Source of the DNA: a virus
Taxonomy: Duplodnaviria; Caudoviricetes
DNA: 64,000 nt
IMG/VR virus record: IMGVR_UViG_3300010167_001484
Span: 1 to 64,000 of that record
Strand: one strand, 5' to 3'
Part shown: piece by piece, positions 1 to 64,000 of the stretch
Position numbering within the stretch: position 1 is the first letter of the stretch
Layout: every line of letters starts with the position of its first letter
The notes under the pieces: generated by a model
Databases searched by the model: none
What the model was told of the DNA's origin: nothing
The model's input: the letters and a program-made list of their open reading frames with translations, nothing else
Translations under genes and position numbers: made by a program

Positions 1-489
1 ATGAATACAATATTCAAAAAAGATACAAAATTTACTACAGGTAGTTTCAAATCTATTATATTAGCTGATATCGTCTATAAGATCAACGATTTTCTAAATG
101 ATGATTATGATTATAGTATTGAGATTGGTACAGATTCTCAGAAGAGTTCTGGTAAAGTGAAATTTGTAACAGCTATTGTTGTTCATAAAATTGGTAAAGG
201 TGGAATATTCTTCTATCATCCTATTATAACTAATATTATACATAGTCTAAGTGATAGAATATATATGGAAACACAATTATCTATAAGTTGCGCGGACGAG
301 CTTATTAAGATCTTTATAGAAAATAATGTGCTATACAGCGTGATTATACACTGTGATGTAGGTAAGTACGGTAAGACGAAGGACCTGATACAAGGTGTTA
401 TGGGATATGTAGCTGCTTCAGGATTTCCTTGTAAAATTAAACCAGAAAGTACCGCGGCTTGTACTGTGGCAGATCGTTATTCTAAATAG
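1..489 (+). CDS. RNase H-like YkuK (DUF458) family protein
   Basis: IGTDSQ...FVTAIVVH..GKGG..FY, E...S, IH.DVG..GKT, KP.S.AA..VADR motifs typical of the YkuK family. Confidence 0.8.
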   Translation: MNTIFKKDTKFTTGSFKSIILADIVYKINDFLNDDYDYSIEIGTDSQKSSGKVKFVTAIVVHKIGKGGIFFYHPIITNIIHSLSDRIYMETQLSISCADELIKIFIENNVLYSVIIHCDVGKYGKTKDLIQGVMGYVAASGFPCKIKPESTAACTVADRYSK

Positions 490-555
490 ATGAATATTGT
501 AAGCGGCGCTAGCGGACGCTGGTAGAAATATCCGCTAAAACAATTCTTGAAAATA

Positions 556-567
556 TTTCGTTATAGT
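556..567 (+). promoter_or_regulatory. Phage promoter-like motif TTTCGTTATAGT driving the RNA operon
   Basis: One of 13 intergenic copies, each upstream of a transcription unit. Confidence 0.65.
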
Positions 568-572
568 ATATT

Positions 573-601
573 GTCATACTTAAAAGTATGTGGATTGAAA
601 T
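573..601 (+). repeat. Solitary type I-C CRISPR-repeat-like unit 1
   Basis: GTCATACTTAAAAGTATGTGGATTGAAAT: GTC + hairpin + GTGGATTGAAAT tail as in I-C repeats. Confidence 0.65.
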
Positions 602-611
602 TAGACACCAT

Positions 612-949
612 TGCTGGACTGTAGGATTAAAAGTGTCCATCAGCTAAGGAGTTAATCGCGACAGAGTCATGGGACAAGTGGAGGAAGGCCAGACTGTTAC
701 CATGGCGGGATAGTATAGGATAGCCCTGATATTGGTTAGATATCTTAAACAAGTATCTCTGAAAGTATCCGAAGAACCCTCTAAGCATTGATCTCAGCTA
801 AGTGAGGGAAGACTATCTCGGCAGAGTGAGGAGAGATGACTCACACTTCAAGTAACAAGTATTAGTAGGTGCTGAAACGAATGACCAAAGTTACTTGATT
901 GCCATATGTTAACCTACCGTGGATTATTTAGTGTAATAACACACCAGTA
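612..949 (+). ncRNA. Large structured ncRNA with a 23S rRNA H43/H44 (uL11-binding)-like core
   Basis: Ends TGCTGG/CCAGTA pair; GTAGGATTAAAAGTGTCCATC..CTAAGGAG and GTGTAATAACAC match GAC loops; several internal helices; no ORF. Confidence 0.7.
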
Positions 950-951
950 TT

Positions 952-1120
952 TGTTGACTTGTATAACTCCTTTATATGCCTAAAAGATTCGCAATCTTTG
1001 GGAGGATGTAGAAGTTCCTTCAGACGGTGAAAAGCAATAACACTAAGATAAGAGTCGCAACCTTATAATGAAGTGATTTTTGTAGAATAGCCTAATAAGC
1101 TATATCCATATAAGTCAACA
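952..1120 (+). ncRNA. Candidate ~170-nt structured RNA
   Basis: 13-bp terminal stem TGTTGACTTGTAT/ATATAAGTCAACA enclosing several hairpins; directly before the first tRNA. Confidence 0.55.
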
Positions 1121-1124
1121 TTTT

Positions 1125-1198
1125 GCGTCAGTGGTGTAGTGGTAACATAAAAGATTTCCAATCTTTTGTCGAGGGTTCAATCCCCTCTTGACGCTCCA
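1125..1198 (+). tRNA. tRNA-Gly(TCC)
   Basis: Cloverleaf, AAAGA-TTTCCAA-TCTTT anticodon arm, GGTTCAAT, encoded CCA. Confidence 0.93.
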
Positions 1199-1202
1199 AT
1201 AT

Positions 1203-1276
1203 GCCGGTATGATGCAATGGTAGCATAACACGTTGCCAACGTGTTTGTAGGGATTCAAATTCCCTTACTGGCTCCA
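1203..1276 (+). tRNA. tRNA-Gly(GCC)
   Basis: ACACG-TTGCCAA-CGTGT anticodon arm, encoded CCA. Confidence 0.9.
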
Positions 1277-1283
1277 ATTATAT

Positions 1284-1364
1284 AGGGGGAGTAGCTCAGT
1301 CTGGTTAGAGCACTAGTCTCCAAAACTAGGTGTCGATGGGTTCGAATCCCTCCTGCCCCTGCCA
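1284..1364 (+). tRNA. tRNA-Trp(CCA), slightly atypical acceptor and T stems
   Basis: CTAGT-CTCCAAA-ACTAG, GGTTCGAATCC, encoded CCA. Confidence 0.85.
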
Positions 1365-1367
1365 CAT

Positions 1368-1456
1368 GCTGATATGGTGAAATAGGAAGACACGCCAGCT
1401 TGAGATGCTGGTATCTGTAGAAGGGTGTGTAGGTTCAAATCCTACTATCAGCACCA
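1368..1456 (+). tRNA. tRNA-Leu(GAG)
   Basis: CCAGC-TTGAGAT-GCTGG, long variable arm, encoded CCA. Confidence 0.9.
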
Positions 1457-1587
1457 AGCCGCCGGCGTCAATGGGTAGGTACCGAGCTAAAACGACCCGA
1501 TTAGTTTAACAAGGTTTCGACTTTAGTTATCCTGGACGAGGGAAATGAGTGAGTGGGTGTCTTAAATCGCCTAGCAAGTCGGCGGCT
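1457..1587 (+). ncRNA. Candidate ~130-nt structured RNA inside the tRNA cluster
   Basis: GC-rich terminal stem AGCCGCCGGC/GTCGGCGGCT in an AT-rich genome, between tRNAs; no cloverleaf. Confidence 0.5.
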
Positions 1588-1601
1588 ATAATCTTGAATA
1601 A

Positions 1602-1678
1602 ACCTCATTAGCTCAATTGGATAGAGCATCGCACTTCTACTGCGAGTGTAATAGGTTCGAGTCCTATATGGGGTGCCA
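1602..1678 (+). tRNA. tRNA-Arg(TCT)
   Basis: TCGCA-CTTCTAC-TGCGA, GGTTCGAGTCC, encoded CCA. Confidence 0.92.
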
Positions 1679-1682
1679 GTAA

Positions 1683-1757
1683 ACCTCTATAGTGTAATGA
1701 ATAGCACGCAAGTTTACGGAACTTGTAGTTAAGGTTTGAGTCCTTATAGGGGTACCA
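1683..1757 (+). tRNA. tRNA-Arg(ACG)
   Basis: CAAGT-TTACGGA-ACTTG, T loop TTTGAGT, encoded CCA. Confidence 0.85.
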
Positions 1758-1760
1758 AAT

Positions 1761-1837
1761 GTACTCGTATGTAGTTGGTTTCTACAAGCAAGCTGCAACC
1801 TTGTCTTTCGTCAATTTTATTCTGACAGAGTGCTCCA
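1761..1837 (+). tRNA. tRNA-Cys(GCA), degenerate T loop (possibly pseudo)
   Basis: GCAAG-CTGCAAC-CTTGT arm, acceptor GTACTC/GAGTGC, TCCA end; lacks TTCRA. Confidence 0.65.
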
Positions 1838-1846
1838 AATGAATAA

Positions 1847-1920
1847 TCCTCTGTAGTGTAATGGTAACACCGCAGATTTTGATTCTGCTATTTCTTGTTC
1901 AAGTCAAGACAGAGGTACCA
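1847..1920 (+). tRNA. tRNA-Gln(TTG)
   Basis: GCAGA-TTTTGAT-TCTGC, 1-72 mismatch typical of Gln, encoded CCA. Confidence 0.88.
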
Positions 1921-1928
1921 ATAATTTG

Positions 1929-1960
1929 AAATGACATTCTAATGGATGTCATTTTTTATT
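1929..1960 (+). terminator. Rho-independent terminator closing the RNA operon
   Basis: AATGACATTC-TAAT-GGATGTCATT followed by a T tract. Confidence 0.8.
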
Positions 1961-2011
1961 TAAAAAATTCGTTATAGTAGATATATTGAAATATGAAGGG
2001 AGATAACTATT

Positions 2012-2392
2012 ATGCTTTATTGTGTTGATTCAGGTAAATTTGTAGAAAGGCTGCCGCATAAGAAATCATATGATGCATGGAGAAAGAATATTAGTGATGA
2101 AGATTATGAAGCCGTCTGCGAAGTGCTTGTAAGACGTTTTAAAGGAGATAGAATACATACATCTAGTTGGATTCCAGGTAATGATTGGACAAACACTGTA
2201 TATAATTCTATATATAGGGCATGTAAAAATAATGCTGAATGTGCGGGATTATTCTTTGGACTTATTGTTTTTAAATTATTGATGAAAGATGAACTAGTAT
2301 GGGGATTCGGACGATATGAGAAAAATGGTATCCCTATTAAAGGTATGACTTATTATATATTAGATGGTAGATTTTTAGAAAGGTGCAGTTAA
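2012..2392 (+). CDS. Hypothetical protein
   Basis: ORF with RBS behind the promoter motif at 1967-1978. Confidence 0.75.
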   Translation: MLYCVDSGKFVERLPHKKSYDAWRKNISDEDYEAVCEVLVRRFKGDRIHTSSWIPGNDWTNTVYNSIYRACKNNAECAGLFFGLIVFKLLMKDELVWGFGRYEKNGIPIKGMTYYILDGRFLERCS

Positions 2393-2769
2393 CTATGTCT
2401 ATGATGATTGATAGTGATGGAACAATGCCTTATATTTGTGATGAACCGCATTCATCAGATATATCAAAATTTCATAATCTAGTTGATACTATATGTCAAG
2501 AAGCTGAAATATCTTCTGAAAATACAGGTAGTTTATATTCAGAAGATAGAAAAGAATTTCTTGATGCAGTTAAGTATAGAGCTATTGTAGAAATGAAATA
2601 TAGTGGGAATCCTGCTAATGGATTAGCTAGTTTCATGGGTGATATAGACAAATATAGAGGTGATACACCTTTGTATACATCAAAACAATTATCAATATTG
2701 ATGTCTACAGCTATGGTGCATTCTAGTAATCTATTCGATATGATACGATGGATAAATGGGTGCAATTAA
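2383..2769 (+). CDS. Hypothetical protein
   Basis: ORF overlapping its neighbours in an operon. Confidence 0.65.
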   Translation: MQLTMSMMIDSDGTMPYICDEPHSSDISKFHNLVDTICQEAEISSENTGSLYSEDRKEFLDAVKYRAIVEMKYSGNPANGLASFMGDIDKYRGDTPLYTSKQLSILMSTAMVHSSNLFDMIRWINGCN

Positions 2770-3295
2770 TATGTATGATGTGTACGATATATATTTAGTT
2801 TTTGGTATAAGTGTTTTAGTAGGTATACAGATCGCATATATAATTTCAAAGATATGGGGATTCCTAGTTAAACGACAGAAATTGAAATATAGTAAAACGC
2901 TATATAGATACATAAGAGCTCATTATAATACACTTTCTAAAGATAAATTTGTAATGGGTAAAGGATTATTCAATAATGAGTGTCACTATAACTCAGTACA
3001 AGCTATAGAGGATGGTTTAGCTTCAAAAATAATTTTATGTATGATGGTAACAGATTCTGGTATATTTCCACATTATATAAATGAAACAAAAGAAGGTAAA
3101 TATGTAGATAATACATTTGGTTATCTTTACACTGATGTGAATTTTGATTACTTCTTTATTCGTTATATAGAAGAAGAGGAATTCAGTAAACTTCCATATT
3201 ATATAAATTCTTTGAATGAAAAGGATTTGAGACATCATTGTCCTTGGATATTTAGAAGGGCAGTTAAATCAACTCTACATTCATTTTCTACTTAG
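2756..3295 (+). CDS. Hypothetical protein with N-terminal TM helix
   Basis: Hydrophobic stretch IYLVFGISVLVGIQIAYII. Confidence 0.7.
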   Translation: MGAINMYDVYDIYLVFGISVLVGIQIAYIISKIWGFLVKRQKLKYSKTLYRYIRAHYNTLSKDKFVMGKGLFNNECHYNSVQAIEDGLASKIILCMMVTDSGIFPHYINETKEGKYVDNTFGYLYTDVNFDYFFIRYIEEEEFSKLPYYINSLNEKDLRHHCPWIFRRAVKSTLHSFST

Positions 3296-3312
3296 TAAGG
3301 AGAAAGAAATAG

Positions 3313-3780
3313 ATGAAAGTAATAGTATTTGATATTGATGGAGTATTAGCAGATGCAACTCACAGAGTACATTATGTTACAGGTGAGAAGAAGGATTGGG
3401 ATGCTTTCTATGAAGCTTGTGATAAGGACGAACCTATTATTAAAAATGTAAAACTTCTTGATATATTGTTGTGTGGTCGATATGATGATGACGGTAATAA
3501 GCAATATGAAATTGCATTATTAACAGGTCGTCCAGAAAAACTTCGTGTAAAAACTGTATTGTGGTTCATAAATAAGTGTGATGTAATTATAACTGCTATT
3601 CCTATGTTTATGCGAAAAGATAATGATTATCGTCCTGATTATGTTGTTAAGAAGGAATTAGCAGAACAGTGTATTGGATTAGAGAATATATTATGTGTAT
3701 TTGAAGATCGCGATAGAGTAGTAAAAATGTGGCGTGAAAACGATGTGCAGTGTCATCAAACTTGTGATGGAACTTATTGA
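3313..3780 (+). CDS. HAD-family phosphatase (PNKP 3'-phosphatase-like)
   Basis: FDIDGVLAD, LTGRPE, MR..ND.RPD..VK, FEDR motifs. Confidence 0.85.
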   Translation: MKVIVFDIDGVLADATHRVHYVTGEKKDWDAFYEACDKDEPIIKNVKLLDILLCGRYDDDGNKQYEIALLTGRPEKLRVKTVLWFINKCDVIITAIPMFMRKDNDYRPDYVVKKELAEQCIGLENILCVFEDRDRVVKMWRENDVQCHQTCDGTY

Positions 3781-4610
3781 TATATTTCGTTAAGATATTT
3801 GAGGGAGAAATTATGCCAACATCTGATATAAGAATACTGGAATATGTATCTTTCTTTACGAAGGAAGATATTTCTATACTGTATAGAAATAAAGAGTATA
3901 GATTTGATGCAATTAAAAAATTCATAATTAGTCCTACATTTTGGCAGTCTGATGATTGTAATGTGTGTGGTAAATGTTGTAGTAATTTTGGTATTGCATT
4001 TTTTGAATCTGAATTATCTAAGCTTCAATTGAGTAAGAGCAAGATTGTTCAAGAAGAGTTGATACCCAATCTAAAAAAGATTGACATACTATATAATGGT
4101 AAACCTAAAAATCTATATTATATGTATCCTGTAGCTGATAAACATGTTGAAATGTTTGATGCAGGTGATAGAACTGTGAGATCTTGTCCGTTTTCTAGAA
4201 CAATTGAAGGTACATTAGAATTTCAAACAGCTGCAGGAATTAAACGTATTGAAGGGGCTAGAGGTTGTTGTATACATTTAGATAGAAGTCATACATGCAA
4301 ATTTCCACATATTAGATTCTATCACAATACTAGGCAACCAGGTATAATGAGAATGGGAGTTCATCAATATGGTAGAAATTGGGCTATGAAATGTCCAATA
4401 AGTTTCTTACCATTCAATATAGATGAAATAAGGGGCAAGATACAAACATTGAAAGATTTTTATCGAGATATACAATATCTTGGAACAGAAACATGGCTTC
4501 CTGAAATTATAAATTATTTAGAAACTAATTTAGATTTGTTTGTTAATGATATTCCTTGTACAGAGATAGTATTCACTAATGAAGTTAAAAATCTGGGATT
4601 AGGTTTCTAA
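3777..4610 (+). CDS. YkgJ-like cysteine-cluster protein
   Basis: CNVCGKCC...CPF...CCIH..R..TC.FP. Confidence 0.6.
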   Translation: MIYFVKIFEGEIMPTSDIRILEYVSFFTKEDISILYRNKEYRFDAIKKFIISPTFWQSDDCNVCGKCCSNFGIAFFESELSKLQLSKSKIVQEELIPNLKKIDILYNGKPKNLYYMYPVADKHVEMFDAGDRTVRSCPFSRTIEGTLEFQTAAGIKRIEGARGCCIHLDRSHTCKFPHIRFYHNTRQPGIMRMGVHQYGRNWAMKCPISFLPFNIDEIRGKIQTLKDFYRDIQYLGTETWLPEIINYLETNLDLFVNDIPCTEIVFTNEVKNLGLGF

Positions 4611-4645
4611 TTTAAAAAATTATATTGGAGAAGTGGGGTAGTATT

Positions 4646-4882
4646 ATGAGCAGAAACAAAGAGGGATTAGAGGGTATAACATTATTAGGGAATCATAACA
4701 CCGAGTATGTGTCTGAATATAGTCCAGATATACTAGAAAGGTTTCCTAATAGAAATCCGACAAATACACAGGTGGTAAATCTAGACTGTAAAGAGTTCGC
4801 TAGTAGATGTGAAATAACGAATCAACCTGATTATGGTACAATATATATCTCGTATATACCAGATCAATGGATGGTAGCTTAA
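4646..4882 (+). pseudogene. queF: Truncated N-terminal queF paralogue
   Basis: Aligns to the first half of the next ORF (TLLGN.NTEY, EF.S.C..T.QPD..TIYISY.P); stops just before the ESKSLKLY motif. Confidence 0.75.
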
Positions 4883-4910
4883 TTTTTAATTATATAAAGG
4901 AGTATTTAAC

Positions 4911-5405
4911 ATGAGTAGAAGTAATGATGAACTTAAAGGTGTGACATTGTTAGGAAATCAAAATACAGAATATGAATATGGATATAATCCTAATATTCTT
5001 GAGACATTTCAAAATAAACACCCTGACAACGACTATTTTGTCAAATTCAATTGTCCGGAATTCACTTCACTCTGTCCGATGACAGGGCAACCAGATAATG
5101 CGACAATCTACATCTCTTATGTTCCTAATATGGATATGGTAGAGAGTAAATCTCTTAAACTTTATCTATTCAGTTTCCGTAATCATGGAGATTTCCATGA
5201 GGATGTAATCAATATCATCAAGAAAGATCTTATCAAACTTATGGATCCGAAGTATATTGAAATATGGGGTAAGTTTCTACCTCGTGGTGGTATTTCTATT
5301 GATCCGTATTCAAATTATGGTAAATCTGGAACAGCGTGGAAAGAAATCGCAGAACAGAGACTATATCAACATGATATGTATCCTGAAATAGTTAATAATA
5401 GATAG
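4911..5405 (+). CDS. queF: NADPH-dependent preQ0 reductase QueF (type I)
   Basis: [42 protein letters not shown]. Confidence 0.95.
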
Positions 5406-5406
5406 T

Positions 5407-5973
5407 ATGGAAATTTGGAAAGATATAGAAGGTTATGAAGGTTACTATCAAGTTAGTAATCAGGGCAATGTTAGAAGCTTAGATAAAATCATAACAAACA
5501 ATAAGGGTGTAACTTATGAACGATTAGGTAAAATTCTATCATTCAATTTGAATGCAGGGTATCCTCAGATTTATTTGAGTAAGAATGGAGTCGTTAGAAC
5601 ATATAGAATTCATAGACTTGTAGCACAAGCATTTATACCTAATCCTGAAAATAAACCTACAGTCAATCATAAGGATGAAACTCGAACAAACAATAATGAT
5701 TGGAATTTAGAGTGGGCAACTTATAAAGAAAATTCTAATTATGGCACATTACCTGATAGATTTAGTATAGTACATAGTGGTAGACAAGTATCTATAGAAA
5801 CTCGTAATAAACTAAGTGAAGCTCGTAGAGGTTATAAACATTCAGAAGAAACATGTAAGAAAATATCTGAGGGTAATAAGGGTAAAATAGTATCCGCTGC
5901 TACAGGTAGAAAAATATCAGAATCCAAACGAAAACATAAATATACTGATGAGAAATCCAAGAAATTATTTTAA
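5407..5973 (+). CDS. NUMOD4-HNH-NUMOD3 homing endonuclease
   Basis: EIWKDIEGYEGYYQVSNQGNVRS, HRLVAQAFIPNP, VNHKDE..TNN...NLEW, HSEET.KKISE. Confidence 0.9.
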   Translation: MEIWKDIEGYEGYYQVSNQGNVRSLDKIITNNKGVTYERLGKILSFNLNAGYPQIYLSKNGVVRTYRIHRLVAQAFIPNPENKPTVNHKDETRTNNNDWNLEWATYKENSNYGTLPDRFSIVHSGRQVSIETRNKLSEARRGYKHSEETCKKISEGNKGKIVSAATGRKISESKRKHKYTDEKSKKLF

Positions 5974-6002
5974 ATTGATTTAATAAGAAAGGTATAGCAG
6001 AT

Positions 6003-6647
6003 ATGAAGAAAGCTCTAGTAATTTTTAGTGGGGGGCAGGACAGTTCGACTTGTCTTATAAATGCATTACAACAATACGATGAAGTACAAGTTATAACATT
6101 TAAATACGGGCAAAAACATGTGATAGAAATAGATAAAGCTATTGAAATTGCAAAACATTTTGATGTGAAGCAAACTATAATAGACTTAGAATTGATGAAA
6201 GACATCACATCTAATGCTCTCATGAATGCAGATATGCAAATAAACTATGAAGAGGGAGAATATATTCCTAATACGTTTGTAGATGGTAGGAATGCAATAT
6301 TCATATTATTAGCTGCAATCTATGCAAAATCGCAAGATATTAAAGATATCATCGTAGGTGTTTGTGAAACAGATTTTAGTGGTTATCCAGATTGTCGCCA
6401 CGTTTTTGTAAAATCTATGAATGTAACAATTAATCTAGCTATGGATTATAACTTTAATGTTATAGCGCCTCTGATGTATCTAACTAAGAAAGAAACATGG
6501 GCACTTGCAGATGAATTGGGATATTTAGAATATGTGCGAGATAATACTCATACTTGTTATGAAGGAATAATAGGCGGTTGCGGTGTATGTCCTAGTTGTA
6601 TTCTTAGAAATAAAGGATATGACGAATACATGCAAGAATGTACATAA
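6003..6647 (+). CDS. queC: 7-cyano-7-deazaguanine synthase QueC
   Basis: [12 protein letters not shown]-loop, YGQKH, GRN, GYPDCR, CY.G...[10 protein letters not shown]. Confidence 0.95.
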
Positions 6648-6676
6648 ATTTGGAATAATGTGTTGGTGAATACAGG

Positions 6677-6916
6677 ATGCGTATAACAAGAAAATCCAAA
6701 TATCCACCTAGCTTCAAGAAGGGTAGTATAGTAAAATTCAATGATGGTTATATTCAGTATATGATTGAATTAACAGAGGATATTGAATATGACGATAAAG
6801 ATGTGATAGTTAAAGGTACATTATACAATTATACTAAACTTCCAAATAGATCAGAATTTATAATGGGTGCAGAATATACATTTAGATTTGATGTATATAT
6901 GCACCCAATTTCTTAG
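6677..6916 (+). CDS. Hypothetical protein
   Basis: Short ORF in operon. Confidence 0.6.
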   Translation: MRITRKSKYPPSFKKGSIVKFNDGYIQYMIELTEDIEYDDKDVIVKGTLYNYTKLPNRSEFIMGAEYTFRFDVYMHPIS

Positions 6917-7224
6917 GCATTTTCATTAAAAGTGCCGAGGGTAGACCTACTTACGCCTTACAGGTATTGTAAGGGTATAGCGTAACTAAGACGAAAGGGG
7001 TGGTTCATCTCATGTCTAAAGACACGAGTATTCCCACAAATTTGATAAAACTTCATATCATAGTAAACTTACACCTTGGGATGATAGTTTATTAACAGAT
7101 TATTTATTATCACTTGTATTGAATACATTAGGTTCTGGTGAATATGAAGTATGGAATGGAGAATTGGGTAAAGGATGGCCTGCAGATGAAATTGTTAAAA
7201 TAATTTCGTTATAGTATATATGAA

Positions 7225-7256
7225 GTCATGCTTTAATTAAGTGTGTGGATTGAAAA
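7225..7256 (+). repeat. Solitary type I-C CRISPR-repeat-like unit 2
   Basis: GTCATGCTTTAATTAAGTGTGTGGATTGAAAA (32 nt), hairpin with G-U pairs, behind the promoter motif at 7204-7215. Confidence 0.65.
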
Positions 7257-7294
7257 GTAGATATAATCAAATAATCCAGAAGGAGTATACTACA

Positions 7295-7603
7295 ATGCAA
7301 ATAATGTTAAGTTCAAATTATTCAGTAAATCCTGGTACTACAATTACAAAAGAAGATGTATGGGGCAAATATGATGATGTGAATCATAAGATAATTGATG
7401 AGGGCATGGTAGTTGCTCGTCAAGGTAAATGTCCTATCTTCGGTGATGAACTTCCTTACAAGTCAGTTACACTTGTTTGTACAGACGATCAATTATATGA
7501 TGTACTCTATTGGATAGATTATGTTCACGGTGCTAATAGTGTTAGTAAGATACTTACAATGGATGATGGTATAGCAATTCGGTCAGATTATATGGCATGG
7601 TAG
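7295..7603 (+). CDS. Hypothetical protein
   Basis: ATG 7295 preceded by AAGGAG RBS. Confidence 0.7.
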   Translation: MQIMLSSNYSVNPGTTITKEDVWGKYDDVNHKIIDEGMVVARQGKCPIFGDELPYKSVTLVCTDDQLYDVLYWIDYVHGANSVSKILTMDDGIAIRSDYMAW

Positions 7604-8058
7604 AGGTAGTTGAAATGAATTCATTAAGATTTCAATTTAAAGCTCAATTATATAATAGAGATGATTGGGTGCAAGGTTATTATATTGGACCAGAATTAGT
7701 TAGCCCCACTAGTGATCTTAATCAAAGATATATTAGAAATAACAATCATCGAATACAGGTTCCAAATGGTAATATCTATAGAATTGATTTGGATACTCTT
7801 CAATTAGTTCCGGTGCCTATAAAATTTGAGTTTGTAGATGATAACTATACTTGTTATTGTCCAGATTGTCAAATTTTACTTGATTTACATGATGAGCATT
7901 ATTCTTATTGTAAAGAATGCGGTTGTAGATTAGATTATACAGAGGTGTATAAACATTCAATAGAAATTGAAGATGAATCTATTACTGTTACAGATATGTC
8001 CGGAACATATGCATATGAAGGTAGAATTCCATTAGCTCATCGAGAGGAGTATGATTAA
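7597..8058 (+). CDS. YopX-like N-terminus plus zinc-ribbon protein
   Basis: FKA....DWVQGYY; CPDC...CKECG.RLD. Confidence 0.55.
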   Translation: MVEVVEMNSLRFQFKAQLYNRDDWVQGYYIGPELVSPTSDLNQRYIRNNNHRIQVPNGNIYRIDLDTLQLVPVPIKFEFVDDNYTCYCPDCQILLDLHDEHYSYCKECGCRLDYTEVYKHSIEIEDESITVTDMSGTYAYEGRIPLAHREEYD

Positions 8059-8426
8059 TGAAAAAATTGATTAGAAATACATCTATATTGGGGATGGCTA
8101 ATATTGATTCTAAAGGTACAGGTTTACCTGTAGATATCTGGTCAGATCATTCAGGTATAAAGAGAAGTGTATCACATAGAAATACACCTCGTATGAAGGT
8201 AGGTAAACCTGAAGGACCTTCTGTTAGTATTACAATAACTGAAAATCCCGAAATACTTACAACTATTGCTAGAATTAAAAAATCAGATATGCGAGATATT
8301 GAAGAAGGTATCAAGTATGTTGCTAGAAATCATGATATATTTCTTAAACATTACATGGATATAGATAACTCTTTTAGAGATGTTGATATGTTTGATGCAT
8401 TAATCCAGAGAGGTGAATATAGATGA
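8058..8426 (+). CDS. Hypothetical protein, tandem paralogue A (MKKLIRN leader)
   Basis: Strong similarity to 8423-8791 (GMAN...TGLPV.IW..H, ENPEILTT.ARIKKSDMRDIEEGIKY). Confidence 0.8.
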   Translation: MKKLIRNTSILGMANIDSKGTGLPVDIWSDHSGIKRSVSHRNTPRMKVGKPEGPSVSITITENPEILTTIARIKKSDMRDIEEGIKYVARNHDIFLKHYMDIDNSFRDVDMFDALIQRGEYR

Positions 8427-8791
8427 AAAAGCTAATTAGAAATACCTATATATTTGGAATGGCTAATCTTGTACCTCCTAAGACAGGATTACCTGTGAGT
8501 ATATGGATAGAACATGCGGGTATAACTAGAAATGTATCGCATAGTAATATACCTAGAGTTAAGATTGGGTTTCAAGGAGGTGCTTCTGTATCTGTATTGA
8601 TATCTGAAAATCCTGAAATTTTAACTACAACTGCTAGAATAAAGAAATCTGATATGCGAGATATTGAAGAAGGAATCAAATATATTGCAAGAAATCATGA
8701 TTTATTCTTGAAATGTTATATGAATACTGATTATTCTTTTGGTGATGATGAGTTGAAAGATGCACTTCGTGAACGAGGAGAATATAAGTGA
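8423..8791 (+). CDS. Hypothetical protein, tandem paralogue B (MKKLIRN leader)
   Basis: Duplicate of the preceding ORF. Confidence 0.8.
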   Translation: MKKLIRNTYIFGMANLVPPKTGLPVSIWIEHAGITRNVSHSNIPRVKIGFQGGASVSVLISENPEILTTTARIKKSDMRDIEEGIKYIARNHDLFLKCYMNTDYSFGDDELKDALRERGEYK

Positions 8792-10905
8792 TTAATGATG
8801 ATAAGATAATATATTGTGAGGGTCCTAACGATAAACGTAGAGGTCTTGAATGTAGCGAATGTATGAAATGTGATTTATTTCAAGATAAATTTGAAGAGGC
8901 GGGGCATTTTGATATGACAGAACTTGAATTAAGAATTAAACAAGCATCACAATATTATTATGGTGATGCAGATATGAGTAGTCCAGATTATAGTCCTGAT
9001 GGAAATATAACTGATGAAGAATTTGATAGTCTTATTGAACAACTTCGTATTGAGAATCCTAATTCTGAAATTCTACAACAAATTGGTTGGGGTTATGATA
9101 TAAACGAAGATACTCTTTCGGGTGAAAAACGTCCTCACAAATATGTGACAGTAGGTTCATTGACGAAAGCTCGTAATTGGAAAGAACTTGGTTTTGATAA
9201 ACCTATTGTTGTTGATATAACCCCTAAATTAGATGGTCTTAGCGGTGCATCATACTATGAAAATGGAAAACTTAAGATGGCTTTGACTCGTGGAAACGGT
9301 ACATTAGGTATTGATATAACTGAAAAAATTGGTTATATGTTAGGTGATGGTAATTTTCAAGATAATTTCAGTACAGGGGTTCGAGGGGAAATAATAATGA
9401 GAAACACTTGCTGGAAAGCGTTTAAAGAGAGGAATCCTGAATATATGACCTCTCGTAATTCAACAGCAGGTATAGTAAGGAATAAAGAGATAACTCACGA
9501 TTTAAAATATCTTGATTATATACCATACACATATATTGGATCTGATGAAGATATGACTCATCTTAAAGATATGTCATGGGAAGATTATATTGATTGGATG
9601 GAATCATCTCTTAAAAATCATTTTGCAGATGTTACACCTCGTGAACGCGTATGTATTAATGAAAGTAATTATGAGGAAATCTTTAAATATTTATATGATA
9701 GGTGGTCTGAAGAATATCCAATTGATGGTCTTGTATTAACTTATGGAGTAAGATTTACTAATAAGGGTATAGAATATGATTCTATAGCATTCAAATTTCC
9801 TGGTAAAAAGGTTCAGAGTACAGTCAAATATGTAGAATGGAGATTATCTAAAACAGGATATATTGTACCTAGAGTTTGGTATGAACCTGTAGAATTAGAC
9901 GGTACGATAAACCAGAAAGCTACAGGATATAATGCCCAATGGATTAAAGATAATCTTATAGGTCCAGGTGCTGTTATTGAAATAGAACGATGTGGAGATG
10001 TAGTACCTAATATAATCAATATCATACAACCAGCTACAGTTATAGATATCATATCTGATTGTCCTGAATGTGGTCATGAATTACAATGGAGTAAAATTAG
10101 AAATGTAGACAATAATTTAGCTGAAGGTGTACATTTGATGTGTGTTAATTCTTTATGTGGTGGTGCAGCTGAAAAAGACCTTGAAATTTGGTTAGATTAT
10201 ATTGCTCCAATTGAAGGATTTGGTACAATATTGAAATTCAAGTATTTAAGAAATAATCCTAAATTTGATGGTGAACTTCCAACAATTGAAGAATTAATGG
10301 CGTCTGAAACATTAAGATATATGTATATAGGAGAACATGGCGCACAAGATAAATTATATAATATGATGATTGATAAGTTGAAGAAACAACCTGTTAAACT
10401 TGTAGATGCAATCAAGGCGTTAAATATACCTAGATTGGGAGATAAAACCGCTGAAAAATTTGCAGAATATCCTAAGTTAGTTAAAGCTTGTATTGGTCAT
10501 GCAGAGCTTACTGCTGGCACATTAGAAGGTGTTGTGTTTGAAACATGGTCATCATTAAGAGATAAACTTAAATCAGCAATTGGAGATGCTAATAGTGAAT
10601 CGGTTCTATCTAATTTTAGAAAGTTTGCTAGATTAAGATACATATATGATAGAATTATATGGGAGCAGCCTAATAAACAAGGCGATATAAAGGGCAAAGT
10701 TGCTATCACGGGTAGGCTTAGTTTGCCGCGTGCAAAATTTGAGGAGGAGCTAAAAGCTGCTGGATACATACCGAGCGACCTGAAAAAAGATACAAACTTC
10801 TTAATCACAGATACACCTGACAGCTCCTCCTCAAAAAATAAGAAGGCATCTGAGTTAGGTATAGAAAAAATAACTGAACAAGAGTTTAGATCTAGATTCA
10901 TGTAA
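8788..10905 (+). CDS. ligA: NAD-dependent DNA ligase (start may be ATG 8914)
   Basis: PKLDG, TRGNG..G.DIT, RGEI, DGLV, AFKF, GDVVP, CPECG zinc finger, HhH, C-terminal BRCT. Confidence 0.93.
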   Translation: MINDDKIIYCEGPNDKRRGLECSECMKCDLFQDKFEEAGHFDMTELELRIKQASQYYYGDADMSSPDYSPDGNITDEEFDSLIEQLRIENPNSEILQQIGWGYDINEDTLSGEKRPHKYVTVGSLTKARNWKELGFDKPIVVDITPKLDGLSGASYYENGKLKMALTRGNGTLGIDITEKIGYMLGDGNFQDNFSTGVRGEIIMRNTCWKAFKERNPEYMTSRNSTAGIVRNKEITHDLKYLDYIPYTYIGSDEDMTHLKDMSWEDYIDWMESSLKNHFADVTPRERVCINESNYEEIFKYLYDRWSEEYPIDGLVLTYGVRFTNKGIEYDSIAFKFPGKKVQSTVKYVEWRLSKTGYIVPRVWYEPVELDGTINQKATGYNAQWIKDNLIGPGAVIEIERCGDVVPNIINIIQPATVIDIISDCPECGHELQWSKIRNVDNNLAEGVHLMCVNSLCGGAAEKDLEIWLDYIAPIEGFGTILKFKYLRNNPKFDGELPTIEELMASETLRYMYIGEHGAQDKLYNMMIDKLKKQPVKLVDAIKALNIPRLGDKTAEKFAEYPKLVKACIGHAELTAGTLEGVVFETWSSLRDKLKSAIGDANSESVLSNFRKFARLRYIYDRIIWEQPNKQGDIKGKVAITGRLSLPRAKFEEELKAAGYIPSDLKKDTNFLITDTPDSSSSKNKKASELGIEKITEQEFRSRFM

Positions 10906-10918
10906 GAGGAGAGATTTT

Positions 10919-11461
10919 ATGATTGATGTTGCGAATAAATACAAAGATCAATTAAAAGAACTATTTTACTGTACATGGTATGATATGAGATATAAGTATT
11001 ATAATAATCATGTATACTGTGATGAATTTGAGTTAGAAAATTCTAATTGGAAATATCATGATTTTGTTTCTACATATGATGGTCAAATCATAGGTCATAT
11101 TTCTTACATTATCAATAGATTAACTGATTCTGCAGATAATCTAGGTGTGATTAATTTTCATATAGATAATCCATTATATTCTAGAATTTTTGCAGTAGAT
11201 GTGATTAGAGTTTTACGAGATATATTTGAAAAATATAATCTTAGTAGACTCACATTTAGATCAGTGATGGGAGATAATCCATCGTTAAGTAAATATAGAC
11301 GAATTGTCAATAAATTTGGTGGAAGAGTCGTGGGTTACTGGACATCAGAGACGCGATTGATGGATAATAAATTATACGATATGGAGTTATATGAAATTTT
11401 GAAGCAGGATTTCGTTAGATCAATTAATTGTCGTGTTAAAACACACGTGGAAGGATTCTGA
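10919..11461 (+). CDS. RimJ/RimL-like GNAT protein
   Basis: IGHISY..., F.KYNL.RL.F.....N...., G.RVVG......L.D.KLYD..LYEIL. Confidence 0.65.
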   Translation: MIDVANKYKDQLKELFYCTWYDMRYKYYNNHVYCDEFELENSNWKYHDFVSTYDGQIIGHISYIINRLTDSADNLGVINFHIDNPLYSRIFAVDVIRVLRDIFEKYNLSRLTFRSVMGDNPSLSKYRRIVNKFGGRVVGYWTSETRLMDNKLYDMELYEILKQDFVRSINCRVKTHVEGF

Positions 11462-11463
11462 TT

Positions 11464-11658
11464 ATGGGTATAGGTTGTAGTCCTGGAGATTGTTATATTC
11501 ACAGTGAGTCTAATCCTGAATGGAATGCTAATATAGAGGTGGAGTATCTTGCATTTTCAGCAGGAATACCTAAGGAATTACAATTGATTATAGATGAGAA
11601 AGTAAAAGTATTAGGACAACCTCCTGATGATCTAGAATGGGGCGGTTGTAAATATTAA
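11464..11658 (+). CDS. Hypothetical protein
   Basis: Short ORF in operon. Confidence 0.6.
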   Translation: MGIGCSPGDCYIHSESNPEWNANIEVEYLAFSAGIPKELQLIIDEKVKVLGQPPDDLEWGGCKY

Positions 11659-11669
11659 AGGAGGAATCA

Positions 11670-11918
11670 ATGATGGCAGCAAGAAATATATCATCTTCTG
11701 GAGGAGGGTTTCCTTACAAAGATCCAACAATATGCTACATAGCTGTAGACAAACAAGGAAATGTTGATAAATTAAAATCTGTTGATATGATTGCAGCATG
11801 TGTTGCTGCTAAGGAGGGTAGTATTAAAATATACGCAGTTTGGCCAGGTAAAACTCGGTCAGATCTGTTTTTGGTAGATACTCTTGAAGGTATCACAGCG
11901 GCATGGCAAGGAGATTAA
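11670..11918 (+). CDS. Hypothetical protein
   Basis: GGAGG RBS; AVWPG.TRSDLF motif. Confidence 0.7.
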   Translation: MMAARNISSSGGGFPYKDPTICYIAVDKQGNVDKLKSVDMIAACVAAKEGSIKIYAVWPGKTRSDLFLVDTLEGITAAWQGD

Positions 11919-11919
11919 T

Positions 11920-12417
11920 ATGAAACGATTTGTATACATGGCTGATATTGAGGATGAATCTGAATCTGGTGATATATTAGATATAATTATCATTCCAGAA
12001 GTTATTGAAGGTGCAAGTAGTAAGAGAGATAAGAATTTACAAGATTTACATAATAGTATTCGTAATTATATGCGAAGCAATGAATATGTTGTTAAAGAAC
12101 CTGATTATGAAAGAAGAAGTAGACGAGGTAAGACTCATTATCATCCATTTGAGATAATTGCACCTAATGGGTGTGCATATCCTGGAGATAGGTCTTTCAA
12201 AATAAGGATAACTTATGCAACCACATCTATAGGGGTTGAACATGCTGTTACATTAAAAACTGGTGAAAAATCTACTGATTTTGAAACTATCTTTATAAAT
12301 GATACTCAGAAAGAATTTAGAGATGCTGAAACTAGATCTAAAGCTTTCATTGATTTGAAAATTAAAGAAGTACATGATAAATACAAAAATGATCCAGGTA
12401 ATATGTCAGATATATGA
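11920..12417 (+). CDS. Hypothetical protein
   Basis: ATG 11920 after AAGGAG RBS. Confidence 0.7.
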   Translation: MKRFVYMADIEDESESGDILDIIIIPEVIEGASSKRDKNLQDLHNSIRNYMRSNEYVVKEPDYERRSRRGKTHYHPFEIIAPNGCAYPGDRSFKIRITYATTSIGVEHAVTLKTGEKSTDFETIFINDTQKEFRDAETRSKAFIDLKIKEVHDKYKNDPGNMSDI

Positions 12418-12426
12418 GGTTTAGAC

Positions 12427-12822
12427 ATGGAATATACAGTAGTAGCAATATTTAGAGGTACTGAGATACTTATGCAATATAAACTTAGAGGCCCTTTTCC
12501 TAATAAATGGAATTTACCTGGAGGAAAGCTTCAAGAAGATGAATCACCTATAGATTGTGCAATACGTGAAGTATCTGAAGAAACGGGTATAGATATATAT
12601 GCAAGTGATACACGAAACATCTTGTATAATAAATTTTGGAATGGTGTTGAGTTATATTTGTTTGTTACTACTGTGCCATTACATATTGGTTTCACGTCTA
12701 TGGAAGATGAACCACTTGCTTGGGTTGAAATTGATAGTGTGATTAATAATAAATTACCAACAGTTGATAATCTGAGTGTACCATTCTTCGTCAAATTGGC
12801 AATGAATTATATTAGAGGGTGA
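12427..12822 (+). CDS. Nudix (MutT-like) hydrolase
   Basis: Nudix box GGKLQEDESPIDCAIREVSEETG. Confidence 0.9.
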   Translation: MEYTVVAIFRGTEILMQYKLRGPFPNKWNLPGGKLQEDESPIDCAIREVSEETGIDIYASDTRNILYNKFWNGVELYLFVTTVPLHIGFTSMEDEPLAWVEIDSVINNKLPTVDNLSVPFFVKLAMNYIRG

Positions 12823-13676
12823 ATCTTATGAATGAAGAATTGAAAACACTTCAGGAATGGGCTGAACTTGACGGTTTAGTAATAGTAGATCCTGATGGGT
12901 TTGATAGAAATGATACATATTTGATGGAACGAAAATTTCCTAGATTTGTATATGATATTGGTATTAAGAAAAGTACTGTTAGAAGTATAGATTATGAAGG
13001 GACAAATACAAATATGAGTAAGAAACATGAAGATTTAAATTCAAAAATACTTATGATGTATTTAGCGGGTTGTGGTTACACACTTATACAGAAGACGCTA
13101 GGTATGTCATCCTGTGGTAAGATAGAAAAACTGATAGCTTCTACTACCATAGGTAGAGTAATGGGTGAGGGTAAGATAATACAAGCTGAAAAACATCGGG
13201 AATTGACGCCTGTTATGCGAATTATGATTGAAACCTTTTCCAAAGAATTAGGTACATATTCAAGTTTGTATATACAAGCAGTATTAATCAGCGGTATGTC
13301 TTACGATGAATCTAAAACTAAATATAGTGATGAAGATCTGCAGAGAATCATTGATAGTGTATCTTGTAATACTAACCTTAAATTAGCTATTGATACAAGT
13401 AATGATTCTAATATTGAAACGTTTAATGTTGAAGATGATATTGATTTATCTCGTTGTCATAATTGTAATAGATCTGTAGATCCTGATTTCATATGTTGTC
13501 CCTATTGTAGAAATGAATTAATCTCTGCAAATAAAATTGTAATTATATTAACTAGCATAATTGGAGAATTAAAGAATAGCTATGTATTGGATTCTATTGT
13601 CAATACATTATATCCAATTGTGGTAAGATTAAAGAACATTTTGAGTGAGGGTATAGATGAAGATATATCTGATTAA
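12819..13676 (+). CDS. Hypothetical protein with HTH-like region and zinc ribbon
   Basis: CHNC...CPYC. Confidence 0.6.
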   Translation: MNLMNEELKTLQEWAELDGLVIVDPDGFDRNDTYLMERKFPRFVYDIGIKKSTVRSIDYEGTNTNMSKKHEDLNSKILMMYLAGCGYTLIQKTLGMSSCGKIEKLIASTTIGRVMGEGKIIQAEKHRELTPVMRIMIETFSKELGTYSSLYIQAVLISGMSYDESKTKYSDEDLQRIIDSVSCNTNLKLAIDTSNDSNIETFNVEDDIDLSRCHNCNRSVDPDFICCPYCRNELISANKIVIILTSIIGELKNSYVLDSIVNTLYPIVVRLKNILSEGIDEDISD

Positions 13677-14115
13677 GAAAGGTAATAAATATTATATGAA
13701 TAATAAGAAGTTTTATTTAACAGATACAGTTAAAGACATATTATCTGCTGTTGAATTAGAATCAGTTCTTTGGCCTAGTCAAGATTCAGATGAATTCATT
13801 GAATTGCTAAAAGCTAAAACAGATGCTTGTGCTAAATACATGATGGAAACAATGGTTGAATGTATTGTATTGTATAAAGATAAGAATATAGATTATGGAG
13901 ATGCTTTTGGTAAAACTTATGCACAGTTTGGACCTATTTCATCTTTAGTGAGAATGTCAGATAAGATTAATAGATTGACTGCTTTACTCAGACGTAAAGA
14001 TGTTAAGATACAGGTTAAAGAGGAATCTGTGAAGGATACTCTTATAGATCTTTGTGCATATTCATTAATGACTATGTATGAGATGGAATTATTAAAGAAA
14101 GAGAAGAAACGATGA
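13657..14115 (+). CDS. DUF1599 (nucleotide-modification-associated domain) protein
   Basis: KNIDYGDAF...VRMSDKINRL...ESVKDTLIDL..YS. Confidence 0.8.
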   Translation: MKIYLIKKGNKYYMNNKKFYLTDTVKDILSAVELESVLWPSQDSDEFIELLKAKTDACAKYMMETMVECIVLYKDKNIDYGDAFGKTYAQFGPISSLVRMSDKINRLTALLRRKDVKIQVKEESVKDTLIDLCAYSLMTMYEMELLKKEKKR

Positions 14116-14516
14116 ATAATACACAGATGAGAAAATTACAGAATTTCTTAGATGCTGAAAAAGCGGGATTATTGATTAAATTACCTTGTCCTATAGGTAC
14201 AAGAGTATATCGAATAGTAAGTATGGATGAATATCTCAAAGTGATGGGATGTTGTGTTTGTATACCTATAAGTGATAATGATACAGTTTGTACATATTTT
14301 GATAAAGATGAACCTGATGGAGAAATTTGTGCAATTAGTGGTCAGAATGTTATTGTTAGAGATATTGAATATCGATTGATTTCTTGCAGATTCACATATG
14401 AGATGATTCCTGAAGTAGATAAATATGTATTCATTAATTCTAGTGATGCATGGGAAGTATTTATAACAAAAAGATTCGCAAAGGAGGTATTGAATTGGAA
14501 CGACCCTCGAAAGTAG
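14112..14516 (+). CDS. Hypothetical phage protein
   Basis: GLLIKLPC.IG..VY motif common in Firmicutes phages. Confidence 0.7.
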   Translation: MNNTQMRKLQNFLDAEKAGLLIKLPCPIGTRVYRIVSMDEYLKVMGCCVCIPISDNDTVCTYFDKDEPDGEICAISGQNVIVRDIEYRLISCRFTYEMIPEVDKYVFINSSDAWEVFITKRFAKEVLNWNDPRK

Positions 14517-16114
14517 AATATTATTTAGATATTGCACACAGTGTTGCAATGAGGGGTACATGTCTTCGTAGAAAATTTGGTTCAGTTATAGTTAATGCTG
14601 ATGAGATTATATCTACAGGTTATGTAGGTGCACCTAGAGGTCGAAAGAATTGTATTGATATAGGTAATTGTAAGAGGCAACGATTACAAATACCTGCCGG
14701 TGAACGATATGAACAGTGTTTATCTGGAGATACTTTAATATATATGTTATCTGGTGAGCATAGAACTATTAAAGAACTTTCTGAAGGTGAAGATGAAGAA
14801 ATTCATATTATATCTATAGAAGATGGTAATATTGTGCCCGCTGTAGCTCAAAAACCATTCTGTTCAGGTAGAAAGAGTATTATTCGTATTGTATTTGATG
14901 ATAATACTTATCTTGATTGTACATCAAATCATCGCATAATGCAACGAGATGGATCTTATATTGAAGCAATTAATCTTAAAGAAGGTAATAGTATAATGCC
15001 TTATTATTCTGGTGATGGGGTTATTTGTAATACTTGGAGTGAGCGATATTCTAAACCGAATAAACAAGAACGATTAAATTGGAAACAATGGTGTAAAACT
15101 ACATCTACCGATATTGCGTGGTTAGTATATCAATATTATAATGGACAAATAATATCAAATCTACCTCATAATCATCCGGATGAACTCTGTATTCATCATG
15201 AAGATGAGAATCATAATAATAATCAACCAAATAATCTAGAATTAACTACAAGGAGTATGCACAGTAGTAAACATGGTGATTTAGGTGAATATGTTAAAAA
15301 TAATCCAGAACAACATAGATTGAATTGTATCAAAGGTAGTGAAGCTTATAAGTTAAGACGAGAAACTGATGAGAAGTTTCGGGCAGAGGATTCTGCTAGA
15401 CGAGCCGCAAATACTCGTAAGCAATGGGAAAATCCACAACATAGATTAAATATGTTACCTCATCAAAAAGCCGCATGTAAGAAGTTAGCAGATATGTATA
15501 ATAGTTGTCCTAAATCTATAAATAGTAGAATGAAAGGTAAAATACTTAAAGGCATATCTCAATTATACTATATTCTAGGTACAACTGATATAGATATATC
15601 TGAATATGATTCTTTAGCAAGACAATATACAACAAAGAAATGTATAATATATAAAACAGCTACGGTACTTAAAAGATTCAATTCTTTATATGAAGCATTT
15701 GATTTGGCGAAAACATATAATCATAAGGTTAGAAATGTTGTATTTCTTAAAGATGAAGTAGATGTGTATGATATGACTGTGCCGGGATTAGAAAATTTTG
15801 CTGTGAATCTTGGCAATAATTCTGGGATATTTGTACATAATTGTAGGTCCTGCCACTCCGAGTGCAATGCTATCATATCAGCATCTAGACATGAAATGAT
15901 TGATAGTACTTTATATCTTGTAGGTATAGATGCTGAAACAAATGTAACTATATTAGGAGCTATGCCTTGTGCAATGTGTAAAAGAATGATAATAAATGCA
16001 GGAATCAAGAAAGTTATTATCAGAGATGCTACATATGATGATGGATATATAGAAATTGATGTGAGAGATTGGATATACAATGATGAGTCTTTAGAATCAC
16101 ACGAAGGTTATTGA
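14495..16114 (+). CDS. dCMP deaminase containing an intein
   Basis: RP...YYLDIA..VA.R.TCLRR.FG, TGY.GAPRG; HSE.NAII and PCAMCKR zinc motifs; TTG start after GGAGG. Confidence 0.92.
   Translation: MERPSKVEYYLDIAHSVAMRGTCLRRKFGSVIVNADEIISTGYVGAPRGRKNCIDIGNCKRQRLQIPAGERYEQCLSGDTLIYMLSGEHRTIKELSEGEDEEIHIISIEDGNIVPAVAQKPFCSGRKSIIRIVFDDNTYLDCTSNHRIMQRDGSYIEAINLKEGNSIMPYYSGDGVICNTWSERYSKPNKQERLNWKQWCKTTSTDIAWLVYQYYNGQIISNLPHNHPDELCIHHEDENHNNNQPNNLELTTRSMHSSKHGDLGEYVKNNPEQHRLNCIKGSEAYKLRRETDEKFRAEDSARRAANTRKQWENPQHRLNMLPHQKAACKKLADMYNSCPKSINSRMKGKILKGISQLYYILGTTDIDISEYDSLARQYTTKKCIIYKTATVLKRFNSLYEAFDLAKTYNHKVRNVVFLKDEVDVYDMTVPGLENFAVNLGNNSGIFVHNCRSCHSECNAIISASRHEMIDSTLYLVGIDAETNVTILGAMPCAMCKRMIINAGIKKVIIRDATYDDGYIEIDVRDWIYNDESLESHEGY
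14717..15841 (+). mobile_element. Intein (375 aa) with HNH-type endonuclease
   Basis: Starts CLSGDT, block B CTSNHRI, ends VYDMTV...NF......FVHN followed by Cys; internal IHHEDENHNNNQPNNLEL. Confidence 0.9.
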
Positions 16115-16128
16115 AGAAGGGGAATTAT

Positions 16129-17070
16129 ATGAAATTTGTAGATTATGAAGCAAGAATTATACAAGAAGATGACCCATATAAGAAAATTGAATTAGCAGGT
16201 CGTACTTGTTATAAATCTGAAGAAAAAATCACAGAGAGTTCAGCAAGAAAATTCTTCAATAAATTAGTCAAAAGTAATCATGTTGCTATGGTTGAACATG
16301 CTGCATTTGCATTCTTAGTTAATCCTGATTGTAGATCTTATTTTAATAAATTACAGATGGAGAAGTATCTCAATACAACTGAAGTAGGTACTCGTATGAT
16401 TGTGTCGGGGAATATTCGGGCTATAAATGAAGCTGTAATTACTACTCCTGAATGTATGAAGTTATTAGGTGCTATAATAGATTATGATGAACAGTATAAA
16501 TCTCTTTGTTATACATATATAGAGGATGGAGCAGATTATAATTCTACTGTAAGAGTTGTATCTAAAGATATAATAAAAAATCTCACAGATATTGAGATTC
16601 TTACACATACATATACAACATTCCTATTTACAGAAGATCGTGGAGTTACTCATGAACATGTTCGTCATAGGCCTCCATCTTTCGGACAAGAAAGTACAAG
16701 ATATTGTAATTACAGTAAAGATGGTTTTGGTAATGAGATTACTTATACAATACCAAGTACATGGGATTCTTGGCATCCTAAATTTCGAAAGATGTTTAAA
16801 GAGGTATTACTTCATATAGAAGAAGTATATCTCAAGATGGTAGATGAGAATGATCCGAATAGACTTCAACCACAACAAGCAAGAGCTATTTTACCTCAAG
16901 CAACTAAAGCTGATATAGTGATAACAGCTAATGGTATTGAATGGAAACATATTTTTAATTTGAGATATCACGGTTTAACTGGTACCCCTCACCCAGATAT
17001 GAAGTATGTTATGTCTGATGCATATCAACAATATTGCAAACATGTATTTGATTTAGAAACTTTGTTATAA
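16129..17070 (+). CDS. thyX: FAD-dependent thymidylate synthase ThyX
   Basis: AGRTCYKS, H.AMVEH, DRGVTHEHVRHR..SFGQESTRYC, ARAILP, HPDM. Confidence 0.92.
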   Translation: MKFVDYEARIIQEDDPYKKIELAGRTCYKSEEKITESSARKFFNKLVKSNHVAMVEHAAFAFLVNPDCRSYFNKLQMEKYLNTTEVGTRMIVSGNIRAINEAVITTPECMKLLGAIIDYDEQYKSLCYTYIEDGADYNSTVRVVSKDIIKNLTDIEILTHTYTTFLFTEDRGVTHEHVRHRPPSFGQESTRYCNYSKDGFGNEITYTIPSTWDSWHPKFRKMFKEVLLHIEEVYLKMVDENDPNRLQPQQARAILPQATKADIVITANGIEWKHIFNLRYHGLTGTPHPDMKYVMSDAYQQYCKHVFDLETLL

Positions 17071-17142
17071 TATTTATAGTTTTCATTTAGATAAAGATAT
17101 TTCCTAACCTTGTATATTAATGTACTTGGTTAGGAGATTTTT

Positions 17143-17387
17143 ATGTATAATAAATATGTGTATCTTGTAATCCCTAACACTGATAAACATTTAATAGTTG
17201 GAGATAAAGTTAAACTTGGTAGATTCTCCAGCGAAAAGTGGATTGTATGTTTTGGATGGTACAGTTGGGGAGGAAATAGACCTGTTTGTGGTTGGTATTT
17301 AACTGATGAGCAAGATATCAAAGTTGTAAAACCCTTACAATTAAATGATTTAATAGATATTTATGTAATTGAAGGAGGAAATTCACA

Positions 17388-17391
<4 letters not shown>
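17143..17391 (+). CDS. Small protein paralogous to the N-terminal domain of the collagen-like protein
   Basis: IP.....L..G..V.L.RF...KWI....WY...G....GW shared with 17388. Confidence 0.7.
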
Positions 17392-22436
<5,045 letters not shown>

Positions 22437-22458
22437 TTAGAATAAGAGGTAGTTTATT

Positions 22459-23262
22459 ATGGAACGTGAAGATGTTTTACAATTGGTAGCAGATATTCTA
22501 GGTGGAGAACTTTACGATGAGGATATACCATGGAAACGAACTGGTGCTGCAGGTGGTCGTAATTTTCCTCTTGAAGGTCTCCCTGATCAATCAGGAAATA
22601 CGTTTGTAACTAGAATTCTTAATGCTTTTAATACTAGTATTGAAGCTGTAGAAGTTACATCAGATGAATTAGGGGATGCATTGATATCTACTGTAGGTAA
22701 ACATCATACAGATGATAAAGTTGCATTCGAAAGTATAGGTTCTAACCTGATACAGGCGGTCTCTAAACTGATTAAAGTATCTGAGGATTTCACAGGTATA
22801 CCTGAATGGAATTCTGAAACGTATACATTAACGTTTCAATCAGAGTCAGGTAATGTGAGGATAGATCTACCTCTTGCAGAATTGTTGACAGATGTTAGTA
22901 TCGATATAGAATCTCAAGAATTAGTTCTCCAATGGTTTAAGAAAGAAGAACGTGTTGATATTAGCTATCTATTCACATTATATACAGGAGGAGAAACAAG
23001 TACAACTAAAGTCAGTATAGATGATAATATTATAAAAGTTACTGCTAAGTTGTCAAGTGAAGTAGATAATGCAATTGAAGTAAAAGCAGACGGTTTATAT
23101 GTACCTAAGATAACGAAGCCATTTGTATTAGATGATTTATCTGAAGGTATACAAGAGAGTTTAGGTCTAGCAGATAAGATTGTGATCAATGGTGTAGGCG
23201 ACAAATTCCTAGCTAACGACGGTGATTATAGAGGTATAGAATTATTCGTCGATCATATATAA
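22459..23262 (+). CDS. Putative virion/fibre-associated protein
   Basis: Structural block; N.I.VK.DGLYV and KFL.NDG.Y fibre-type motifs. Confidence 0.65.
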   Translation: MEREDVLQLVADILGGELYDEDIPWKRTGAAGGRNFPLEGLPDQSGNTFVTRILNAFNTSIEAVEVTSDELGDALISTVGKHHTDDKVAFESIGSNLIQAVSKLIKVSEDFTGIPEWNSETYTLTFQSESGNVRIDLPLAELLTDVSIDIESQELVLQWFKKEERVDISYLFTLYTGGETSTTKVSIDDNIIKVTAKLSSEVDNAIEVKADGLYVPKITKPFVLDDLSEGIQESLGLADKIVINGVGDKFLANDGDYRGIELFVDHI

Positions 23263-23296
23263 TACTAAAAATATTTTAAGGAGGATATAGGAGAAA

Positions 23297-24361
23297 ATGG
23301 CAGATCAAGTAAACATTAACGTAATCAGCAATCTAAAGGTAATCAGAACTGGTAGTGTGCCGACAGCTACCACCTTACCAGTAGGTCATATGGCTTTTGG
23401 TAAGATTACAGAAACCGGAAAATATCATATTTTCGGTAACTCAGATGGTGTAATCAAAGATTACGTCATCGATCTTGTAGGTGGAACAGACTTGCAAGAT
23501 ATCCTTAACAATGGTAACATAGCAGATGGAAAATCTATAAGACTCACAGCAGATGAAGGTTTTGATGTCATAATGTCAGCAATAGACGGCTTCACTGACG
23601 ACGGTAAACCGGTTCTTTCTGCAAATTCTGAACGTACGATTGAAGCGAATGATGCATTGGTTATGCGTACAGCTCTAGGGGTTTATAGTAAAGATGAGAG
23701 TGATGCACTTCTATCAACAGTATTTATCTTCAAAGGTAAGGTAGCAGAAGTTACCGATCTTCCGGATGAAGATCAAAAAGTTGGTGATGCGTATCAGGTC
23801 GAGGCAGATGGTAAGATATATGCATGGACAGGTGATGATTGGGTATCTCTTGCAGCTATCATAGATCTCAGTGATTATTATACTATAGAAGAAATCGATG
23901 GTATGTTTGATGATGTCAAAGAAAAATTTGATGGTATTGAAACAGATATTGATGAGAAACTGGGAGAGCTTGAAACTGAGCTTAAAGGAGAGATTGAAGA
24001 TCTTGATACTAAGGTCACTAATCTAGATAGTGAAGTAACAACGGCTAAAGGTAAGATTACTACACTTGAAGGTAAAGTAGATACTCTCGAAGGTAAAGTT
24101 AGTACTCTAGAAGGTAAGGTTGAGACTCTTGAAACAACTTCTACAGATCATGAAGAAAGAATCACAGATTTAGAAACTAAAATTGGTAGTGAAATTGAAG
24201 ATATTGGCGAAGAGTTAGATAAACTCGATACCAAGATCGATACACTCGAAGCGAATGTTTACACAAAAGACAAAGTTTATACAAAACAAGAAGTAGATGA
24301 TTTGATTACTGGTGTGGAGAATATGATCCCAACAGTGACATTCATCATTGACGAAATTTAA
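23297..24361 (+). CDS. Putative fibre protein with coiled-coil heptads
   Basis: (TLEGKV)n heptads, VGDAY.V...G..Y.W.G..W domain, YTK.EVD repeats. Confidence 0.7.
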   Translation: MADQVNINVISNLKVIRTGSVPTATTLPVGHMAFGKITETGKYHIFGNSDGVIKDYVIDLVGGTDLQDILNNGNIADGKSIRLTADEGFDVIMSAIDGFTDDGKPVLSANSERTIEANDALVMRTALGVYSKDESDALLSTVFIFKGKVAEVTDLPDEDQKVGDAYQVEADGKIYAWTGDDWVSLAAIIDLSDYYTIEEIDGMFDDVKEKFDGIETDIDEKLGELETELKGEIEDLDTKVTNLDSEVTTAKGKITTLEGKVDTLEGKVSTLEGKVETLETTSTDHEERITDLETKIGSEIEDIGEELDKLDTKIDTLEANVYTKDKVYTKQEVDDLITGVENMIPTVTFIIDEI

Positions 24362-24384
24362 TCAATAATCATTAACCATATCTT

Positions 24385-24418
24385 GTGCTTGCCCTTGATA
24401 TTATATTGAGGGCAAGTG
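24385..24418 (+). terminator. Hairpin after the fibre gene (terminator or processing site)
   Basis: CTTGCCCTTGATAT/ATATTGAGGGCAAG inverted repeat; no T tract. Confidence 0.45.
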
Positions 24419-24447
24419 TAAGATATATTAGAAATTTGAGGGATGAT

Positions 24448-25896
24448 ATGATACCTAGAAGAAAGCGTAGAATTCAAATTCTAAGAGGTATAAACCTTGA
24501 AAATATTGAATTAGATTATGGAGAATTGGGTTTACATCTTAGTCCAGATGGATTAAGTTTGAAATTGTATGTAGGTCTACCTAATGGTGAAAAGGCTTGG
24601 ATAGGTTCTGATTTTGATTCAGAATTTTTTAAAGATATGATAACAAACGCATCATTAGGAACAGATATTTTATCTCGTCTAGAGAATGCTCTTCAAAGTG
24701 ATAAAGTAGGAAATGGTTTAAGTGCTATTGGTAAAGATGGAATCGAATTAGGTATGCCTACATCCATAACATCTTCATCTGTAAATAGTGTGATAGGTCA
24801 ATCTCATACACATTTACTTTCTAGTACTTCTGTAACTAATGCAAAACTTGCAAATGTACCTGCTAGTACTCTGAAAGGTGGAATTAGTGCAGGTAGTCCT
24901 GTGGATTTGACGGTACCGCAAATAAAGACAATGTTGAGTATTAGTAATGTACCTAACATAGATACAACTAATGCGAGCAATATAACATCAGGTACATTAG
25001 CTATATCTCGTATTGGTAATAGTACAATTACAGAAAATAAATTACATCCTGATTTAATTGATTTAATTATGACCGGAGGTTCTTCTTCGAGTGAAGTAGA
25101 TCCTACTGTAGCAGATTGGGCTAAGAAGCCTAATGCTAAACCATCTTATAGTGTATCTGAAATATCTGGTGCAGTATCTTCTACGGAATTAAATGAACTA
25201 AAATCAGAGTTCAATGAGATGGTAGTGTCTGCGGGAGGTATTCCCATTTGGGATACAGCTGAATCTTCGTTAGCATATGGTTCAACCTTAGTTAAGTTAC
25301 CTATTGACGAATTGGTTAATAATATTAAATTTGAAGATAAACAACTTACAGTTCAAAAATATAATGGAGATACTGAAGAATTCGATTTATCTACTATGTT
25401 AGGATTAGAATTCATCTCTTTATCAGAAGCTGTAGAAGACCGATATGAATTACCTACTTCAGGAATACCTTTAGATGATTTATCTGATACTGTTAAAAGT
25501 TTATTACCTCCAGAAGATGGTCAAAGACTTCAATATATGAGAAGAAACGATGATAATACTGCTGTAGAATGGGTAGATTTAACAGGTTCAGTTGGACATG
25601 ATATAGATATAAGAATTAGTGAAGAAAATGCTATAGAAGCTCATTGGAAAGCAGATTCAAATTTATTGATGAATGTTATAGATGAAGCTGTTCAATTTAT
25701 ATTTTCTATGTATCTTGTATCTCAAGAAGTTGCAGAAGAGGGTATAGATGAAGATTCTGCATCTTGGTCAGCTGAAAGAGTAAGACAAGCTATATTAGCT
25801 GTAACAGGTGGAAAGATAACACATAGTAATGCAGCACCTACAGCAACTGTACCTGCTGGTGCCGTTGATGGTGATATTCATATTCAATGGTTTTAA
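24448..25896 (+). CDS. Putative tail-fibre-like protein
   Basis: RIQILRG..GELG N-terminus, SHTH, SVTNAKLA, E.DPTV..WAK, GDI..Q motifs; start corrected to MIPRRK. Confidence 0.65.
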   Translation: MIPRRKRRIQILRGINLENIELDYGELGLHLSPDGLSLKLYVGLPNGEKAWIGSDFDSEFFKDMITNASLGTDILSRLENALQSDKVGNGLSAIGKDGIELGMPTSITSSSVNSVIGQSHTHLLSSTSVTNAKLANVPASTLKGGISAGSPVDLTVPQIKTMLSISNVPNIDTTNASNITSGTLAISRIGNSTITENKLHPDLIDLIMTGGSSSSEVDPTVADWAKKPNAKPSYSVSEISGAVSSTELNELKSEFNEMVVSAGGIPIWDTAESSLAYGSTLVKLPIDELVNNIKFEDKQLTVQKYNGDTEEFDLSTMLGLEFISLSEAVEDRYELPTSGIPLDDLSDTVKSLLPPEDGQRLQYMRRNDDNTAVEWVDLTGSVGHDIDIRISEENAIEAHWKADSNLLMNVIDEAVQFIFSMYLVSQEVAEEGIDEDSASWSAERVRQAILAVTGGKITHSNAAPTATVPAGAVDGDIHIQWF

Positions 25897-25927
25897 TTCT
25901 TAGTCGATGATAAGGAAAATATAATAT

Positions 25928-26983
25928 ATGTCATGGAATGTTGCTAGTTTCACATATACTGCTCCAGATTTATTATCTGGAAGTTGGAGTTATGTAGGAA
26001 GTGCTCCAATTGGTATAAATGTATTTATAGTTATTAGAGGCCCTTCTAGCGTATCTATTACTCCTCCTAATAGTACATCTGCTTCTGGTACATACACTAA
26101 TCTTAAAATAACGGACCTTCAAGGAAAAAATCCTTTATTACCTAATGCAACATATACAGCAGAATATGCTCAAACGATTACATATGAACCATTTGTTACT
26201 TCATTTAGTAGCCAAACTGCATTTACAACTGGATCATTATCTACACAAATCGAATTTTCATCACATAGTGTTGTAATTCCAACATTATTAACATCTATAC
26301 CTGTTAATTGGGCTACTAATATAGCTGCTACTAAAATAGAATCCCAAATAGAGGCTACAGGGGTTTGGCAAGATCATGGAAATCCATCTGCAACTTCCGG
26401 AACTATTTCTAGAACCACAGGTGTTACACCAGGATTATCAGGTAGAATTAGATTAAGATCTACAGGCAATACTGGTGGTGCAAGTACTAGAGAAAGTAGT
26501 TGGATGAATTTTACTGTACCTAATATAGGTACTATATCAGCTTCACCTGATTTTAATCTTGGTAATACACTAAATTCCGATACAAGTGTAGCTTCAATTA
26601 CAACAGTTACACCATCAATTACAAGTGCTGCATATAATCTAGAATTAAGAGTTGGTACTAATCTCATATTAACTAGAACAGGTATAGGTAACGCAGGTGT
26701 TAAAACTATAACTTTCACTAGAGCTGAGCAAGATGAATTATATAGACGTATGTTGAATAATGTTAATACAACAGTTATATGGAGATTAATAACTGTATCT
26801 GGTACTAACACATGGTCAAATGATAGGAATGCTACTGTTATAATAACAGGTAGTCAACCTACAGAAAATATTAGAACATCAGGAACTTGGAGAAGAGGGT
26901 TTGTTTGGATAAGAATTTCTAATACGTGGCGACGAGGTTTAATCTGGATTAGAAATAGCGGTAATTGGCGAAGAGGTATATAA
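25928..26983 (+). CDS. Putative virion protein, S/T-rich beta domains, C-terminal (IR.SGTWRRG)x3
   Basis: Composition and triple C-terminal repeat. Confidence 0.65.
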   Translation: MSWNVASFTYTAPDLLSGSWSYVGSAPIGINVFIVIRGPSSVSITPPNSTSASGTYTNLKITDLQGKNPLLPNATYTAEYAQTITYEPFVTSFSSQTAFTTGSLSTQIEFSSHSVVIPTLLTSIPVNWATNIAATKIESQIEATGVWQDHGNPSATSGTISRTTGVTPGLSGRIRLRSTGNTGGASTRESSWMNFTVPNIGTISASPDFNLGNTLNSDTSVASITTVTPSITSAAYNLELRVGTNLILTRTGIGNAGVKTITFTRAEQDELYRRMLNNVNTTVIWRLITVSGTNTWSNDRNATVIITGSQPTENIRTSGTWRRGFVWIRISNTWRRGLIWIRNSGNWRRGI

Positions 26984-26996
26984 GGAGTGATAATTC

Positions 26997-29105
26997 ATGC
27001 CTAGAAATATTGTAAATGAAGGTAGAGTAGTAGGTTATAGTACATATGAAGCTTATCTGAAACAGATTATATCTGAAGATCCTACAGCTATACCTGCAAC
27101 TGAAAAAGAGTGGCTTAATTCAATGATAAGTTACGGTTCTTCTATGTTATTACAAGTTGGTACAGATACTATTGAAGGGCCTCATTATCGTGATATCGCC
27201 TTTCCACCTAATACAAGTTTGGTTGCAGCTAATACAATATTTGGTGAATATTTTGGTGGAATAGGTAGAATATTAGAAACTGCAACATGTAATCCTGCTA
27301 GTGTTGATACTGCTTGGTGTACAGAAGTAATAGATTATGGACCCCTTATTCATAACGTAGATACTCCCTTACCAGATGGAGTTGTAGGACCTAATATAAA
27401 TGAACATCCAATAGATGCCCCTATAACTCATGATGTAGATACAAGGACAACCGATAGATTTTCTGATGAAATATTAGATGGTTTGAAAGAGTATATCAAG
27501 ATAGTAGATGGTATAATAATTCAACCAGGTGAATGGGATAATGTATCTATACCTGATAGTAAATTACATGATCCAGATTTCACCACTGATGCACCTTCGT
27601 TTGAGAATAATCAATATCCTAGATTGAGAGTATTACTTTCTGATAAAATAAGAAATCCATTTTATGTGCTTCTAACAGGATTTACAAGTAAATCTATAAT
27701 AAATGGATTAACTGCTACAAAATCAACAGGAATAATACATGATAGACCTCATCAAGACGGTGCTTTCATAGGACCAGGTCATTGGCCTTGGTCTGCTAAA
27801 GTAGTATTTACTGTACCTAATTCTTATGTTAATTTCATAATGAGTAATAACTATCGTCGTAAACTTAGACCTCAATATAATCCAGGTGTACCTTCGGATA
27901 CAGCAAATCTTCCTAGATTAGTACCTGATGAGCCTGAGAAGCAGTATGTTAAAACTAATCCAGTAATAGATATGGATAATAGTAATCCTAGTGACTACTA
28001 TACAAGGATTAAAAGTGGTGCTAACACTTCTATGGTAAAGCTTCAAGTAGAAGATGTTATAGATACTGGAGGTGGTTTAGCAGTATTGACTACATATCAA
28101 AGTGATGAATTATTGCCTTCCGCCTTATTTGGAACAAAGGTAATTGAACCTGGTGTAATTTCTAATCAATTACTTAATCCTATTGATATAGTAGCGCCAG
28201 GTACACTTAAATTATTTCATGGAGATATAGAAGCAATAAATGGAGATATTGACCAACCTATAGAGAAAGCTAGAGCGTTGGAAACTATACCTCAGAATAT
28301 AGCAGCTATGAGGCGTTCAAGTAATTATACATGGCATCAATTAGGACCAGATGGAGCTCCAAGAGCATCTATACCTGTAGCAGAAACATATATCCAAGCT
28401 TCCCCTGTACCAGGTGTAGGAGCTACATGGGATAGTTTTACTGCTCCTATAGCTCGTCCTGATATTGTTCAACTTAAGACCGGAAAACAATCTAGACGAA
28501 TGCTATCTATGGAAGGTAGTGATGGTAAGTTATATAATACATCTGGTATGACTTCCGGAACAGCTGTTAGAGGTAGATTAAATGTTTCAGGTAGAGGTGA
28601 GGTACTTACTAATAATATCAGAGGTATAGATGATAATCTAAGTTGGGACCATCTTCTAGTAGCTTTATCTAATAATCAGAAGATTGATATAGTGGGAGAT
28701 GAATTAAAAACTTTAAGAAATAATTTACCAAACATAATTACAAGAGGATATTTACAAATAAATGGTAATTCTCCTACGGATGTAGGTAGTGGTATGAATA
28801 ATCCTGTCAATGGACTTACTTACAATTATATACGAGGAAATACAACTATAGGTGATGGTAGTGGTAAAACTACAACTATAAATTCCAACTTAATTGTACA
28901 ACATCCTGCTAGACTAAATAGTACATTAACTGTAGTAGGTCATTCAAATGTAAGTACAATAACAAGTAGTGGTTTAACAAGAGGAGCAAATATAACCGTT
29001 GATACAAATTATATCACATTTGGTGGAATTCGATTATATATTTCAGGTTCTCAACCAGGTATATTGGGTGTACCTCCGGGTTCTATTGGAATAGGTTGGG
29101 GATAA
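26997..29105 (+). CDS. Putative virion/tail protein
   Basis: GRVVG.S.YE N-terminus, RLYIS..QP....P.GSIGIGW C-terminus; structural block. Confidence 0.65.
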   Translation: MPRNIVNEGRVVGYSTYEAYLKQIISEDPTAIPATEKEWLNSMISYGSSMLLQVGTDTIEGPHYRDIAFPPNTSLVAANTIFGEYFGGIGRILETATCNPASVDTAWCTEVIDYGPLIHNVDTPLPDGVVGPNINEHPIDAPITHDVDTRTTDRFSDEILDGLKEYIKIVDGIIIQPGEWDNVSIPDSKLHDPDFTTDAPSFENNQYPRLRVLLSDKIRNPFYVLLTGFTSKSIINGLTATKSTGIIHDRPHQDGAFIGPGHWPWSAKVVFTVPNSYVNFIMSNNYRRKLRPQYNPGVPSDTANLPRLVPDEPEKQYVKTNPVIDMDNSNPSDYYTRIKSGANTSMVKLQVEDVIDTGGGLAVLTTYQSDELLPSALFGTKVIEPGVISNQLLNPIDIVAPGTLKLFHGDIEAINGDIDQPIEKARALETIPQNIAAMRRSSNYTWHQLGPDGAPRASIPVAETYIQASPVPGVGATWDSFTAPIARPDIVQLKTGKQSRRMLSMEGSDGKLYNTSGMTSGTAVRGRLNVSGRGEVLTNNIRGIDDNLSWDHLLVALSNNQKIDIVGDELKTLRNNLPNIITRGYLQINGNSPTDVGSGMNNPVNGLTYNYIRGNTTIGDGSGKTTTINSNLIVQHPARLNSTLTVVGHSNVSTITSSGLTRGANITVDTNYITFGGIRLYISGSQPGILGVPPGSIGIGWG

Positions 29106-29148
29106 ATTAAATTTGATGTAATTTTTGAAGTCTTAGGAGATAGTAGTT

Positions 29149-31164
29149 ATGCCCGCAATTAATCTTCATGAAACTGGTTTAGATTGTTTTGTGTCTGTAA
29201 ATTATACTCGAAATGGTAATTATATAAGTATAAATAGCCTTACAGGACATACTCCTAGTGGTAGTACTCATACAGGTTTTAATCCAGGTGTTTCTTGTTT
29301 ATCTATAGATGTAGCGGGTCAAAGAGCCGCTTATTATGCTGGATTGGCTTGTTCTTCAACACAAACAGGTGTAGGAGGAAAAACTACTCCTTATATGAGA
29401 TTTGCTGTGGGAGGTCATATATGGAGAATCGGTAATTACAATACTGGTACTGTGATAAATCCTGGTCAAGTTAGTTATGCTGTAGGTACTGGTAATGTAA
29501 CTATTAGTGTTGGATTTCATCTAGTTGATATAGCACAAAATCATTGGAATGCATGGCAGAGAGGTGTAGGTAAATCTTCTATTTATAGAGGTACAATACC
29601 AACTGAAATTCCTCCAGAGCCTCCATTACATTCAACTACAATTTCAATTAATTCAATGGATTATTTTGGTGTAACATTAAATTGGTCTACAGGGAATACC
29701 GCTGTATCTTCTTTTCAATATCAATTCAGTACAAATGGTACAACATGGAGTAATTGGAGAAATTCATCATCTTCTTCATCTATACATACTACATCTGGTT
29801 GGGCAACATTTGGAGGCCTAAATCATAGTACATCATATTATTTCAAGATGATATCTCAAGAAAGTGCTTCAACATGGGGTAGTAGATGGTCTTTAGATAG
29901 TAATATAGTGTCAGGTATTACTCCTGTGTATCGTACAGAATTTGATGTAGTATATCATGGTAATGGTGCTGGAATAGAGGGTGGAGATGGTGCACCTATG
30001 GGAGCACAATTAAATATATTTCCATCTCAAATTAAGAAGAGAGATCAAGTTCTTAAATTACATCCTTATATACCTGATCGTACATCATTTACATTTAATG
30101 GTTGGAATACACAGGTAGATGGTAAAGGTATTACATATCAAGCTAGTGCAAATATCCCTGCAAATGTTAATCAAGATTTAATACTTTATGCTCAATGGAA
30201 ATCTGCAACTTATACTGTTATATTTATGGATAGAGGTGTAGAACTTAAGAAACAATTAGTAAGTTATGGAGCTGATGCATCTCCTCCTCCAATTCCTAGT
30301 AGAGGTGCAGCTATACCTTTTATGGGGTGGTCAGGTTCTTATATTACTGTGACAAGTAATCGTACAATAACTGCTATATGGGATGTGTATCCTATTTGGA
30401 TTAAACGGGATGGGCCGGAACGATGGGAACCTTATGAGATACGGGAAGCTGGAGATAGTAGTACACAAGTAAGTCAAGGTTCTTGGGGTTTGATATATAG
30501 AGTAAGTGATGGTATTGCTATAGACCCTCAAACTGCTACATGGTTTCTTAAATCTTGGTGGGATAGTGATGGAGGAGGTCTTCGTAGAACCTTCCAAAAT
30601 CCTTTGAATGTTGCTGTTAAAGTTACAAGTATATCATTTCATCTAGCTTCTATGAATTCAGGAGGTCAACAATTCACATCTAGTGCCGTTGTAGGTACAG
30701 CAGGACCTGTAGGGGGAATAGCTTATAATTTTTATGTTGAATGTAGATCAAGTTCTGGTCAAGTTAGGAATTCATCACATTATGTACCTGGAGTATCTAC
30801 TAATTGTTCCTATAATGGTAGAGCTGGTGCAGTTCATACAGGTCAGAGACCTCCTCAAACTGCATTTGGACTTCCAAGCATTTGGGGGGCAAATGATTCT
30901 CGTTCTAGAAAACCTTATGTTTTCAATTTCCCTGATGCTCCTGAGATTCCCCCAAAGGGAACTTGTAGATTTACTTTGACAGTTGGTTGGATTGGTTCAG
31001 GTAACACCGGTGTAACTTTACATTGGAATGATGCTGCTACCTCTACAACAAGTATAGAAGTAATCAATACAGATTATATATGGAGATTTGATGGATCAGA
31101 ATGGAAGAGAAATAGAATAGCTTATCAATTAACAAATGGGGTTTGGCGTAAATTAGAACCTTAG
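29149..31164 (+). CDS. Putative tail/adhesin protein with FN3-like and InlB B-repeat domains
   Basis: GL..ST.Y.F; V.YHGNG...F.GWNT..DG.G.TY...L.LYAQW. Confidence 0.7.
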   Translation: MPAINLHETGLDCFVSVNYTRNGNYISINSLTGHTPSGSTHTGFNPGVSCLSIDVAGQRAAYYAGLACSSTQTGVGGKTTPYMRFAVGGHIWRIGNYNTGTVINPGQVSYAVGTGNVTISVGFHLVDIAQNHWNAWQRGVGKSSIYRGTIPTEIPPEPPLHSTTISINSMDYFGVTLNWSTGNTAVSSFQYQFSTNGTTWSNWRNSSSSSSIHTTSGWATFGGLNHSTSYYFKMISQESASTWGSRWSLDSNIVSGITPVYRTEFDVVYHGNGAGIEGGDGAPMGAQLNIFPSQIKKRDQVLKLHPYIPDRTSFTFNGWNTQVDGKGITYQASANIPANVNQDLILYAQWKSATYTVIFMDRGVELKKQLVSYGADASPPPIPSRGAAIPFMGWSGSYITVTSNRTITAIWDVYPIWIKRDGPERWEPYEIREAGDSSTQVSQGSWGLIYRVSDGIAIDPQTATWFLKSWWDSDGGGLRRTFQNPLNVAVKVTSISFHLASMNSGGQQFTSSAVVGTAGPVGGIAYNFYVECRSSSGQVRNSSHYVPGVSTNCSYNGRAGAVHTGQRPPQTAFGLPSIWGANDSRSRKPYVFNFPDAPEIPPKGTCRFTLTVGWIGSGNTGVTLHWNDAATSTTSIEVINTDYIWRFDGSEWKRNRIAYQLTNGVWRKLEP

Positions 31165-31178
31165 AAAGATATTTAATT

Positions 31179-31586
31179 ATGAAGATACTATGTCATGATA
31201 GCTTTGGTAATCCACAAGCAAATCAACAAGTTAACCGTGTAGGTAAATATCTATATAAGAATATAGATGGAGCATTAGAATATAAGATTTCTCCAAATAT
31301 ATTTAATATGTGGTTTACACTTTTATATGAAGTTCCGAATATGGGACCAAAATATAAAAGAGTTGATGATGACTTACATGAGATGGTTATCAATATCGGT
31401 ATAACTACTTATCAAAATAAGATAAGAGTTAATGTGATAGAAGAAACACCGAATGAACGAACTATAGGTCATGATGTATACAAACCTGAAGAAATGATCA
31501 ATCTAGCAGAAGCTAGTGATAAAATTTTCGATAGAGTAGTACAGCGAGTCTCAAGAGCTTATAAAGATTATGATTTTGTATTTTAA
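31179..31586 (+). CDS. Hypothetical protein
   Basis: ORF in structural block. Confidence 0.7.
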   Translation: MKILCHDSFGNPQANQQVNRVGKYLYKNIDGALEYKISPNIFNMWFTLLYEVPNMGPKYKRVDDDLHEMVINIGITTYQNKIRVNVIEETPNERTIGHDVYKPEEMINLAEASDKIFDRVVQRVSRAYKDYDFVF

Positions 31587-31607
31587 ATTAGAAAGGGTTA
31601 TATAAAA

Positions 31608-33212
31608 ATGAAAGAATTAAAAGTATACTGTAAGCACAAATTTACTTCTAATCAAACTTACCTAGTCACGTTACCTCTAGACTTAGATGCATGGGAAGAA
31701 AATGGTTCAGAATTTTTACAAGAAATCGAAGTACCTGAACTTGATACATTGAATTTCCATGCGAAAGCTCTCCCTGGAATCAATTTAGCTGTAGGCGTTT
31801 GGTTCATTGAAGAGGATTTGATTTGCACACCTATAGTGGCTAATGAAGGTGATAGGGAAGTTATTGAAGAAGCGTTTGAAAACATAACAAAAGTTGAATC
31901 TGTACCTGAAGAACCTGAGGTAGAGTTACCTGATGGATTCTTGAAGATTATATTAGATGATAATAGTGTAGTATACGCTGAAACCTCTACGGATGTTACA
32001 GCGTGTTGTACAACAGGAGCAGCAACTGCAAATCTAACAGTCAATGGTACTACATTCACTAAAGATCAAATAATAAGTGTAGAATTTGGGAAAGATTGGA
32101 ATATAACTACAGTACCAAGTAATTTCTTTAGAAATTGTACTAATTTAATTTCATTATCTAAAATACCTAGTATGATTACTAATATGGGACCGAGTTTCCT
32201 ATACGGTTGTACCTCATTCAATCAACTTATTGTTATACCTAAAGATGTAACTGGTACCAATTGTCTCAGAGGTTTATTACAAGGTTGTACTTTATTCAAT
32301 CAACCTATTGTTATACCTGAAGGGGTTACCGGTAGTTGGTCTCTTGACAGTTTCTTGTATGGTTGTACTTCATTCAATCATCCTATAACTATACCAAATG
32401 GAGTAACAGGTCTTGCATGTCTTTCGAATTTTCTAAGAGGTTGTACCTCATTCAATCAACCTATAACTATACCTAATGGAGTAACAGGAGAGGGATGTCT
32501 TCAGAATTTTCTATATGGTTGTACCTCATTCAATCAACCTATTACAATTCCTGAAGGAGTAACTGGGAACATTTGTCTTAGTAATTTCCTTCAAAATTGT
32601 ACCTCATTTAATCAACCTATAATTATACCTAGTGGAGTAAAGGGTAATAATTGTCTTCAGAATTTTCTATATGGTTGTACCTCATTTAATCAACCTATAA
32701 TTATACCTAGTGGTGTGAATGGTAATAGTTGTCTCAGTAATTTCCTTAGTCGTTGTACATCTCTTAATTCATCTATTACTATACCTAGTAATGTAACTGG
32801 TGAGTATTGTCTTAGTAATTTCCTTGATGGTTGTACCTCATTCAATCAACCTATCACAATACCTGAAGGAGTAGTAGGAGAAGGTTGTCTTAATAGTTTC
32901 CTTACGGGTTGTACTTCATTTAATCAACCCATAACTATATCTGAAGGGTTAAGAGGTTATAGAGTTATTAATCATTTTCTCTACAATTGTCATAATTATA
33001 CAAATATTATAACTGTATTTCCTGATATATTAAATATCGATACTGTGAATGTATCCGATAATACATTATCTACAAATTCTAATACAGCTCCAATGTATGT
33101 AGAAGGGGTTAAAATAGCTGGATTAGATGCAACCCAATTTGCAGCATTACAATCAAAGTTTCAACTATACAATAGGACTACATCTCCATTTAGAAAACTA
33201 GTAAGAGTGTAA
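31608..33212 (+). CDS. BspA/DUF285-like leucine-rich-repeat protein
   Basis: About ten 26-aa repeats FL.GCTSFNQPITIP.GV.G..CL.N. Confidence 0.85.
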   Translation: MKELKVYCKHKFTSNQTYLVTLPLDLDAWEENGSEFLQEIEVPELDTLNFHAKALPGINLAVGVWFIEEDLICTPIVANEGDREVIEEAFENITKVESVPEEPEVELPDGFLKIILDDNSVVYAETSTDVTACCTTGAATANLTVNGTTFTKDQIISVEFGKDWNITTVPSNFFRNCTNLISLSKIPSMITNMGPSFLYGCTSFNQLIVIPKDVTGTNCLRGLLQGCTLFNQPIVIPEGVTGSWSLDSFLYGCTSFNHPITIPNGVTGLACLSNFLRGCTSFNQPITIPNGVTGEGCLQNFLYGCTSFNQPITIPEGVTGNICLSNFLQNCTSFNQPIIIPSGVKGNNCLQNFLYGCTSFNQPIIIPSGVNGNSCLSNFLSRCTSLNSSITIPSNVTGEYCLSNFLDGCTSFNQPITIPEGVVGEGCLNSFLTGCTSFNQPITISEGLRGYRVINHFLYNCHNYTNIITVFPDILNIDTVNVSDNTLSTNSNTAPMYVEGVKIAGLDATQFAALQSKFQLYNRTTSPFRKLVRV

Positions 33213-33225
33213 GGAAGCATGTAAA

Positions 33226-34287
33226 ATGAAAGAATTAAAAGTATATTGTAAACATAGATTTGAGTCAGGAAAACATTATCTTGTAACTGTTGATTTAGGG
33301 ATAGATGAATGGCAAGAAAGTGGTACAGAATATTTACAAGAAATTGAAGTACCTGAAATCGATAAATTGAGATTTCATGCTAATGCTATACCTATTATAA
33401 ATCTAGCTGTAGCTGTGTGGTTATTTGATGGTGATTTAGTGTGTAAACCTATAGGTGATAGTGAGGAAATTCAAGAAGCGTTCGATTTGATAATAAGTGT
33501 TCAAATTGTAGAAACTGAACCAATAGTTTCTGAAGTGATATGGTTAACATTGAAATTATATGATAACACTACTGTGAAAATTAAATCATCTGCAGATATG
33601 TCAAAATGTTGTACGTATGCTCCTTCTAATACTAATATCACTATTGAAGATATCACATTCAAGAAAAGTGATGTAATATCGGCAGAATTTGGTAATTATT
33701 GGGATTCTAAACCTGAGGTGAACGCAATTTATCCTTATGAAGAACTTCGTGATTTCTTAACTAATTTTTCTAATCTTGTATCCTTATCTCCTATACCTGA
33801 TAAGATTAGGTCTTTATCTTCAAGTTTCTTATCAGGATGTATTTCATTCAATCAAATTATAACATTTCCTGTTCCTGTAGTGGGTGAAAGGTTTCAAATT
33901 GGAAATGATTTTTTATCGGGATGTACTTCATTTAATAAACCTTTACAATTCCCGGAGAATGTACATATGCATCTAATGGGGTTCATGTTTAATTGTAATA
34001 GTTTTACTGGACCTCTTGTAGTACCTCTTAATTTTCCTGTTTATATACAGAATACTATAGAAGATATACAGGCTGCAAATATAGATAGAGATACACCTCC
34101 GGAATGGATTACTAATTCAATTTTATCAACAACTGATTCTAATGCTTCAATGTATGTTAATGGAGTAGATATCAAAATTTCAGATGAATATGATTTTGTA
34201 TTTATCAATAATTTTAAAAGTGGATTAATACCTCTACTTCCAAATCTACATACAGGAATATATAGAAAATTAAATGGTTTAGATTAG
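33226..34287 (+). CDS. Paralogue of the preceding LRR protein with fewer repeats
   Basis: Shared MKELKVYCKH.F N-terminus and FLSGC.SFN repeats. Confidence 0.8.
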   Translation: MKELKVYCKHRFESGKHYLVTVDLGIDEWQESGTEYLQEIEVPEIDKLRFHANAIPIINLAVAVWLFDGDLVCKPIGDSEEIQEAFDLIISVQIVETEPIVSEVIWLTLKLYDNTTVKIKSSADMSKCCTYAPSNTNITIEDITFKKSDVISAEFGNYWDSKPEVNAIYPYEELRDFLTNFSNLVSLSPIPDKIRSLSSSFLSGCISFNQIITFPVPVVGERFQIGNDFLSGCTSFNKPLQFPENVHMHLMGFMFNCNSFTGPLVVPLNFPVYIQNTIEDIQAANIDRDTPPEWITNSILSTTDSNASMYVNGVDIKISDEYDFVFINNFKSGLIPLLPNLHTGIYRKLNGLD

Positions 34288-34369
34288 TAAGGATGTAGAT
34301 TATATCCTAATATGAACCTTTGATAATTAAGGTAAGTAATAATATGACCTTAGGGAGGGAATTATACAT

Positions 34370-34912
34370 ATGAGATTAAATGATATTAGATTCATGAGTA
34401 ATCTAAAATTCATAACATCTGGTAATATTCCAACAGTTGATGATTTGCCGTTAGGGAATATGGCATTCGGAGAAATAACATCGAGAGGTAGAAGTCATGT
34501 ATATGGTAACATTAATAATGTTATTGTAGATTTGTGTTGTCAATTTGGTACTGGGGGTGAACAAGAGTTGAAAATACTCAAAGGTAAACTAGATATTGGT
34601 CCAAAAGCTGAATACGAATTAAAACTAAATTGCGGATATACAGCTTACGAGTTAAAAACTATAAGATTCGATAACATAACTAATAGTGAGAATCTGATTG
34701 TATTCATATATGATAATATGAAGGATAAGAACATTTTGTATCAAAGTTTAGCAAAAACTAACATATATTCAAATACTGCTGATGTTGTCAATATTGATGA
34801 AAATAGTGATATCTGTATATGTGTAGTAAATACTAGTAACGCTAACATATCTGTAATATACGATGTTAGGGTTGTATCATTTAAGGATGGTGGAATTTAT
34901 GGCTCTATTTAA
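34370..34912 (+). CDS. Putative virion protein
   Basis: N-terminus SNLK....G.PT...LP.G.MAFG.IT shared with 23297. Confidence 0.65.
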   Translation: MRLNDIRFMSNLKFITSGNIPTVDDLPLGNMAFGEITSRGRSHVYGNINNVIVDLCCQFGTGGEQELKILKGKLDIGPKAEYELKLNCGYTAYELKTIRFDNITNSENLIVFIYDNMKDKNILYQSLAKTNIYSNTADVVNIDENSDICICVVNTSNANISVIYDVRVVSFKDGGIYGSI

Positions 34913-35771
34913 TTCGATTACATGTGAAAAAGGTGAAATATACGATAAGATTGTAGATTTATTTCTTGGAGCAGGTTGGACAGATATTGCATCTAATTCA
35001 GCAACAGAGTTTGCTGTATTGAGGTCATTTGATACAAATAATAGACCTATATTCTTTCAAATTTTACCTCACGTAGGTACACCTTCTACTCAAGATATAA
35101 GAACTACTAATAGTGTTCAAATTAGATTGAATATGGTGAGAAACTATACTCCTGGAAATGCTGGAGTTAATGGTGTATTTGATAGACAACATAACAATAC
35201 TGTGAATTTGTTACTTGCATCTAATGGCGCAGCCTTAACTGTACCTCCTGCAGCGCCTGATATTGATATATATTATAATATATCCAAGACTCGTGGAATA
35301 ATCGTATTTGATTTCAGTAATTCATCTGCGTATTCAACTTCCGGTGGTGGTTGGTTCTTTGTTGGGGTTCCTGATGGTGAAATTTTTGATAGAGATCCTA
35401 GAAGATCTTGTGTATTAGCTAACCCTCTCAACACTGCAAATAATATACCTGTGATGGATCATCCAATTCAAACATCTGTAGCCGAAGGTGCTGCTGTTGT
35501 AAATCATCCAACTATGCCGTATGTTCCATTAAGAAACCCTGATACACGAGGTATATATGCAATATCTAATATAGCTTATGGTCATGCTAGTACAGGTCAA
35601 AGAGGGTTTCTAGATGATATGTATTTTATATCTGGTACAACTTTAGGATTAGCTAATGGTGATTATATAGAAGTAGAAGATAGACGGTTTAAACTTATAT
35701 TGATAACATGTTTAGCTAATGGTCCTATGGGTTCGAATCATTATTTATGTGTTGAACTTCCTAAGAAATAG
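34899..35771 (+). CDS. Putative virion (tail) protein
   Basis: AGW N-terminus and RG.L..MY......L..GD C-terminus; start corrected to MALFNS. Confidence 0.6.
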   Translation: MALFNSITCEKGEIYDKIVDLFLGAGWTDIASNSATEFAVLRSFDTNNRPIFFQILPHVGTPSTQDIRTTNSVQIRLNMVRNYTPGNAGVNGVFDRQHNNTVNLLLASNGAALTVPPAAPDIDIYYNISKTRGIIVFDFSNSSAYSTSGGGWFFVGVPDGEIFDRDPRRSCVLANPLNTANNIPVMDHPIQTSVAEGAAVVNHPTMPYVPLRNPDTRGIYAISNIAYGHASTGQRGFLDDMYFISGTTLGLANGDYIEVEDRRFKLILITCLANGPMGSNHYLCVELPKK

Positions 35772-35782
35772 GTGATATTATT

Positions 35783-38700
35783 ATGATATATAGTGGTAAT
35801 AATTTATCAGGTAATGAAAAATTCAAGATTGATGATATAATCAATTTTGATTATTCTGGTATAGAGCAATCTATTACTTTACTTACAGGTAAATATAAAT
35901 TTGAAGCTTGGGGCGCCAAAGGTGCTGATGGAGGTGGTACAGTTGAGATTCCGGGAGGATTGGGCGGTTCCGGAGGTTATATATCAGGTATATTAGATAC
36001 TAAGAAGAAAATTAATTTTCCCATTCTTGTAGGTGGTACCAATGGTTGGAATAGAGGTGGACCTGGTGGTAAAGGTGACGGTAGTGTTGAAAATGATGCA
36101 GGTGTAGATAATAGTGGTGGTAACGGTGGCGGTGCTACTGATATTTGTATAGATGTGAATACTCCGGCACATAGATTTATAGTAGCTCCAGGCGGAGGTG
36201 GCGGAGGCGGACGAGGTATAGGTGGTACAGAAATTAGTTATTATGGTTCCAGAGGTGGAAATGTAAGTAATATAAATGGTGTAGCAGGTGATGCTAATAT
36301 TGGTACATCTGCGACATATTATGGTACAGCTAATGGAGGTGGTGCACCTTCTCAATCAGCACATGGTGGTGGTGGTTCTTCTACTGCCCCTACACTTACA
36401 ACTAATACAGGCTCACTTGTAGCCGTCATGGGATTTCCTGGCGGTGGCGGTGGCGGTGGCGGAGGTCGTTATAACGGCGGTGGCGGCGGTGGCGGTGGCC
36501 GTCTTAAGAATAATGGAGGTAATGTTAGAACAGCAGGTACAGCAGGTACAGCAGGTAATGAAATAAGTGCAGGTTCTGGTGGTGCAGGTGCTGTTGCAAT
36601 CGCAACTAATTATGTTAATGGTGGTGCAGGAGGTGCAAGTGGATCTCCTTATATACCTGGTGCACCTAGCCATACTGCACATATTGGTGGTATTGTATTT
36701 TCTAATATAACTGTAATTGGTGGAGCAAATACACTTGAAGATCCTAGGACAGGTGAAGCTACTACAGGTAATAAAGGTGATGGTTATGTTCGCATAACTG
36801 TATTAGATGTAATAATAAATCTAAATGTATTAGAAGGTATAAATTTATTCAAACAAGGTAGTACATATACACTAGGTATAGATAATAAAGGTGAATTCAA
36901 TATCTCAACTGCAACATATCAATGGCAATTAGATGAGAATGATGGTAATGGGTTCTTAAATATAGCTGGAGCTATCAATAGCACTTTAATTCTGGCTAAT
37001 ATTGAATCTTATATGAAGGGTTGGAAGTATAGAGTAATTATAAATGATGCATCATATGTTATAACATCTAATGCATATATTGTAAAAGTAGGATTTAATA
37101 ATATATTTGTACTAAGTAAATTACTTAGAGGTAAAAGATGGTCTCCTCCAAAATTAGGTTTCATATTAGGATCAGGTATGGTGATAGCTCATACAGATAA
37201 ACCTGAATATAGAAAACCTCGTACTGATCCCATTGAAACCTGGTGGAATATACCTGATAATGCATATTTACCTGATCCTGAGATTAAAGTATCATTAATT
37301 CAAGGTGATTTGGAAAATGTTGAAATAAATATATCTAAATGGGGTTCTGCAGCTAGACGTGAATTTATAGTAGGAGATCAACCTTTAGATAGGTATCGTG
37401 ATGTATTTAATACTAAATATGAAGATATTAGCATAACAGCTATGGGAAGTGTAGATGATAGACAATCAATGTCTATAGTAAACATACTTGAAGAAATTAT
37501 AATCCCTCCTAAAGTATCGATTATACCTTCGAATGAATTGGGATATTTTACAGCTGATGTAGAATGGAACAGTATAGATGATTTATATTATGATATAGAA
37601 GGTATATGGACTAAGGCAGAGCAGAATCAATGGAATTTAACAATATTTGATGAAATTAAATTTAAAACACAATCTAAATTTTATAATATGGTATCGGATG
37701 AAATATCTATAACAATGTTATCTAAATTCTGGGATATTATAAGAGGTGAAAATTCTTCACAACTTATGATATTACATAATTTGAATCTTATATCAGATTT
37801 GTATGATGTATATGATGTTGTTTGGGAGTCTAGTAATATAGATGTAGTTAATCTAGATGGTGAAGTTGTTGTAGATGATATAGAAATTATTGATGTTATA
37901 TTAACTGCAAAATTATATATAAATAGTGTAATTCAATGTGATCCTATAGTTTTTAATTTAAGGGTAGGTAATCCTGAATCTTTATTGTATTTTGCAGCTA
38001 ATGCTGGTAATTATAGTGATGGTTATTATGATGTTACTTGCAATGGAGTTACATATAATACAGAGTTAGTTAATATTCGAGATAGTGTTAATTTGTTAAA
38101 TGGCCCTAATTGGGGAGATATTCAGGCAGATGGAACAATGTTAATTGTTAGAATTGACGGAAATCTTACTATTAATAATGGTGTTATGGTAACTTCTAGA
38201 ACTAGAAGAAAGGGATTTTTAATATATGTAACAGGTACTTTAAGAAATAATGGTACAATAAGTATGACTAGTAGGGGAGCACATGCTGTAGGTCAAAGTG
38301 TGCATCTGTGGAAGGATCATGATACTAATAGTTATATAACAATACCTGCATGTAGTGATACTACTTCTGATTATAATCCATTACTTCAAGGATATTCTGC
38401 TTATTGTGGTTCTTCTTATAGTGGTGGAGCCGGTAGAGGGGGTTATGCTGGTAGTACTCAGCCTAGTATAGGTGGTCCCGGTGCCGGCACAGGTTTGATT
38501 GATAGTGTAGGTATATTATGTGGAGGTCCAGGGGAAGCAGGTAGATCTGGTAGTAGTTCTAATAGTGGCGGAGGTGGCGGTGCAGGTAATCCCGGTGGCC
38601 CTGGAGGTGCAGGTGGAAGTGCTGTAGGTACTAAGCCAGGTACTTCAGGAGGATCAGGTACAGGAGGTTTGTTAATATTATATGCTAACCAGATATTAAA

Positions 38701-38932
38701 CAATATAGGTTTATTAGAATCTAGAGGTTCAAATGGAGGTTCAGGAGGTCAAGCTACTAATATGTCTGGTGCAAGAGGTGGAGGATCAGGTGGAGGATGT
38801 ATAACTGTATTTTACAACTATGGTAGTATTAGTAATATCAATAATACAAATATACAAGTTAATGGTGGACTTACTAATGGCGGTGTTGGTACTATAAATA
38901 TACATCAGATAGATATAGATGATATACTTTAA
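35783..38932 (+). CDS. Glycine-rich domain / Ig-like adhesin-like virion protein
   Basis: F.YSG..Q....G.YKFEAWGA.G, GGGATDI, GDGYVRIT glycine-rich domain; TYQWQ Ig-like domain; second Gly-rich C-terminal domain. Confidence 0.8.
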   Translation: MIYSGNNLSGNEKFKIDDIINFDYSGIEQSITLLTGKYKFEAWGAKGADGGGTVEIPGGLGGSGGYISGILDTKKKINFPILVGGTNGWNRGGPGGKGDGSVENDAGVDNSGGNGGGATDICIDVNTPAHRFIVAPGGGGGGGRGIGGTEISYYGSRGGNVSNINGVAGDANIGTSATYYGTANGGGAPSQSAHGGGGSSTAPTLTTNTGSLVAVMGFPGGGGGGGGGRYNGGGGGGGGRLKNNGGNVRTAGTAGTAGNEISAGSGGAGAVAIATNYVNGGAGGASGSPYIPGAPSHTAHIGGIVFSNITVIGGANTLEDPRTGEATTGNKGDGYVRITVLDVIINLNVLEGINLFKQGSTYTLGIDNKGEFNISTATYQWQLDENDGNGFLNIAGAINSTLILANIESYMKGWKYRVIINDASYVITSNAYIVKVGFNNIFVLSKLLRGKRWSPPKLGFILGSGMVIAHTDKPEYRKPRTDPIETWWNIPDNAYLPDPEIKVSLIQGDLENVEINISKWGSAARREFIVGDQPLDRYRDVFNTKYEDISITAMGSVDDRQSMSIVNILEEIIIPPKVSIIPSNELGYFTADVEWNSIDDLYYDIEGIWTKAEQNQWNLTIFDEIKFKTQSKFYNMVSDEISITMLSKFWDIIRGENSSQLMILHNLNLISDLYDVYDVVWESSNIDVVNLDGEVVVDDIEIIDVILTAKLYINSVIQCDPIVFNLRVGNPESLLYFAANAGNYSDGYYDVTCNGVTYNTELVNIRDSVNLLNGPNWGDIQADGTMLIVRIDGNLTINNGVMVTSRTRRKGFLIYVTGTLRNNGTISMTSRGAHAVGQSVHLWKDHDTNSYITIPACSDTTSDYNPLLQGYSAYCGSSYSGGAGRGGYAGSTQPSIGGPGAGTGLIDSVGILCGGPGEAGRSGSSSNSGGGGGAGNPGGPGGAGGSAVGTKPGTSGGSGTGGLLILYANQILNNIGLLESRGSNGGSGGQATNMSGARGGGSGGGCITVFYNYGSISNINNTNIQVNGGLTNGGVGTINIHQIDIDDIL

Positions 38933-38957
38933 AATTATTTATTAGATAGAAAGGATC

Positions 38958-39281
38958 ATGATGAAAGAATTAACAACAATATCTGTAACAAAATTAAGTG
39001 GAGGTAAGATCATACAATCAGTATTAGAACTTGGTAAAAATTGGGAAGGTCCTAATGATGAGGGAGGATTTACTCAAGTAATATCTGTACCAGGTATCAA
39101 ATCATCAGATCAATTAGGAAAAGTATTTTTAAGTAAATATCATAGTGATGAGAATCTTCTAAATGCGTTTAGTAATATTCTTGAAGTATATGCTGGAGAT
39201 AATAAAGTAACTCTACATTCCGGTGATATTATAAATATTAGATTACCTATTGCATTGAGATTAATTGATCCCGTTGAATAG
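38958..39281 (+). CDS. Small fibre-associated-like protein
   Basis: W......FTQ.ISVPGI motif, related to the N-termini of 31608/33226. Confidence 0.6.
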   Translation: MMKELTTISVTKLSGGKIIQSVLELGKNWEGPNDEGGFTQVISVPGIKSSDQLGKVFLSKYHSDENLLNAFSNILEVYAGDNKVTLHSGDIINIRLPIALRLIDPVE

Positions 39282-39297
39282 TTTTAATTAATATCTT

Positions 39298-39330
39298 AAG
39301 TCAACCTCAATTATGGGGTTGACTTTTTTA
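39298..39330 (+). terminator. Rho-independent terminator ending the structural block
   Basis: AAGTCAACCTCA-ATTA-TGGGGTTGACTT plus T tract. Confidence 0.88.
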
Positions 39331-39388
39331 TGTAAAAATTTCGTTATAGATGTTATAAATCAAATAATCCATAAAGGAGAATAAGAAG

Positions 39389-39601
39389 ATGTGTATCACA
39401 ACACCGCTTACAGATCTAATGAAGAAGGGGTATGATGTAAAGCTTACAAATATCGGTGAAGATGTATTCAATGTTGAAATTCTACATTCAGGAGAAGTGG
39501 TTCATGTATTTCGAGGTCCAGTTTCACCAAGTGATAATTTAGCACATGCTTTGATGTCATTTGCAGATATTACCAAAAGAAGGTTTAATTGGGATGACTA
39601 A
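39389..39601 (+). CDS. Hypothetical protein
   Basis: Follows promoter motif 39339-39350 and the conserved leader. Confidence 0.7.
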   Translation: MCITTPLTDLMKKGYDVKLTNIGEDVFNVEILHSGEVVHVFRGPVSPSDNLAHALMSFADITKRRFNWDD

Positions 39602-40160
39602 TATTGATGATATAATATCTCCATCTGAAAAAGGGAATCATAATAGTTATTTACCTTATGCAGATTCACAACCAAAGAGAGTTCCTGTTAATAATATATT
39701 ACTTCAACGTATGCCACCGCTAGTGAACGAAGAGGGTATAAATCTAGAATTTCAAACATTTTTTGATGATTTAGTTAAGAATGTTCATGAAATGTTTAAA
39801 GATAGTACATCTTTTGGATTACATATGATGTCAGATCAAGTTTTAGATGTGGCAGAATTTCATTCTATTATATTAGCTGCTTGGGATAAACATCTTCAAG
39901 AATTTAGAAATACATCTATATATGCAAGAGGTGTAGATATTGAACTCAATATGGAACGATTTGAAGATATTTATCGTAACCTTATAGGTGGATTCAATAT
40001 TATGACTTATATTCTAACTGTTGCCGATGATGAATTTAATTCTAATAAGAGAATAACTTATTTCAAGAAGTGTTGTACTGAACTTTTATTCACATATAGT
40101 CAATCAGATGGGTTTGTAGTAATATCTAGAATTCAACCATTTAAAGAATTGAGTGAATAA
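39594..40160 (+). CDS. Hypothetical protein
   Basis: Overlapping operon ORF. Confidence 0.65.
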   Translation: MTNIDDIISPSEKGNHNSYLPYADSQPKRVPVNNILLQRMPPLVNEEGINLEFQTFFDDLVKNVHEMFKDSTSFGLHMMSDQVLDVAEFHSIILAAWDKHLQEFRNTSIYARGVDIELNMERFEDIYRNLIGGFNIMTYILTVADDEFNSNKRITYFKKCCTELLFTYSQSDGFVVISRIQPFKELSE

Positions 40161-40804
40161 TATGATTGATAAGATTCAGGATAGAATTAAGTCTGAAATT
40201 GAAGCTGTAGCTGCTGGGAATCAGACAATAGATCAAGCTATGCAAGGTTTATCAGGTTACGGTAAAGCATTATATGACTTTGGAATAATAACAGAAGAAG
40301 ATCGACGAATATTCTGGGACAAAATAAAATCGAAGATAGAGGAACTTAGAGATGAGTAATTCTACTAGAATAAATTGGAAGAAACGAGCACTTGAAGCTG
40401 AATATGAGCTTGAGGCTTATAAACACGGAGGATGCACACCTAAGATGTGTGATAATTGTAGTAGTGTAATCTGTTATATTGCTCCGAGAGCTTATAAATT
40501 ATCTTTAGAAGATAGAGCGAGATTACTTAATGAAAGACGGTTGATTAGAAATCATACAAGGAGTTAGAATATGTCAGCAAGTTGGATAGGTAAACAAGTT
40601 GATTTCAAGATGAAACAATATGATAAGGAATGGAATGATGAGTATAGAAGTCAATGGGGTACTGTTATTGACTTTGATGGTGAATTCTATCATGTTAAAA
40701 TGAATAGTTATGGTGAAGACCTTACTGGACCTATATGGATATTCACACGAGATGAAATTAAAGTTAGAAAATCATTTTGCGGAATTTCACATATAAATAC
40801 ATAA
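40153..40804 (+). CDS. Three small hypothetical proteins (40153-40359, 40352-40567, 40571-40804)
   Basis: Tightly packed ORFs. Confidence 0.6.
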
Positions 40805-40819
40805 AAGGGGAAATATGAA

Positions 40820-41851
40820 ATGGACGAATTAGAAGTATATCGAGAGGATAACAGTTCAAATGGATCTGGTAGAAAGATTCCGAGAAAGCATGTACCTATC
40901 AAACAAAAAGGGTTTGGATTACCTAGTGATCACATGACCGAGAAGCAATTACATAATCTGAATGGGAAGATGAAAAGCTATAGATTGACCGAACCTAAAA
41001 GATGGGATGAGTTCAAATCTATGCCATTGGATATACAACTTGAGTATCTTGAATATCTGGATTTAGCTTTCGGTATGAATATGTGTAATCTTGCTGATAT
41101 GTTTGGTATAGCCGATTCAACATTACATATATACTTGAGAAAATCGGGTATTAAATTTAAACCAACACAGAGAAGAATGAGACCAGATCAATCAAGAGCA
41201 TGGAGAGCATTTGTAGCTACAGGTGAAATCAAAATCTCAGATTCAACGGTTGAAGATGTATCTAACAATATTTCAGATGCTAGAATTCAAGATTATCCAT
41301 TAGCTACACCTAAGAATTGGAAGGAATTCAAAGATATGTCAAGAGACCTTCAAGAGGAATATCTAATTCTTCTACACAATGTGTTTGGAGTTACATATAA
41401 ACATATAATCAAGATGTTAGGTGTAGGTTATAAGACTTTATATCAATATGTGAAGAGAAGTTTAACAGATTTCAACCCTGCAAGATGTAGGGAATTAACT
41501 ACAAAAGAATTGAAGTTATGGAATTGTTTCTTAACTAATAAATTATCTTTTGATGAGGCTAGACGTATCAATCTAATACCTTCCGAAGTTGGTGCAGTAG
41601 AATATAAAGAAACTGTAGCTAATAATGGATTTGTAAAACATCAATCGGAATCTTCTAGAATTAATTTTTCAAAAAGTATACCATCATCTAAAATTAATCT
41701 ATCTGAAATTGTAAATTTGAGTGATTTTTCTTTAACCTTCAAAGGTAAACTTAATATTGATGATATAGCTAGAGCATTGAAATTCATCTTGGGTACAGAA
41801 TCTGAAGGTAGAATTGAAATATTGTGTGAATTAGAAAAGGAGGTATTATGA
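40820..41851 (+). CDS. Protein with duplicated HTH-like repeat
   Basis: Two copies of L..PK.W.EFK.M..D.Q.EYL..L...FG......(D/K)M(F/L)G(I/V)...TL..Y. Confidence 0.65.
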   Translation: MDELEVYREDNSSNGSGRKIPRKHVPIKQKGFGLPSDHMTEKQLHNLNGKMKSYRLTEPKRWDEFKSMPLDIQLEYLEYLDLAFGMNMCNLADMFGIADSTLHIYLRKSGIKFKPTQRRMRPDQSRAWRAFVATGEIKISDSTVEDVSNNISDARIQDYPLATPKNWKEFKDMSRDLQEEYLILLHNVFGVTYKHIIKMLGVGYKTLYQYVKRSLTDFNPARCRELTTKELKLWNCFLTNKLSFDEARRINLIPSEVGAVEYKETVANNGFVKHQSESSRINFSKSIPSSKINLSEIVNLSDFSLTFKGKLNIDDIARALKFILGTESEGRIEILCELEKEVL

Positions 41852-42343
41852 ATACAAAATTAGATAATGGTTTAGATCAAACTCTAGGTGAGATTAATTT
41901 AAATCTAAATGTGCTTTCTAGTTGTATCATGGAGCGATTTGGTAAATCTGTTATAGATCATGTAAATGATGCTGTATGGTTGAAAACACAGCTCATTGAT
42001 TTTGGTGAAGAAGTTCGTAAAATATCTATCAAATATATTATAGAGGAATTGTTGGAAGCTAAGCTAATTGGTGAAGCTCCAGCAAATATCATCCTAGATT
42101 ATATGAAAGGAAATTAAGATGAGTCTGAAAATAAGGTATCTTACAAATCTAGATAAAACCAAGAGAGTCTTCACAGTAACTAACAGTGATGTTGAACCAG
42201 AGACATTTGAAATATTTGAAAATCGTGGGAATATTGATAAAGGTATACAATATCTTATACCTCCTGTAGCTACACCTGTTTCTCCTGATGGTGCTAAGAT
42301 GTTTGGTGTATTAGATATCCTGTATCCTAATCATAAAGTATGA
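41848..42343 (+). CDS. Two small hypothetical proteins (41848-42117, 42119-42343)
   Basis: Packed ORFs with RBS. Confidence 0.6.
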
Positions 42344-42400
42344 AATCATTCATTTTTTGTATATAACAACCTTCTATTATTATAATAGGAGGTTCTATAT

Positions 42401-43930
42401 ATGGCTGTGATTGAATTAAAATTTTCAACTGAACATAAATTAGATAGTAAAATAGCTATACCATTAATTCCTAGTAAAATTGATGTTAATAAATTAATAA
42501 CTGATATAACTTCTGATAAAATATTGTTTATCCCTTTCAATAATTCTATATGGGCATGGACGGAAAATTCTGATAATGATTATGTAAATCATATAGTTTG
42601 TACTATGGTACAGCAATGGAAAGAATTAACAGGTATAGATAATTGTATGTGTTATAATAGTCTACATGATTGGCCTGAATGGTTTCCATTCACGGATACA
42701 CATCCTATAGATTCAATTAATCAGCATTATCGTTATAGAATATGTTTATTTGATGATTGTGATGAAACACAGGAGCAGAGTGAAGATCATGATTATTGTG
42801 ATTGGTTTAATTATGATGTAACAAATCATAGAAGAATTTGTAATATCTGCAATCGTACAGAAGATCAAGTACACATCTGGCCTAATACATGGATTGATTT
42901 TGATGTAACAAATCATAGCCGTAATTGTAATCTAGATACCTGTAATAGGCAACAATTGAATGCACATACTTGGATCAATTTTACAGGAGGTAATAGTGCT
43001 GTCAATCACAGATGTCCAACTTGTTTAGGAGAATATGTTCATATATGGCCTAATTGGCCTGCATTTACAAATACTCATCCATCAAATGCAGCAAATCAAC
43101 ATTATCGTGTTAGGACATGTTCTACTTCAGGATGTAATCAACAACAGAATGAAAGTCAAAATCATGTATGGGGTAATTGGGGAGCATGGTCAACTTCTGG
43201 TTCAAACAGAGTTAGAAGTAGAGCTTGTACAACTTGTAATAGAAGTCAGAGTGAATCTGTTCCTATTGTAACATATAATTATACTGGAGGAGCTCAAACA
43301 TATACAGCTCCTAGAGCTGGTACGTTTCAATTTCAAGTATATGGTGCTGCAGGAGGTAATGGTGGTAATGGTGGTTATGCTATTGGTAATTATTCCCTTA
43401 GTGCAAATCAAGTTATAAATATTTATGTTGGCGGTGCAGGTAATGCTGGTGCTACTAATCGTTCTGGGGGATGGAATGGTGGTGGAGGTGTTAATGCTGC
43501 ATATTCTGATGGTAATAATGGAACAGGTGGAGGCGGTACAGATATTCGTGTAGGAGGTACTGCACTTGGAAATAGGGTCATTGTTGCAGGAGGTGGAGGT
43601 GGAGGTGTAGGAGGTACAATTAGTACTGTAGGACATGGAGGAGGTATTAGCGGAACAGCTGCTACAGGTAATGCTAGTTATCCCGGTACTGCTAATGGGG
43701 GAACACAATCTGCAGGAGGTACAGGTACTAGAGCTAATGGTGCATTAGGAGTAGGAGGTACATCTGCTAGAGCTGGTGGCGGCGGAGGTTATTATGGCGG
43801 CGGAGTATCAGGAGGTACTGGTTATTATGGCGGCGGAGGTTCTGGATATACTGGAGGTGTAAGTAGTGGTAGTATGTCTAATGGAAGTAGGGCCGGTAAT
43901 GGTGCAGCTGTTATAACATTTGTTGGATAG
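42401..43930 (+). CDS. His/Cys-repeat plus glycine-rich domain protein
   Basis: Repeated H.W....H.R.C..C units; YTGGAQ.Y.AP..G.F...VYGA.GG and GGGGTDIR glycine-rich domain. Confidence 0.75.
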   Translation: MAVIELKFSTEHKLDSKIAIPLIPSKIDVNKLITDITSDKILFIPFNNSIWAWTENSDNDYVNHIVCTMVQQWKELTGIDNCMCYNSLHDWPEWFPFTDTHPIDSINQHYRYRICLFDDCDETQEQSEDHDYCDWFNYDVTNHRRICNICNRTEDQVHIWPNTWIDFDVTNHSRNCNLDTCNRQQLNAHTWINFTGGNSAVNHRCPTCLGEYVHIWPNWPAFTNTHPSNAANQHYRVRTCSTSGCNQQQNESQNHVWGNWGAWSTSGSNRVRSRACTTCNRSQSESVPIVTYNYTGGAQTYTAPRAGTFQFQVYGAAGGNGGNGGYAIGNYSLSANQVINIYVGGAGNAGATNRSGGWNGGGGVNAAYSDGNNGTGGGGTDIRVGGTALGNRVIVAGGGGGGVGGTISTVGHGGGISGTAATGNASYPGTANGGTQSAGGTGTRANGALGVGGTSARAGGGGGYYGGGVSGGTGYYGGGGSGYTGGVSSGSMSNGSRAGNGAAVITFVG

Positions 43931-43949
43931 TTATAATTATTTTATTCTG

Positions 43950-43980
43950 ATAGAGTTAATTCTAAATTAGCTCTATATAT
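43950..43980 (+). terminator. Probable terminator hairpin
   Basis: ATAGAGTTAATT/AATTAGCTCTAT inverted repeat. Confidence 0.55.
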
Positions 43981-44033
43981 TTGGATAAAATTTCGTTATT
44001 ATATAATAGATAAAAGAGTAAGGAGTAATTGAT

Positions 44034-44279
44034 ATGTATATAGATAGAAGAAAGGTTCGACAAGAGATAAAAGCATGGAAATTACAGAGTGGTCTAGGAA
44101 ATCTTAGAAAAGTTCAATTTAAAATCAATAATACTACAGGTACAGTTCAGATTTTTGCAAGCAGACCAGGCTATTTGATAGGTAGAGGTGGTAAACTCTA
44201 TGAAGAATATAAGAATAAGATGAAGATATTAGGAGTATCTAATATAGAAATAGTTGAAGTAGAGGATATGTTGATATGA
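44034..44279 (+). CDS. Stand-alone KH-domain protein resembling the ribosomal protein uS3 KH domain
   Basis: VQIFASRPGYLIGRGG (GxxG loop). Confidence 0.7.
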   Translation: MYIDRRKVRQEIKAWKLQSGLGNLRKVQFKINNTTGTVQIFASRPGYLIGRGGKLYEEYKNKMKILGVSNIEIVEVEDMLI

Positions 44280-44800
44280 AGATTATTAAAGTTATAAAAT
44301 GTAAAAAGGGCGGTAATATTGTTGTAGATAAAACGATTAAAAATTTAGATAAAGAATCTATCAATGCTACTATTAGTATTGTAGGAAGTGCTAATATACC
44401 TATGGATGGTATTTGGTGGTATATTGATTCTGAAGATAAATTCATAATATATAGTGAAAAGGTAACAATTGATAGACATATTATAATATCTGGTGGATTT
44501 TTACATGAAGAAGAATGGAAACATATATGTGATAAGTATAAGGTTAATGATCGTATTGTATCCTATACTTATTTTCCTCGTGGTAGAATAGCAATAACAC
44601 CTGAAATAGATGATGAAGGTAATTTTATAAAATTTGATTGCAAAGTATATGGTGATCCTTGTGTACTTTGTGATGAAGATTTGAAAGATAGGATTGAGAA
44701 TGAATTTAATTTATTTGTATCTAGATGTGAGGTTGAGTATTGCGGTGATTGGTATATAGATGGTTCACACTATGTTTGCCATCAGTGTAAAGGGAATTAG
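44276..44800 (+). CDS. Hypothetical protein, paralogue of 61903-62280
   Basis: G.WW.ID, H...W, Y.YFPRGR, I..EF.L, HY.C. Confidence 0.7.
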   Translation: MKIIKVIKCKKGGNIVVDKTIKNLDKESINATISIVGSANIPMDGIWWYIDSEDKFIIYSEKVTIDRHIIISGGFLHEEEWKHICDKYKVNDRIVSYTYFPRGRIAITPEIDDEGNFIKFDCKVYGDPCVLCDEDLKDRIENEFNLFVSRCEVEYCGDWYIDGSHYVCHQCKGN

Positions 44801-44801
44801 T

Positions 44802-45044
44802 ATGAATCCTATTGAATATTTAGGTCTAGTTGCATCTGTGATTGTATTCATATCATTCACATTTAGAGATCCTGTTAAAATTAGAATTGTAAATTCTATA
44901 GGAACAATATTATTCACATATTATGCTATAGTGATGAATACTTTTGCAGTATTAGTTCTTAATTTCGGATTACTTATACTTCAAGCGGTATATATTATAA
45001 GAGATATAAGAGCAAGGCGGAATAAGAGAAAAGGAGAAGATTAA
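44802..45044 (+). CDS. YgjV-like small membrane protein
   Basis: E.LGLVAS...FISF......IRIVN.IG..LF..Y; three hydrophobic segments. Confidence 0.65.
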   Translation: MNPIEYLGLVASVIVFISFTFRDPVKIRIVNSIGTILFTYYAIVMNTFAVLVLNFGLLILQAVYIIRDIRARRNKRKGED

Positions 45045-45047
45045 TCA

Positions 45048-45571
45048 ATGAGTAAGAGTATCAAGAACTTTAATCCGGGAGATCGTAACCAAGTAAGAAA
45101 GATTATAGAAGAATGTGACAGTTGGGATGGTTATCATGGTACAAATGTAGATGGTGATGAAGTATGGTTATTTGTACAGAAGGATCAAGGATTAGTTATC
45201 AAAACAAAACATGCTGCAAAACCGAAGTGGTGGGAATGTGTTAGTTATGATGCTGATGGTGATCCTGAAGGTGTAACATATGAACCTACAGCTGAGTTAG
45301 AAGAAACTATGGAAGATATCAAAAGAAGACGGGTGAGTTAGTACTAATGATTGATTCGGGATATAGAGGTTTGATATATGGATACATTCCTATATGTGAT
45401 GGATGTTATGATGAAGCTGAATCTGAAGAATCTTTTGAAGATGCTGTGCAAGCTATAAGAGATTATGGTTGGCAAACTATAAGAAATGAAGAAGATACAG
45501 ATTGGTTGAATTATTGTCCTGATTGCGAAATCGCATTATCTGAAGGTGATTCTATACTTCTTTTAATCTAG
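45048..45571 (+). CDS. Two small hypothetical proteins (45048-45341; 45347-45571 with CDGC/CPDC zinc motif)
   Basis: Packed ORFs. Confidence 0.6.
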
Positions 45572-45588
45572 TAAATTGATAGTTAGAG

Positions 45589-45708
45589 GTGAGTAATATA
45601 ACTAGATTCTTGATGCGAATTGTGTGGAATATACCGCTAGGTAAGTTTGCCCCTTATCTCTTAGGTATCGCTTTAAGAAGCACACCTAGGAGGATAGATA
45701 AAAGGTAA
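45589..45708 (+). CDS. 39-aa small protein not in the ORF track
   Basis: GTG..TAA frame reading ...MRIVWNIPLGKFAPYLLGIALRSTPRRIDKR. Confidence 0.45.
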   Translation: MSNITRFLMRIVWNIPLGKFAPYLLGIALRSTPRRIDKR

Positions 45709-45770
45709 TATTCTCATTTAATACACATTTAGCTCATTAAAGCGAATACATAGAGAGGAATTCTAAGAAT

Positions 45771-46103
45771 ATGGATATCGTGGTAACCATACCCAAATCA
45801 GAATATAGAAATGATGATATCGAAACTGAAGCATTTTTGAATAATGAAGATGCTTACCAATTTTGGACTTTGAATAAAGTACCCAAATCTCTAGATATAG
45901 GTGATAAAGTATATTTCATCAAGAACGGTTTAGTTGAATCTTCAATGAGAGTATTTGATATACAAAGAGATGTTGAACAGAAATGTGATATTACAGATAG
46001 GATCTGGAAAGGTGCCTGTATATTGTATTTAGATGATTTGAAATATCTTGATGAGGCAATTATATCAAAAGGATTCCAGGGATTCCGATATAGATGGTGG
46101 TAA
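45771..46103 (+). CDS. PUA/ASCH-like domain protein
   Basis: PK.L..GDKVYF...G...KGFQGFRY. Confidence 0.55.
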   Translation: MDIVVTIPKSEYRNDDIETEAFLNNEDAYQFWTLNKVPKSLDIGDKVYFIKNGLVESSMRVFDIQRDVEQKCDITDRIWKGACILYLDDLKYLDEAIISKGFQGFRYRWW

Positions 46104-46128
46104 TAGAGGTATTTTTTACAACATTTTT

Positions 46129-46158
46129 GTCATACTAATATAATATGCGGATTGAAAT
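46129..46158 (+). repeat. Solitary type I-C CRISPR-repeat-like unit 3
   Basis: GTCATACTAATATAATATGCGGATTGAAAT, intergenic. Confidence 0.55.
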
Positions 46159-46193
46159 AGCTATAGATGGTGGGAAGAGGTGTTAGCTGTATT

Positions 46194-46886
46194 ATGAATA
46201 GATTCATATTGTGTTGGAAACATTTTAAAACTATATGTAAACATAAATGGTATGTATTTTTAGAATGTAGAAAAATGGGAATCACTTGGCAAGGTATTAC
46301 ACATGATTTGAGTAAATTCTTACCTTCTGAATTTTGGTCTTCTGCTAAATATTGGACAGGTGTAGGATCACCTGTTGAGGCTGAACGCAATGCTATAGGA
46401 TACTCTTTAGCCTGGCGGTTTCATAAGGGTAGACCTCAAAATCGACATCATTGGCAGTGGTTCATAGATCCTGATGGTTGGGATGACGAAGGTAGAGTAA
46501 TATTAAATCCAGCTCCTATGCCTGAGAAATATATAAAAGAGATGGTCTGTGATATGCGAGGTGCAGCTAGAGCTTATGGTAGTGATACTGTGAAGTATTA
46601 TTTAGCTAAGCAGAAGGAGTGGGTTCTTCATCCTGATACAAAGAAACAGTTTGAATTTTTATTAGGAGTTACAGGGAGTAAATATTATATAAGTGCGTAC
46701 ACTGCAAAGGAAGCTACAGATATAGCAAAAGAACGAAATATATCTAGAGGTGGATGGGCATATATACCCTCTAATCCTTTAGAAGAATATACAAGAGAAA
46801 AGTTACTTAAAGGTTTAAAGGTTACACATCCTGATTATCTAATAGGTTATTTTACACAGGCAGAGCGAAGATATTTGTTTAAATAA
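46194..46886 (+). CDS. DUF5662 (HD-like) protein with C-terminal extension
   Basis: KHKW.V, HDLSKF.P.EF, GYS.AW..HKGR...HHWQ, MP.KY..EM.CD. Confidence 0.75.
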   Translation: MNRFILCWKHFKTICKHKWYVFLECRKMGITWQGITHDLSKFLPSEFWSSAKYWTGVGSPVEAERNAIGYSLAWRFHKGRPQNRHHWQWFIDPDGWDDEGRVILNPAPMPEKYIKEMVCDMRGAARAYGSDTVKYYLAKQKEWVLHPDTKKQFEFLLGVTGSKYYISAYTAKEATDIAKERNISRGGWAYIPSNPLEEYTREKLLKGLKVTHPDYLIGYFTQAERRYLFK

Positions 46887-46914
46887 TTTCGTTATAGTAT
46901 ATTGTCATAAGGAG

Positions 46915-47364
46915 TTGAATATGATGAAAATAACTAAAAGAAGATATCCTATATTAGGAATGGCTAATGAACTGAAAGAAATAAGGCGTCAATTAGATGG
47001 AAAATCACAAGCTGTAATTGGACATCTTGTTAAATTATGTTTATATCCAAATAATGGACTTAAGAATCATTGGCGTACAGAAGTTTGGGCAATATTACAT
47101 AGGGTTCCTAAATATACAAAAACAAATAAACCACCTAAAGCTCAATTCATATTCAATAGTACTTGGGGAATAAATCATGATACTATTGACGGAGATATAG
47201 AATTAACAATCGATGAATATGGTGAGCCTGAAATTAGTGTTGAATTTGATGCCATATATAGTAGATTGTCTGATTATTTCAGCTGGATTGCTAATGAATT
47301 ATCTGATAGAATGATAATCTTAAAGAAAGATGTTTATGCTAAATTAGATGAATTAGGTATGTGA
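46915..47364 (+). CDS. DUF29-like hypothetical protein
   Basis: HLVKL...P.....HWR.EV. Confidence 0.5.
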   Translation: MNMMKITKRRYPILGMANELKEIRRQLDGKSQAVIGHLVKLCLYPNNGLKNHWRTEVWAILHRVPKYTKTNKPPKAQFIFNSTWGINHDTIDGDIELTIDEYGEPEISVEFDAIYSRLSDYFSWIANELSDRMIILKKDVYAKLDELGM

Positions 47365-47370
47365 ATAAGG

Positions 47371-49458
47371 TTGAATATTATGAAAGAAAGAATTACATTT
47401 CCATCTATAGGTAAAGCATTATTTATTGATTTCAATAAATTCACTGATTGGTATAAATCTGACGGTGGATTTAATTGGTCATATATAGAGATTGATGGTA
47501 GAACAAACAACCATAGAATATACATCTATCCTAAACAAAGTATTATAGGCAACATGATTAGTGATGATTTATATAAACGTGATATAGATAGTAATTTCAA
47601 GAAAGATAGTCCACTAGCTTTTAGAGAGTATTTATTATTAGATAAGTTACAGACATATATCACTAGATTCGGAAGCAACTGGGATATACTATATACTGAT
47701 GATATTTTTACTATTATAAGATTTGGAGAAAATTCATTTCTTATTCTAAATCAATTTCTTAATCTACAATTATTTGAAACACATGAAAATTTAACATTAG
47801 GAGAGCTCAATAGTAAATTATACTTGAATAGTAACACTGACGATTCAAATTCACTTATAGCTAATGATTTATCTTTATCTTCCGTTAAATCTCAGAAGAA
47901 AGTTCAAACAGATGCAATAGATAATCTTCAAGATGATATTAAAGCAATTGAAAAAGAGCTTGACGATAAAATCCAAGCTTTACGTAATGAAGCACGGATT
48001 CAAAAACAGAAAATAGAACGTATGAAAACAAGTTTGCAGGTAAAGGTTGAAGAACTTCATACTCAAATTTTCATGCTCGAAACTCTTGTATATGCTGTAG
48101 AATGTAGATTAGGTGAAATTGTTGATTTTATGCAGCTCAGAGAAGGTGATGAAGCATCAATAGACACTCCACTAGTTATATTTCAGAAATTAAGATATCT
48201 TGATGAAGATTTGCCAATTTTTGCTTCAATATATAATTTTGAATTTAATGATAGTTATATATTTGAAGAATTGTTGCAGAATAGAGAAGATATTGTAGAA
48301 TATTTTTGCCCATCAGATAAATGTATATCTTTCATACGTATTTCTAAAACAGGAACAAATTTTAGTAAAGATTATGAGAATAATATCTTAAAAGAATATG
48401 ATATATTACACGGTAAAACTGTAGGGATACTTGTAAGAAATGGTGGTAATCTTTATTTTGCATGGACAGATGAGCATAGAATTTTATTACCTGATGGTAA
48501 TGTATTCTACACACCTGGAACATCCGAAGTTAATCTAGAGGATATTCCGAAGTCTAAGTATATTTTAGATAGTTTATCTGCAGAACAAGAAGCAGAGTTG
48601 TCAGAAGAGGAATATAAAGAGTATCAAGATAAGGATAAGATAACATATTATAAAGACAAATATGGTTGGGAAGGTCGAAAAGTAGCTTCTAAAGTATTTG
48701 TATTTTCTATTATACAAGGACTTCTAGATGATAAAAAACTTGTTGAAATTCCTGAAGAATTATCTCTTTTGTCTAAACCAAAATCATCTCAGTATTTGAT
48801 ATTTTCTTATGCTGATGGTACTTTAGAAGATAATAGATACGGTAATTTTTCAGATATATTAGAAAGATTGCAAGATAATCATAAATGGGGTGATACAATT
48901 TTATCAACTATATCTTTACACGATTATTCTACAAGTAATAGTTGGTCATATAGTAGATTTCAACGTTCGGTAGATGGTTCAAGTAGAACACATGATTGTG
49001 ATGTGAAAGATTGTACTATATATAGAATTAATTTAATCAAGCCTCAAGATAGACATTCTTATACAGAATATTATGTTTCACTTGAAAAACGTTGGTCTGA
49101 TTATGGAGCAAGAAGTAATTTCATGATTCAAAAAGATGAATTCATTAATTTAACCTTTCTTAATTCTGAATGGTTATATTATGCTATAATAAATAAAAAA
49201 GTAGGAAACTTTTCTATAAATGGTAAAGTTGTGAGTTATGCTCATGCTGTTAGATATCTTAAATATGCATATCAATATTTAAAAGAACGTGAAGTTTATG
49301 AACTTTCGTTAATTAAAAATTATTTACCTAATATTGAAGATGATAAAACATGGATGGTAGATTTGTCTGAATGGAAATTATTAAAGAATGTTAGAAATAT
49401 TACAGATTACCAAGCAAAGAGATTCGCGAAATTCCTAGAAGGTGGTAGAGTTTTATGA
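47371..49458 (+). CDS. Large hypothetical protein with central coiled coil
   Basis: 695-aa ORF with heptad region. Confidence 0.75.
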   Translation: MNIMKERITFPSIGKALFIDFNKFTDWYKSDGGFNWSYIEIDGRTNNHRIYIYPKQSIIGNMISDDLYKRDIDSNFKKDSPLAFREYLLLDKLQTYITRFGSNWDILYTDDIFTIIRFGENSFLILNQFLNLQLFETHENLTLGELNSKLYLNSNTDDSNSLIANDLSLSSVKSQKKVQTDAIDNLQDDIKAIEKELDDKIQALRNEARIQKQKIERMKTSLQVKVEELHTQIFMLETLVYAVECRLGEIVDFMQLREGDEASIDTPLVIFQKLRYLDEDLPIFASIYNFEFNDSYIFEELLQNREDIVEYFCPSDKCISFIRISKTGTNFSKDYENNILKEYDILHGKTVGILVRNGGNLYFAWTDEHRILLPDGNVFYTPGTSEVNLEDIPKSKYILDSLSAEQEAELSEEEYKEYQDKDKITYYKDKYGWEGRKVASKVFVFSIIQGLLDDKKLVEIPEELSLLSKPKSSQYLIFSYADGTLEDNRYGNFSDILERLQDNHKWGDTILSTISLHDYSTSNSWSYSRFQRSVDGSSRTHDCDVKDCTIYRINLIKPQDRHSYTEYYVSLEKRWSDYGARSNFMIQKDEFINLTFLNSEWLYYAIINKKVGNFSINGKVVSYAHAVRYLKYAYQYLKEREVYELSLIKNYLPNIEDDKTWMVDLSEWKLLKNVRNITDYQAKRFAKFLEGGRVL

Positions 49459-49730
49459 AGAAGTTATATTTGATATTTATTGTATTGTCATTGTTATTTT
49501 TATTAGTGTCAGGATGTCGTAATATGGGGGCAAGATCTTTTGGAGGTACAACCGAATTAGATCTTCCACCGAATACAAAACTTGTTAATATAACTTGGAA
49601 AGATGATGATCTTTGGTATCTTACTAGACCTATGAGAGATGATGAATTTCCTGAAGAATATAGATTTGATGCTTCGACAAATTTTGGAGTATTTGAAGGT
49701 ACTGTGATTGTTAGAGAATATGCTGAATAA
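49455..49730 (+). CDS. Putative lipoprotein
   Basis: Signal peptide with LVSGC lipobox; TWKDDDLWYLTRPM. Confidence 0.75.
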   Translation: MKKLYLIFIVLSLLFLLVSGCRNMGARSFGGTTELDLPPNTKLVNITWKDDDLWYLTRPMRDDEFPEEYRFDASTNFGVFEGTVIVREYAE

Positions 49731-49741
49731 GGGAGTTATAG

Positions 49742-50029
49742 ATGAATAGTAAAATAATACACATTAAGTTACCGAATGATTTCTTTGAGGGACCTGATCC
49801 CTTTGGTTGTGTTCAGGTAATACAACAACTTCAAGCTAAAGTAGAACAACATGGTGAACCTGGAGAATATTGTTGTATTGCTACACCTTTTGATATTAAG
49901 TGTTTAAATGATAAGGAAGCTATATTGACAGTATCCCATATATTAGATACATTGTTGTTAGAAGAGCATCTTAAAGATGGTTTAAAACAGATTTTAGAAA
50001 GGATATTGAAGGAGTTAGATGATGAATAG
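49742..50029 (+). CDS. Hypothetical protein
   Basis: ORF with RBS. Confidence 0.6.
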   Translation: MNSKIIHIKLPNDFFEGPDPFGCVQVIQQLQAKVEQHGEPGEYCCIATPFDIKCLNDKEAILTVSHILDTLLLEEHLKDGLKQILERILKELDDE

Positions 50030-50378
50030 TATTACTCAAATCTGTTTAACCTGTGGTGGAGGTGTGAATGGAAATTGTGTATGTGACAAAAGACGTATGG
50101 CAATATGTTTAGTAGATAATGAGCGAAATCGTCAAACGGAACTCTGGGGAGATGTATATTATGATAGTTATAGTCAAGCGATATGTACTCTGGGAGAAGA
50201 ATTTGGAGAATTGTGTGAAGCTATTAATGAAACATTATCATCTAAACCAAAAAGACCTGAGCTTGCAGGTATAGATAATATCATAAAAGAAGCTACACAG
50301 GTTGCAGCAGTTGCAGTTAAATTTATTGAGCAATTGATTATGGAACAATCTAATAAGGAAGATTCTGAAGATGTTTGA
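50019..50378 (+). CDS. MazG-like pyrophosphatase
   Basis: ER.RQ...WG...LGEEFGELCEA...E..QVAAVAV. Confidence 0.75.
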   Translation: MMNSITQICLTCGGGVNGNCVCDKRRMAICLVDNERNRQTELWGDVYYDSYSQAICTLGEEFGELCEAINETLSSKPKRPELAGIDNIIKEATQVAAVAVKFIEQLIMEQSNKEDSEDV

Positions 50379-50778
50379 AACTAATCATCCACTATTATTC
50401 TGTGGTATTATAGATAATAAGAATCAATTACCTGCAGAAAATTTAAAACCAGGTCAATATTATTATGACAAAACTTCAGAATCTATGCAAGTATATAATG
50501 GTAATACTTTTGAAGAAGTGTGTATCAAACCTATGCTAAGAAAATATGATCTTGCAACTAATAATTTTGAATTACAACTGATTGATGTGTATTTACAAGT
50601 AAGCAATGAACTTCGTGATGATAGATTTGTTTGTGCAAATTGTTTGAATATTTTTTCAAAATACGAAAAACATAATTCTATCAGATGGGCTTCTCTAGAT
50701 GATTTACCTTATATTGTATGCACAGATTGTTCAACAGCTGAAGTAGATGAAAAGAGTAGATATGCTAAGGGAAGATAA
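50371..50778 (+). CDS. Hypothetical protein with zinc motif
   Basis: CANC...CTDC. Confidence 0.6.
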   Translation: MFETNHPLLFCGIIDNKNQLPAENLKPGQYYYDKTSESMQVYNGNTFEEVCIKPMLRKYDLATNNFELQLIDVYLQVSNELRDDRFVCANCLNIFSKYEKHNSIRWASLDDLPYIVCTDCSTAEVDEKSRYAKGR

Positions 50779-50795
50779 CCTTTAATAAATATGTT

Positions 50796-51737
50796 ATGAA
50801 TATTATAAAAGCTTCTGAAATTAAATTTAGTCCTCGTAATCTATACGGGGTTAAATATTATGTTACAAAAGAAAAGGACTCAGATAGTAGTAGATATTCT
50901 GTAGTCCAAAGAGAGGAATATGGTGATTACAAATTTTACATACGTATATGGGAGAATCATCAATGGGTATATCCTAGCGGACGTAGTTGGTGGACTGCTT
51001 GTGATGGTTTTCCAACACTCAAAGCTGCTGCACATTGGTTAAGTCAGCATGATTGGAAGAATGGCACATCTAATTTCATTGAAATGGATGAATCATTCAA
51101 TGAGAATTATAAGAAAGATTTCATAGAAGCTATGGAATTATTTGGATTTCAACGTACAGATGATCCTTTCTATGATAAAGATGATTTAGTATATGATTAT
51201 TCTGAAGATAAATCAGATAACATTTTAGATGGATATATCAGAATTAGAGTTCTGTATTATGAAGAAGGGCCTCATGTTACATATTGGATCAATGGGAAAC
51301 GAGTTCAAGAATATGAATCTCCTAATATTGAACAAATTATCCAACATATAGAAAAAACACTTAAGAAGTATGGATATAGTGATTTAATCAAGGCGGGATT
51401 AGTTCCTACATATAATCGTAGTAAAATAATGGCTGCGATCAATACGAGAAATCTTGCAGAAAATCTTATAAGAGTACGTTCTTCTAATTTGTGGTCTTAT
51501 TGTATTAATATTAAAAACTACGGCGACAGAAATGGTGATGTCTTAGTTCAGTACAAAGCTACTAATGGAGGGCCTGGAGATATATATATTTATTATGCAG
51601 TGCCAGTCAAGATTTGGAGAAAGTTTGTGTCTGCTCCAAGTAAAGGACACTTTGTATGGAAATATATACGAAATGTGTACCGTTACTCCAAGTTGACGGG
51701 GGATAAACGTGGTCGCTTACCCAATGCAATAAACTAA
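50796..51737 (+). CDS. Multidomain protein with C-terminal KTSC domain
   Basis: VRSSNL..Y...Y.Y..VP..IW..F.SAPSKG.F....IRN.Y.Y. Confidence 0.75.
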   Translation: MNIIKASEIKFSPRNLYGVKYYVTKEKDSDSSRYSVVQREEYGDYKFYIRIWENHQWVYPSGRSWWTACDGFPTLKAAAHWLSQHDWKNGTSNFIEMDESFNENYKKDFIEAMELFGFQRTDDPFYDKDDLVYDYSEDKSDNILDGYIRIRVLYYEEGPHVTYWINGKRVQEYESPNIEQIIQHIEKTLKKYGYSDLIKAGLVPTYNRSKIMAAINTRNLAENLIRVRSSNLWSYCINIKNYGDRNGDVLVQYKATNGGPGDIYIYYAVPVKIWRKFVSAPSKGHFVWKYIRNVYRYSKLTGDKRGRLPNAIN

Positions 51738-51772
51738 TTTATAAATTAGTAAATATCAAGGATATAAATATT

Positions 51773-52798
51773 ATGCCTAAAATTTTAAATGAATCCGATG
51801 TAGATATATATAATATGTTTGCTTATATCTATAGAGTACATTATCCAACAGGTCATATGTATATAGGGGCAATTGCTGCGAAGAAATTTAATCCAAGATA
51901 TACAGGTTCTGGAGGTAGAAGGTTTCATGAAATTGATGATATCTATAAAGAAAGTGCTGAGATTGAGATTCTTGAAGTAATATATGAGCCGGATGGTCAT
52001 GATTTCAAGAATGAGCGTGAGAAGTATTGGATAGCATTTTATGGTGCACAGAATTCTGATGATTATTTGAATGTTAGACCTGGTGGGGAAGGAATTTGTT
52101 ATAAAGATTATATGACCGAAGAATCTATGAGACAGCGAGCTATTAATCAAGGTAATTCATTAAGACAATTTTATACAACTGCAGAAGGTAGACGTAAATT
52201 AGAAGAAAGGTCTGCTAAAATTCAAACATATTTTCAAACACCAGAAGGTATATTGTGTAAACAAATTATGTTAGAAAAGAATAAAGGTAGTAATAATCCT
52301 ATGTATGGCGTAAGTTTATCAGGTGAAAAGAATGGAATGTATGGTAAAAATCATACAGAAGAATCTAAGAAAAAGATATCAGATAATATTAAAGCACATT
52401 ATGCATCTCCAGAAGGTGTTGTAACAAAGGCGAGACTATCAGAAATAGCTAAATCTAGAAGTGTATCTGATGAACTCAGACAAAGATTATCTGATATGTA
52501 TACAGGACTTATACCTATGTATAAAGATGATGTAGAAATAAGAATATCTATTGATAATGTTGAGGAATATAAAAACTTAGGATTCCAAGAGGGTAGAAGT
52601 TCAAAAACTTTGAATAATATGTCTAAAGCTAAGAAAGGTAAAATAACTGTGAATGACGGTATTAATTATATCTATATTGATGTGTCTGAATTAACACTGT
52701 ATGAATCTAGAGGATACACTAGAGGTATACCAGAATCCGTAAGACAAGCTAGAAGAGATGGACATATTAGAAATAGAGCAGCTAAAGTTAATACATAG
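51773..52798 (+). CDS. GIY-YIG homing endonuclease with NUMOD3 motifs
   Basis: YIY.......MYIG, Y.GSG, RE.YWI, N...GGEG, NPMYG, HTEESKKKIS. Confidence 0.88.
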   Translation: MPKILNESDVDIYNMFAYIYRVHYPTGHMYIGAIAAKKFNPRYTGSGGRRFHEIDDIYKESAEIEILEVIYEPDGHDFKNEREKYWIAFYGAQNSDDYLNVRPGGEGICYKDYMTEESMRQRAINQGNSLRQFYTTAEGRRKLEERSAKIQTYFQTPEGILCKQIMLEKNKGSNNPMYGVSLSGEKNGMYGKNHTEESKKKISDNIKAHYASPEGVVTKARLSEIAKSRSVSDELRQRLSDMYTGLIPMYKDDVEIRISIDNVEEYKNLGFQEGRSSKTLNNMSKAKKGKITVNDGINYIYIDVSELTLYESRGYTRGIPESVRQARRDGHIRNRAAKVNT

Positions 52799-52811
52799 AA
52801 GGTGATGTATT

Positions 52812-53096
52812 ATGTTAACACCTTATTGGTTCAATAATATTAAATTAAATCAACCTAATTTGGGATTAACTGAGGAACAGTATAATGAAGGATTGTTAGG
52901 AACACGAAATATAGCTAAAATTCTGGATTTAACTCCTAGTACGGTTGCAAGATATTGCAGAAAGAAAATTATTAAAGCTTCTAGAAGTTTTTCGATTTCA
53001 TCTAATGGTTCGTGGCAAATCACACCTAAAGATTTACATATTATGATAAAGAAATATACTTATTTGGAGGAACAATATCGTGAAGAAGTTGATTAG
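52812..53096 (+). CDS. HTH (excisionase/MerR-like) DNA-binding protein
   Basis: IAKILDLTPSTVARYCR...IKA.......WQI. Confidence 0.7.
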   Translation: MLTPYWFNNIKLNQPNLGLTEEQYNEGLLGTRNIAKILDLTPSTVARYCRKKIIKASRSFSISSNGSWQITPKDLHIMIKKYTYLEEQYREEVD

Positions 53097-53448
53097 AAGT
53101 AATCATGTATATGAAGATGAAATAGATGATGTAAGAGATGAGTTACTTCTTGCTATCAGTAATATGCGAACTAAAACCGTTAGTGGTATATGGCACGGTA
53201 CAGAAGGGGCATCTGCAGCTGAATATGTTCAAAAACAATTAGATATGTTAGAAAATGCATATAGTAATCTTCTGGAAGGTAATACTAAAAGTAAGATATG
53301 GAGTAACGGTCTTAGATCTTATGTAGAAAATAATATAGTAAATAGTAATATATGGCGTGATGATTTGAGTTCTGAGAAACAGATGAAAAGTGCATTCGGT
53401 AAGTTAGTTAGATGTTTACGAGACACTTTGGAACCTAAGTATAAATGA
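53080..53448 (+). CDS. Hypothetical protein (MKKLIRS leader)
   Basis: GGAGG RBS, GTG start. Confidence 0.65.
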   Translation: MKKLIRSNHVYEDEIDDVRDELLLAISNMRTKTVSGIWHGTEGASAAEYVQKQLDMLENAYSNLLEGNTKSKIWSNGLRSYVENNIVNSNIWRDDLSSEKQMKSAFGKLVRCLRDTLEPKYK

Positions 53449-53663
53449 TGTTGATTGATAATAAAGGTCATTTAGTGTCTGATGAATCTGAAGATGAACT
53501 TCATAAATTTGTATTTAAATTAGGTTTGAAACGAGAGTGGTATCAGAATAAACGTCTTCCACATTACGATGTAACAACTAAACATATGCGAAATAAAGCT
53601 CAGAATATGGGAGCTATATTTGTATCATCTAAAGAAATAGTTAAAGCATTAATTTCATTATAG
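53445..53663 (+). CDS. DUF4031 family protein
   Basis: HLVSD...ELH.F...LGLKR.W.Q....HYDVT...R..A...GA. Confidence 0.75.
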   Translation: MMLIDNKGHLVSDESEDELHKFVFKLGLKREWYQNKRLPHYDVTTKHMRNKAQNMGAIFVSSKEIVKALISL

Positions 53664-54941
53664 TATACAATCGTAATAAATAGCCCGATACTTTAGTACC
53701 GGGAAAAGAAAGAATTTCAATGAGCAAAAATGAAAAAATTAAAAATTCAATAGAGATAACAAGAATGCGACGAAAGTCTCAGGATTGTAAGACGTTTCAA
53801 TTGAAGTTGGATTGGTCAAAGTTGTCGAAGATTAAACGACAGCATCTGAAGAGATTGTTCTTAGAAAAGAAATGGTTGAGAAATCATATTATTGCTAGTG
53901 ATAATGTATTTGATATGAATCATACGAAGTTGACTCAAATTCAAGTTAAAGTTAAGGATAGATTTGAATTAAGAGATTTGATCTGTCTTTCTGCTCAGAT
54001 GCGTCAATCTATTGTTTATGAAATTTGGAATGATATCAAAGCTCTTGCAGCTTCAAGAAATTCAGGAAATGTTGTAGGAAAATTGAAATTTGTTTCAAGT
54101 TGCAATATGATAGATCTACCTCAATTTAACACTACATACTATATAGATGGAAATTGTTTGAAAATTCAGAAATTTAAAGGAACGTTTAAACTTCAAGGTT
54201 TAAAACAAATTCCAGAAGGTGCTGAATTTGCGAATGCAAAATTGATTCAGAAACCATCAGGATACTATGTGTACGTGATTTGTTTCGTCAATAAAGTTGA
54301 ACATGATTTGCCGAATCAACAGATTGGATTAGATTTTGGGATCAAAGATAATATCGCAGATTCAGAGGGTAAGAAACATAATTGGGAATTTGAAGAGTCG
54401 AGACGACTCAAAAGAGCTTCAAGAAAACAAAATCGCAGATATGTGAAGAAACAAAAATTATCAAATCGTCAGAGAAAAATAATAAATTTGGAATATGAAA
54501 AAATTGCAAATAAGAAGAAAGATGCAAGAAATAAATTTGTTTCAGAATTGAAAAACAATTACAACTTAATTGCAATTCAAGATGAGAACATTGCTGAATG
54601 GAAGTCATCAAAGATGAATGGTTGGGGCAAAAGAATCCATCACACAATAATGGGAGGAATAATCAGTGACATCAAACAACTGTCACAAACTGTCGTTATT
54701 GATAAATGGGAACCTACAACAAGACTTTGTCCAAATTGTAACAGATTGAATAACCCTTCGCTAGATGAGAGAGTTTACAACTGCATTTGCGGTTACAGTT
54801 GTGATCGAGATACTCATTCAGCAAGAAATATTCTTCGCATAGCAAAACTTCAGGTTGTGGGACGCAACCTTTATCGAGAAGATGTTCCTATAGGAGCTGC
54901 TTGACACTCGAAGCTTGGTACTTCAGTACCGAGTAGTTCAC
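53664..54941 (+). mobile_element. IS200/IS605-family (IS1341-like, tnpB only) element; left boundary approximate
   Basis: Related subterminal hairpins CCCGATACTTTAGTACCGGG (53684-53703) and CTTGGTACTTCAGTACCGAG (54914-54933), ending TAGTTCAC; no tnpA. Confidence 0.8.
53720..54904 (+). CDS. tnpB: TnpB RNA-guided nuclease family protein
   Basis: IGLDFGIK (RuvC-I), IAIQDENI (RuvC-II variant), CPNC..CICG zinc finger, DRD..SARNI (RuvC-III). Confidence 0.9.
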   Translation: MSKNEKIKNSIEITRMRRKSQDCKTFQLKLDWSKLSKIKRQHLKRLFLEKKWLRNHIIASDNVFDMNHTKLTQIQVKVKDRFELRDLICLSAQMRQSIVYEIWNDIKALAASRNSGNVVGKLKFVSSCNMIDLPQFNTTYYIDGNCLKIQKFKGTFKLQGLKQIPEGAEFANAKLIQKPSGYYVYVICFVNKVEHDLPNQQIGLDFGIKDNIADSEGKKHNWEFEESRRLKRASRKQNRRYVKKQKLSNRQRKIINLEYEKIANKKKDARNKFVSELKNNYNLIAIQDENIAEWKSSKMNGWGKRIHHTIMGGIISDIKQLSQTVVIDKWEPTTRLCPNCNRLNNPSLDERVYNCICGYSCDRDTHSARNILRIAKLQVVGRNLYREDVPIGAA

Positions 54942-55105
54942 ATGAATTAATTTCAAATAATAGTCAGAATTTCTCTTTTGGAACTAAAAAGAGCTTGAAG
55001 ATTGCATAGAAGATGTTTTCACTGAATATCTAAGTGAAATAAGAGATGAGTTAGCTGTTAAACCTGAACTAATTGATTGATATATGAACAATAAGGAGAT
55101 TTCTT

Positions 55106-55567
55106 ATGAAAAAATTAATTAAATCTGATAATAACGTTCGTTCCACAAAGGGTACAACTTTCTATAGAATGACTATAGATCAAATTAAAGATGCATTCAA
55201 AGATAGTTATAATATCTGGATAAGTAAAACATTCGATGAATTAGGTCTAGATGCAATTAATTTTGATATGTTATATGGAAGTGCTCAGGATTATAACGGT
55301 CTGATGTATTATTGTGATTCTGATGGTTATGAAATTGATATAGATGGTGAAATGGTTGATCCAGAAGAGGCTCTTAATAGTTATGATCCTGAGGATGAGC
55401 TTGCTCCTTATACTAAACAAGCGACATCAGAAATAATTCTTAAAAATATAACTGTTCATGAAATACAGACACCTTCTTTTGATAAATGGGCTGAAGATTT
55501 GATGAGAGATGGTTATAGTTTCACTAGTTTAATTAAAGCGAAAGATGAATTCTGGCCAGAATCTTAA
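55106..55567 (+). CDS. Hypothetical protein (MKKLIKS leader)
   Basis: AAGGAG RBS. Confidence 0.7.
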   Translation: MKKLIKSDNNVRSTKGTTFYRMTIDQIKDAFKDSYNIWISKTFDELGLDAINFDMLYGSAQDYNGLMYYCDSDGYEIDIDGEMVDPEEALNSYDPEDELAPYTKQATSEIILKNITVHEIQTPSFDKWAEDLMRDGYSFTSLIKAKDEFWPES

Positions 55568-55583
55568 TAAGGAGAGATTTAAA

Positions 55584-56048
55584 ATGGGTGAGCCCACAGG
55601 AAATTTTATTAGAAATGCTAACGGTGTAAGAAGTGTGAATGTGAAGAAAGATTCAACATCTGCAACTAAACTTTGTTGTACAAATTGTAATAAAGAGGTT
55701 GCAGGTGGTACATACATTTCTGGTGTATTCTATTGTCCAATGTGTTATAGTGTGATAGTTGCTAATCTTTCAAAAGGGGAGAAGCAAATTTCTAACATAT
55801 CTGTTCCTTCTATAGATATGCTACCAGATGCTTGTAAATGTTGTAGTAATCATCCCAGTAATGGGGGTACAGGTATATGCCACTGTACTATTCCATATTT
55901 TAGTAAACCCGGTTATCCTCAAGTAAATACAATAACTACAACAAATTCTACACCTTATAATCAAAGAATTTCAAATAATACTTATGCTGAGGATAGACGA
56001 AATAGTAAAGTATATTTGAGGAGATTTTACTCTGTCAAATTGGACTAA
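55584..56048 (+). CDS. Cys-rich hypothetical protein
   Basis: CTNC..CPMC; C..CSNHPSNGG.G.C.C. Confidence 0.65.
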   Translation: MGEPTGNFIRNANGVRSVNVKKDSTSATKLCCTNCNKEVAGGTYISGVFYCPMCYSVIVANLSKGEKQISNISVPSIDMLPDACKCCSNHPSNGGTGICHCTIPYFSKPGYPQVNTITTTNSTPYNQRISNNTYAEDRRNSKVYLRRFYSVKLD

Positions 56049-56065
56049 TTTTTCACAATAATTGT

Positions 56066-56103
56066 AAAATAGTGTATCTATTTTTCTAGATGCACTATTT
56101 TTA
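56066..56103 (+). terminator. Rho-independent terminator
   Basis: AAAATAGTGTATCTA/TAGATGCACTATTTT plus T tract. Confidence 0.75.
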
Positions 56104-56161
56104 TGTAAACATTTCGTTATTGTATGTAATAAATCAAATAATCCATAAAGGAGTGATTACA

Positions 56162-56833
56162 ATGTTAGTAGAACCTATCCAGATTCAGTTAGCAGAAGAA
56201 ACTATGAGAACAATTAAGTTATTAGAAGGTGTGCTTGATCCGTTTATAGATGTACCTCATAGATTCACATCTAAAGAATATAGTGATATGATAATAATCA
56301 CTGTTGATCTAATTGATAATATAACTGATAGGGAGATATTTGGAGCAAATTTTCATATCTATTGGGATATTAGGAATGGTATCAGGATGAATTTTGGTAA
56401 TATGGGACCTTTTTCTATATTTCATAATAGTCAAGTTGATCTTATAAGAATCATGAATAATATTCTTACAAATGCTTCTGAGATCCGTGATAAATTTCGT
56501 GATATAATTTATTCATCTAAGATGGGTGAATTGAAGAAAGCAGTAAGTGAAGCTGAGATTGAGGAAGGATATAAAGTAGCAGAATTTATCAAGAAGCTTG
56601 AAGGTGAGATTGAGGTTGGAATGGAATTTAGAGGATTTAATCCTAGTAATTTAGGTCGTGGTGATTATACATTAACAGTTATAAAGATAACACCTAAGCG
56701 TATTACAGTTTATGTTCCTGTTTTAGATAAGATGTTTAATCTGAATCGTCATAAGTTTGCATGTAATATATATGATAAGATATATGAATGTATCAACTAT
56801 GTGAAAGTGGAAGGAGATGATTATAATGACTAA
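56162..56833 (+). CDS. Hypothetical protein
   Basis: After promoter motif 56112 and the conserved leader; start corrected. Confidence 0.7.
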   Translation: MLVEPIQIQLAEETMRTIKLLEGVLDPFIDVPHRFTSKEYSDMIIITVDLIDNITDREIFGANFHIYWDIRNGIRMNFGNMGPFSIFHNSQVDLIRIMNNILTNASEIRDKFRDIIYSSKMGELKKAVSEAEIEEGYKVAEFIKKLEGEIEVGMEFRGFNPSNLGRGDYTLTVIKITPKRITVYVPVLDKMFNLNRHKFACNIYDKIYECINYVKVEGDDYND

Positions 56834-58414
56834 CATAGAGTCGTTGAGATCAAAGGTCGTCACATATAAAGATATAGAATCTGCCGCAGATAACAGATTT
56901 GGTGGATTTGTATACGAAGATGCTGCTTGGTTAGCTAGTGTAAATACTACTGAAGGATTTAAATCTTATATTGAAAGCATACTGCCTAGTTATCTGAAAG
57001 TTGTTGAATATGGTTCTACTAAGATTGTTGATGCATATGTTAAACTAAACAATGGAATTCGTATTAATGGTAATGATTCTTGTTACAGAATTTGATTTCG
57101 TTATATGGAATATAAATTAAAATTGGAGGTAAATATCAATGAATACAGAAGTAGAAGTAGCCTACACAATCATAGGTGAGAAGAAAAGGTTCACATTCGA
57201 AGATGTGAGAACCAATGTAAGAAACGGTGTATTCGAAGGGAAGGTAGAATATCCTGAAGATGGAATACTCAAGTATGATCATGTCTTTGATGAAGATCAA
57301 AGTGTTCGCTGGAATCGTGAACAAGTTTCGCAACATAATTCGATAGTTAGATCAGCAAAAGATTCTTGGACTGCAGAGCAGAATTTGATGTACAATAGAT
57401 TTCGTACTCAACTTATATCTGCAATCATGGATGATATAAGATGTATCAGTGAAGAAACTGCATCTAAGATATTCGATGAAGCATGGAGCGACGGTCATTC
57501 TTCAGGTTATGAATCTGTTATAGATGCAGCTGATAGGTTAGTAGATTTTTTTAGCATTATCATCAAGATGGAAGGATGGGATGAAAAATGACATTACTTG
57601 AAGCAATGGTTCAACTTTACAATCATGATGACAAGAAGAAGTATGTTTCATTCACCATTTCTTTTCCAGATGTAACACGTACTGCAATAATTAAAAAACA
57701 CTGGAGTAAAGTTTTGAAGCAGTGGAATTATTTTATCAAAGAAACGTATTTACCTAATTTTGCGTATGATGAAGAAAAAATCATACCTGCAATTGCTGGG
57801 ATATCTGGTGTATCTTTATTTCTCAATATGATTACATGTAAGGTATCTGATGTAGAATATGGGGATGCAAAATGAGTACAATAAAGCAGAAAGTTGAGGC
57901 TATTCTTCAACTTAGTGAAAAAGCTAGAAATGACGATAAGTATTTGATATTATTGTATTGGAGTAGGGTTGATCTTATTAGGTTAAAAAATAATCCTAAC
58001 ATAGTAGACGATATCATTCAGAATGCAACTTCGCCTAGTTCTATAATACGGGCAAGAACATTAGTACAATCTAATGGTTTATATCCTCCAACAGAAGAAA
58101 TGGTATTGAAGAGACGTAGTAGAGAAGAAAGTATGCGAGATAGTATCGCTAGATTAGGAGAGGTGTACGAAGGTGAATAAGATATGATGACAGTAAAAGA
58201 AGTATTAGATGATATTCAAACACTGGATGGGGGAGATACATTACTTTGCCAGCTTATGGCTCTGCATAAGCACAGTTCAGGTAATGAAGATAAGGTGAAT
58301 ATGTTGAATGATCTAGGACTGAGTCTAAGTAATTTACAAGAATTGAGATCTGCAATGGCACGTATTAAGAAATCAATAGCTGTTAAATTGTATAATACTG
58401 AGGTTAATATATAA
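56817..58414 (+). CDS. Five small hypothetical proteins (56817-57095, 57139-57591, 57588-57875, 57872-58180, 58184-58414)
   Basis: Packed ORFs with RBS. Confidence 0.65.
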
Positions 58415-58426
58415 AGGAGAATAAAT

Positions 58427-59095
58427 ATGCATGTTGTTAGAAACAGAGATTATATGTTTGCTGGTTGTGTATATTGTGGTTGTGATTATTGTTTCAATGC
58501 TATAGGTGTTCGCGGTGGTGGAGTAAGTGTTCTAGAATGTGGAGAATGTAACGAATCATTTATTGTACTTGCTGATGGACGTACACAATCTACAATGGGT
58601 TTTGGTGTTAAAGAAGGACACGTTACAACTAGATTCAACTTTATTGAAGAAGGTATTCCGGAGCTTGTAAAGCAAACATGTTATGATGACGATGGATATT
58701 GGTATCCAACGGTTGGCGAGCATCCAAGACGAGATATCGCTAAGCATGAATATGTAAAACCTGACATAAGGCCGGATGACGGTATTGGGGAGTTCTGGAC
58801 ACCTCGTGGTGTAGGGCATGATGGACATAGTCCAAACATATCCGGATTTGTAAAAAGTAAACAAGCTGGAGAACGTATTCTAGAGATGTTCCAGAATGCT
58901 AGAAACAAGAATAATCAATTCAAAGATGAATCAACTGAATTGACTGAAAATACATGGTTAGATTATCGCAAACGAGAGCCTGATTGGATTCAGTTCAAAG
59001 TAAGCTCAGATGATGCTGATGTTAATAGATTATATGAACTTACAAAAGATACAAGCATCATAACACAAGATATCATTGACGAAGTGTGTAAATAA
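58427..59095 (+). CDS. Hypothetical protein with N-terminal zinc ribbon
   Basis: GCVYCG...CGEC; SGFVKSK.AGERI. Confidence 0.7.
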   Translation: MHVVRNRDYMFAGCVYCGCDYCFNAIGVRGGGVSVLECGECNESFIVLADGRTQSTMGFGVKEGHVTTRFNFIEEGIPELVKQTCYDDDGYWYPTVGEHPRRDIAKHEYVKPDIRPDDGIGEFWTPRGVGHDGHSPNISGFVKSKQAGERILEMFQNARNKNNQFKDESTELTENTWLDYRKREPDWIQFKVSSDDADVNRLYELTKDTSIITQDIIDEVCK

Positions 59096-59154
59096 TTTTT
59101 CAAATAATTTCGTTATAGTATACATAATAATCAAATAATCCAAAAGGAGAGTGT

Positions 59155-59442
59155 ATGATGATATTAGATCTTAGAGGAGATAATCGTAAGCAGTTTATCA
59201 CAGCTATTGCATTGCATGGTGTACGTAATACTGAACTTGAGAATATACATGCAGGTGAATATGAGGGAAATATTATTGATGATTCAACAATGCGAATTTT
59301 GATGCTTGATATTGAAAAGCAAATTGATATGGTTTTAACAATGATTGAAAATAATGCACCATTTCCTTATATGCGTCGTTCTTGGGATGTTCCACAGGAA
59401 GAATATGATAGATTTGTTGCTTTATGTGAATCGTCTAAATAA
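59155..59442 (+). CDS. Hypothetical protein
   Basis: VRNTELE.IHAG; own promoter motif and leader. Confidence 0.7.
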   Translation: MMILDLRGDNRKQFITAIALHGVRNTELENIHAGEYEGNIIDDSTMRILMLDIEKQIDMVLTMIENNAPFPYMRRSWDVPQEEYDRFVALCESSK

Positions 59443-59492
59443 TTTCGTTATAGTGTATATAATAATCAAATAATCCAAAAGGAGAATATATA

Positions 59493-60437
59493 ATGGAACT
59501 CACACCAAAAATCATATATGATAAACTTTCAGAAGATGTGATAGGGCAAGAAAATGCTAAAAAACTTCTAAGTGTTGCAGGATATAATCATTTCATAAGA
59601 TGTATGAATCTCGATAAGGGTATAGAGAAGTCAAATCTTATTCTCATTGGACCAACGGGATGTGGTAAAACTTTATTAATGAAATCTTTAGCTAAGATTT
59701 TGAAAATACCTTATGCTATATCAGATGCAACAACTTTAACTCAAGCAGGATATGTCGGAGAAGACGTTCAAAATTGTCTATTACGATTAATTCAAAATGC
59801 TAATATGAATGTAGAATTAGCAGAACGTGGAATCTGTTATATAGATGAAATTGATAAATTAGGAAGAAAATCTGAATCACCTTCTATAACACGTGACGTT
59901 AGTGGAGAAGGTGTTCAACAATCATTATTGAAGTTAATTGAGGGCGATATTGTAAATGTACCGGCTACTGGAGGTCGTAAACGTCCTACTGCAGAGTTAG
60001 ATAATTATATCACAATAGATACTTCAAATATATTATTTATCTGCAGTGGTTCTTTTGAAGATTTAGGATATAAAGATAAAGTAACAACAGACGATTTGAA
60101 GAAATTCGGTATGATGCCTGAGCTTCTCGGTCGTCTTCCTGTTGTAGCTAAACTTGATGATCTTTCAGTAGAAGATATTATTAGAATTCTTACAGAACCT
60201 AAGAATTCTATTGTTACTCAATATAAGAAATTATTTGAGTTGAATGGAAGCAAATTGTATATTCAAAAAACAGCTCTTGTGAGTATTGCAGAATATGCAA
60301 TAGAAAAAAGGATAGGAGCAAGAGGACTTCGTAGTATTCTTGAAACTATTCTACTTGATTTCATGTTTGAATTTCCTGAAGACGGTGATACAATTATTGG
60401 TCCTGAATATGTATATGATATATTGGTAGGTATTTGA
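59493..60437 (+). CDS. clpX: ClpX-like AAA+ ATPase lacking the N-terminal zinc domain
   Basis: [53 protein letters not shown]. Confidence 0.9.
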
Positions 60438-60619
60438 TGATGAAAGATATATTTGAAATGACTCCGAAAGAGTTAGAGGATGCACTTAGAGATCCGAATT
60501 TGTTAGCATATCTTGCAAGTGAAGGGATAATGGTACATATAGATGAGGATACAGTAGATGAAGATGGGTTGCATCTTATTCACATCTGGGGTACTGATCC
60601 TGATTCTACGAGACATTAG
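60434..60619 (+). CDS. Hypothetical protein
   Basis: Short overlapping ORF. Confidence 0.55.
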
Positions 60620-60706
60620 TTGATTGAAATGGATTTAGAAATCTTAAAATAATTTCGTTATAGTAGATGTAGTTCAAATTGAAATCAATTAAGGAGGAAA
60701 TTTACA

Positions 60707-61660
60707 ATGTCAATGGTATACGTAAAAGATCTACCCTGGTCAGGTGTCGGAGCAAAATTCGATAAAACACCTACTACATCAAAAGAAATCATAGATGGTG
60801 GTAAGATAGGGTTCAGATCTGCATCTACCCCAATGTACACTCAGCATCATACTCATGAAGATATCGGGAATTATCACGTGATGTATCGCGAGGATACAAA
60901 CGAACCCATCGGAGTAATCAATCAACAGAAGATTAAGATTACTCAAAACGAAAACATGTTCAGAGCTGTCGAATCGCTCATAGGTATAGATTTAGTACCT
61001 ACATCGGCAGCTATGGTAGGTAGAGGTAGTAAGGTTTTTGGATTCTTCAAGACGAACGAAGGATACAAAGTTGAAGGTGATGATATTGATCATTATGTCG
61101 TCATAATGAACGATCATCTCAAACCTGACGGTAAGATAACAGTTCTTAATTATCCCGTTCGGCTTGTATGTACAAACGGCTTGACAGAAATCGTTGGAAG
61201 GATAAGTAAATATCGTGTATCGTGTTCAGATAATATGGTAGAAAATCAGTCGATTGCTGCTTTCATTCGAGATCGAGTATTGAATACTCAAATAGTTCTT
61301 GAAAGGAATGCTGAGAATAAACTCAAACAGAAGCTTACAAAAGAACATGTTGAAAAGATTCTCGATGATTTGTTCCCTTATCTAAAAGCTGATGTCGGTT
61401 CATCTCATGACAGAGCAAATGAAACAACGTCAATGATTAGAGAAACATTCCTTACAAAGTGTATGAATGCCGATGATCTTCAGAACTTCAAAGGAACATT
61501 CTATCAGCTTGAAAATGCGCTCTTGGATTTTTCACAACATTATTTCATGTCCAACGAAAAAGGTATTGATCTCGAAAGACGTCTTGCAGAAATGCCTGGA
61601 TTAGTATCCAATTATCAGATGAGTAAATATTTCAAATTACAACGGCAATTAGTTGCATAG
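60707..61660 (+). CDS. DUF932 family protein
   Basis: PW.G.G, R.DT...IG, QN..F, G.KVF, PVRLVC.N, GT.Y...NA..D...H. Confidence 0.8.
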   Translation: MSMVYVKDLPWSGVGAKFDKTPTTSKEIIDGGKIGFRSASTPMYTQHHTHEDIGNYHVMYREDTNEPIGVINQQKIKITQNENMFRAVESLIGIDLVPTSAAMVGRGSKVFGFFKTNEGYKVEGDDIDHYVVIMNDHLKPDGKITVLNYPVRLVCTNGLTEIVGRISKYRVSCSDNMVENQSIAAFIRDRVLNTQIVLERNAENKLKQKLTKEHVEKILDDLFPYLKADVGSSHDRANETTSMIRETFLTKCMNADDLQNFKGTFYQLENALLDFSQHYFMSNEKGIDLERRLAEMPGLVSNYQMSKYFKLQRQLVA

Positions 61661-61678
61661 TATATGATGAATTATCAG

Positions 61679-61712
61679 TAAGACCGAGTTTGTAATGAAT
61701 TCGGTCTTATAG
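61679..61712 (+). terminator. Probable terminator hairpin
   Basis: TAAGACCGAGTT/AATTCGGTCTTA inverted repeat. Confidence 0.6.
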
Positions 61713-61764
61713 TGTATCTTGATTTTTAATTATAAATTTCGTTATAATGAATGTAGGTAATTTT

Positions 61765-61794
61765 GTCATATTAACAAAGTATGTGGATTTAAAT
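61765..61794 (+). repeat. Solitary type I-C CRISPR-repeat-like unit 4
   Basis: GTCATATTAACAAAGTATGTGGATTTAAAT behind the promoter motif at 61737-61748. Confidence 0.55.
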
Positions 61795-61820
61795 GTTATG
61801 ATATATCAGGAGAATATACA

Positions 61821-61928
61821 ATGAAAAAATTAATTAGAAATACGCATATATTTGGTATGTCTAATATATCGCCAAATGGAATAAAAGATATGAGGATTAA
61901 ATATGAAAACATTGATAGTAGCTGCTAA
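61821..61928 (+). CDS. 35-aa ORF or remnant with MKKLIRNTHIFGMSN leader
   Basis: AGGAG RBS; first 16 aa nearly identical to the N-termini of 8058/8423. Confidence 0.55.
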   Translation: MKKLIRNTHIFGMSNISPNGIKDMRIKYENIDSSC

Positions 61929-62280
61929 AGAAACTTGTGGAGGGGTATTCTGGGTAATTGATGATGAATTATTTGCATTCCCCTTCAATGGTAAATATCT
62001 AGATGGTGTTGCAAAATCCGGTAATACTTATAATCACAAGAAATTATGGCCACAAGTTAAACCTAAAGGTTGTAACAAATCTTACAATTATTTTCCTCGT
62101 GGTAGGGTTCATATAACTAATAAAGGAATATCACAGATATATATGAATCCAACTATAGATGAATCTATTATACCTTGGATCAAACAGGAATTCGGTCTAA
62201 GAGATAATCCTATAATAAATTATGATTATAGTGAGCATTATATGTGTTATCTAGAAGATGATTGGAAAGCAGATAAGTGA
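61903..62280 (+). CDS. Hypothetical protein, paralogue of 44276-44800
   Basis: GVFWVID, H...W, YNYFPRGRV, I..EFGL, HY.C. Confidence 0.7.
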   Translation: MKTLIVAAKETCGGVFWVIDDELFAFPFNGKYLDGVAKSGNTYNHKKLWPQVKPKGCNKSYNYFPRGRVHITNKGISQIYMNPTIDESIIPWIKQEFGLRDNPIINYDYSEHYMCYLEDDWKADK

Positions 62281-62290
62281 GGTGTATAAG

Positions 62291-62983
62291 ATGAAACGTA
62301 CAATATGTGTTACAGATGGTTGGGCAGGAGGTCCTAAAGAGAGTTGTGATGGACGAGAATGTCAGTACTGGAATCGAGAGTATAACGACTGTGGATATGA
62401 ATTATGGAAAAATGTACCTGAATATGATGAAGAACTTCAGATATCAACACACGGTCGAGTAAGAGTTATAGAGGAAAGATATACTTATCCAGATATGCGA
62501 CTTATTAAGGTGTGTAAAATTTTAACACCTGTAGAACTTAATCAAGATTACTTAGGTATAAATTATGATGGTAAAGGATTCTTCATACATACTCTTGTAG
62601 CAAATGCATTCATATTGAATCCAGATAATAAGAGATTGATCATACATAAGAATAGAGATAAACATTATAATTTCTACGCTAATCTTGAATGGCAAACTAA
62701 TAGTGAGAGAGCTAAAGAGGCCATAAGAGATGGAGATATGCCCATACCTCCGGGATATAAGGGTTATATACTAGAATGTGTAGAAACTAATGAGATAACT
62801 TATAGCATTAATGCTACGGCTAAGCAATTAGGTGTAACTACAAAACAGTTGGAAAATGCCGTGTATCAGAATAAAGATATTGATGGAAAGCATTACAGAA
62901 TATTACATAATTATGCATTACAGAAGATAGTAAGACCAGAAATTTTTGAAGATGATGGTGAAAATATTACTTTTGAAGAGTAG
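62291..62983 (+). CDS. NUMOD4-HNH homing endonuclease-like protein
   Basis: ELWKNVP.Y....QIS..GRVR, H.LVA.AFI.NP, H.N.DK..N...NLEW. Confidence 0.8.
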   Translation: MKRTICVTDGWAGGPKESCDGRECQYWNREYNDCGYELWKNVPEYDEELQISTHGRVRVIEERYTYPDMRLIKVCKILTPVELNQDYLGINYDGKGFFIHTLVANAFILNPDNKRLIIHKNRDKHYNFYANLEWQTNSERAKEAIRDGDMPIPPGYKGYILECVETNEITYSINATAKQLGVTTKQLENAVYQNKDIDGKHYRILHNYALQKIVRPEIFEDDGENITFEE

Positions 62984-63115
62984 AATTTATTATATAATAT
63001 TCTATATGATATATGAGAAAATAATAATATAGAATATTATAGAATCTTAAGAATTCATAGGTAAAAATCTATAATATTCTAATTAATGTATCAAAAATAA
63101 TCAGGTAGAATATTA

Positions 63116-63144
63116 TTGATTTGACCACAAATATATGATATAAT
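63116..63144 (+). promoter_or_regulatory. Host sigmaA-type promoter
   Basis: TTGATT-17 nt-TATAAT with extended -10 TG. Confidence 0.55.
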
Positions 63145-63172
63145 CATATTAAAAATAATTAAAATATAAATA

Positions 63173-63209
63173 ATTACTTTTTTAAAATCTCATTACTTTT
63201 TTAAAATCT
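63173..63209 (+). repeat. Tandem 18-nt direct repeat ATTACTTTTTTAAAATCT
   Basis: Two exact copies separated by 1 nt, immediately before promoter motif 63211. Confidence 0.8.
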
Positions 63210-63271
63210 ATTTCGTTAATATCTATACACGATGAAAATACAAATCTATTAACTGATCCCGAGGTATTTCA

Positions 63272-64000
63272 TTGGATCTGAATAGCGTAGAAAAATACAT
63301 AGTTAAGGCTCTGAGTTATTTCGAGGGCGTCAAATTATCTGATACTAATTTCCATAGATCTACAGAAGAAAGGATGATTAGTATCGGTGATTCATGTGTT
63401 AAAATTGTTAGAATTCTAACTGAAAGATTTCTACTTGAACGGTTGAGTGCTGATGATTTAGATTTCAATGAAGAGGTTGATTATGTTATACATGATCAAG
63501 CTAGATATCTTATACGTGAAATTCAAAAATTACAAACTACTATAGATCCTACTACTATAGATTCTGAAATCAATCTCAATCAATCAGTTGATGAGTTTGT
63601 TGAAGATTATAGGGATATTCCTAGAACTGATGTAAATATCATATTCAAGAATTATAATAAAATATTGAAAGATTTAGCAAACACTGATTGCAGTAATTCT
63701 ATCGTCAATAAGTGTGCTACTTTATTATGGAGGTGGTATGAAGCTAGAATAATCAGAAAATATAATCATGTTCCTACATTTCGCTATGATATGTTTAGGA
63801 TAAGACGAATCATACATTCTTTAGTAATTGTATTCGGATATTATCATGAAAAAGATGAATTAGATGTATTCTTAGAAGGTTTCGATAAATGGACTAAAGA
63901 ATTAAATATATCTCCTAAGAGTAATACTTGGATAGCTCCTTTTCAAGTTTTTCAAGTTGAAAGAAATATAGATAAGTTATATGCTAATTCTTATGCGAAT
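63272..64000 (+). CDS. Hypothetical protein, runs off the window end
   Basis: GAGGT RBS and TTG start; frame appears open to 64000. Confidence 0.65.
   Translation, partial: MDLNSVEKYIVKALSYFEGVKLSDTNFHRSTEERMISIGDSCVKIVRILTERFLLERLSADDLDFNEEVDYVIHDQARYLIREIQKLQTTIDPTTIDSEINLNQSVDEFVEDYRDIPRTDVNIIFKNYNKILKDLANTDCSNSIVNKCATLLWRWYEARIIRKYNHVPTFRYDMFRIRRIIHSLVIVFGYYHEKDELDVFLEGFDKWTKELNISPKSNTWIAPFQVFQVERNIDKLYANSYAN

Follow-up and report, generated by a model that had tools for sequence, protein, structure and literature searches.

What is a short hairpin that resembles a CRISPR repeat doing at the head of several transcription units of a phage, and which protein, its own or the host's, would read it? 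The question is raised by a 214,046-bp phage record from a termite gut metagenome, the first 64,000 nt of which form the window, the stretch of DNA originally described. A preliminary description of the window had reported four intergenic elements of 29-32 nt and had taken them for solitary mimics of type I-C CRISPR repeats that act as RNA.

Six dispersed hairpins in transcript leaders

All four elements were recovered (Table 1) with the pattern GTCAT-N10-22-GGATTKAAA, which matches the window four times, always on the + strand and against 0.04 matches expected (100 shuffles), and matches the whole 214,046-bp record five times on the forward strand and never on the reverse strand or as a backwards control. 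The further perfect match (copy 5) lies outside the window at G000:180575-180603, and a degenerate sixth copy was found at G000:182387-182416. All six are located between ORFs, on the coding strand and in predicted transcript leaders. With spacings of 1.8 to 119 kb they are not arranged as the tandem repeats of a CRISPR array and, the nearest other copy being 1.8 kb away, no copy has a further repeat in its flanks.

Table 1. Elements, promoter motifs and downstream units in the window
Feature	Position	Strand	Description
Copy 1	573..601	+	29 nt; GU, 6-pair stem, 4-nt loop, tail UGGAUUGAAAU; dG -4.1
Copy 2	7225..7256	+	32 nt; 7-pair stem with two G-U, 5-nt loop, tail UGGAUUGAAAA
Copy 3	46129..46158	+	30 nt, weakest; 4 pairs, 9-nt loop, tail CGGAUUGAAAU
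Copy 4	61765..61794	+	30 nt; 6 pairs including one G-U, 5-nt loop, tail UGGAUUUAAAU
Promoter motif before copy 1	556..567	+	copy 1 begins 5 nt past TATAGT
Promoter motif before copy 2	7204..7215	+	copy 2 begins 9 nt past TATAGT
Promoter motif before copy 4	61737..61748	+	copy 4 begins 16 nt past TATAAT
Unit led by copy 1	602..1955	+	~520 nt of unassigned RNA, seven tRNA genes, terminator 1928-1955
Genes led by copy 2	7295..8791	+	102 aa, 153 aa, two 122-aa paralogues (at 8058, 8423) starting MKKLIRN
Gene after copy 3	46194..46886	+	DUF5662 protein (PF18907, E 6e-30)
ORF after copy 4	61821..61928	+	35 aa, starts MKKLIRN like the paralogues at 8058, 8423

In the phage copies, which total 29-32 nt, loops of 3-9 nt are closed by 4-7 stem pairs, mainly A-U or G-U; stem stability is low (-2.0 to -4.6 kcal/mol), and copy 3, taken by itself, does not fold (dG 0.0). 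The outer three stem positions are standard pairs in every copy: the C-G and A-U pairs are invariant, and the third is U-A in five copies and a U-G wobble in one. A GU 5' overhang followed by the C-G closing pair is found in 6/6 phage copies and in all 39 array repeats described below. The 11-nt tail UGGAUUGAAAU is exact in copies 1 and 5, carries one change each in copies 2 (last base), 3 (first base) and 4 (G to U), and three in copy 6. The UGG that follows the predicted cut site is intact in all four promoter-linked copies and altered in copies 3 and 6, the U being the changed base in copy 3; since these two copies also lack the promoter, they may be decaying. Copies 2, 4 and 6 make use of G-U pairs and fold on the sense strand only (antisense dG 0.0), and the hairpin is therefore strand-specific and a feature of the RNA. 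This, together with the variation in loop length, bears out the earlier preference for an RNA hairpin over a DNA operator.

The phage promoter motif, the 10-mer TTTCGTTATA with a -10-like hexamer TATAGT or TATAAT, stands upstream of four of the six copies, which begin 5-16 nt past the -10-like box as judged by consensus match. The spacings of 5, 9 and 16 nt given in the preliminary description are correct if the end of the hexamer is the reference point and become 7, 11 and 18 nt if the end of TTTCGTTATA is used. Exact TTCGTTATA sites number 27 in the whole record, all on the + strand. The element is absent after most promoters of the phage, and at 46888 a promoter is followed by a GTCAT start without a hairpin. 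Copy 2 sits inside an insertion of ~40 nt into a standard promoter-leader cassette (alignment A2), and the same cassette occurs without such a unit at five other sites. Copy 3 lacks the phage motif, and its loop contains the TATAAT of a sigma-70-like site (46115-46144).

The start codons said to follow three of the copies at 26-38 nt were found 38, 35 and 26 nt downstream of copies 2, 3 and 4, respectively, the start of the copy 3 gene being taken at 46194 (an alternative ATG at 46167 lies 8 nt downstream of the element). Copy 1 heads a ncRNA/tRNA operon, as described; this unit (573-1955) has seven tRNA genes and no convincing ORF (short ones only, 25-34 aa), and an Rfam search of 540-1130 gave no match. 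A Pfam search of the first three genes after copy 2 returned no family, and a PHROG search of the same genes only a weak match of the 153-aa protein to a family of unknown function. The 35-aa ORF after copy 4 may be truncated relative to the MKKLIRN paralogues. Pfam and PHROG searches of the neighbouring genes revealed no known Acr gene adjoining the elements.

Likeness to type I-C CRISPR repeats

Arrays with repeats of the form GTCAT...ATG-UGGAUUGAAAU were found in 42 bacterial or archaeal genome stretches, mostly of Clostridia, and in 80 metagenome stretches, and yielded 39 distinct repeats of 31-35 nt with stems of 7-8 G-C-rich pairs. The two arrays examined for their surroundings, L278 (58 repeats) and L279 (53 repeats), lie directly downstream of type I-C cas operons, in which cas3, cas5c, cas8c and cas7c scored above the NCBIfam cut-offs at both loci and cas4 and cas1c were confirmed at L278. 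A covariance model, R1, was trained only on array repeats and scanned over both strands of the 214 kb, a check that the preliminary description had proposed. Its top five matches in the phage genome are copies 1, 5, 3, 4 and 2, all full-length and with E values of 2e-6 to 0.07 (copy 1, 37 bits, E 2.2e-6; copy 3, 20.7 bits, E 0.03; copy 4, 20.5 bits, E 0.034; copy 2, 19.3 bits, E 0.067). Because the array repeats had been gathered with a pattern derived from the phage, these scores partly restate that pattern; independent of it is that genuine I-C systems use GTCAT...ATG repeats.

The first 7 nt and the last 16 nt of copies 1 and 5 agree with those of real I-C repeats, copy 1 being identical over these 5' and 3' stretches to array repeats of the L141 type. 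The GU overhang, the C-G-closed stem, the 11-nt tail UGGAUUGAAAU and the UGG after the cut site are shared with the type I-C repeat, whereas the phage copies are shorter (29-32 nt), have fewer stem pairs (4-7) that are rich in A-U and G-U instead of G-C, and occur non-tandem, without spacers and without adjacent cas genes. In the scanned collections, every array repeat was longer or less AT-rich than the phage copies. The typical I-C repeat folds into ~7 stem pairs that enclose a loop of ~5 nt, and Cas5c reportedly reads both overhangs (2 nt at the 5' end, 11 nt at the 3' end), the base of the stem and U22-G23-G24 while tolerating loop variation (PMC8524198). Judged from their sequence, the features kept in the phage copies appear to be those that Cas5c is reported to read, while the inner stem and the loop are shortened or varied; because the stems are weak, efficient recognition by Cas5c is not assured. 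The adjacency of matching arrays to I-C operons, the ranking of the copies by R1 and the strand-specific hairpin thus sustain the view of the elements as solitary I-C repeat mimics that act as RNA.

RNA anti-CRISPR decoys as the best-fitting reading

The earlier statement that the window holds no cas gene or array extends to the whole 214,046-bp record: Cas5d, Cas7c, generic Cas5 and Cas6 gave no match at E<=1 in its six frames, and no array-like repeats were found in it. Since the phage has no Cas5, Cas6, Cas7c or array, any partner of the elements must be host-encoded. The frequent use of Shine-Dalgarno sequences fits a Firmicute-like host, if only loosely, and no close relatives of the phage were found. 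When 1,302 unique spacers from arrays of the GTCAT type were compared with the phage, none matched, the best alignment covering 24 nt with 2 mismatches (22/35 spacer bases).

By analogy with published work (PMC10651486), the best fit is that the elements are decoys of the Racr type, i.e., solitary I-C repeat units that would be candidate RNA anti-CRISPRs on several, presumably abundant, phage transcripts, a reading to which we give about an even chance of being right. RacrIC1 inhibits I-C interference, and a non-targeting crRNA also lowers I-F interference (PMC10651486). When the features used in that work to recognize Racr candidates are looked for, the elements are found in a virus record, between ORFs, with a match to an array repeat and with no flanking repeat, and in four of the six the promoter (sought within <=250 bp upstream) is a consensus match that ends 7-18 nt upstream; the repeat match was judged here by R1 instead of the SRUFinder BLAST score, which has a cut-off of 41.1 bits. 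Unrelated IMG/VR contigs present the same layout, in which a solitary I-C unit, shortened to 27-31 nt, follows a TATAAT box at 6-9 nt and often has a terminator after it, and these solitary units are the published class of Racr candidates. The phage elements share with Racrs such as RacrIC1 (PMC10651486) that each is a single intergenic repeat mimic outside arrays with a promoter close upstream, and they belong to the same I-C subtype class as the validated RacrIC1, which is likewise co-transcribed with a protein gene. They differ in being six dispersed copies instead of one, in standing at the 5' end of long transcripts (mRNAs and a tRNA operon) instead of within a small RNA or behind an acr gene, in their shortened, AT-rich stems and in having no recognised acr neighbour.

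In the proposed model, the elements would form the 5'-terminal nucleotides of several phage RNAs, and host Cas5c would recognise their stem base, UGG and tail. Cas5c would then either stay bound or cut 3' of the stem, leaving a phage RNA that bears an 11-nt crRNA 5' handle and onto which Cas5c, Cas7c and Cas8c would load. RNAs loaded in this way would guide nowhere because the repeat tail, instead of a TTC PAM, adjoins their own DNA copy in the phage, and the outcome would be that fewer complexes are armed with host spacers. The sequence preceding each pseudo-spacer is the repeat tail, not TTC, and paralogous leaders have no in-register TTC flank; self-targeting is therefore not predicted. A unit placed right after a strong, often-used promoter, on four to six transcripts, would, we propose, reach a high dosage without dedicated small-RNA genes.

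Other readings and what the elements may mean for the phage

The closeness of the elements to the predicted start of transcription, a few nt away, would also suit a 5' leader element of the phage's own that is unrelated to host CRISPR, its likeness to a repeat being ancestral or coincidental. Such an element might be a 5'-terminal hairpin that counters 5'-end-dependent decay or a site for an unrecognised phage RNA-binding protein. Stems as weak and AT-rich as the remaining genome, the GTCAT start without a hairpin after the promoter at 46888 and the many proteins of unknown function in this 214-kb phage are in keeping with this reading, which we nevertheless consider unlikely: the match of copies 1 and 5 to I-C repeats (last 16 and first 7 nt) goes far beyond the need of a generic stabiliser, conservation is highest in the single-stranded tail, the phage yielded no homologue of Cas5 or Cas6, and most phage promoters do without the element.

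A unit at the 5' end would give a 5' handle and then a leader of spacer length, with start codons 26-38 nt downstream, and handle plus the next ~34 nt might thus constitute a crRNA-like, one-spacer guide for host I-C Cascade, directed at insert-less sibling phages with the same leader or, as in Cracr-type silencing, at the promoter of a cas or toxin gene of the host. Viral Cracr RNAs that target I-C loci have been reported (bioRxiv 10.1101/2024.10.29.618823), and two other viral records carry, respectively, a one-spacer mini-array and full I-C arrays plus a lone unit. A Cracr, for which I-C-directed candidates are reported, is likewise a phage repeat-like unit followed by spacer-length sequence; its pseudo-spacer, however, is required to match the promoter of a host cas or toxin gene at 9 or more PAM-proximal positions, whereas the one here is the phage's own leader (bioRxiv 10.1101/2024.10.29.618823). 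Virus-borne mini-CRISPR arrays similarly place repeat units on cas-less viruses that rely on host Cas proteins, but in them at least two repeats flank a spacer matching a rival virus, whereas here the repeats are single and have no known target. The pseudo-spacers, which vary from copy to copy, are RBS regions of the phage itself, the phage genome contains no TTC-flanked match in register, and copy 1 is followed by a structured RNA and tRNAs, all of which makes a guide function quite unlikely.

Five of the six copies are located in 5' UTRs, with the RBS and AUG inside the ~40 nt that a Cas7 filament could cover, and the preliminary description had favoured an immunity-sensing switch over a decoy. 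Acting in cis, Cas5c-dependent cleavage and Cas7 loading would alter downstream stability or translation and let the phage sense immunity. Nothing specific supports this preference: copy 2 is an extra inserted into a cassette that, at five other sites, operates without the unit, the operon behind copy 1 encodes RNA only and offers no translation to switch, and the downstream genes have no common function or family, save for some MKKLIR-type N-termini. To our knowledge, there is no precedent for a cis-acting Cas5c-dependent leader switch, and such a function appears improbable. The element is an imperfect palindrome near promoters, and copies 3 and 6 appear degraded, but a dsDNA operator is very improbable, and so are functionless remnants left by recombination with a host array, given that G-U pairs are C-A mismatches on the opposite strand, that the loop varies from 3 to 9 nt and the conserved tail lies outside the palindrome, and that the six copies, all on one strand, fall between genes in transcript leaders, four of them at a fixed place after the promoter.

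For Racr-type decoys, the best-fitting reading, the RNA-decoy trick is already known and it is the multi-copy layout that is unusual. It is conceivable, although unlikely, that the mimics couple phage gene expression to host immunity, or that the leaders are guides against insert-less sibling phages. If such coupling exists, Cas5c cutting and Cas7 loading would make chosen phage transcripts Cascade-bound in I-C-expressing cells; the effector would then be titrated and the translation or stability of those genes changed at once, which would amount to a CRISPR-sensing regulon.

Type I-C identity of the elements and the probable host

The pattern capturing the CRISPR-repeat-like elements matched four times on the plus strand of the window against 0.04 matches expected, in agreement with the four elements that the preliminary description had located (copies 1–4; see table). 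The virus record, whose leading 64 kb are the window, measures 214,046 bp (G+C 33%), and a search of it in full added a perfect copy 5 and a degenerate copy 6. All six copies are intergenic and lie on the coding strand, in a record where ORFs of 100 aa or more number 211 on the plus strand and 11 on the minus strand.

Coordinates of the copies and associated features (G000, whole virus record; G007, the IMG/VR record behind locus L138)
Feature	Position	Strand	Remark
Copy 1	window 573-601	+	
Copy 2	window 7225-7256	+	
Copy 3	window 46129-46158	+	
Copy 4	window 61765-61794	+	
Copy 5	G000:180575-180603	coding	perfect
Copy 6	G000:182387-182416	coding	degenerate; tail runs into ribosome-binding site
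Region between copy 1 and first tRNA gene	window 602-1124		
QueF-family gene	window 4911-5405		Pfam
QueC-family gene	window 6003-6647		Pfam
dCMP deaminase gene	window 14450-16114		split by intein splicing domain
MKKLIRN...GMAN small protein	window 8058-8426		
MKKLIRN...GMAN small protein	window 8423-8791		
MKKLIRN...GMAN small protein	window 61821-61928		after copy 4
Shared cassette site	window 39330-39392		
Shared cassette site	window 59099-59155		
Shared cassette site	window 59434-59495		
Shared cassette site	G000:176485-176540		
Shared cassette site	G000:195830-195890		
Promoter at 46888	window 46887-46925		
Sigma-70-like site	window 46115-46144		
Three I-C-type arrays	G007: ~23.3, 33.2-34.0 and 83.9-84.2 kb		
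Solitary unit	G007: 89934-89968	opposite to arrays	
Short viral solitary units	IMG/VR loci L137, L133, L131, L126/L135, L129/L134, L121/L122, L097/L128, L047		

Tandem arrays with the same repeat ends occur in 42 GTDB genome stretches, mostly of Clostridia (carriers include Oscillospiraceae, Lachnospiraceae, Hungatella hathewayi, Holdemania and Ruminococcus), and in 80 metagenome stretches, both sets together holding 39 distinct array repeats of 31–35 nt. Cultured carriers of a GTCAT-type array include Hungatella hathewayi DSM 13479 (L167) and Holdemania filiformis DSM 12042 (L181). Each of the two arrays examined (58 and 53 repeats) follows immediately after an I-C cas operon and shares its direction, with Cas3, Cas5c, Cas8c and Cas7c above the NCBIfam cut-offs at both loci; Cas4 and Cas1c were scored in addition at L278, again above cut-off. 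In the closest array repeat, that of the L141 type, the first 7 and last 16 nt are identical to copy 1; the array repeat differs by four extra positions, which make up the inner G-C-rich part of its stem. When a covariance model built from array repeats only was run over both strands of the whole genome, the best five matches were copies 1, 5, 3, 4 and 2, all full-length (E 2e-6 to 0.07), and copy 6 was not recovered. Because the arrays were collected with a pattern derived from the phage element, these scores are in part circular; what stands independently is that the sequence class is a genuine type I-C repeat. With arrays beside I-C cas operons and five copies ranked top by the model, there is good support for the proposed identity of the elements as mimics of type I-C repeats. 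Rfam is uninformative here, since a genuine I-C array goes unmatched just as copy 1 does (no family at E<=1).

The earlier remark that the window holds neither a cas gene nor an array extends to the whole record, in which six-frame searches (E<=1) found no Cas5d (two models), generic Cas5, Cas6 or Cas7c and an array search found no CRISPR array. A Cas partner, if there is one, would thus have to come from the host. The 78-nt periodic repeats of the record, tried as an array, were rejected as coding repeats. For this orphan termite-gut phage the mimics point to a type I-C-bearing host, probably a Firmicute, and Shine-Dalgarno sequences are frequent (105 of 211 starts vs 15 of 211 control sites), which agrees only loosely with a Firmicute-like host. 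The 122 GTCAT-type array stretches supplied 1,302 unique spacers, of which the best alignment to the phage spans 24 nt with 2 mismatches, covering 22 of 35 spacer bases, and thus no credible protospacer emerged. The ThyX atlas matches, through which a host was sought by way of protein neighbours, were viral clusters only. The record is from, or common to, termite gut metagenomes: the sequencing runs containing it are DNA runs of such metagenomes, one of which may be the source, and no RNA run is listed. The ENA contig (219,527 bp) exceeds the virus record by ~5.5 kb, 250 nt on the left and the remainder on the right. The genome also encodes an intein-split dCMP deaminase as well as QueF- and QueC-family proteins, which suggest a 7-deazaguanine pathway, possibly for DNA modification against restriction.

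Placement at predicted transcript starts

The promoter-like motif of the phage consists of TTCGTTATA and then a -10-like hexamer, TATAGT or TATAAT, and is found at 27 sites in the record, all on the plus strand. Copies 1, 5, 2 and 4 start 5, 5, 9 and 16 nt past the hexamer, respectively, which bears out the three spacings first reported; the predicted transcription start thus coincides with the mimic's first base or lies immediately upstream of it. Promoter and unit are near-identical base for base between copies 1 and 5, and copy 2 is a ~40-nt insertion in a promoter-leader cassette that occurs without the insertion at five other sites (alignment A2). The motif is absent at copies 3 and 6, the same two in which UGG, the bases directly after the Cas5c cut site, is altered. 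As had been described, copy 1 heads an ncRNA/tRNA operon: it is followed by ~520 nt of unassigned RNA, with no convincing ORF and no Rfam match (E<=1) before the first tRNA, and then by seven tRNA genes and a terminator. The other copies lie 12–41 nt upstream of genes without known function. Among the proteins encoded downstream of the copies, no Pfam or PHROG function was found except DUF5662 and an HNH/NUMOD4 endonuclease, and no Acr neighbour was recognised.

A shared promoter-leader cassette (sites in the table) consists of a TTTCGTTATA motif, ~10 nt, a conserved AAUCAAAUAAUCCA leader and AAAGGAG, and precedes unrelated genes; its leader is partly complementary to UGGAUU of the mimic tail (6–7 pairs). 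The promoter at 46888 has 21 nt, including GTCAT, in common with the promoters of copies 1 and 5 and then runs straight into the ribosome-binding site; either a unit here has lost both its hairpin and its tail, or this promoter has a GTCAT start of its own. Around copy 3 there is a sigma-70-like site (11/12; TTTACA, 18 nt, TATAAT) whose -10 box falls within the loop, and a transcript from this predicted site would begin inside the tail. The small proteins beginning MKKLIRN...GMAN are paralogous, and the one after copy 4, which ends at 35 aa, may be truncated or frameshifted.

Hairpin anatomy and possible functions

Each copy comprises GU, a stem of 4–7 pairs, a loop of 3–9 nt and an 11-nt single-stranded tail. 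The stem is closed by C-G, A-U and U-A, the third pair being U-G in copy 2. Stability is low (-2.0 to -4.6 kcal/mol), and copy 3 does not fold by itself. Copies 1 and 5 have the tail UGGAUUGAAAU without any change, whereas copies 2, 3 and 4 show one change each and copy 6 shows three. Cas5c (also called Cas5d) is reported to act on a substrate whose 7-pair stem carries a pentaloop and is flanked by overhangs of 2 nt (5') and 11 nt (3'), and to cut after the stem; recognition reportedly rests mainly on the base of the stem, on the UGG that follows the cut and on the 3' overhang, with loop and 5' overhang of little weight (PMC8524198). The phage copies retain the recognised parts and vary the tolerated ones, as would be expected if the selected partner were Cas5c or Cascade.

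The best-supported reading, by analogy with RNA anti-CRISPRs (Racrs), is that the mimics act as decoys. An anti-CRISPR function is plausible by analogy only, the type I-C example RacrIC1 having been demonstrated to inhibit type I-C interference (PMC10651486). Host Cas5c would bind the unit at the transcript start and probably cut it, after which the RNA would bear a crRNA 5' handle and could draw Cas7c and Cas8c into target-less complexes. An often-used promoter and a tRNA operon as carriers would give the dosage needed for Racr inhibition. The DNA copy of each pseudo-spacer, i.e., the leader sequence after each copy, has the repeat tail in front of it where the type I-C PAM, TTC (PMC8406640), would have to stand, and an in-register TTC is likewise missing beside the paralogous leaders at other sites of the genome.

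That the hairpin is instead a stabiliser or protein site of the phage's own is unlikely, as this would leave the exact I-C tail unexplained. It is quite improbable that the unit and its pseudo-spacer together serve as a guide, in the manner of a viral crRNA-like regulatory RNA (Cracr). A cis-acting switch, which the preliminary description had favoured in an immunity-sensing form, finds no specific support and fits poorly with copy 1, which is followed by no convincing ORF, and with the inserted, add-on nature of copy 2. A DNA operator is contradicted, in line with the original preference for an RNA hairpin, because the G-U pairs of copies 2, 4 and 6 and folding on the sense strand only make the hairpin a property of RNA and not of duplex DNA, and the conserved tail lies outside the palindrome.

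Solitary units in other viruses and significance of the decoy reading

No close relatives of the phage came to light in the collections: among 50,697 phage records, a 20-kb megablast query had nothing but chance-level matches of 51–58 nt, a ligase protein search returned one IMG/VR locus (33% identity) whose record has no unit, and the promoter-plus-unit pattern had zero matches in IMG/VR. A first, looser IMG/VR pattern was discarded, its 110 matches being mostly due to chance and without a hairpin. The IMG/VR scan for solitary units with the same ends yielded 19 distinct sequences, ~14 of them with stems of at least 5 pairs. Many have a perfect TATAAT ending 6 nt upstream of the G of GTCAT, and many are cut down to 27–31 nt, their 5–6 pairs enclosing a tetraloop; a terminator comes after several of the units, an ORF after some. 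In the published catalogue, units of this class are called solitary repeat units or Racr candidates (PMC10651486). They often measure 27–31 nt with 5–6 pairs, vs 31–35 nt and 7–8 pairs in array repeats, and begin 6–9 nt past a TATAAT box; shortening may be a general trait of viral I-C mimics. When the model was run over the full length of ten other viral records, most proved to carry one unit (one has a one-spacer mini-array and one has three arrays and a lone unit), which puts six dispersed units at the high end of this small sample. In the 92.8-kb record behind L138, a solitary unit accompanies three I-C-type arrays, which have 5, 13 and 4 repeats.

The RNA anti-CRISPRs described in 2023 were single small RNAs or partners of acr genes (PMC10651486). 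Here, in contrast, the same type I-C mimic is distributed over six transcription units, including a tRNA unit, and is found at the predicted transcript start behind the phage's own promoter, in a jumbo phage without cas genes. The multi-copy, promoter-coupled, leader-embedded arrangement varies a known kind of repeat mimic and may not be unique to this phage. Catalogues of solitary units that rely on BLAST may give low scores to copies as short and AT-rich as these, and their counts could be too low as a result. The copies also constitute a natural series of minimal Cas5c substrates, with 4–7 weak pairs and point changes in UGG and tail, which could address the real requirements of Cas5c. If active, the arrangement would be a cheap route for a phage to the high RNA dosage that decoys need.

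What the first reader, a model, noticed from the sequence alone, without database searches (positions are those of the whole stretch)
612..949. ~340-nt phage ncRNA whose ends reconstruct the 23S rRNA GTPase-associated centre (uL11-binding site)
Seen: the 5' part GCUGG-ACUG-UAGGA-UUAAAA-GU-GUCC-AUC-AGCUAAGGAGU (613-652) and the 3' part GUGUAAUAAC-ACA-CCAGU (931-948) align position by position with the H43/H44 domain (E. coli ~1051-1108, recalled as GCCAG-GAUG-UUGGC-UUAGAA-GC-AGCC-AUC-AUUUAAAGAAA-GCGUAAUAGC-UCA-CUGGU). The changes are compensatory: GCCAG/CUGGU to GCUGG/CCAGU, GGC/GCC to GGA/UCC, GC-GUAAUA-GC to GU-GUAAUA-AC. Between the halves is a ~275-nt insert closed by UAAUC/GAUUA, with helices GUCAUGG/CCAUGGC, GGGAUAGU/ACUAUCUC, CCCUC/GAGGG, GUGAG/CUCAC and UCAAGUAAC/GUUACUUGA, plus a possible pseudoknot GUAGGU/ACCUAC. 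Known: H43/44 binds uL11 and thiostrepton, and uL11 is needed for RelA/Rel activation. Inference: an rRNA-mimic RNA that titrates uL11 or stalk proteins (blunting the stringent response), recruits translational GTPases, or decoys rRNA-targeting defence toxins. I do not recognise it as a named family.
Basis: partly seen in the sequence, partly recalled or inferred. Interest (0 to 1): 0.9.

Follow-up and report, generated by a model that had tools for sequence, protein, structure and literature searches.

The report
Phage RNA mimicking ribosomal GTPase centre
This 214-kb phage makes, ahead of its tRNA genes, a 336-nt non-coding RNA whose two ends fold into a faithful copy of the 23S rRNA domain that binds protein uL11 and meets the translation GTPases. 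It is a divergent, unusually large member of a widespread phage RNA family that I could not find described anywhere.

Summary
Window 613-652 plus 931-948 align without gaps to E. coli 23S nt 1051-1108. 38 of 58 positions are identical, and 14 of the 20 differences form seven compensatory pair changes. C1072U goes with U1092-A1099, the known tertiary triple.

This is not a one-off. Pattern scans of IMG/VR returned more than 190 phage loci with the same split architecture: a GAC shell, an insert of 27-313 nt after U1090 closed by its own helix, a YUUUR linker, and A1101. All 120 hits in cellular genomes were contiguous true 23S genes. Covariation across the family is strong. A covariance model built without the window finds both of its halves, ending exactly at 613 and 948. 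Rfam 15 has no match and nine literature searches found nothing.

This scan had already noted the family in at least 39 other genomes.

The RNA lies in an RNA-only operon with 7 tRNAs. No uL11 gene occurs in this phage or in 50 other carriers. The uL11-contact nucleotides are nearly invariant, whereas A1067 varies (A in 48 of 64 members).

Best reading: an off-ribosome mimic that binds host uL11. The downstream effect is untested. The 278-nt insert has no homologue, so its helices remain predictions.

The parts
557..568 (+). Phage promoter-like motif TTCGTTATAGTA, 45 nt upstream of the RNA
   Evidence: 9 copies in the window, all on the + strand, against 0.69 expected. A second copy at 1968-1979 follows the operon terminator. 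A sigma-70-like site lies at 547-574.
613..948 (+). The whole GAC-mimic RNA (336 nt)
   Evidence: The ends are defined by the closing helix and by the limits of the model hits.
613..617 (+). 5' strand of the closing helix (equivalent to 23S 1051-1055, top of H42); pairs with 944-948
   Evidence: GCUGG/CCAGU. All five pairs covary freely in the family (helix 1).
619..643 (+). H43 equivalent (1057-1081); loop UUAAAAGUG at 627-635, with A1067 = 629 and U1072 = 634
   Evidence: Pairs 1057/1081, 1058/1080 and 1064/1074 covary in the family, although they were not used to select members.
644..652 (+). Junction C-UAA-G (1082-1086), then G1087 A1088 G1089 U1090
   Evidence: 1082/1086 covaries: UA 36, CG 23, AU 5. 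UAA, G1087 and A1088 are invariant.
653..930 (+). 278-nt insert: closing helix 653-657/922-926 (UAAUC/GAUUA), internal predicted helices, and the UUUA linker at 927-930
   Evidence: The insertion point, the insert's own closing helix and the YUUUR linker are family features (helix 5 covaries at 4 of 4 pairs). The interior is predicted only and has no homologue.
931..943 (+). H44 equivalent (1091-1103): GU-GUAAUA-AC hairpin, with A1095 = 935 and U1092-A1099 = 932/939, then A1101 C1102 A1103
   Evidence: The U1072/U1092-A1099 triple class is seen in 15 distinct shells. A1101 is specific to the mimic; real 23S has U there.
944..948 (+). 3' strand of the closing helix (1104-1108)
1125..1920 (+). 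Seven co-oriented tRNA genes of the same RNA-only operon (Gly x2, Trp, Leu, Arg x2, Gln)
   Evidence: In the family, 77 of 111 unique loci have a tRNA within 1 kb, and in all 77 it is on the same strand.
1928..1955 (+). Intrinsic terminator ending the RNA operon
   Evidence: 12-bp stem followed by a T run.

Best explanation
A stable non-coding RNA is transcribed from a phage promoter together with the tRNA cluster. It is presumably released by the tRNA-processing nucleases. Its two ends fold into the three-dimensional structure of the 23S rRNA GTPase-associated centre (top of H42, H43, H44), and a 278-nt extra domain projects from the 5' strand of H44.

Off the ribosome, it offers host uL11 a second high-affinity binding site. 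It therefore acts as a free-standing mimic or sponge of that ribosomal site. The likely consequence is a change in how much uL11 sits on ribosomes, and thereby in uL11-dependent processes such as RelA activation and GTPase turnover.

Shown: the RNA family is real, the GAC secondary and tertiary fold is under selection, the operon context holds, and no phage uL11 gene is present.

Inferred: binding of host uL11.

Speculative: the physiological outcome.
For: The position-by-position match to real 23S 1051-1108 includes 7 compensatory pairs.

In the family, 96.7% of cells are paired against 71% in shuffles and 35-57% in slid controls. There are 196 double-change cells against 57, a value reached by 0 of 500 shuffles.

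The tertiary triple covaries: C/C-G 61, U/U-A 10, mixed 3, Fisher p about 1e-9, not corrected for phylogeny. This contact is documented for the real GAC (PMC2952862, PMC8614978).

The nucleotides listed as the uL11-CTD contact surface are 1058-1060, 1062-1065, 1075-1083 and 1088 (PMC1802607). In the phage family they are invariant or covary as pairs. This holds even in members retrieved by the 3' half alone: G1059 64/64, U1060 64/64, A1077 62/64, A1088 63/64. A1067, the thiostrepton, tRNA-elbow and factor contact, is A in only 48 of 64.

No uL11 gene was found in this phage or in 50 other carriers, 29 of them at least 90% complete. A uL11 partner would therefore have to be the host's.

The RNA sits in an RNA-only operon with a promoter motif and a terminator. 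Across the family it is co-oriented with tRNAs.
Against: No binding or expression data exist. A conserved fold does not identify the ligand: the same fold is also recognised by toxins, methyltransferases and translation factors.

The always-present insert at one fixed point is unexplained by simple uL11 sequestration.

Most uL11 in a cell is ribosome-bound, so the stoichiometry of a sponge is uncertain.

The nearest-neighbour energy model does not favour the GAC fold for this sequence (-66.8 kcal/mol constrained against -83.4 unconstrained). That model ignores tertiary contacts.
Confidence: 0.45

Rival explanations
1. Decoy for a GAC-directed toxin or immune effector. The free copy of H43/H44 absorbs an enzyme that would otherwise modify or cut the ribosomal GAC, much as phage tRNAs can replace or shield tRNAs attacked by host nucleases.
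For: An antibacterial toxin that acts on exactly this element exists: Tre23 ADP-ribosylates the H44 loop (nt 1095-1098) and blocks the EF-G GTPase (PMC8661411). G1093, U1094, A1095 and A1098 of the H44 loop are essentially invariant in the family. The RNA sits in tRNA or tmRNA clusters, that is, among phage genes that back up the translation apparatus. It is found in phages of many hosts.
Against: No anti-phage system that targets the GAC is known to me. Positions 1096 and 1097 of the targeted loop vary: GUAAUA 36, GUAACA 22, GUAGUA 10, GUAAAA 4. A stoichiometric decoy against a catalytic enzyme needs very high expression. No conserved partner gene lies nearby.
Confidence: 0.2
2. Binder of a translational GTPase, RelA or the tRNA elbow. 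A 'ribosome-in-pieces' site, alone or with uL11, captures EF-G, EF-Tu, IF2 or RelA, or stacks on tRNA elbows.
For: In the ribosome, the GAC contacts these factors, and A1067 stacks on the A/R-tRNA elbow (PMC5829649). The RNA is encoded among tRNA genes.
Against: A1067, the key contact, is G, C or U in 16 of 64 members sampled without bias on that loop. A1070 and U1065 also vary. The sarcin-ricin loop, which is needed with the GAC for GTPase activation, has no counterpart: there was no rRNA-like hit anywhere else in the region. No RelA/SpoT gene occurs in the 51 records.
Confidence: 0.1
3. The GAC fold is only a rigid, nuclease-resistant clamp. The functional part is the variable insert it holds.
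For: Every member carries an insert at the same point (27-313 nt). This window's insert is large and GC-rich. Some insert types share motifs: a CC-N-GNRA/UAAC-N-GG hairpin followed by UAAGG, or GUGCGAAAUGU.
Against: Inserts share no sequence across the family, and this one matches none of the 95 others. What is conserved is the shell, down to its tertiary contacts. Some inserts are plain 27-nt hairpins.
Confidence: 0.1
4. Sponge for thiopeptide antibiotics (thiostrepton or micrococcin class).
For: These drugs bind the cleft between A1067, A1095 and uL11 (PMC8614978, PMC1802607).
Against: A1067 variants, which confer resistance in ribosomes, are common in the family. Many carriers infect Gram-negative hosts such as Cronobacter, Erwinia, Pseudomonas and Xanthomonas. 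From my own knowledge, these drugs are poorly active against such hosts.
Confidence: 0.03
5. A captured, decaying fragment of a host 23S gene, or a chance resemblance.
For: The 5' half of many members is nearly identical to bacterial 23S.
Against: There is no rRNA similarity beyond the 58 nt. Compensatory changes are abundant. The fixed insertion point, the linker and A1101 are absent from all 120 real 23S genes sampled. The GAP32 copy differs from its host's GAC. More than 190 phage loci were found.
Confidence: 0.01

Closest known systems
GTPase-associated centre of bacterial 23S rRNA (top of H42, H43, H44; E. coli nt 1051-1108; the 58-nt uL11- and thiostrepton-binding domain)
   Same: The helices, the U.U mismatch, the two loops (UUARAAGYR and GUAAYA), the UAA junction, A1088, and the 1071 and 1072 base triples are all the same. 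The natural variants U1061A/G, G1089-U1090, C1097 and U/U-A also occur in real rRNAs.
   Different: It is free-standing, closed after 5 bp of H42, and encoded by a phage in a tRNA operon. It is split after U1090 by an inserted helix or domain plus a YUUUR linker. It has A1101 instead of U. The tip of the H43 loop (A1067, A1070, U1065) is more variable than in rRNA.
rRNA-mimicking leaders of ribosomal-protein operons (e.g. the L10 leader RF00557, and the L1-binding leader of the rplKA operon)
   Same: These are RNAs outside the ribosome that copy an rRNA protein-binding site and bind the free r-protein.
   Different: Those are cis-regulatory mRNA segments upstream of r-protein genes in cellular genomes, and they mimic only loosely. 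This is a near-exact structural copy, it is not followed by any r-protein gene, and it is in phages. No uL11-specific leader of this kind is known to me, and no Rfam leader matched.
Large ornate phage-associated RNAs next to tRNA genes (ROOL RF03087, GOLLD RF01998)
   Same: Non-coding, structured, of unknown function, and encoded in phage tRNA neighbourhoods.
   Different: No sequence or structure match at E<=10. Those RNAs are not described as rRNA mimics and form RNA-only multimers (PMC12286853).
Protein-sequestering mimic RNAs (6S RNA, CsrB) and phage decoy RNAs (ToxI-like pseudo-antitoxin, PMC3475682)
   Same: The proposed logic is the same: an RNA imitates a natural ligand to capture a protein.
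   Different: The targets and folds are different. None of them copies an rRNA domain.

Membership tests
   GCUGG/CCAGU at 613-617/944-948. The helix covaries in the family.
   619-648. R1 hit at 613-754: 32.4 bits, E=1.3e-6.
   UAAUC...GAUUA plus UUUA (653-930), compared with the family layout.
   GUGUAAUAACACA at 931-943 with U1072. R1 hit at 804-948: 17.8 bits, E=0.006.
   The first tRNA lies 177 nt downstream on the same strand. Family: 77 of 77 on the same strand.
Bacterial LSU rRNA gene or fragment (RF02541) | Contiguous H43-H44 with U1101, and rRNA sequence beyond nt 1051-1108 | tested here: not met
   No Rfam hit at E<=10. No BLAST similarity to the E. coli rRNAs beyond chance. All 120 real 23S genes sampled are contiguous with U1101.
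Ribosomal-protein leader (cis-regulatory rRNA mimic) | Located in the 5' UTR of an r-protein operon | tested here: not met
   It is followed by tRNAs and a terminator. No uL11 gene in the genome.
Group I intron in an rRNA exon | Catalytic core (P3-P9) in the insert | tested here: not met
   No intron family matched at E<=10. Family inserts can be as short as 27 nt.
ROOL / GOLLD / tmRNA / RNase P / 6S | Match to the Rfam covariance model | tested here: not met
   on the window. on 14 relatives found only tRNA and tmRNA, elsewhere in those loci.
uL11-binding RNA (functional class) | Binds uL11 with high affinity | not testable with these tools
   Only indirect evidence: conservation of the uL11-CTD contact nucleotides (against PMC1802607).

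The most novel reading that the evidence does not exclude
Large phages of many hosts carry a free copy of the ribosome's GTPase-associated centre as a weapon or shield in a so far unrecognised conflict over this site. One possibility is that they strip or capture host uL11 to disable ribosome-coupled alarm signalling (RelA). Another is that they decoy a class of GAC-directed host immune effectors, not yet discovered, analogous to the Tre23 toxin.
Probability: 0.3. Interest if true: 0.95.

Novelty: categorically new. Interest (0 to 1): 0.85.

Why it matters
A near-exact, free-standing copy of a ribosomal functional centre, kept under selection in hundreds of phages, has not been described as far as I could find. 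The carriers include cultured ones such as GAP32, CBB, XacN1 and pf16.

It points to a direct, RNA-based way for viruses to interfere with, or protect, the uL11 and GTPase site of the host ribosome. It would be a new class of phage ncRNA, with a clear biochemical handle in uL11 binding. It also provides a natural set of GAC variants, including an insertion-tolerant site after U1090, for studying the folding of this classic RNA.

For this window specifically, the copy is the most elaborate in my sample (278-nt insert), which shows how far the scaffold can be decorated.

The principle of rRNA mimicry is known from r-protein leaders. What is new is the carrier, the context and the fidelity of the copy.

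Tried and rejected
- **Rfam 15.** Searches at gathering threshold and at E<=10 found nothing on 480-1130 or on the other unassigned stretches.
- **Fold stability.** It is unremarkable for the single sequence: z=-0.16 for the whole RNA and -0.54 for the insert. This is not informative, because the GAC depends on tertiary contacts.
- **BLAST against public phages.** Searches with the region and with the first 6 kb found nothing.
- **Relatives through the neighbouring RNaseH-like protein.** None were found.
- **Exact 17-mer of the 3' half.** It gave only two chance hits.
- **Insert versus E. coli rRNAs.** Only chance-level matches. The GGAAGGCC-AGAC resemblance to Kt-42 is therefore dismissed.
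- **Insert versus 95 family inserts and all loci.** No similarity, so covariation could not be tested on its helices or pseudoknot.
- **Conserved neighbouring protein.** None occurs in more than 10 of about 135 loci.
- **Candidate partner proteins in the phage records.** uL11 0 of 51; bL12 2 of 51 over the cut-off; RelA/SpoT 0 of 51; RNaseH-like PF04308 2 of 51. None is a general partner.
- **Group I intron or IVS idea for the insert.** Rejected: no model hit, and inserts are as short as 27 nt.
- **'GAGU' at 1087-1090 as a mimic signature.** Rejected: many real 23S genes have it.
- **Literature.** Nine full-text searches found no description of the family. The XacN1 genome paper does not mention it.

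Full report
**Setting.** The window is the first 64 kb of a 214,046-bp IMG/VR phage record with 33% GC. Bases 490-2011 contain no ORF of 80 aa or more and hold seven co-oriented tRNA genes at 1125-1920. GC rises to about 44% across 600-900, against about 30% in the flanking genes.

A motif, TTCGTTATAGTA, occurs nine times in the window, always on the + strand, against 0.69 expected. One copy lies at 557-568, 45 nt before the RNA. Another lies at 1968-1979, just after a 12-bp intrinsic terminator at 1928-1955. The finding therefore sits at the head of an RNA-only transcription unit.

**Observation.** I fetched E. coli rrlB and compared nt 1051-1108 with window 613-652 plus 931-948.
- The alignment is ungapped, with 38 of 58 positions identical.
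- Fourteen of the 20 differences form seven double changes that keep known pairs: 1053/1106, 1054/1105, 1057/1081, 1064/1074, 1082/1086, 1090/1101 and 1092/1099.
- C1072U goes with the change of C1092-G1099 to U-A. C1072 forms a base triple with that pair in the real GAC (PMC2952862, PMC8614978).
- U1060.U1078, A1067, A1088, A1095 and the GUAAUA loop are retained.

**A family, not a coincidence.** I scanned IMG/VR with a degenerate pattern for the H43 loop, its 3' strand and the junction.
- None of these loci is a contiguous 23S gene. All continue 'GA|GU' plus unrelated sequence at the same split point as the window.
- In 87 of them (77 unique sequences) I found the matching 3' half: an insert of 58-313 nt closed by its own helix, a YUUUR linker, G(C/U)GUAAYA(G/A)C-ACA, and a complement of the 5' end.
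- A scan for the window's subtype (A1064-U1074, U1072) gave 21 loci, with inserts down to 27 nt.
- A scan anchored on the 3' half gave 119 loci, 77 of them new.
All were contiguous true 23S genes with U1101.

Mimic-specific features are therefore the insert after U1090, the linker and A1101. G1089-U1090, C1097 and the U/U-A triple occur in natural rRNAs too.

Cultured phages carry the RNA as well: GAP32, CBB, Serratia BF, fHe-Yen9-04, the pEa_SNUABM phages, Kaldavass, XacN1, XbC2, XaC1, pf16, Milchi, Astolliot, UNO-G1W1, Aeromonas 4_4572, Paenibacillus Pd_22F and a Vibrio phage. The spot is unannotated in most; in Kaldavass and Milchi a 'hypothetical protein' is drawn over it. I confirmed the full split architecture in Milchi and GAP32.

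**Covariation.** I aligned 36 short-insert members, excluding the window (A1), and counted pairs on the GAC structure plus the insert's closing helix.
- 96.7% of cells are paired, against 71% in shuffles and 35-57% when the 3' partners are slid by 1-3 columns.
- There are 196 double-change cells against 57 in shuffles; 0 of 500 shuffles reach this.
- Helices 2, 3 and 5 were not used to pick the sequences, and they covary too.
- The 1072/(1092-1099) triple switches together: C/C-G 61, U/U-A 10, mixed 3 (Fisher p about 1e-9, uncorrected for phylogeny). The U class occurs in 15 distinct shells.

**Membership of this copy.** The model R1 was built from A1. It finds the window's 5' part starting exactly at 613 (32.4 bits, E=1.3e-6) and its 3' part ending exactly at 948 (17.8 bits, E=0.006). 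The hit is split because the 278-nt insert exceeds what the model spans. R1 finds nothing else in the 214-kb genome. R1 finds the RNA in 51 of 51 records tested, usually as one copy, and the window's score is the lowest of them. This is a divergent, heavily decorated member.

**Known families.** Rfam 15 gives nothing on the window's RNA at gathering threshold or at E<=10. It also gives nothing on the mimic in 14 relatives. Nine literature searches found no description. Earlier notes of this scan record the same family in at least 39 other genomes, likewise undescribed. I treated these notes as leads and re-derived everything here.

**The insert.** However, the insert is no more stable than shuffles (z=-0.54) and matches none of the 95 other inserts or their loci. 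Its fold and pseudoknot remain predictions. Across the family, inserts fall into unrelated types. The conserved, selected part is the shell.

**Function.**
- No protein family recurs next to the RNA.
- No uL11 gene is found in this phage or in 50 carriers. bL12 is rare, RelA/SpoT is absent, and the neighbouring RNaseH-like gene is present in only 2 of 51 records. Any protein partner is thus most likely a host protein.
- In 64 unique members retrieved by the 3' half alone, the nucleotides that PMC1802607 lists as the uL11 C-terminal-domain contact surface (1058-1060, 1062-1065, 1075-1083, 1088) are invariant or covary as pairs.
- In the same members, the loop tip varies: A1067 is A in 48, G in 10, C in 5 and U in 1; A1070G occurs in 10 and U1065C in 7.
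- In ribosomes, A1067 is the determinant of thiostrepton action and stacks on the A/R-tRNA elbow (PMC5829649, PMC8614978).

This pattern favours selection for the fold and the uL11-binding face. It argues against selection for GTPase, tRNA or thiopeptide contact.

A decoy role against GAC-directed enzymes stays open. One such toxin is documented: Tre23 ADP-ribosylates nt 1095-1098 (PMC8661411).

**Verdict.** The interpretation as a GAC and uL11-site mimic is strongly supported. The specific physiological roles are untested. I rate the family as lying outside any described kind of phage RNA, while noting that rRNA mimicry as a principle is known from r-protein leaders.

Noticed in passing
window 952-1120: A 169-nt unassigned stretch lies between the mimic and the first tRNA. 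It has a predicted long closing stem and two hairpins. It has no Rfam hit at E<=10 and no similarity in about 250 family loci.
   Followed up: partly
window 1457-1601: A 145-nt GC-rich (about 50%) stretch lies between tRNA-Leu and tRNA-Arg, closed by a 10-bp stem (GCCGCCGGCG.../...GUCGGCGGCU). It has no Rfam hit at E<=1 and no relatives in the loci held.
   Followed up: partly
window 1758-1846: An 89-nt gap between tRNA-Arg and tRNA-Gln is not called as a tRNA. It folds weakly and has one 33-nt 85% match in locus L310.
   Followed up: partly
window 557-568, 1968-1979, 7205-7216, 46888-46899, 59109-59120, 60654-60665 and three 1-mismatch copies: TTCGTTATAGTA occurs 9 times, always on the + strand and mostly in front of genes. 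It is probably this phage's own promoter element.
   Followed up: partly
window 1-489: An RNaseH-like (PF04308, YkuK-type) gene lies directly upstream of the RNA operon. Homologues lie about 1-1.3 kb from the mimic in Pseudomonas phages Milchi and Astolliot and in record G039, but the gene is absent from 49 of 51 carriers.
   Followed up: yes
window 14450-16111: In a 554-aa ORF, the N- and C-terminal parts match dCMP deaminase and the middle (aa 243-396) matches an HNH endonuclease. This suggests an intein-like or inserted homing endonuclease.
   Followed up: no
window 4911-6647: queF and queC genes are separated by a NUMOD4/HNH/NUMOD3 homing endonuclease gene (5407-5973). They point to a 7-deazaguanine pathway, as another note of the scan also says.
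   Followed up: no
G014:C1:48161-48318 and 51432-51581; G033:C1:18377-18525 and 192063-192226; G047:C1:7154-7239 and 211463-211546: Some phages carry two copies of the mimic, either close together or at both ends of the record (possibly in terminal repeats).
   Followed up: no
L258 (Pseudomonas phage Milchi) 2499-2662: GenBank annotates a 43-aa 'hypothetical protein' on the opposite strand, across the mimic. This is probably a spurious CDS. Kaldavass shows the same.
   Followed up: partly
L039, L073, L124, L137: These are minimal family members: an 85-nt RNA with a 27-nt hairpin insert and an altered H44 loop (GUCGUA instead of GUAAUA).
   Followed up: no
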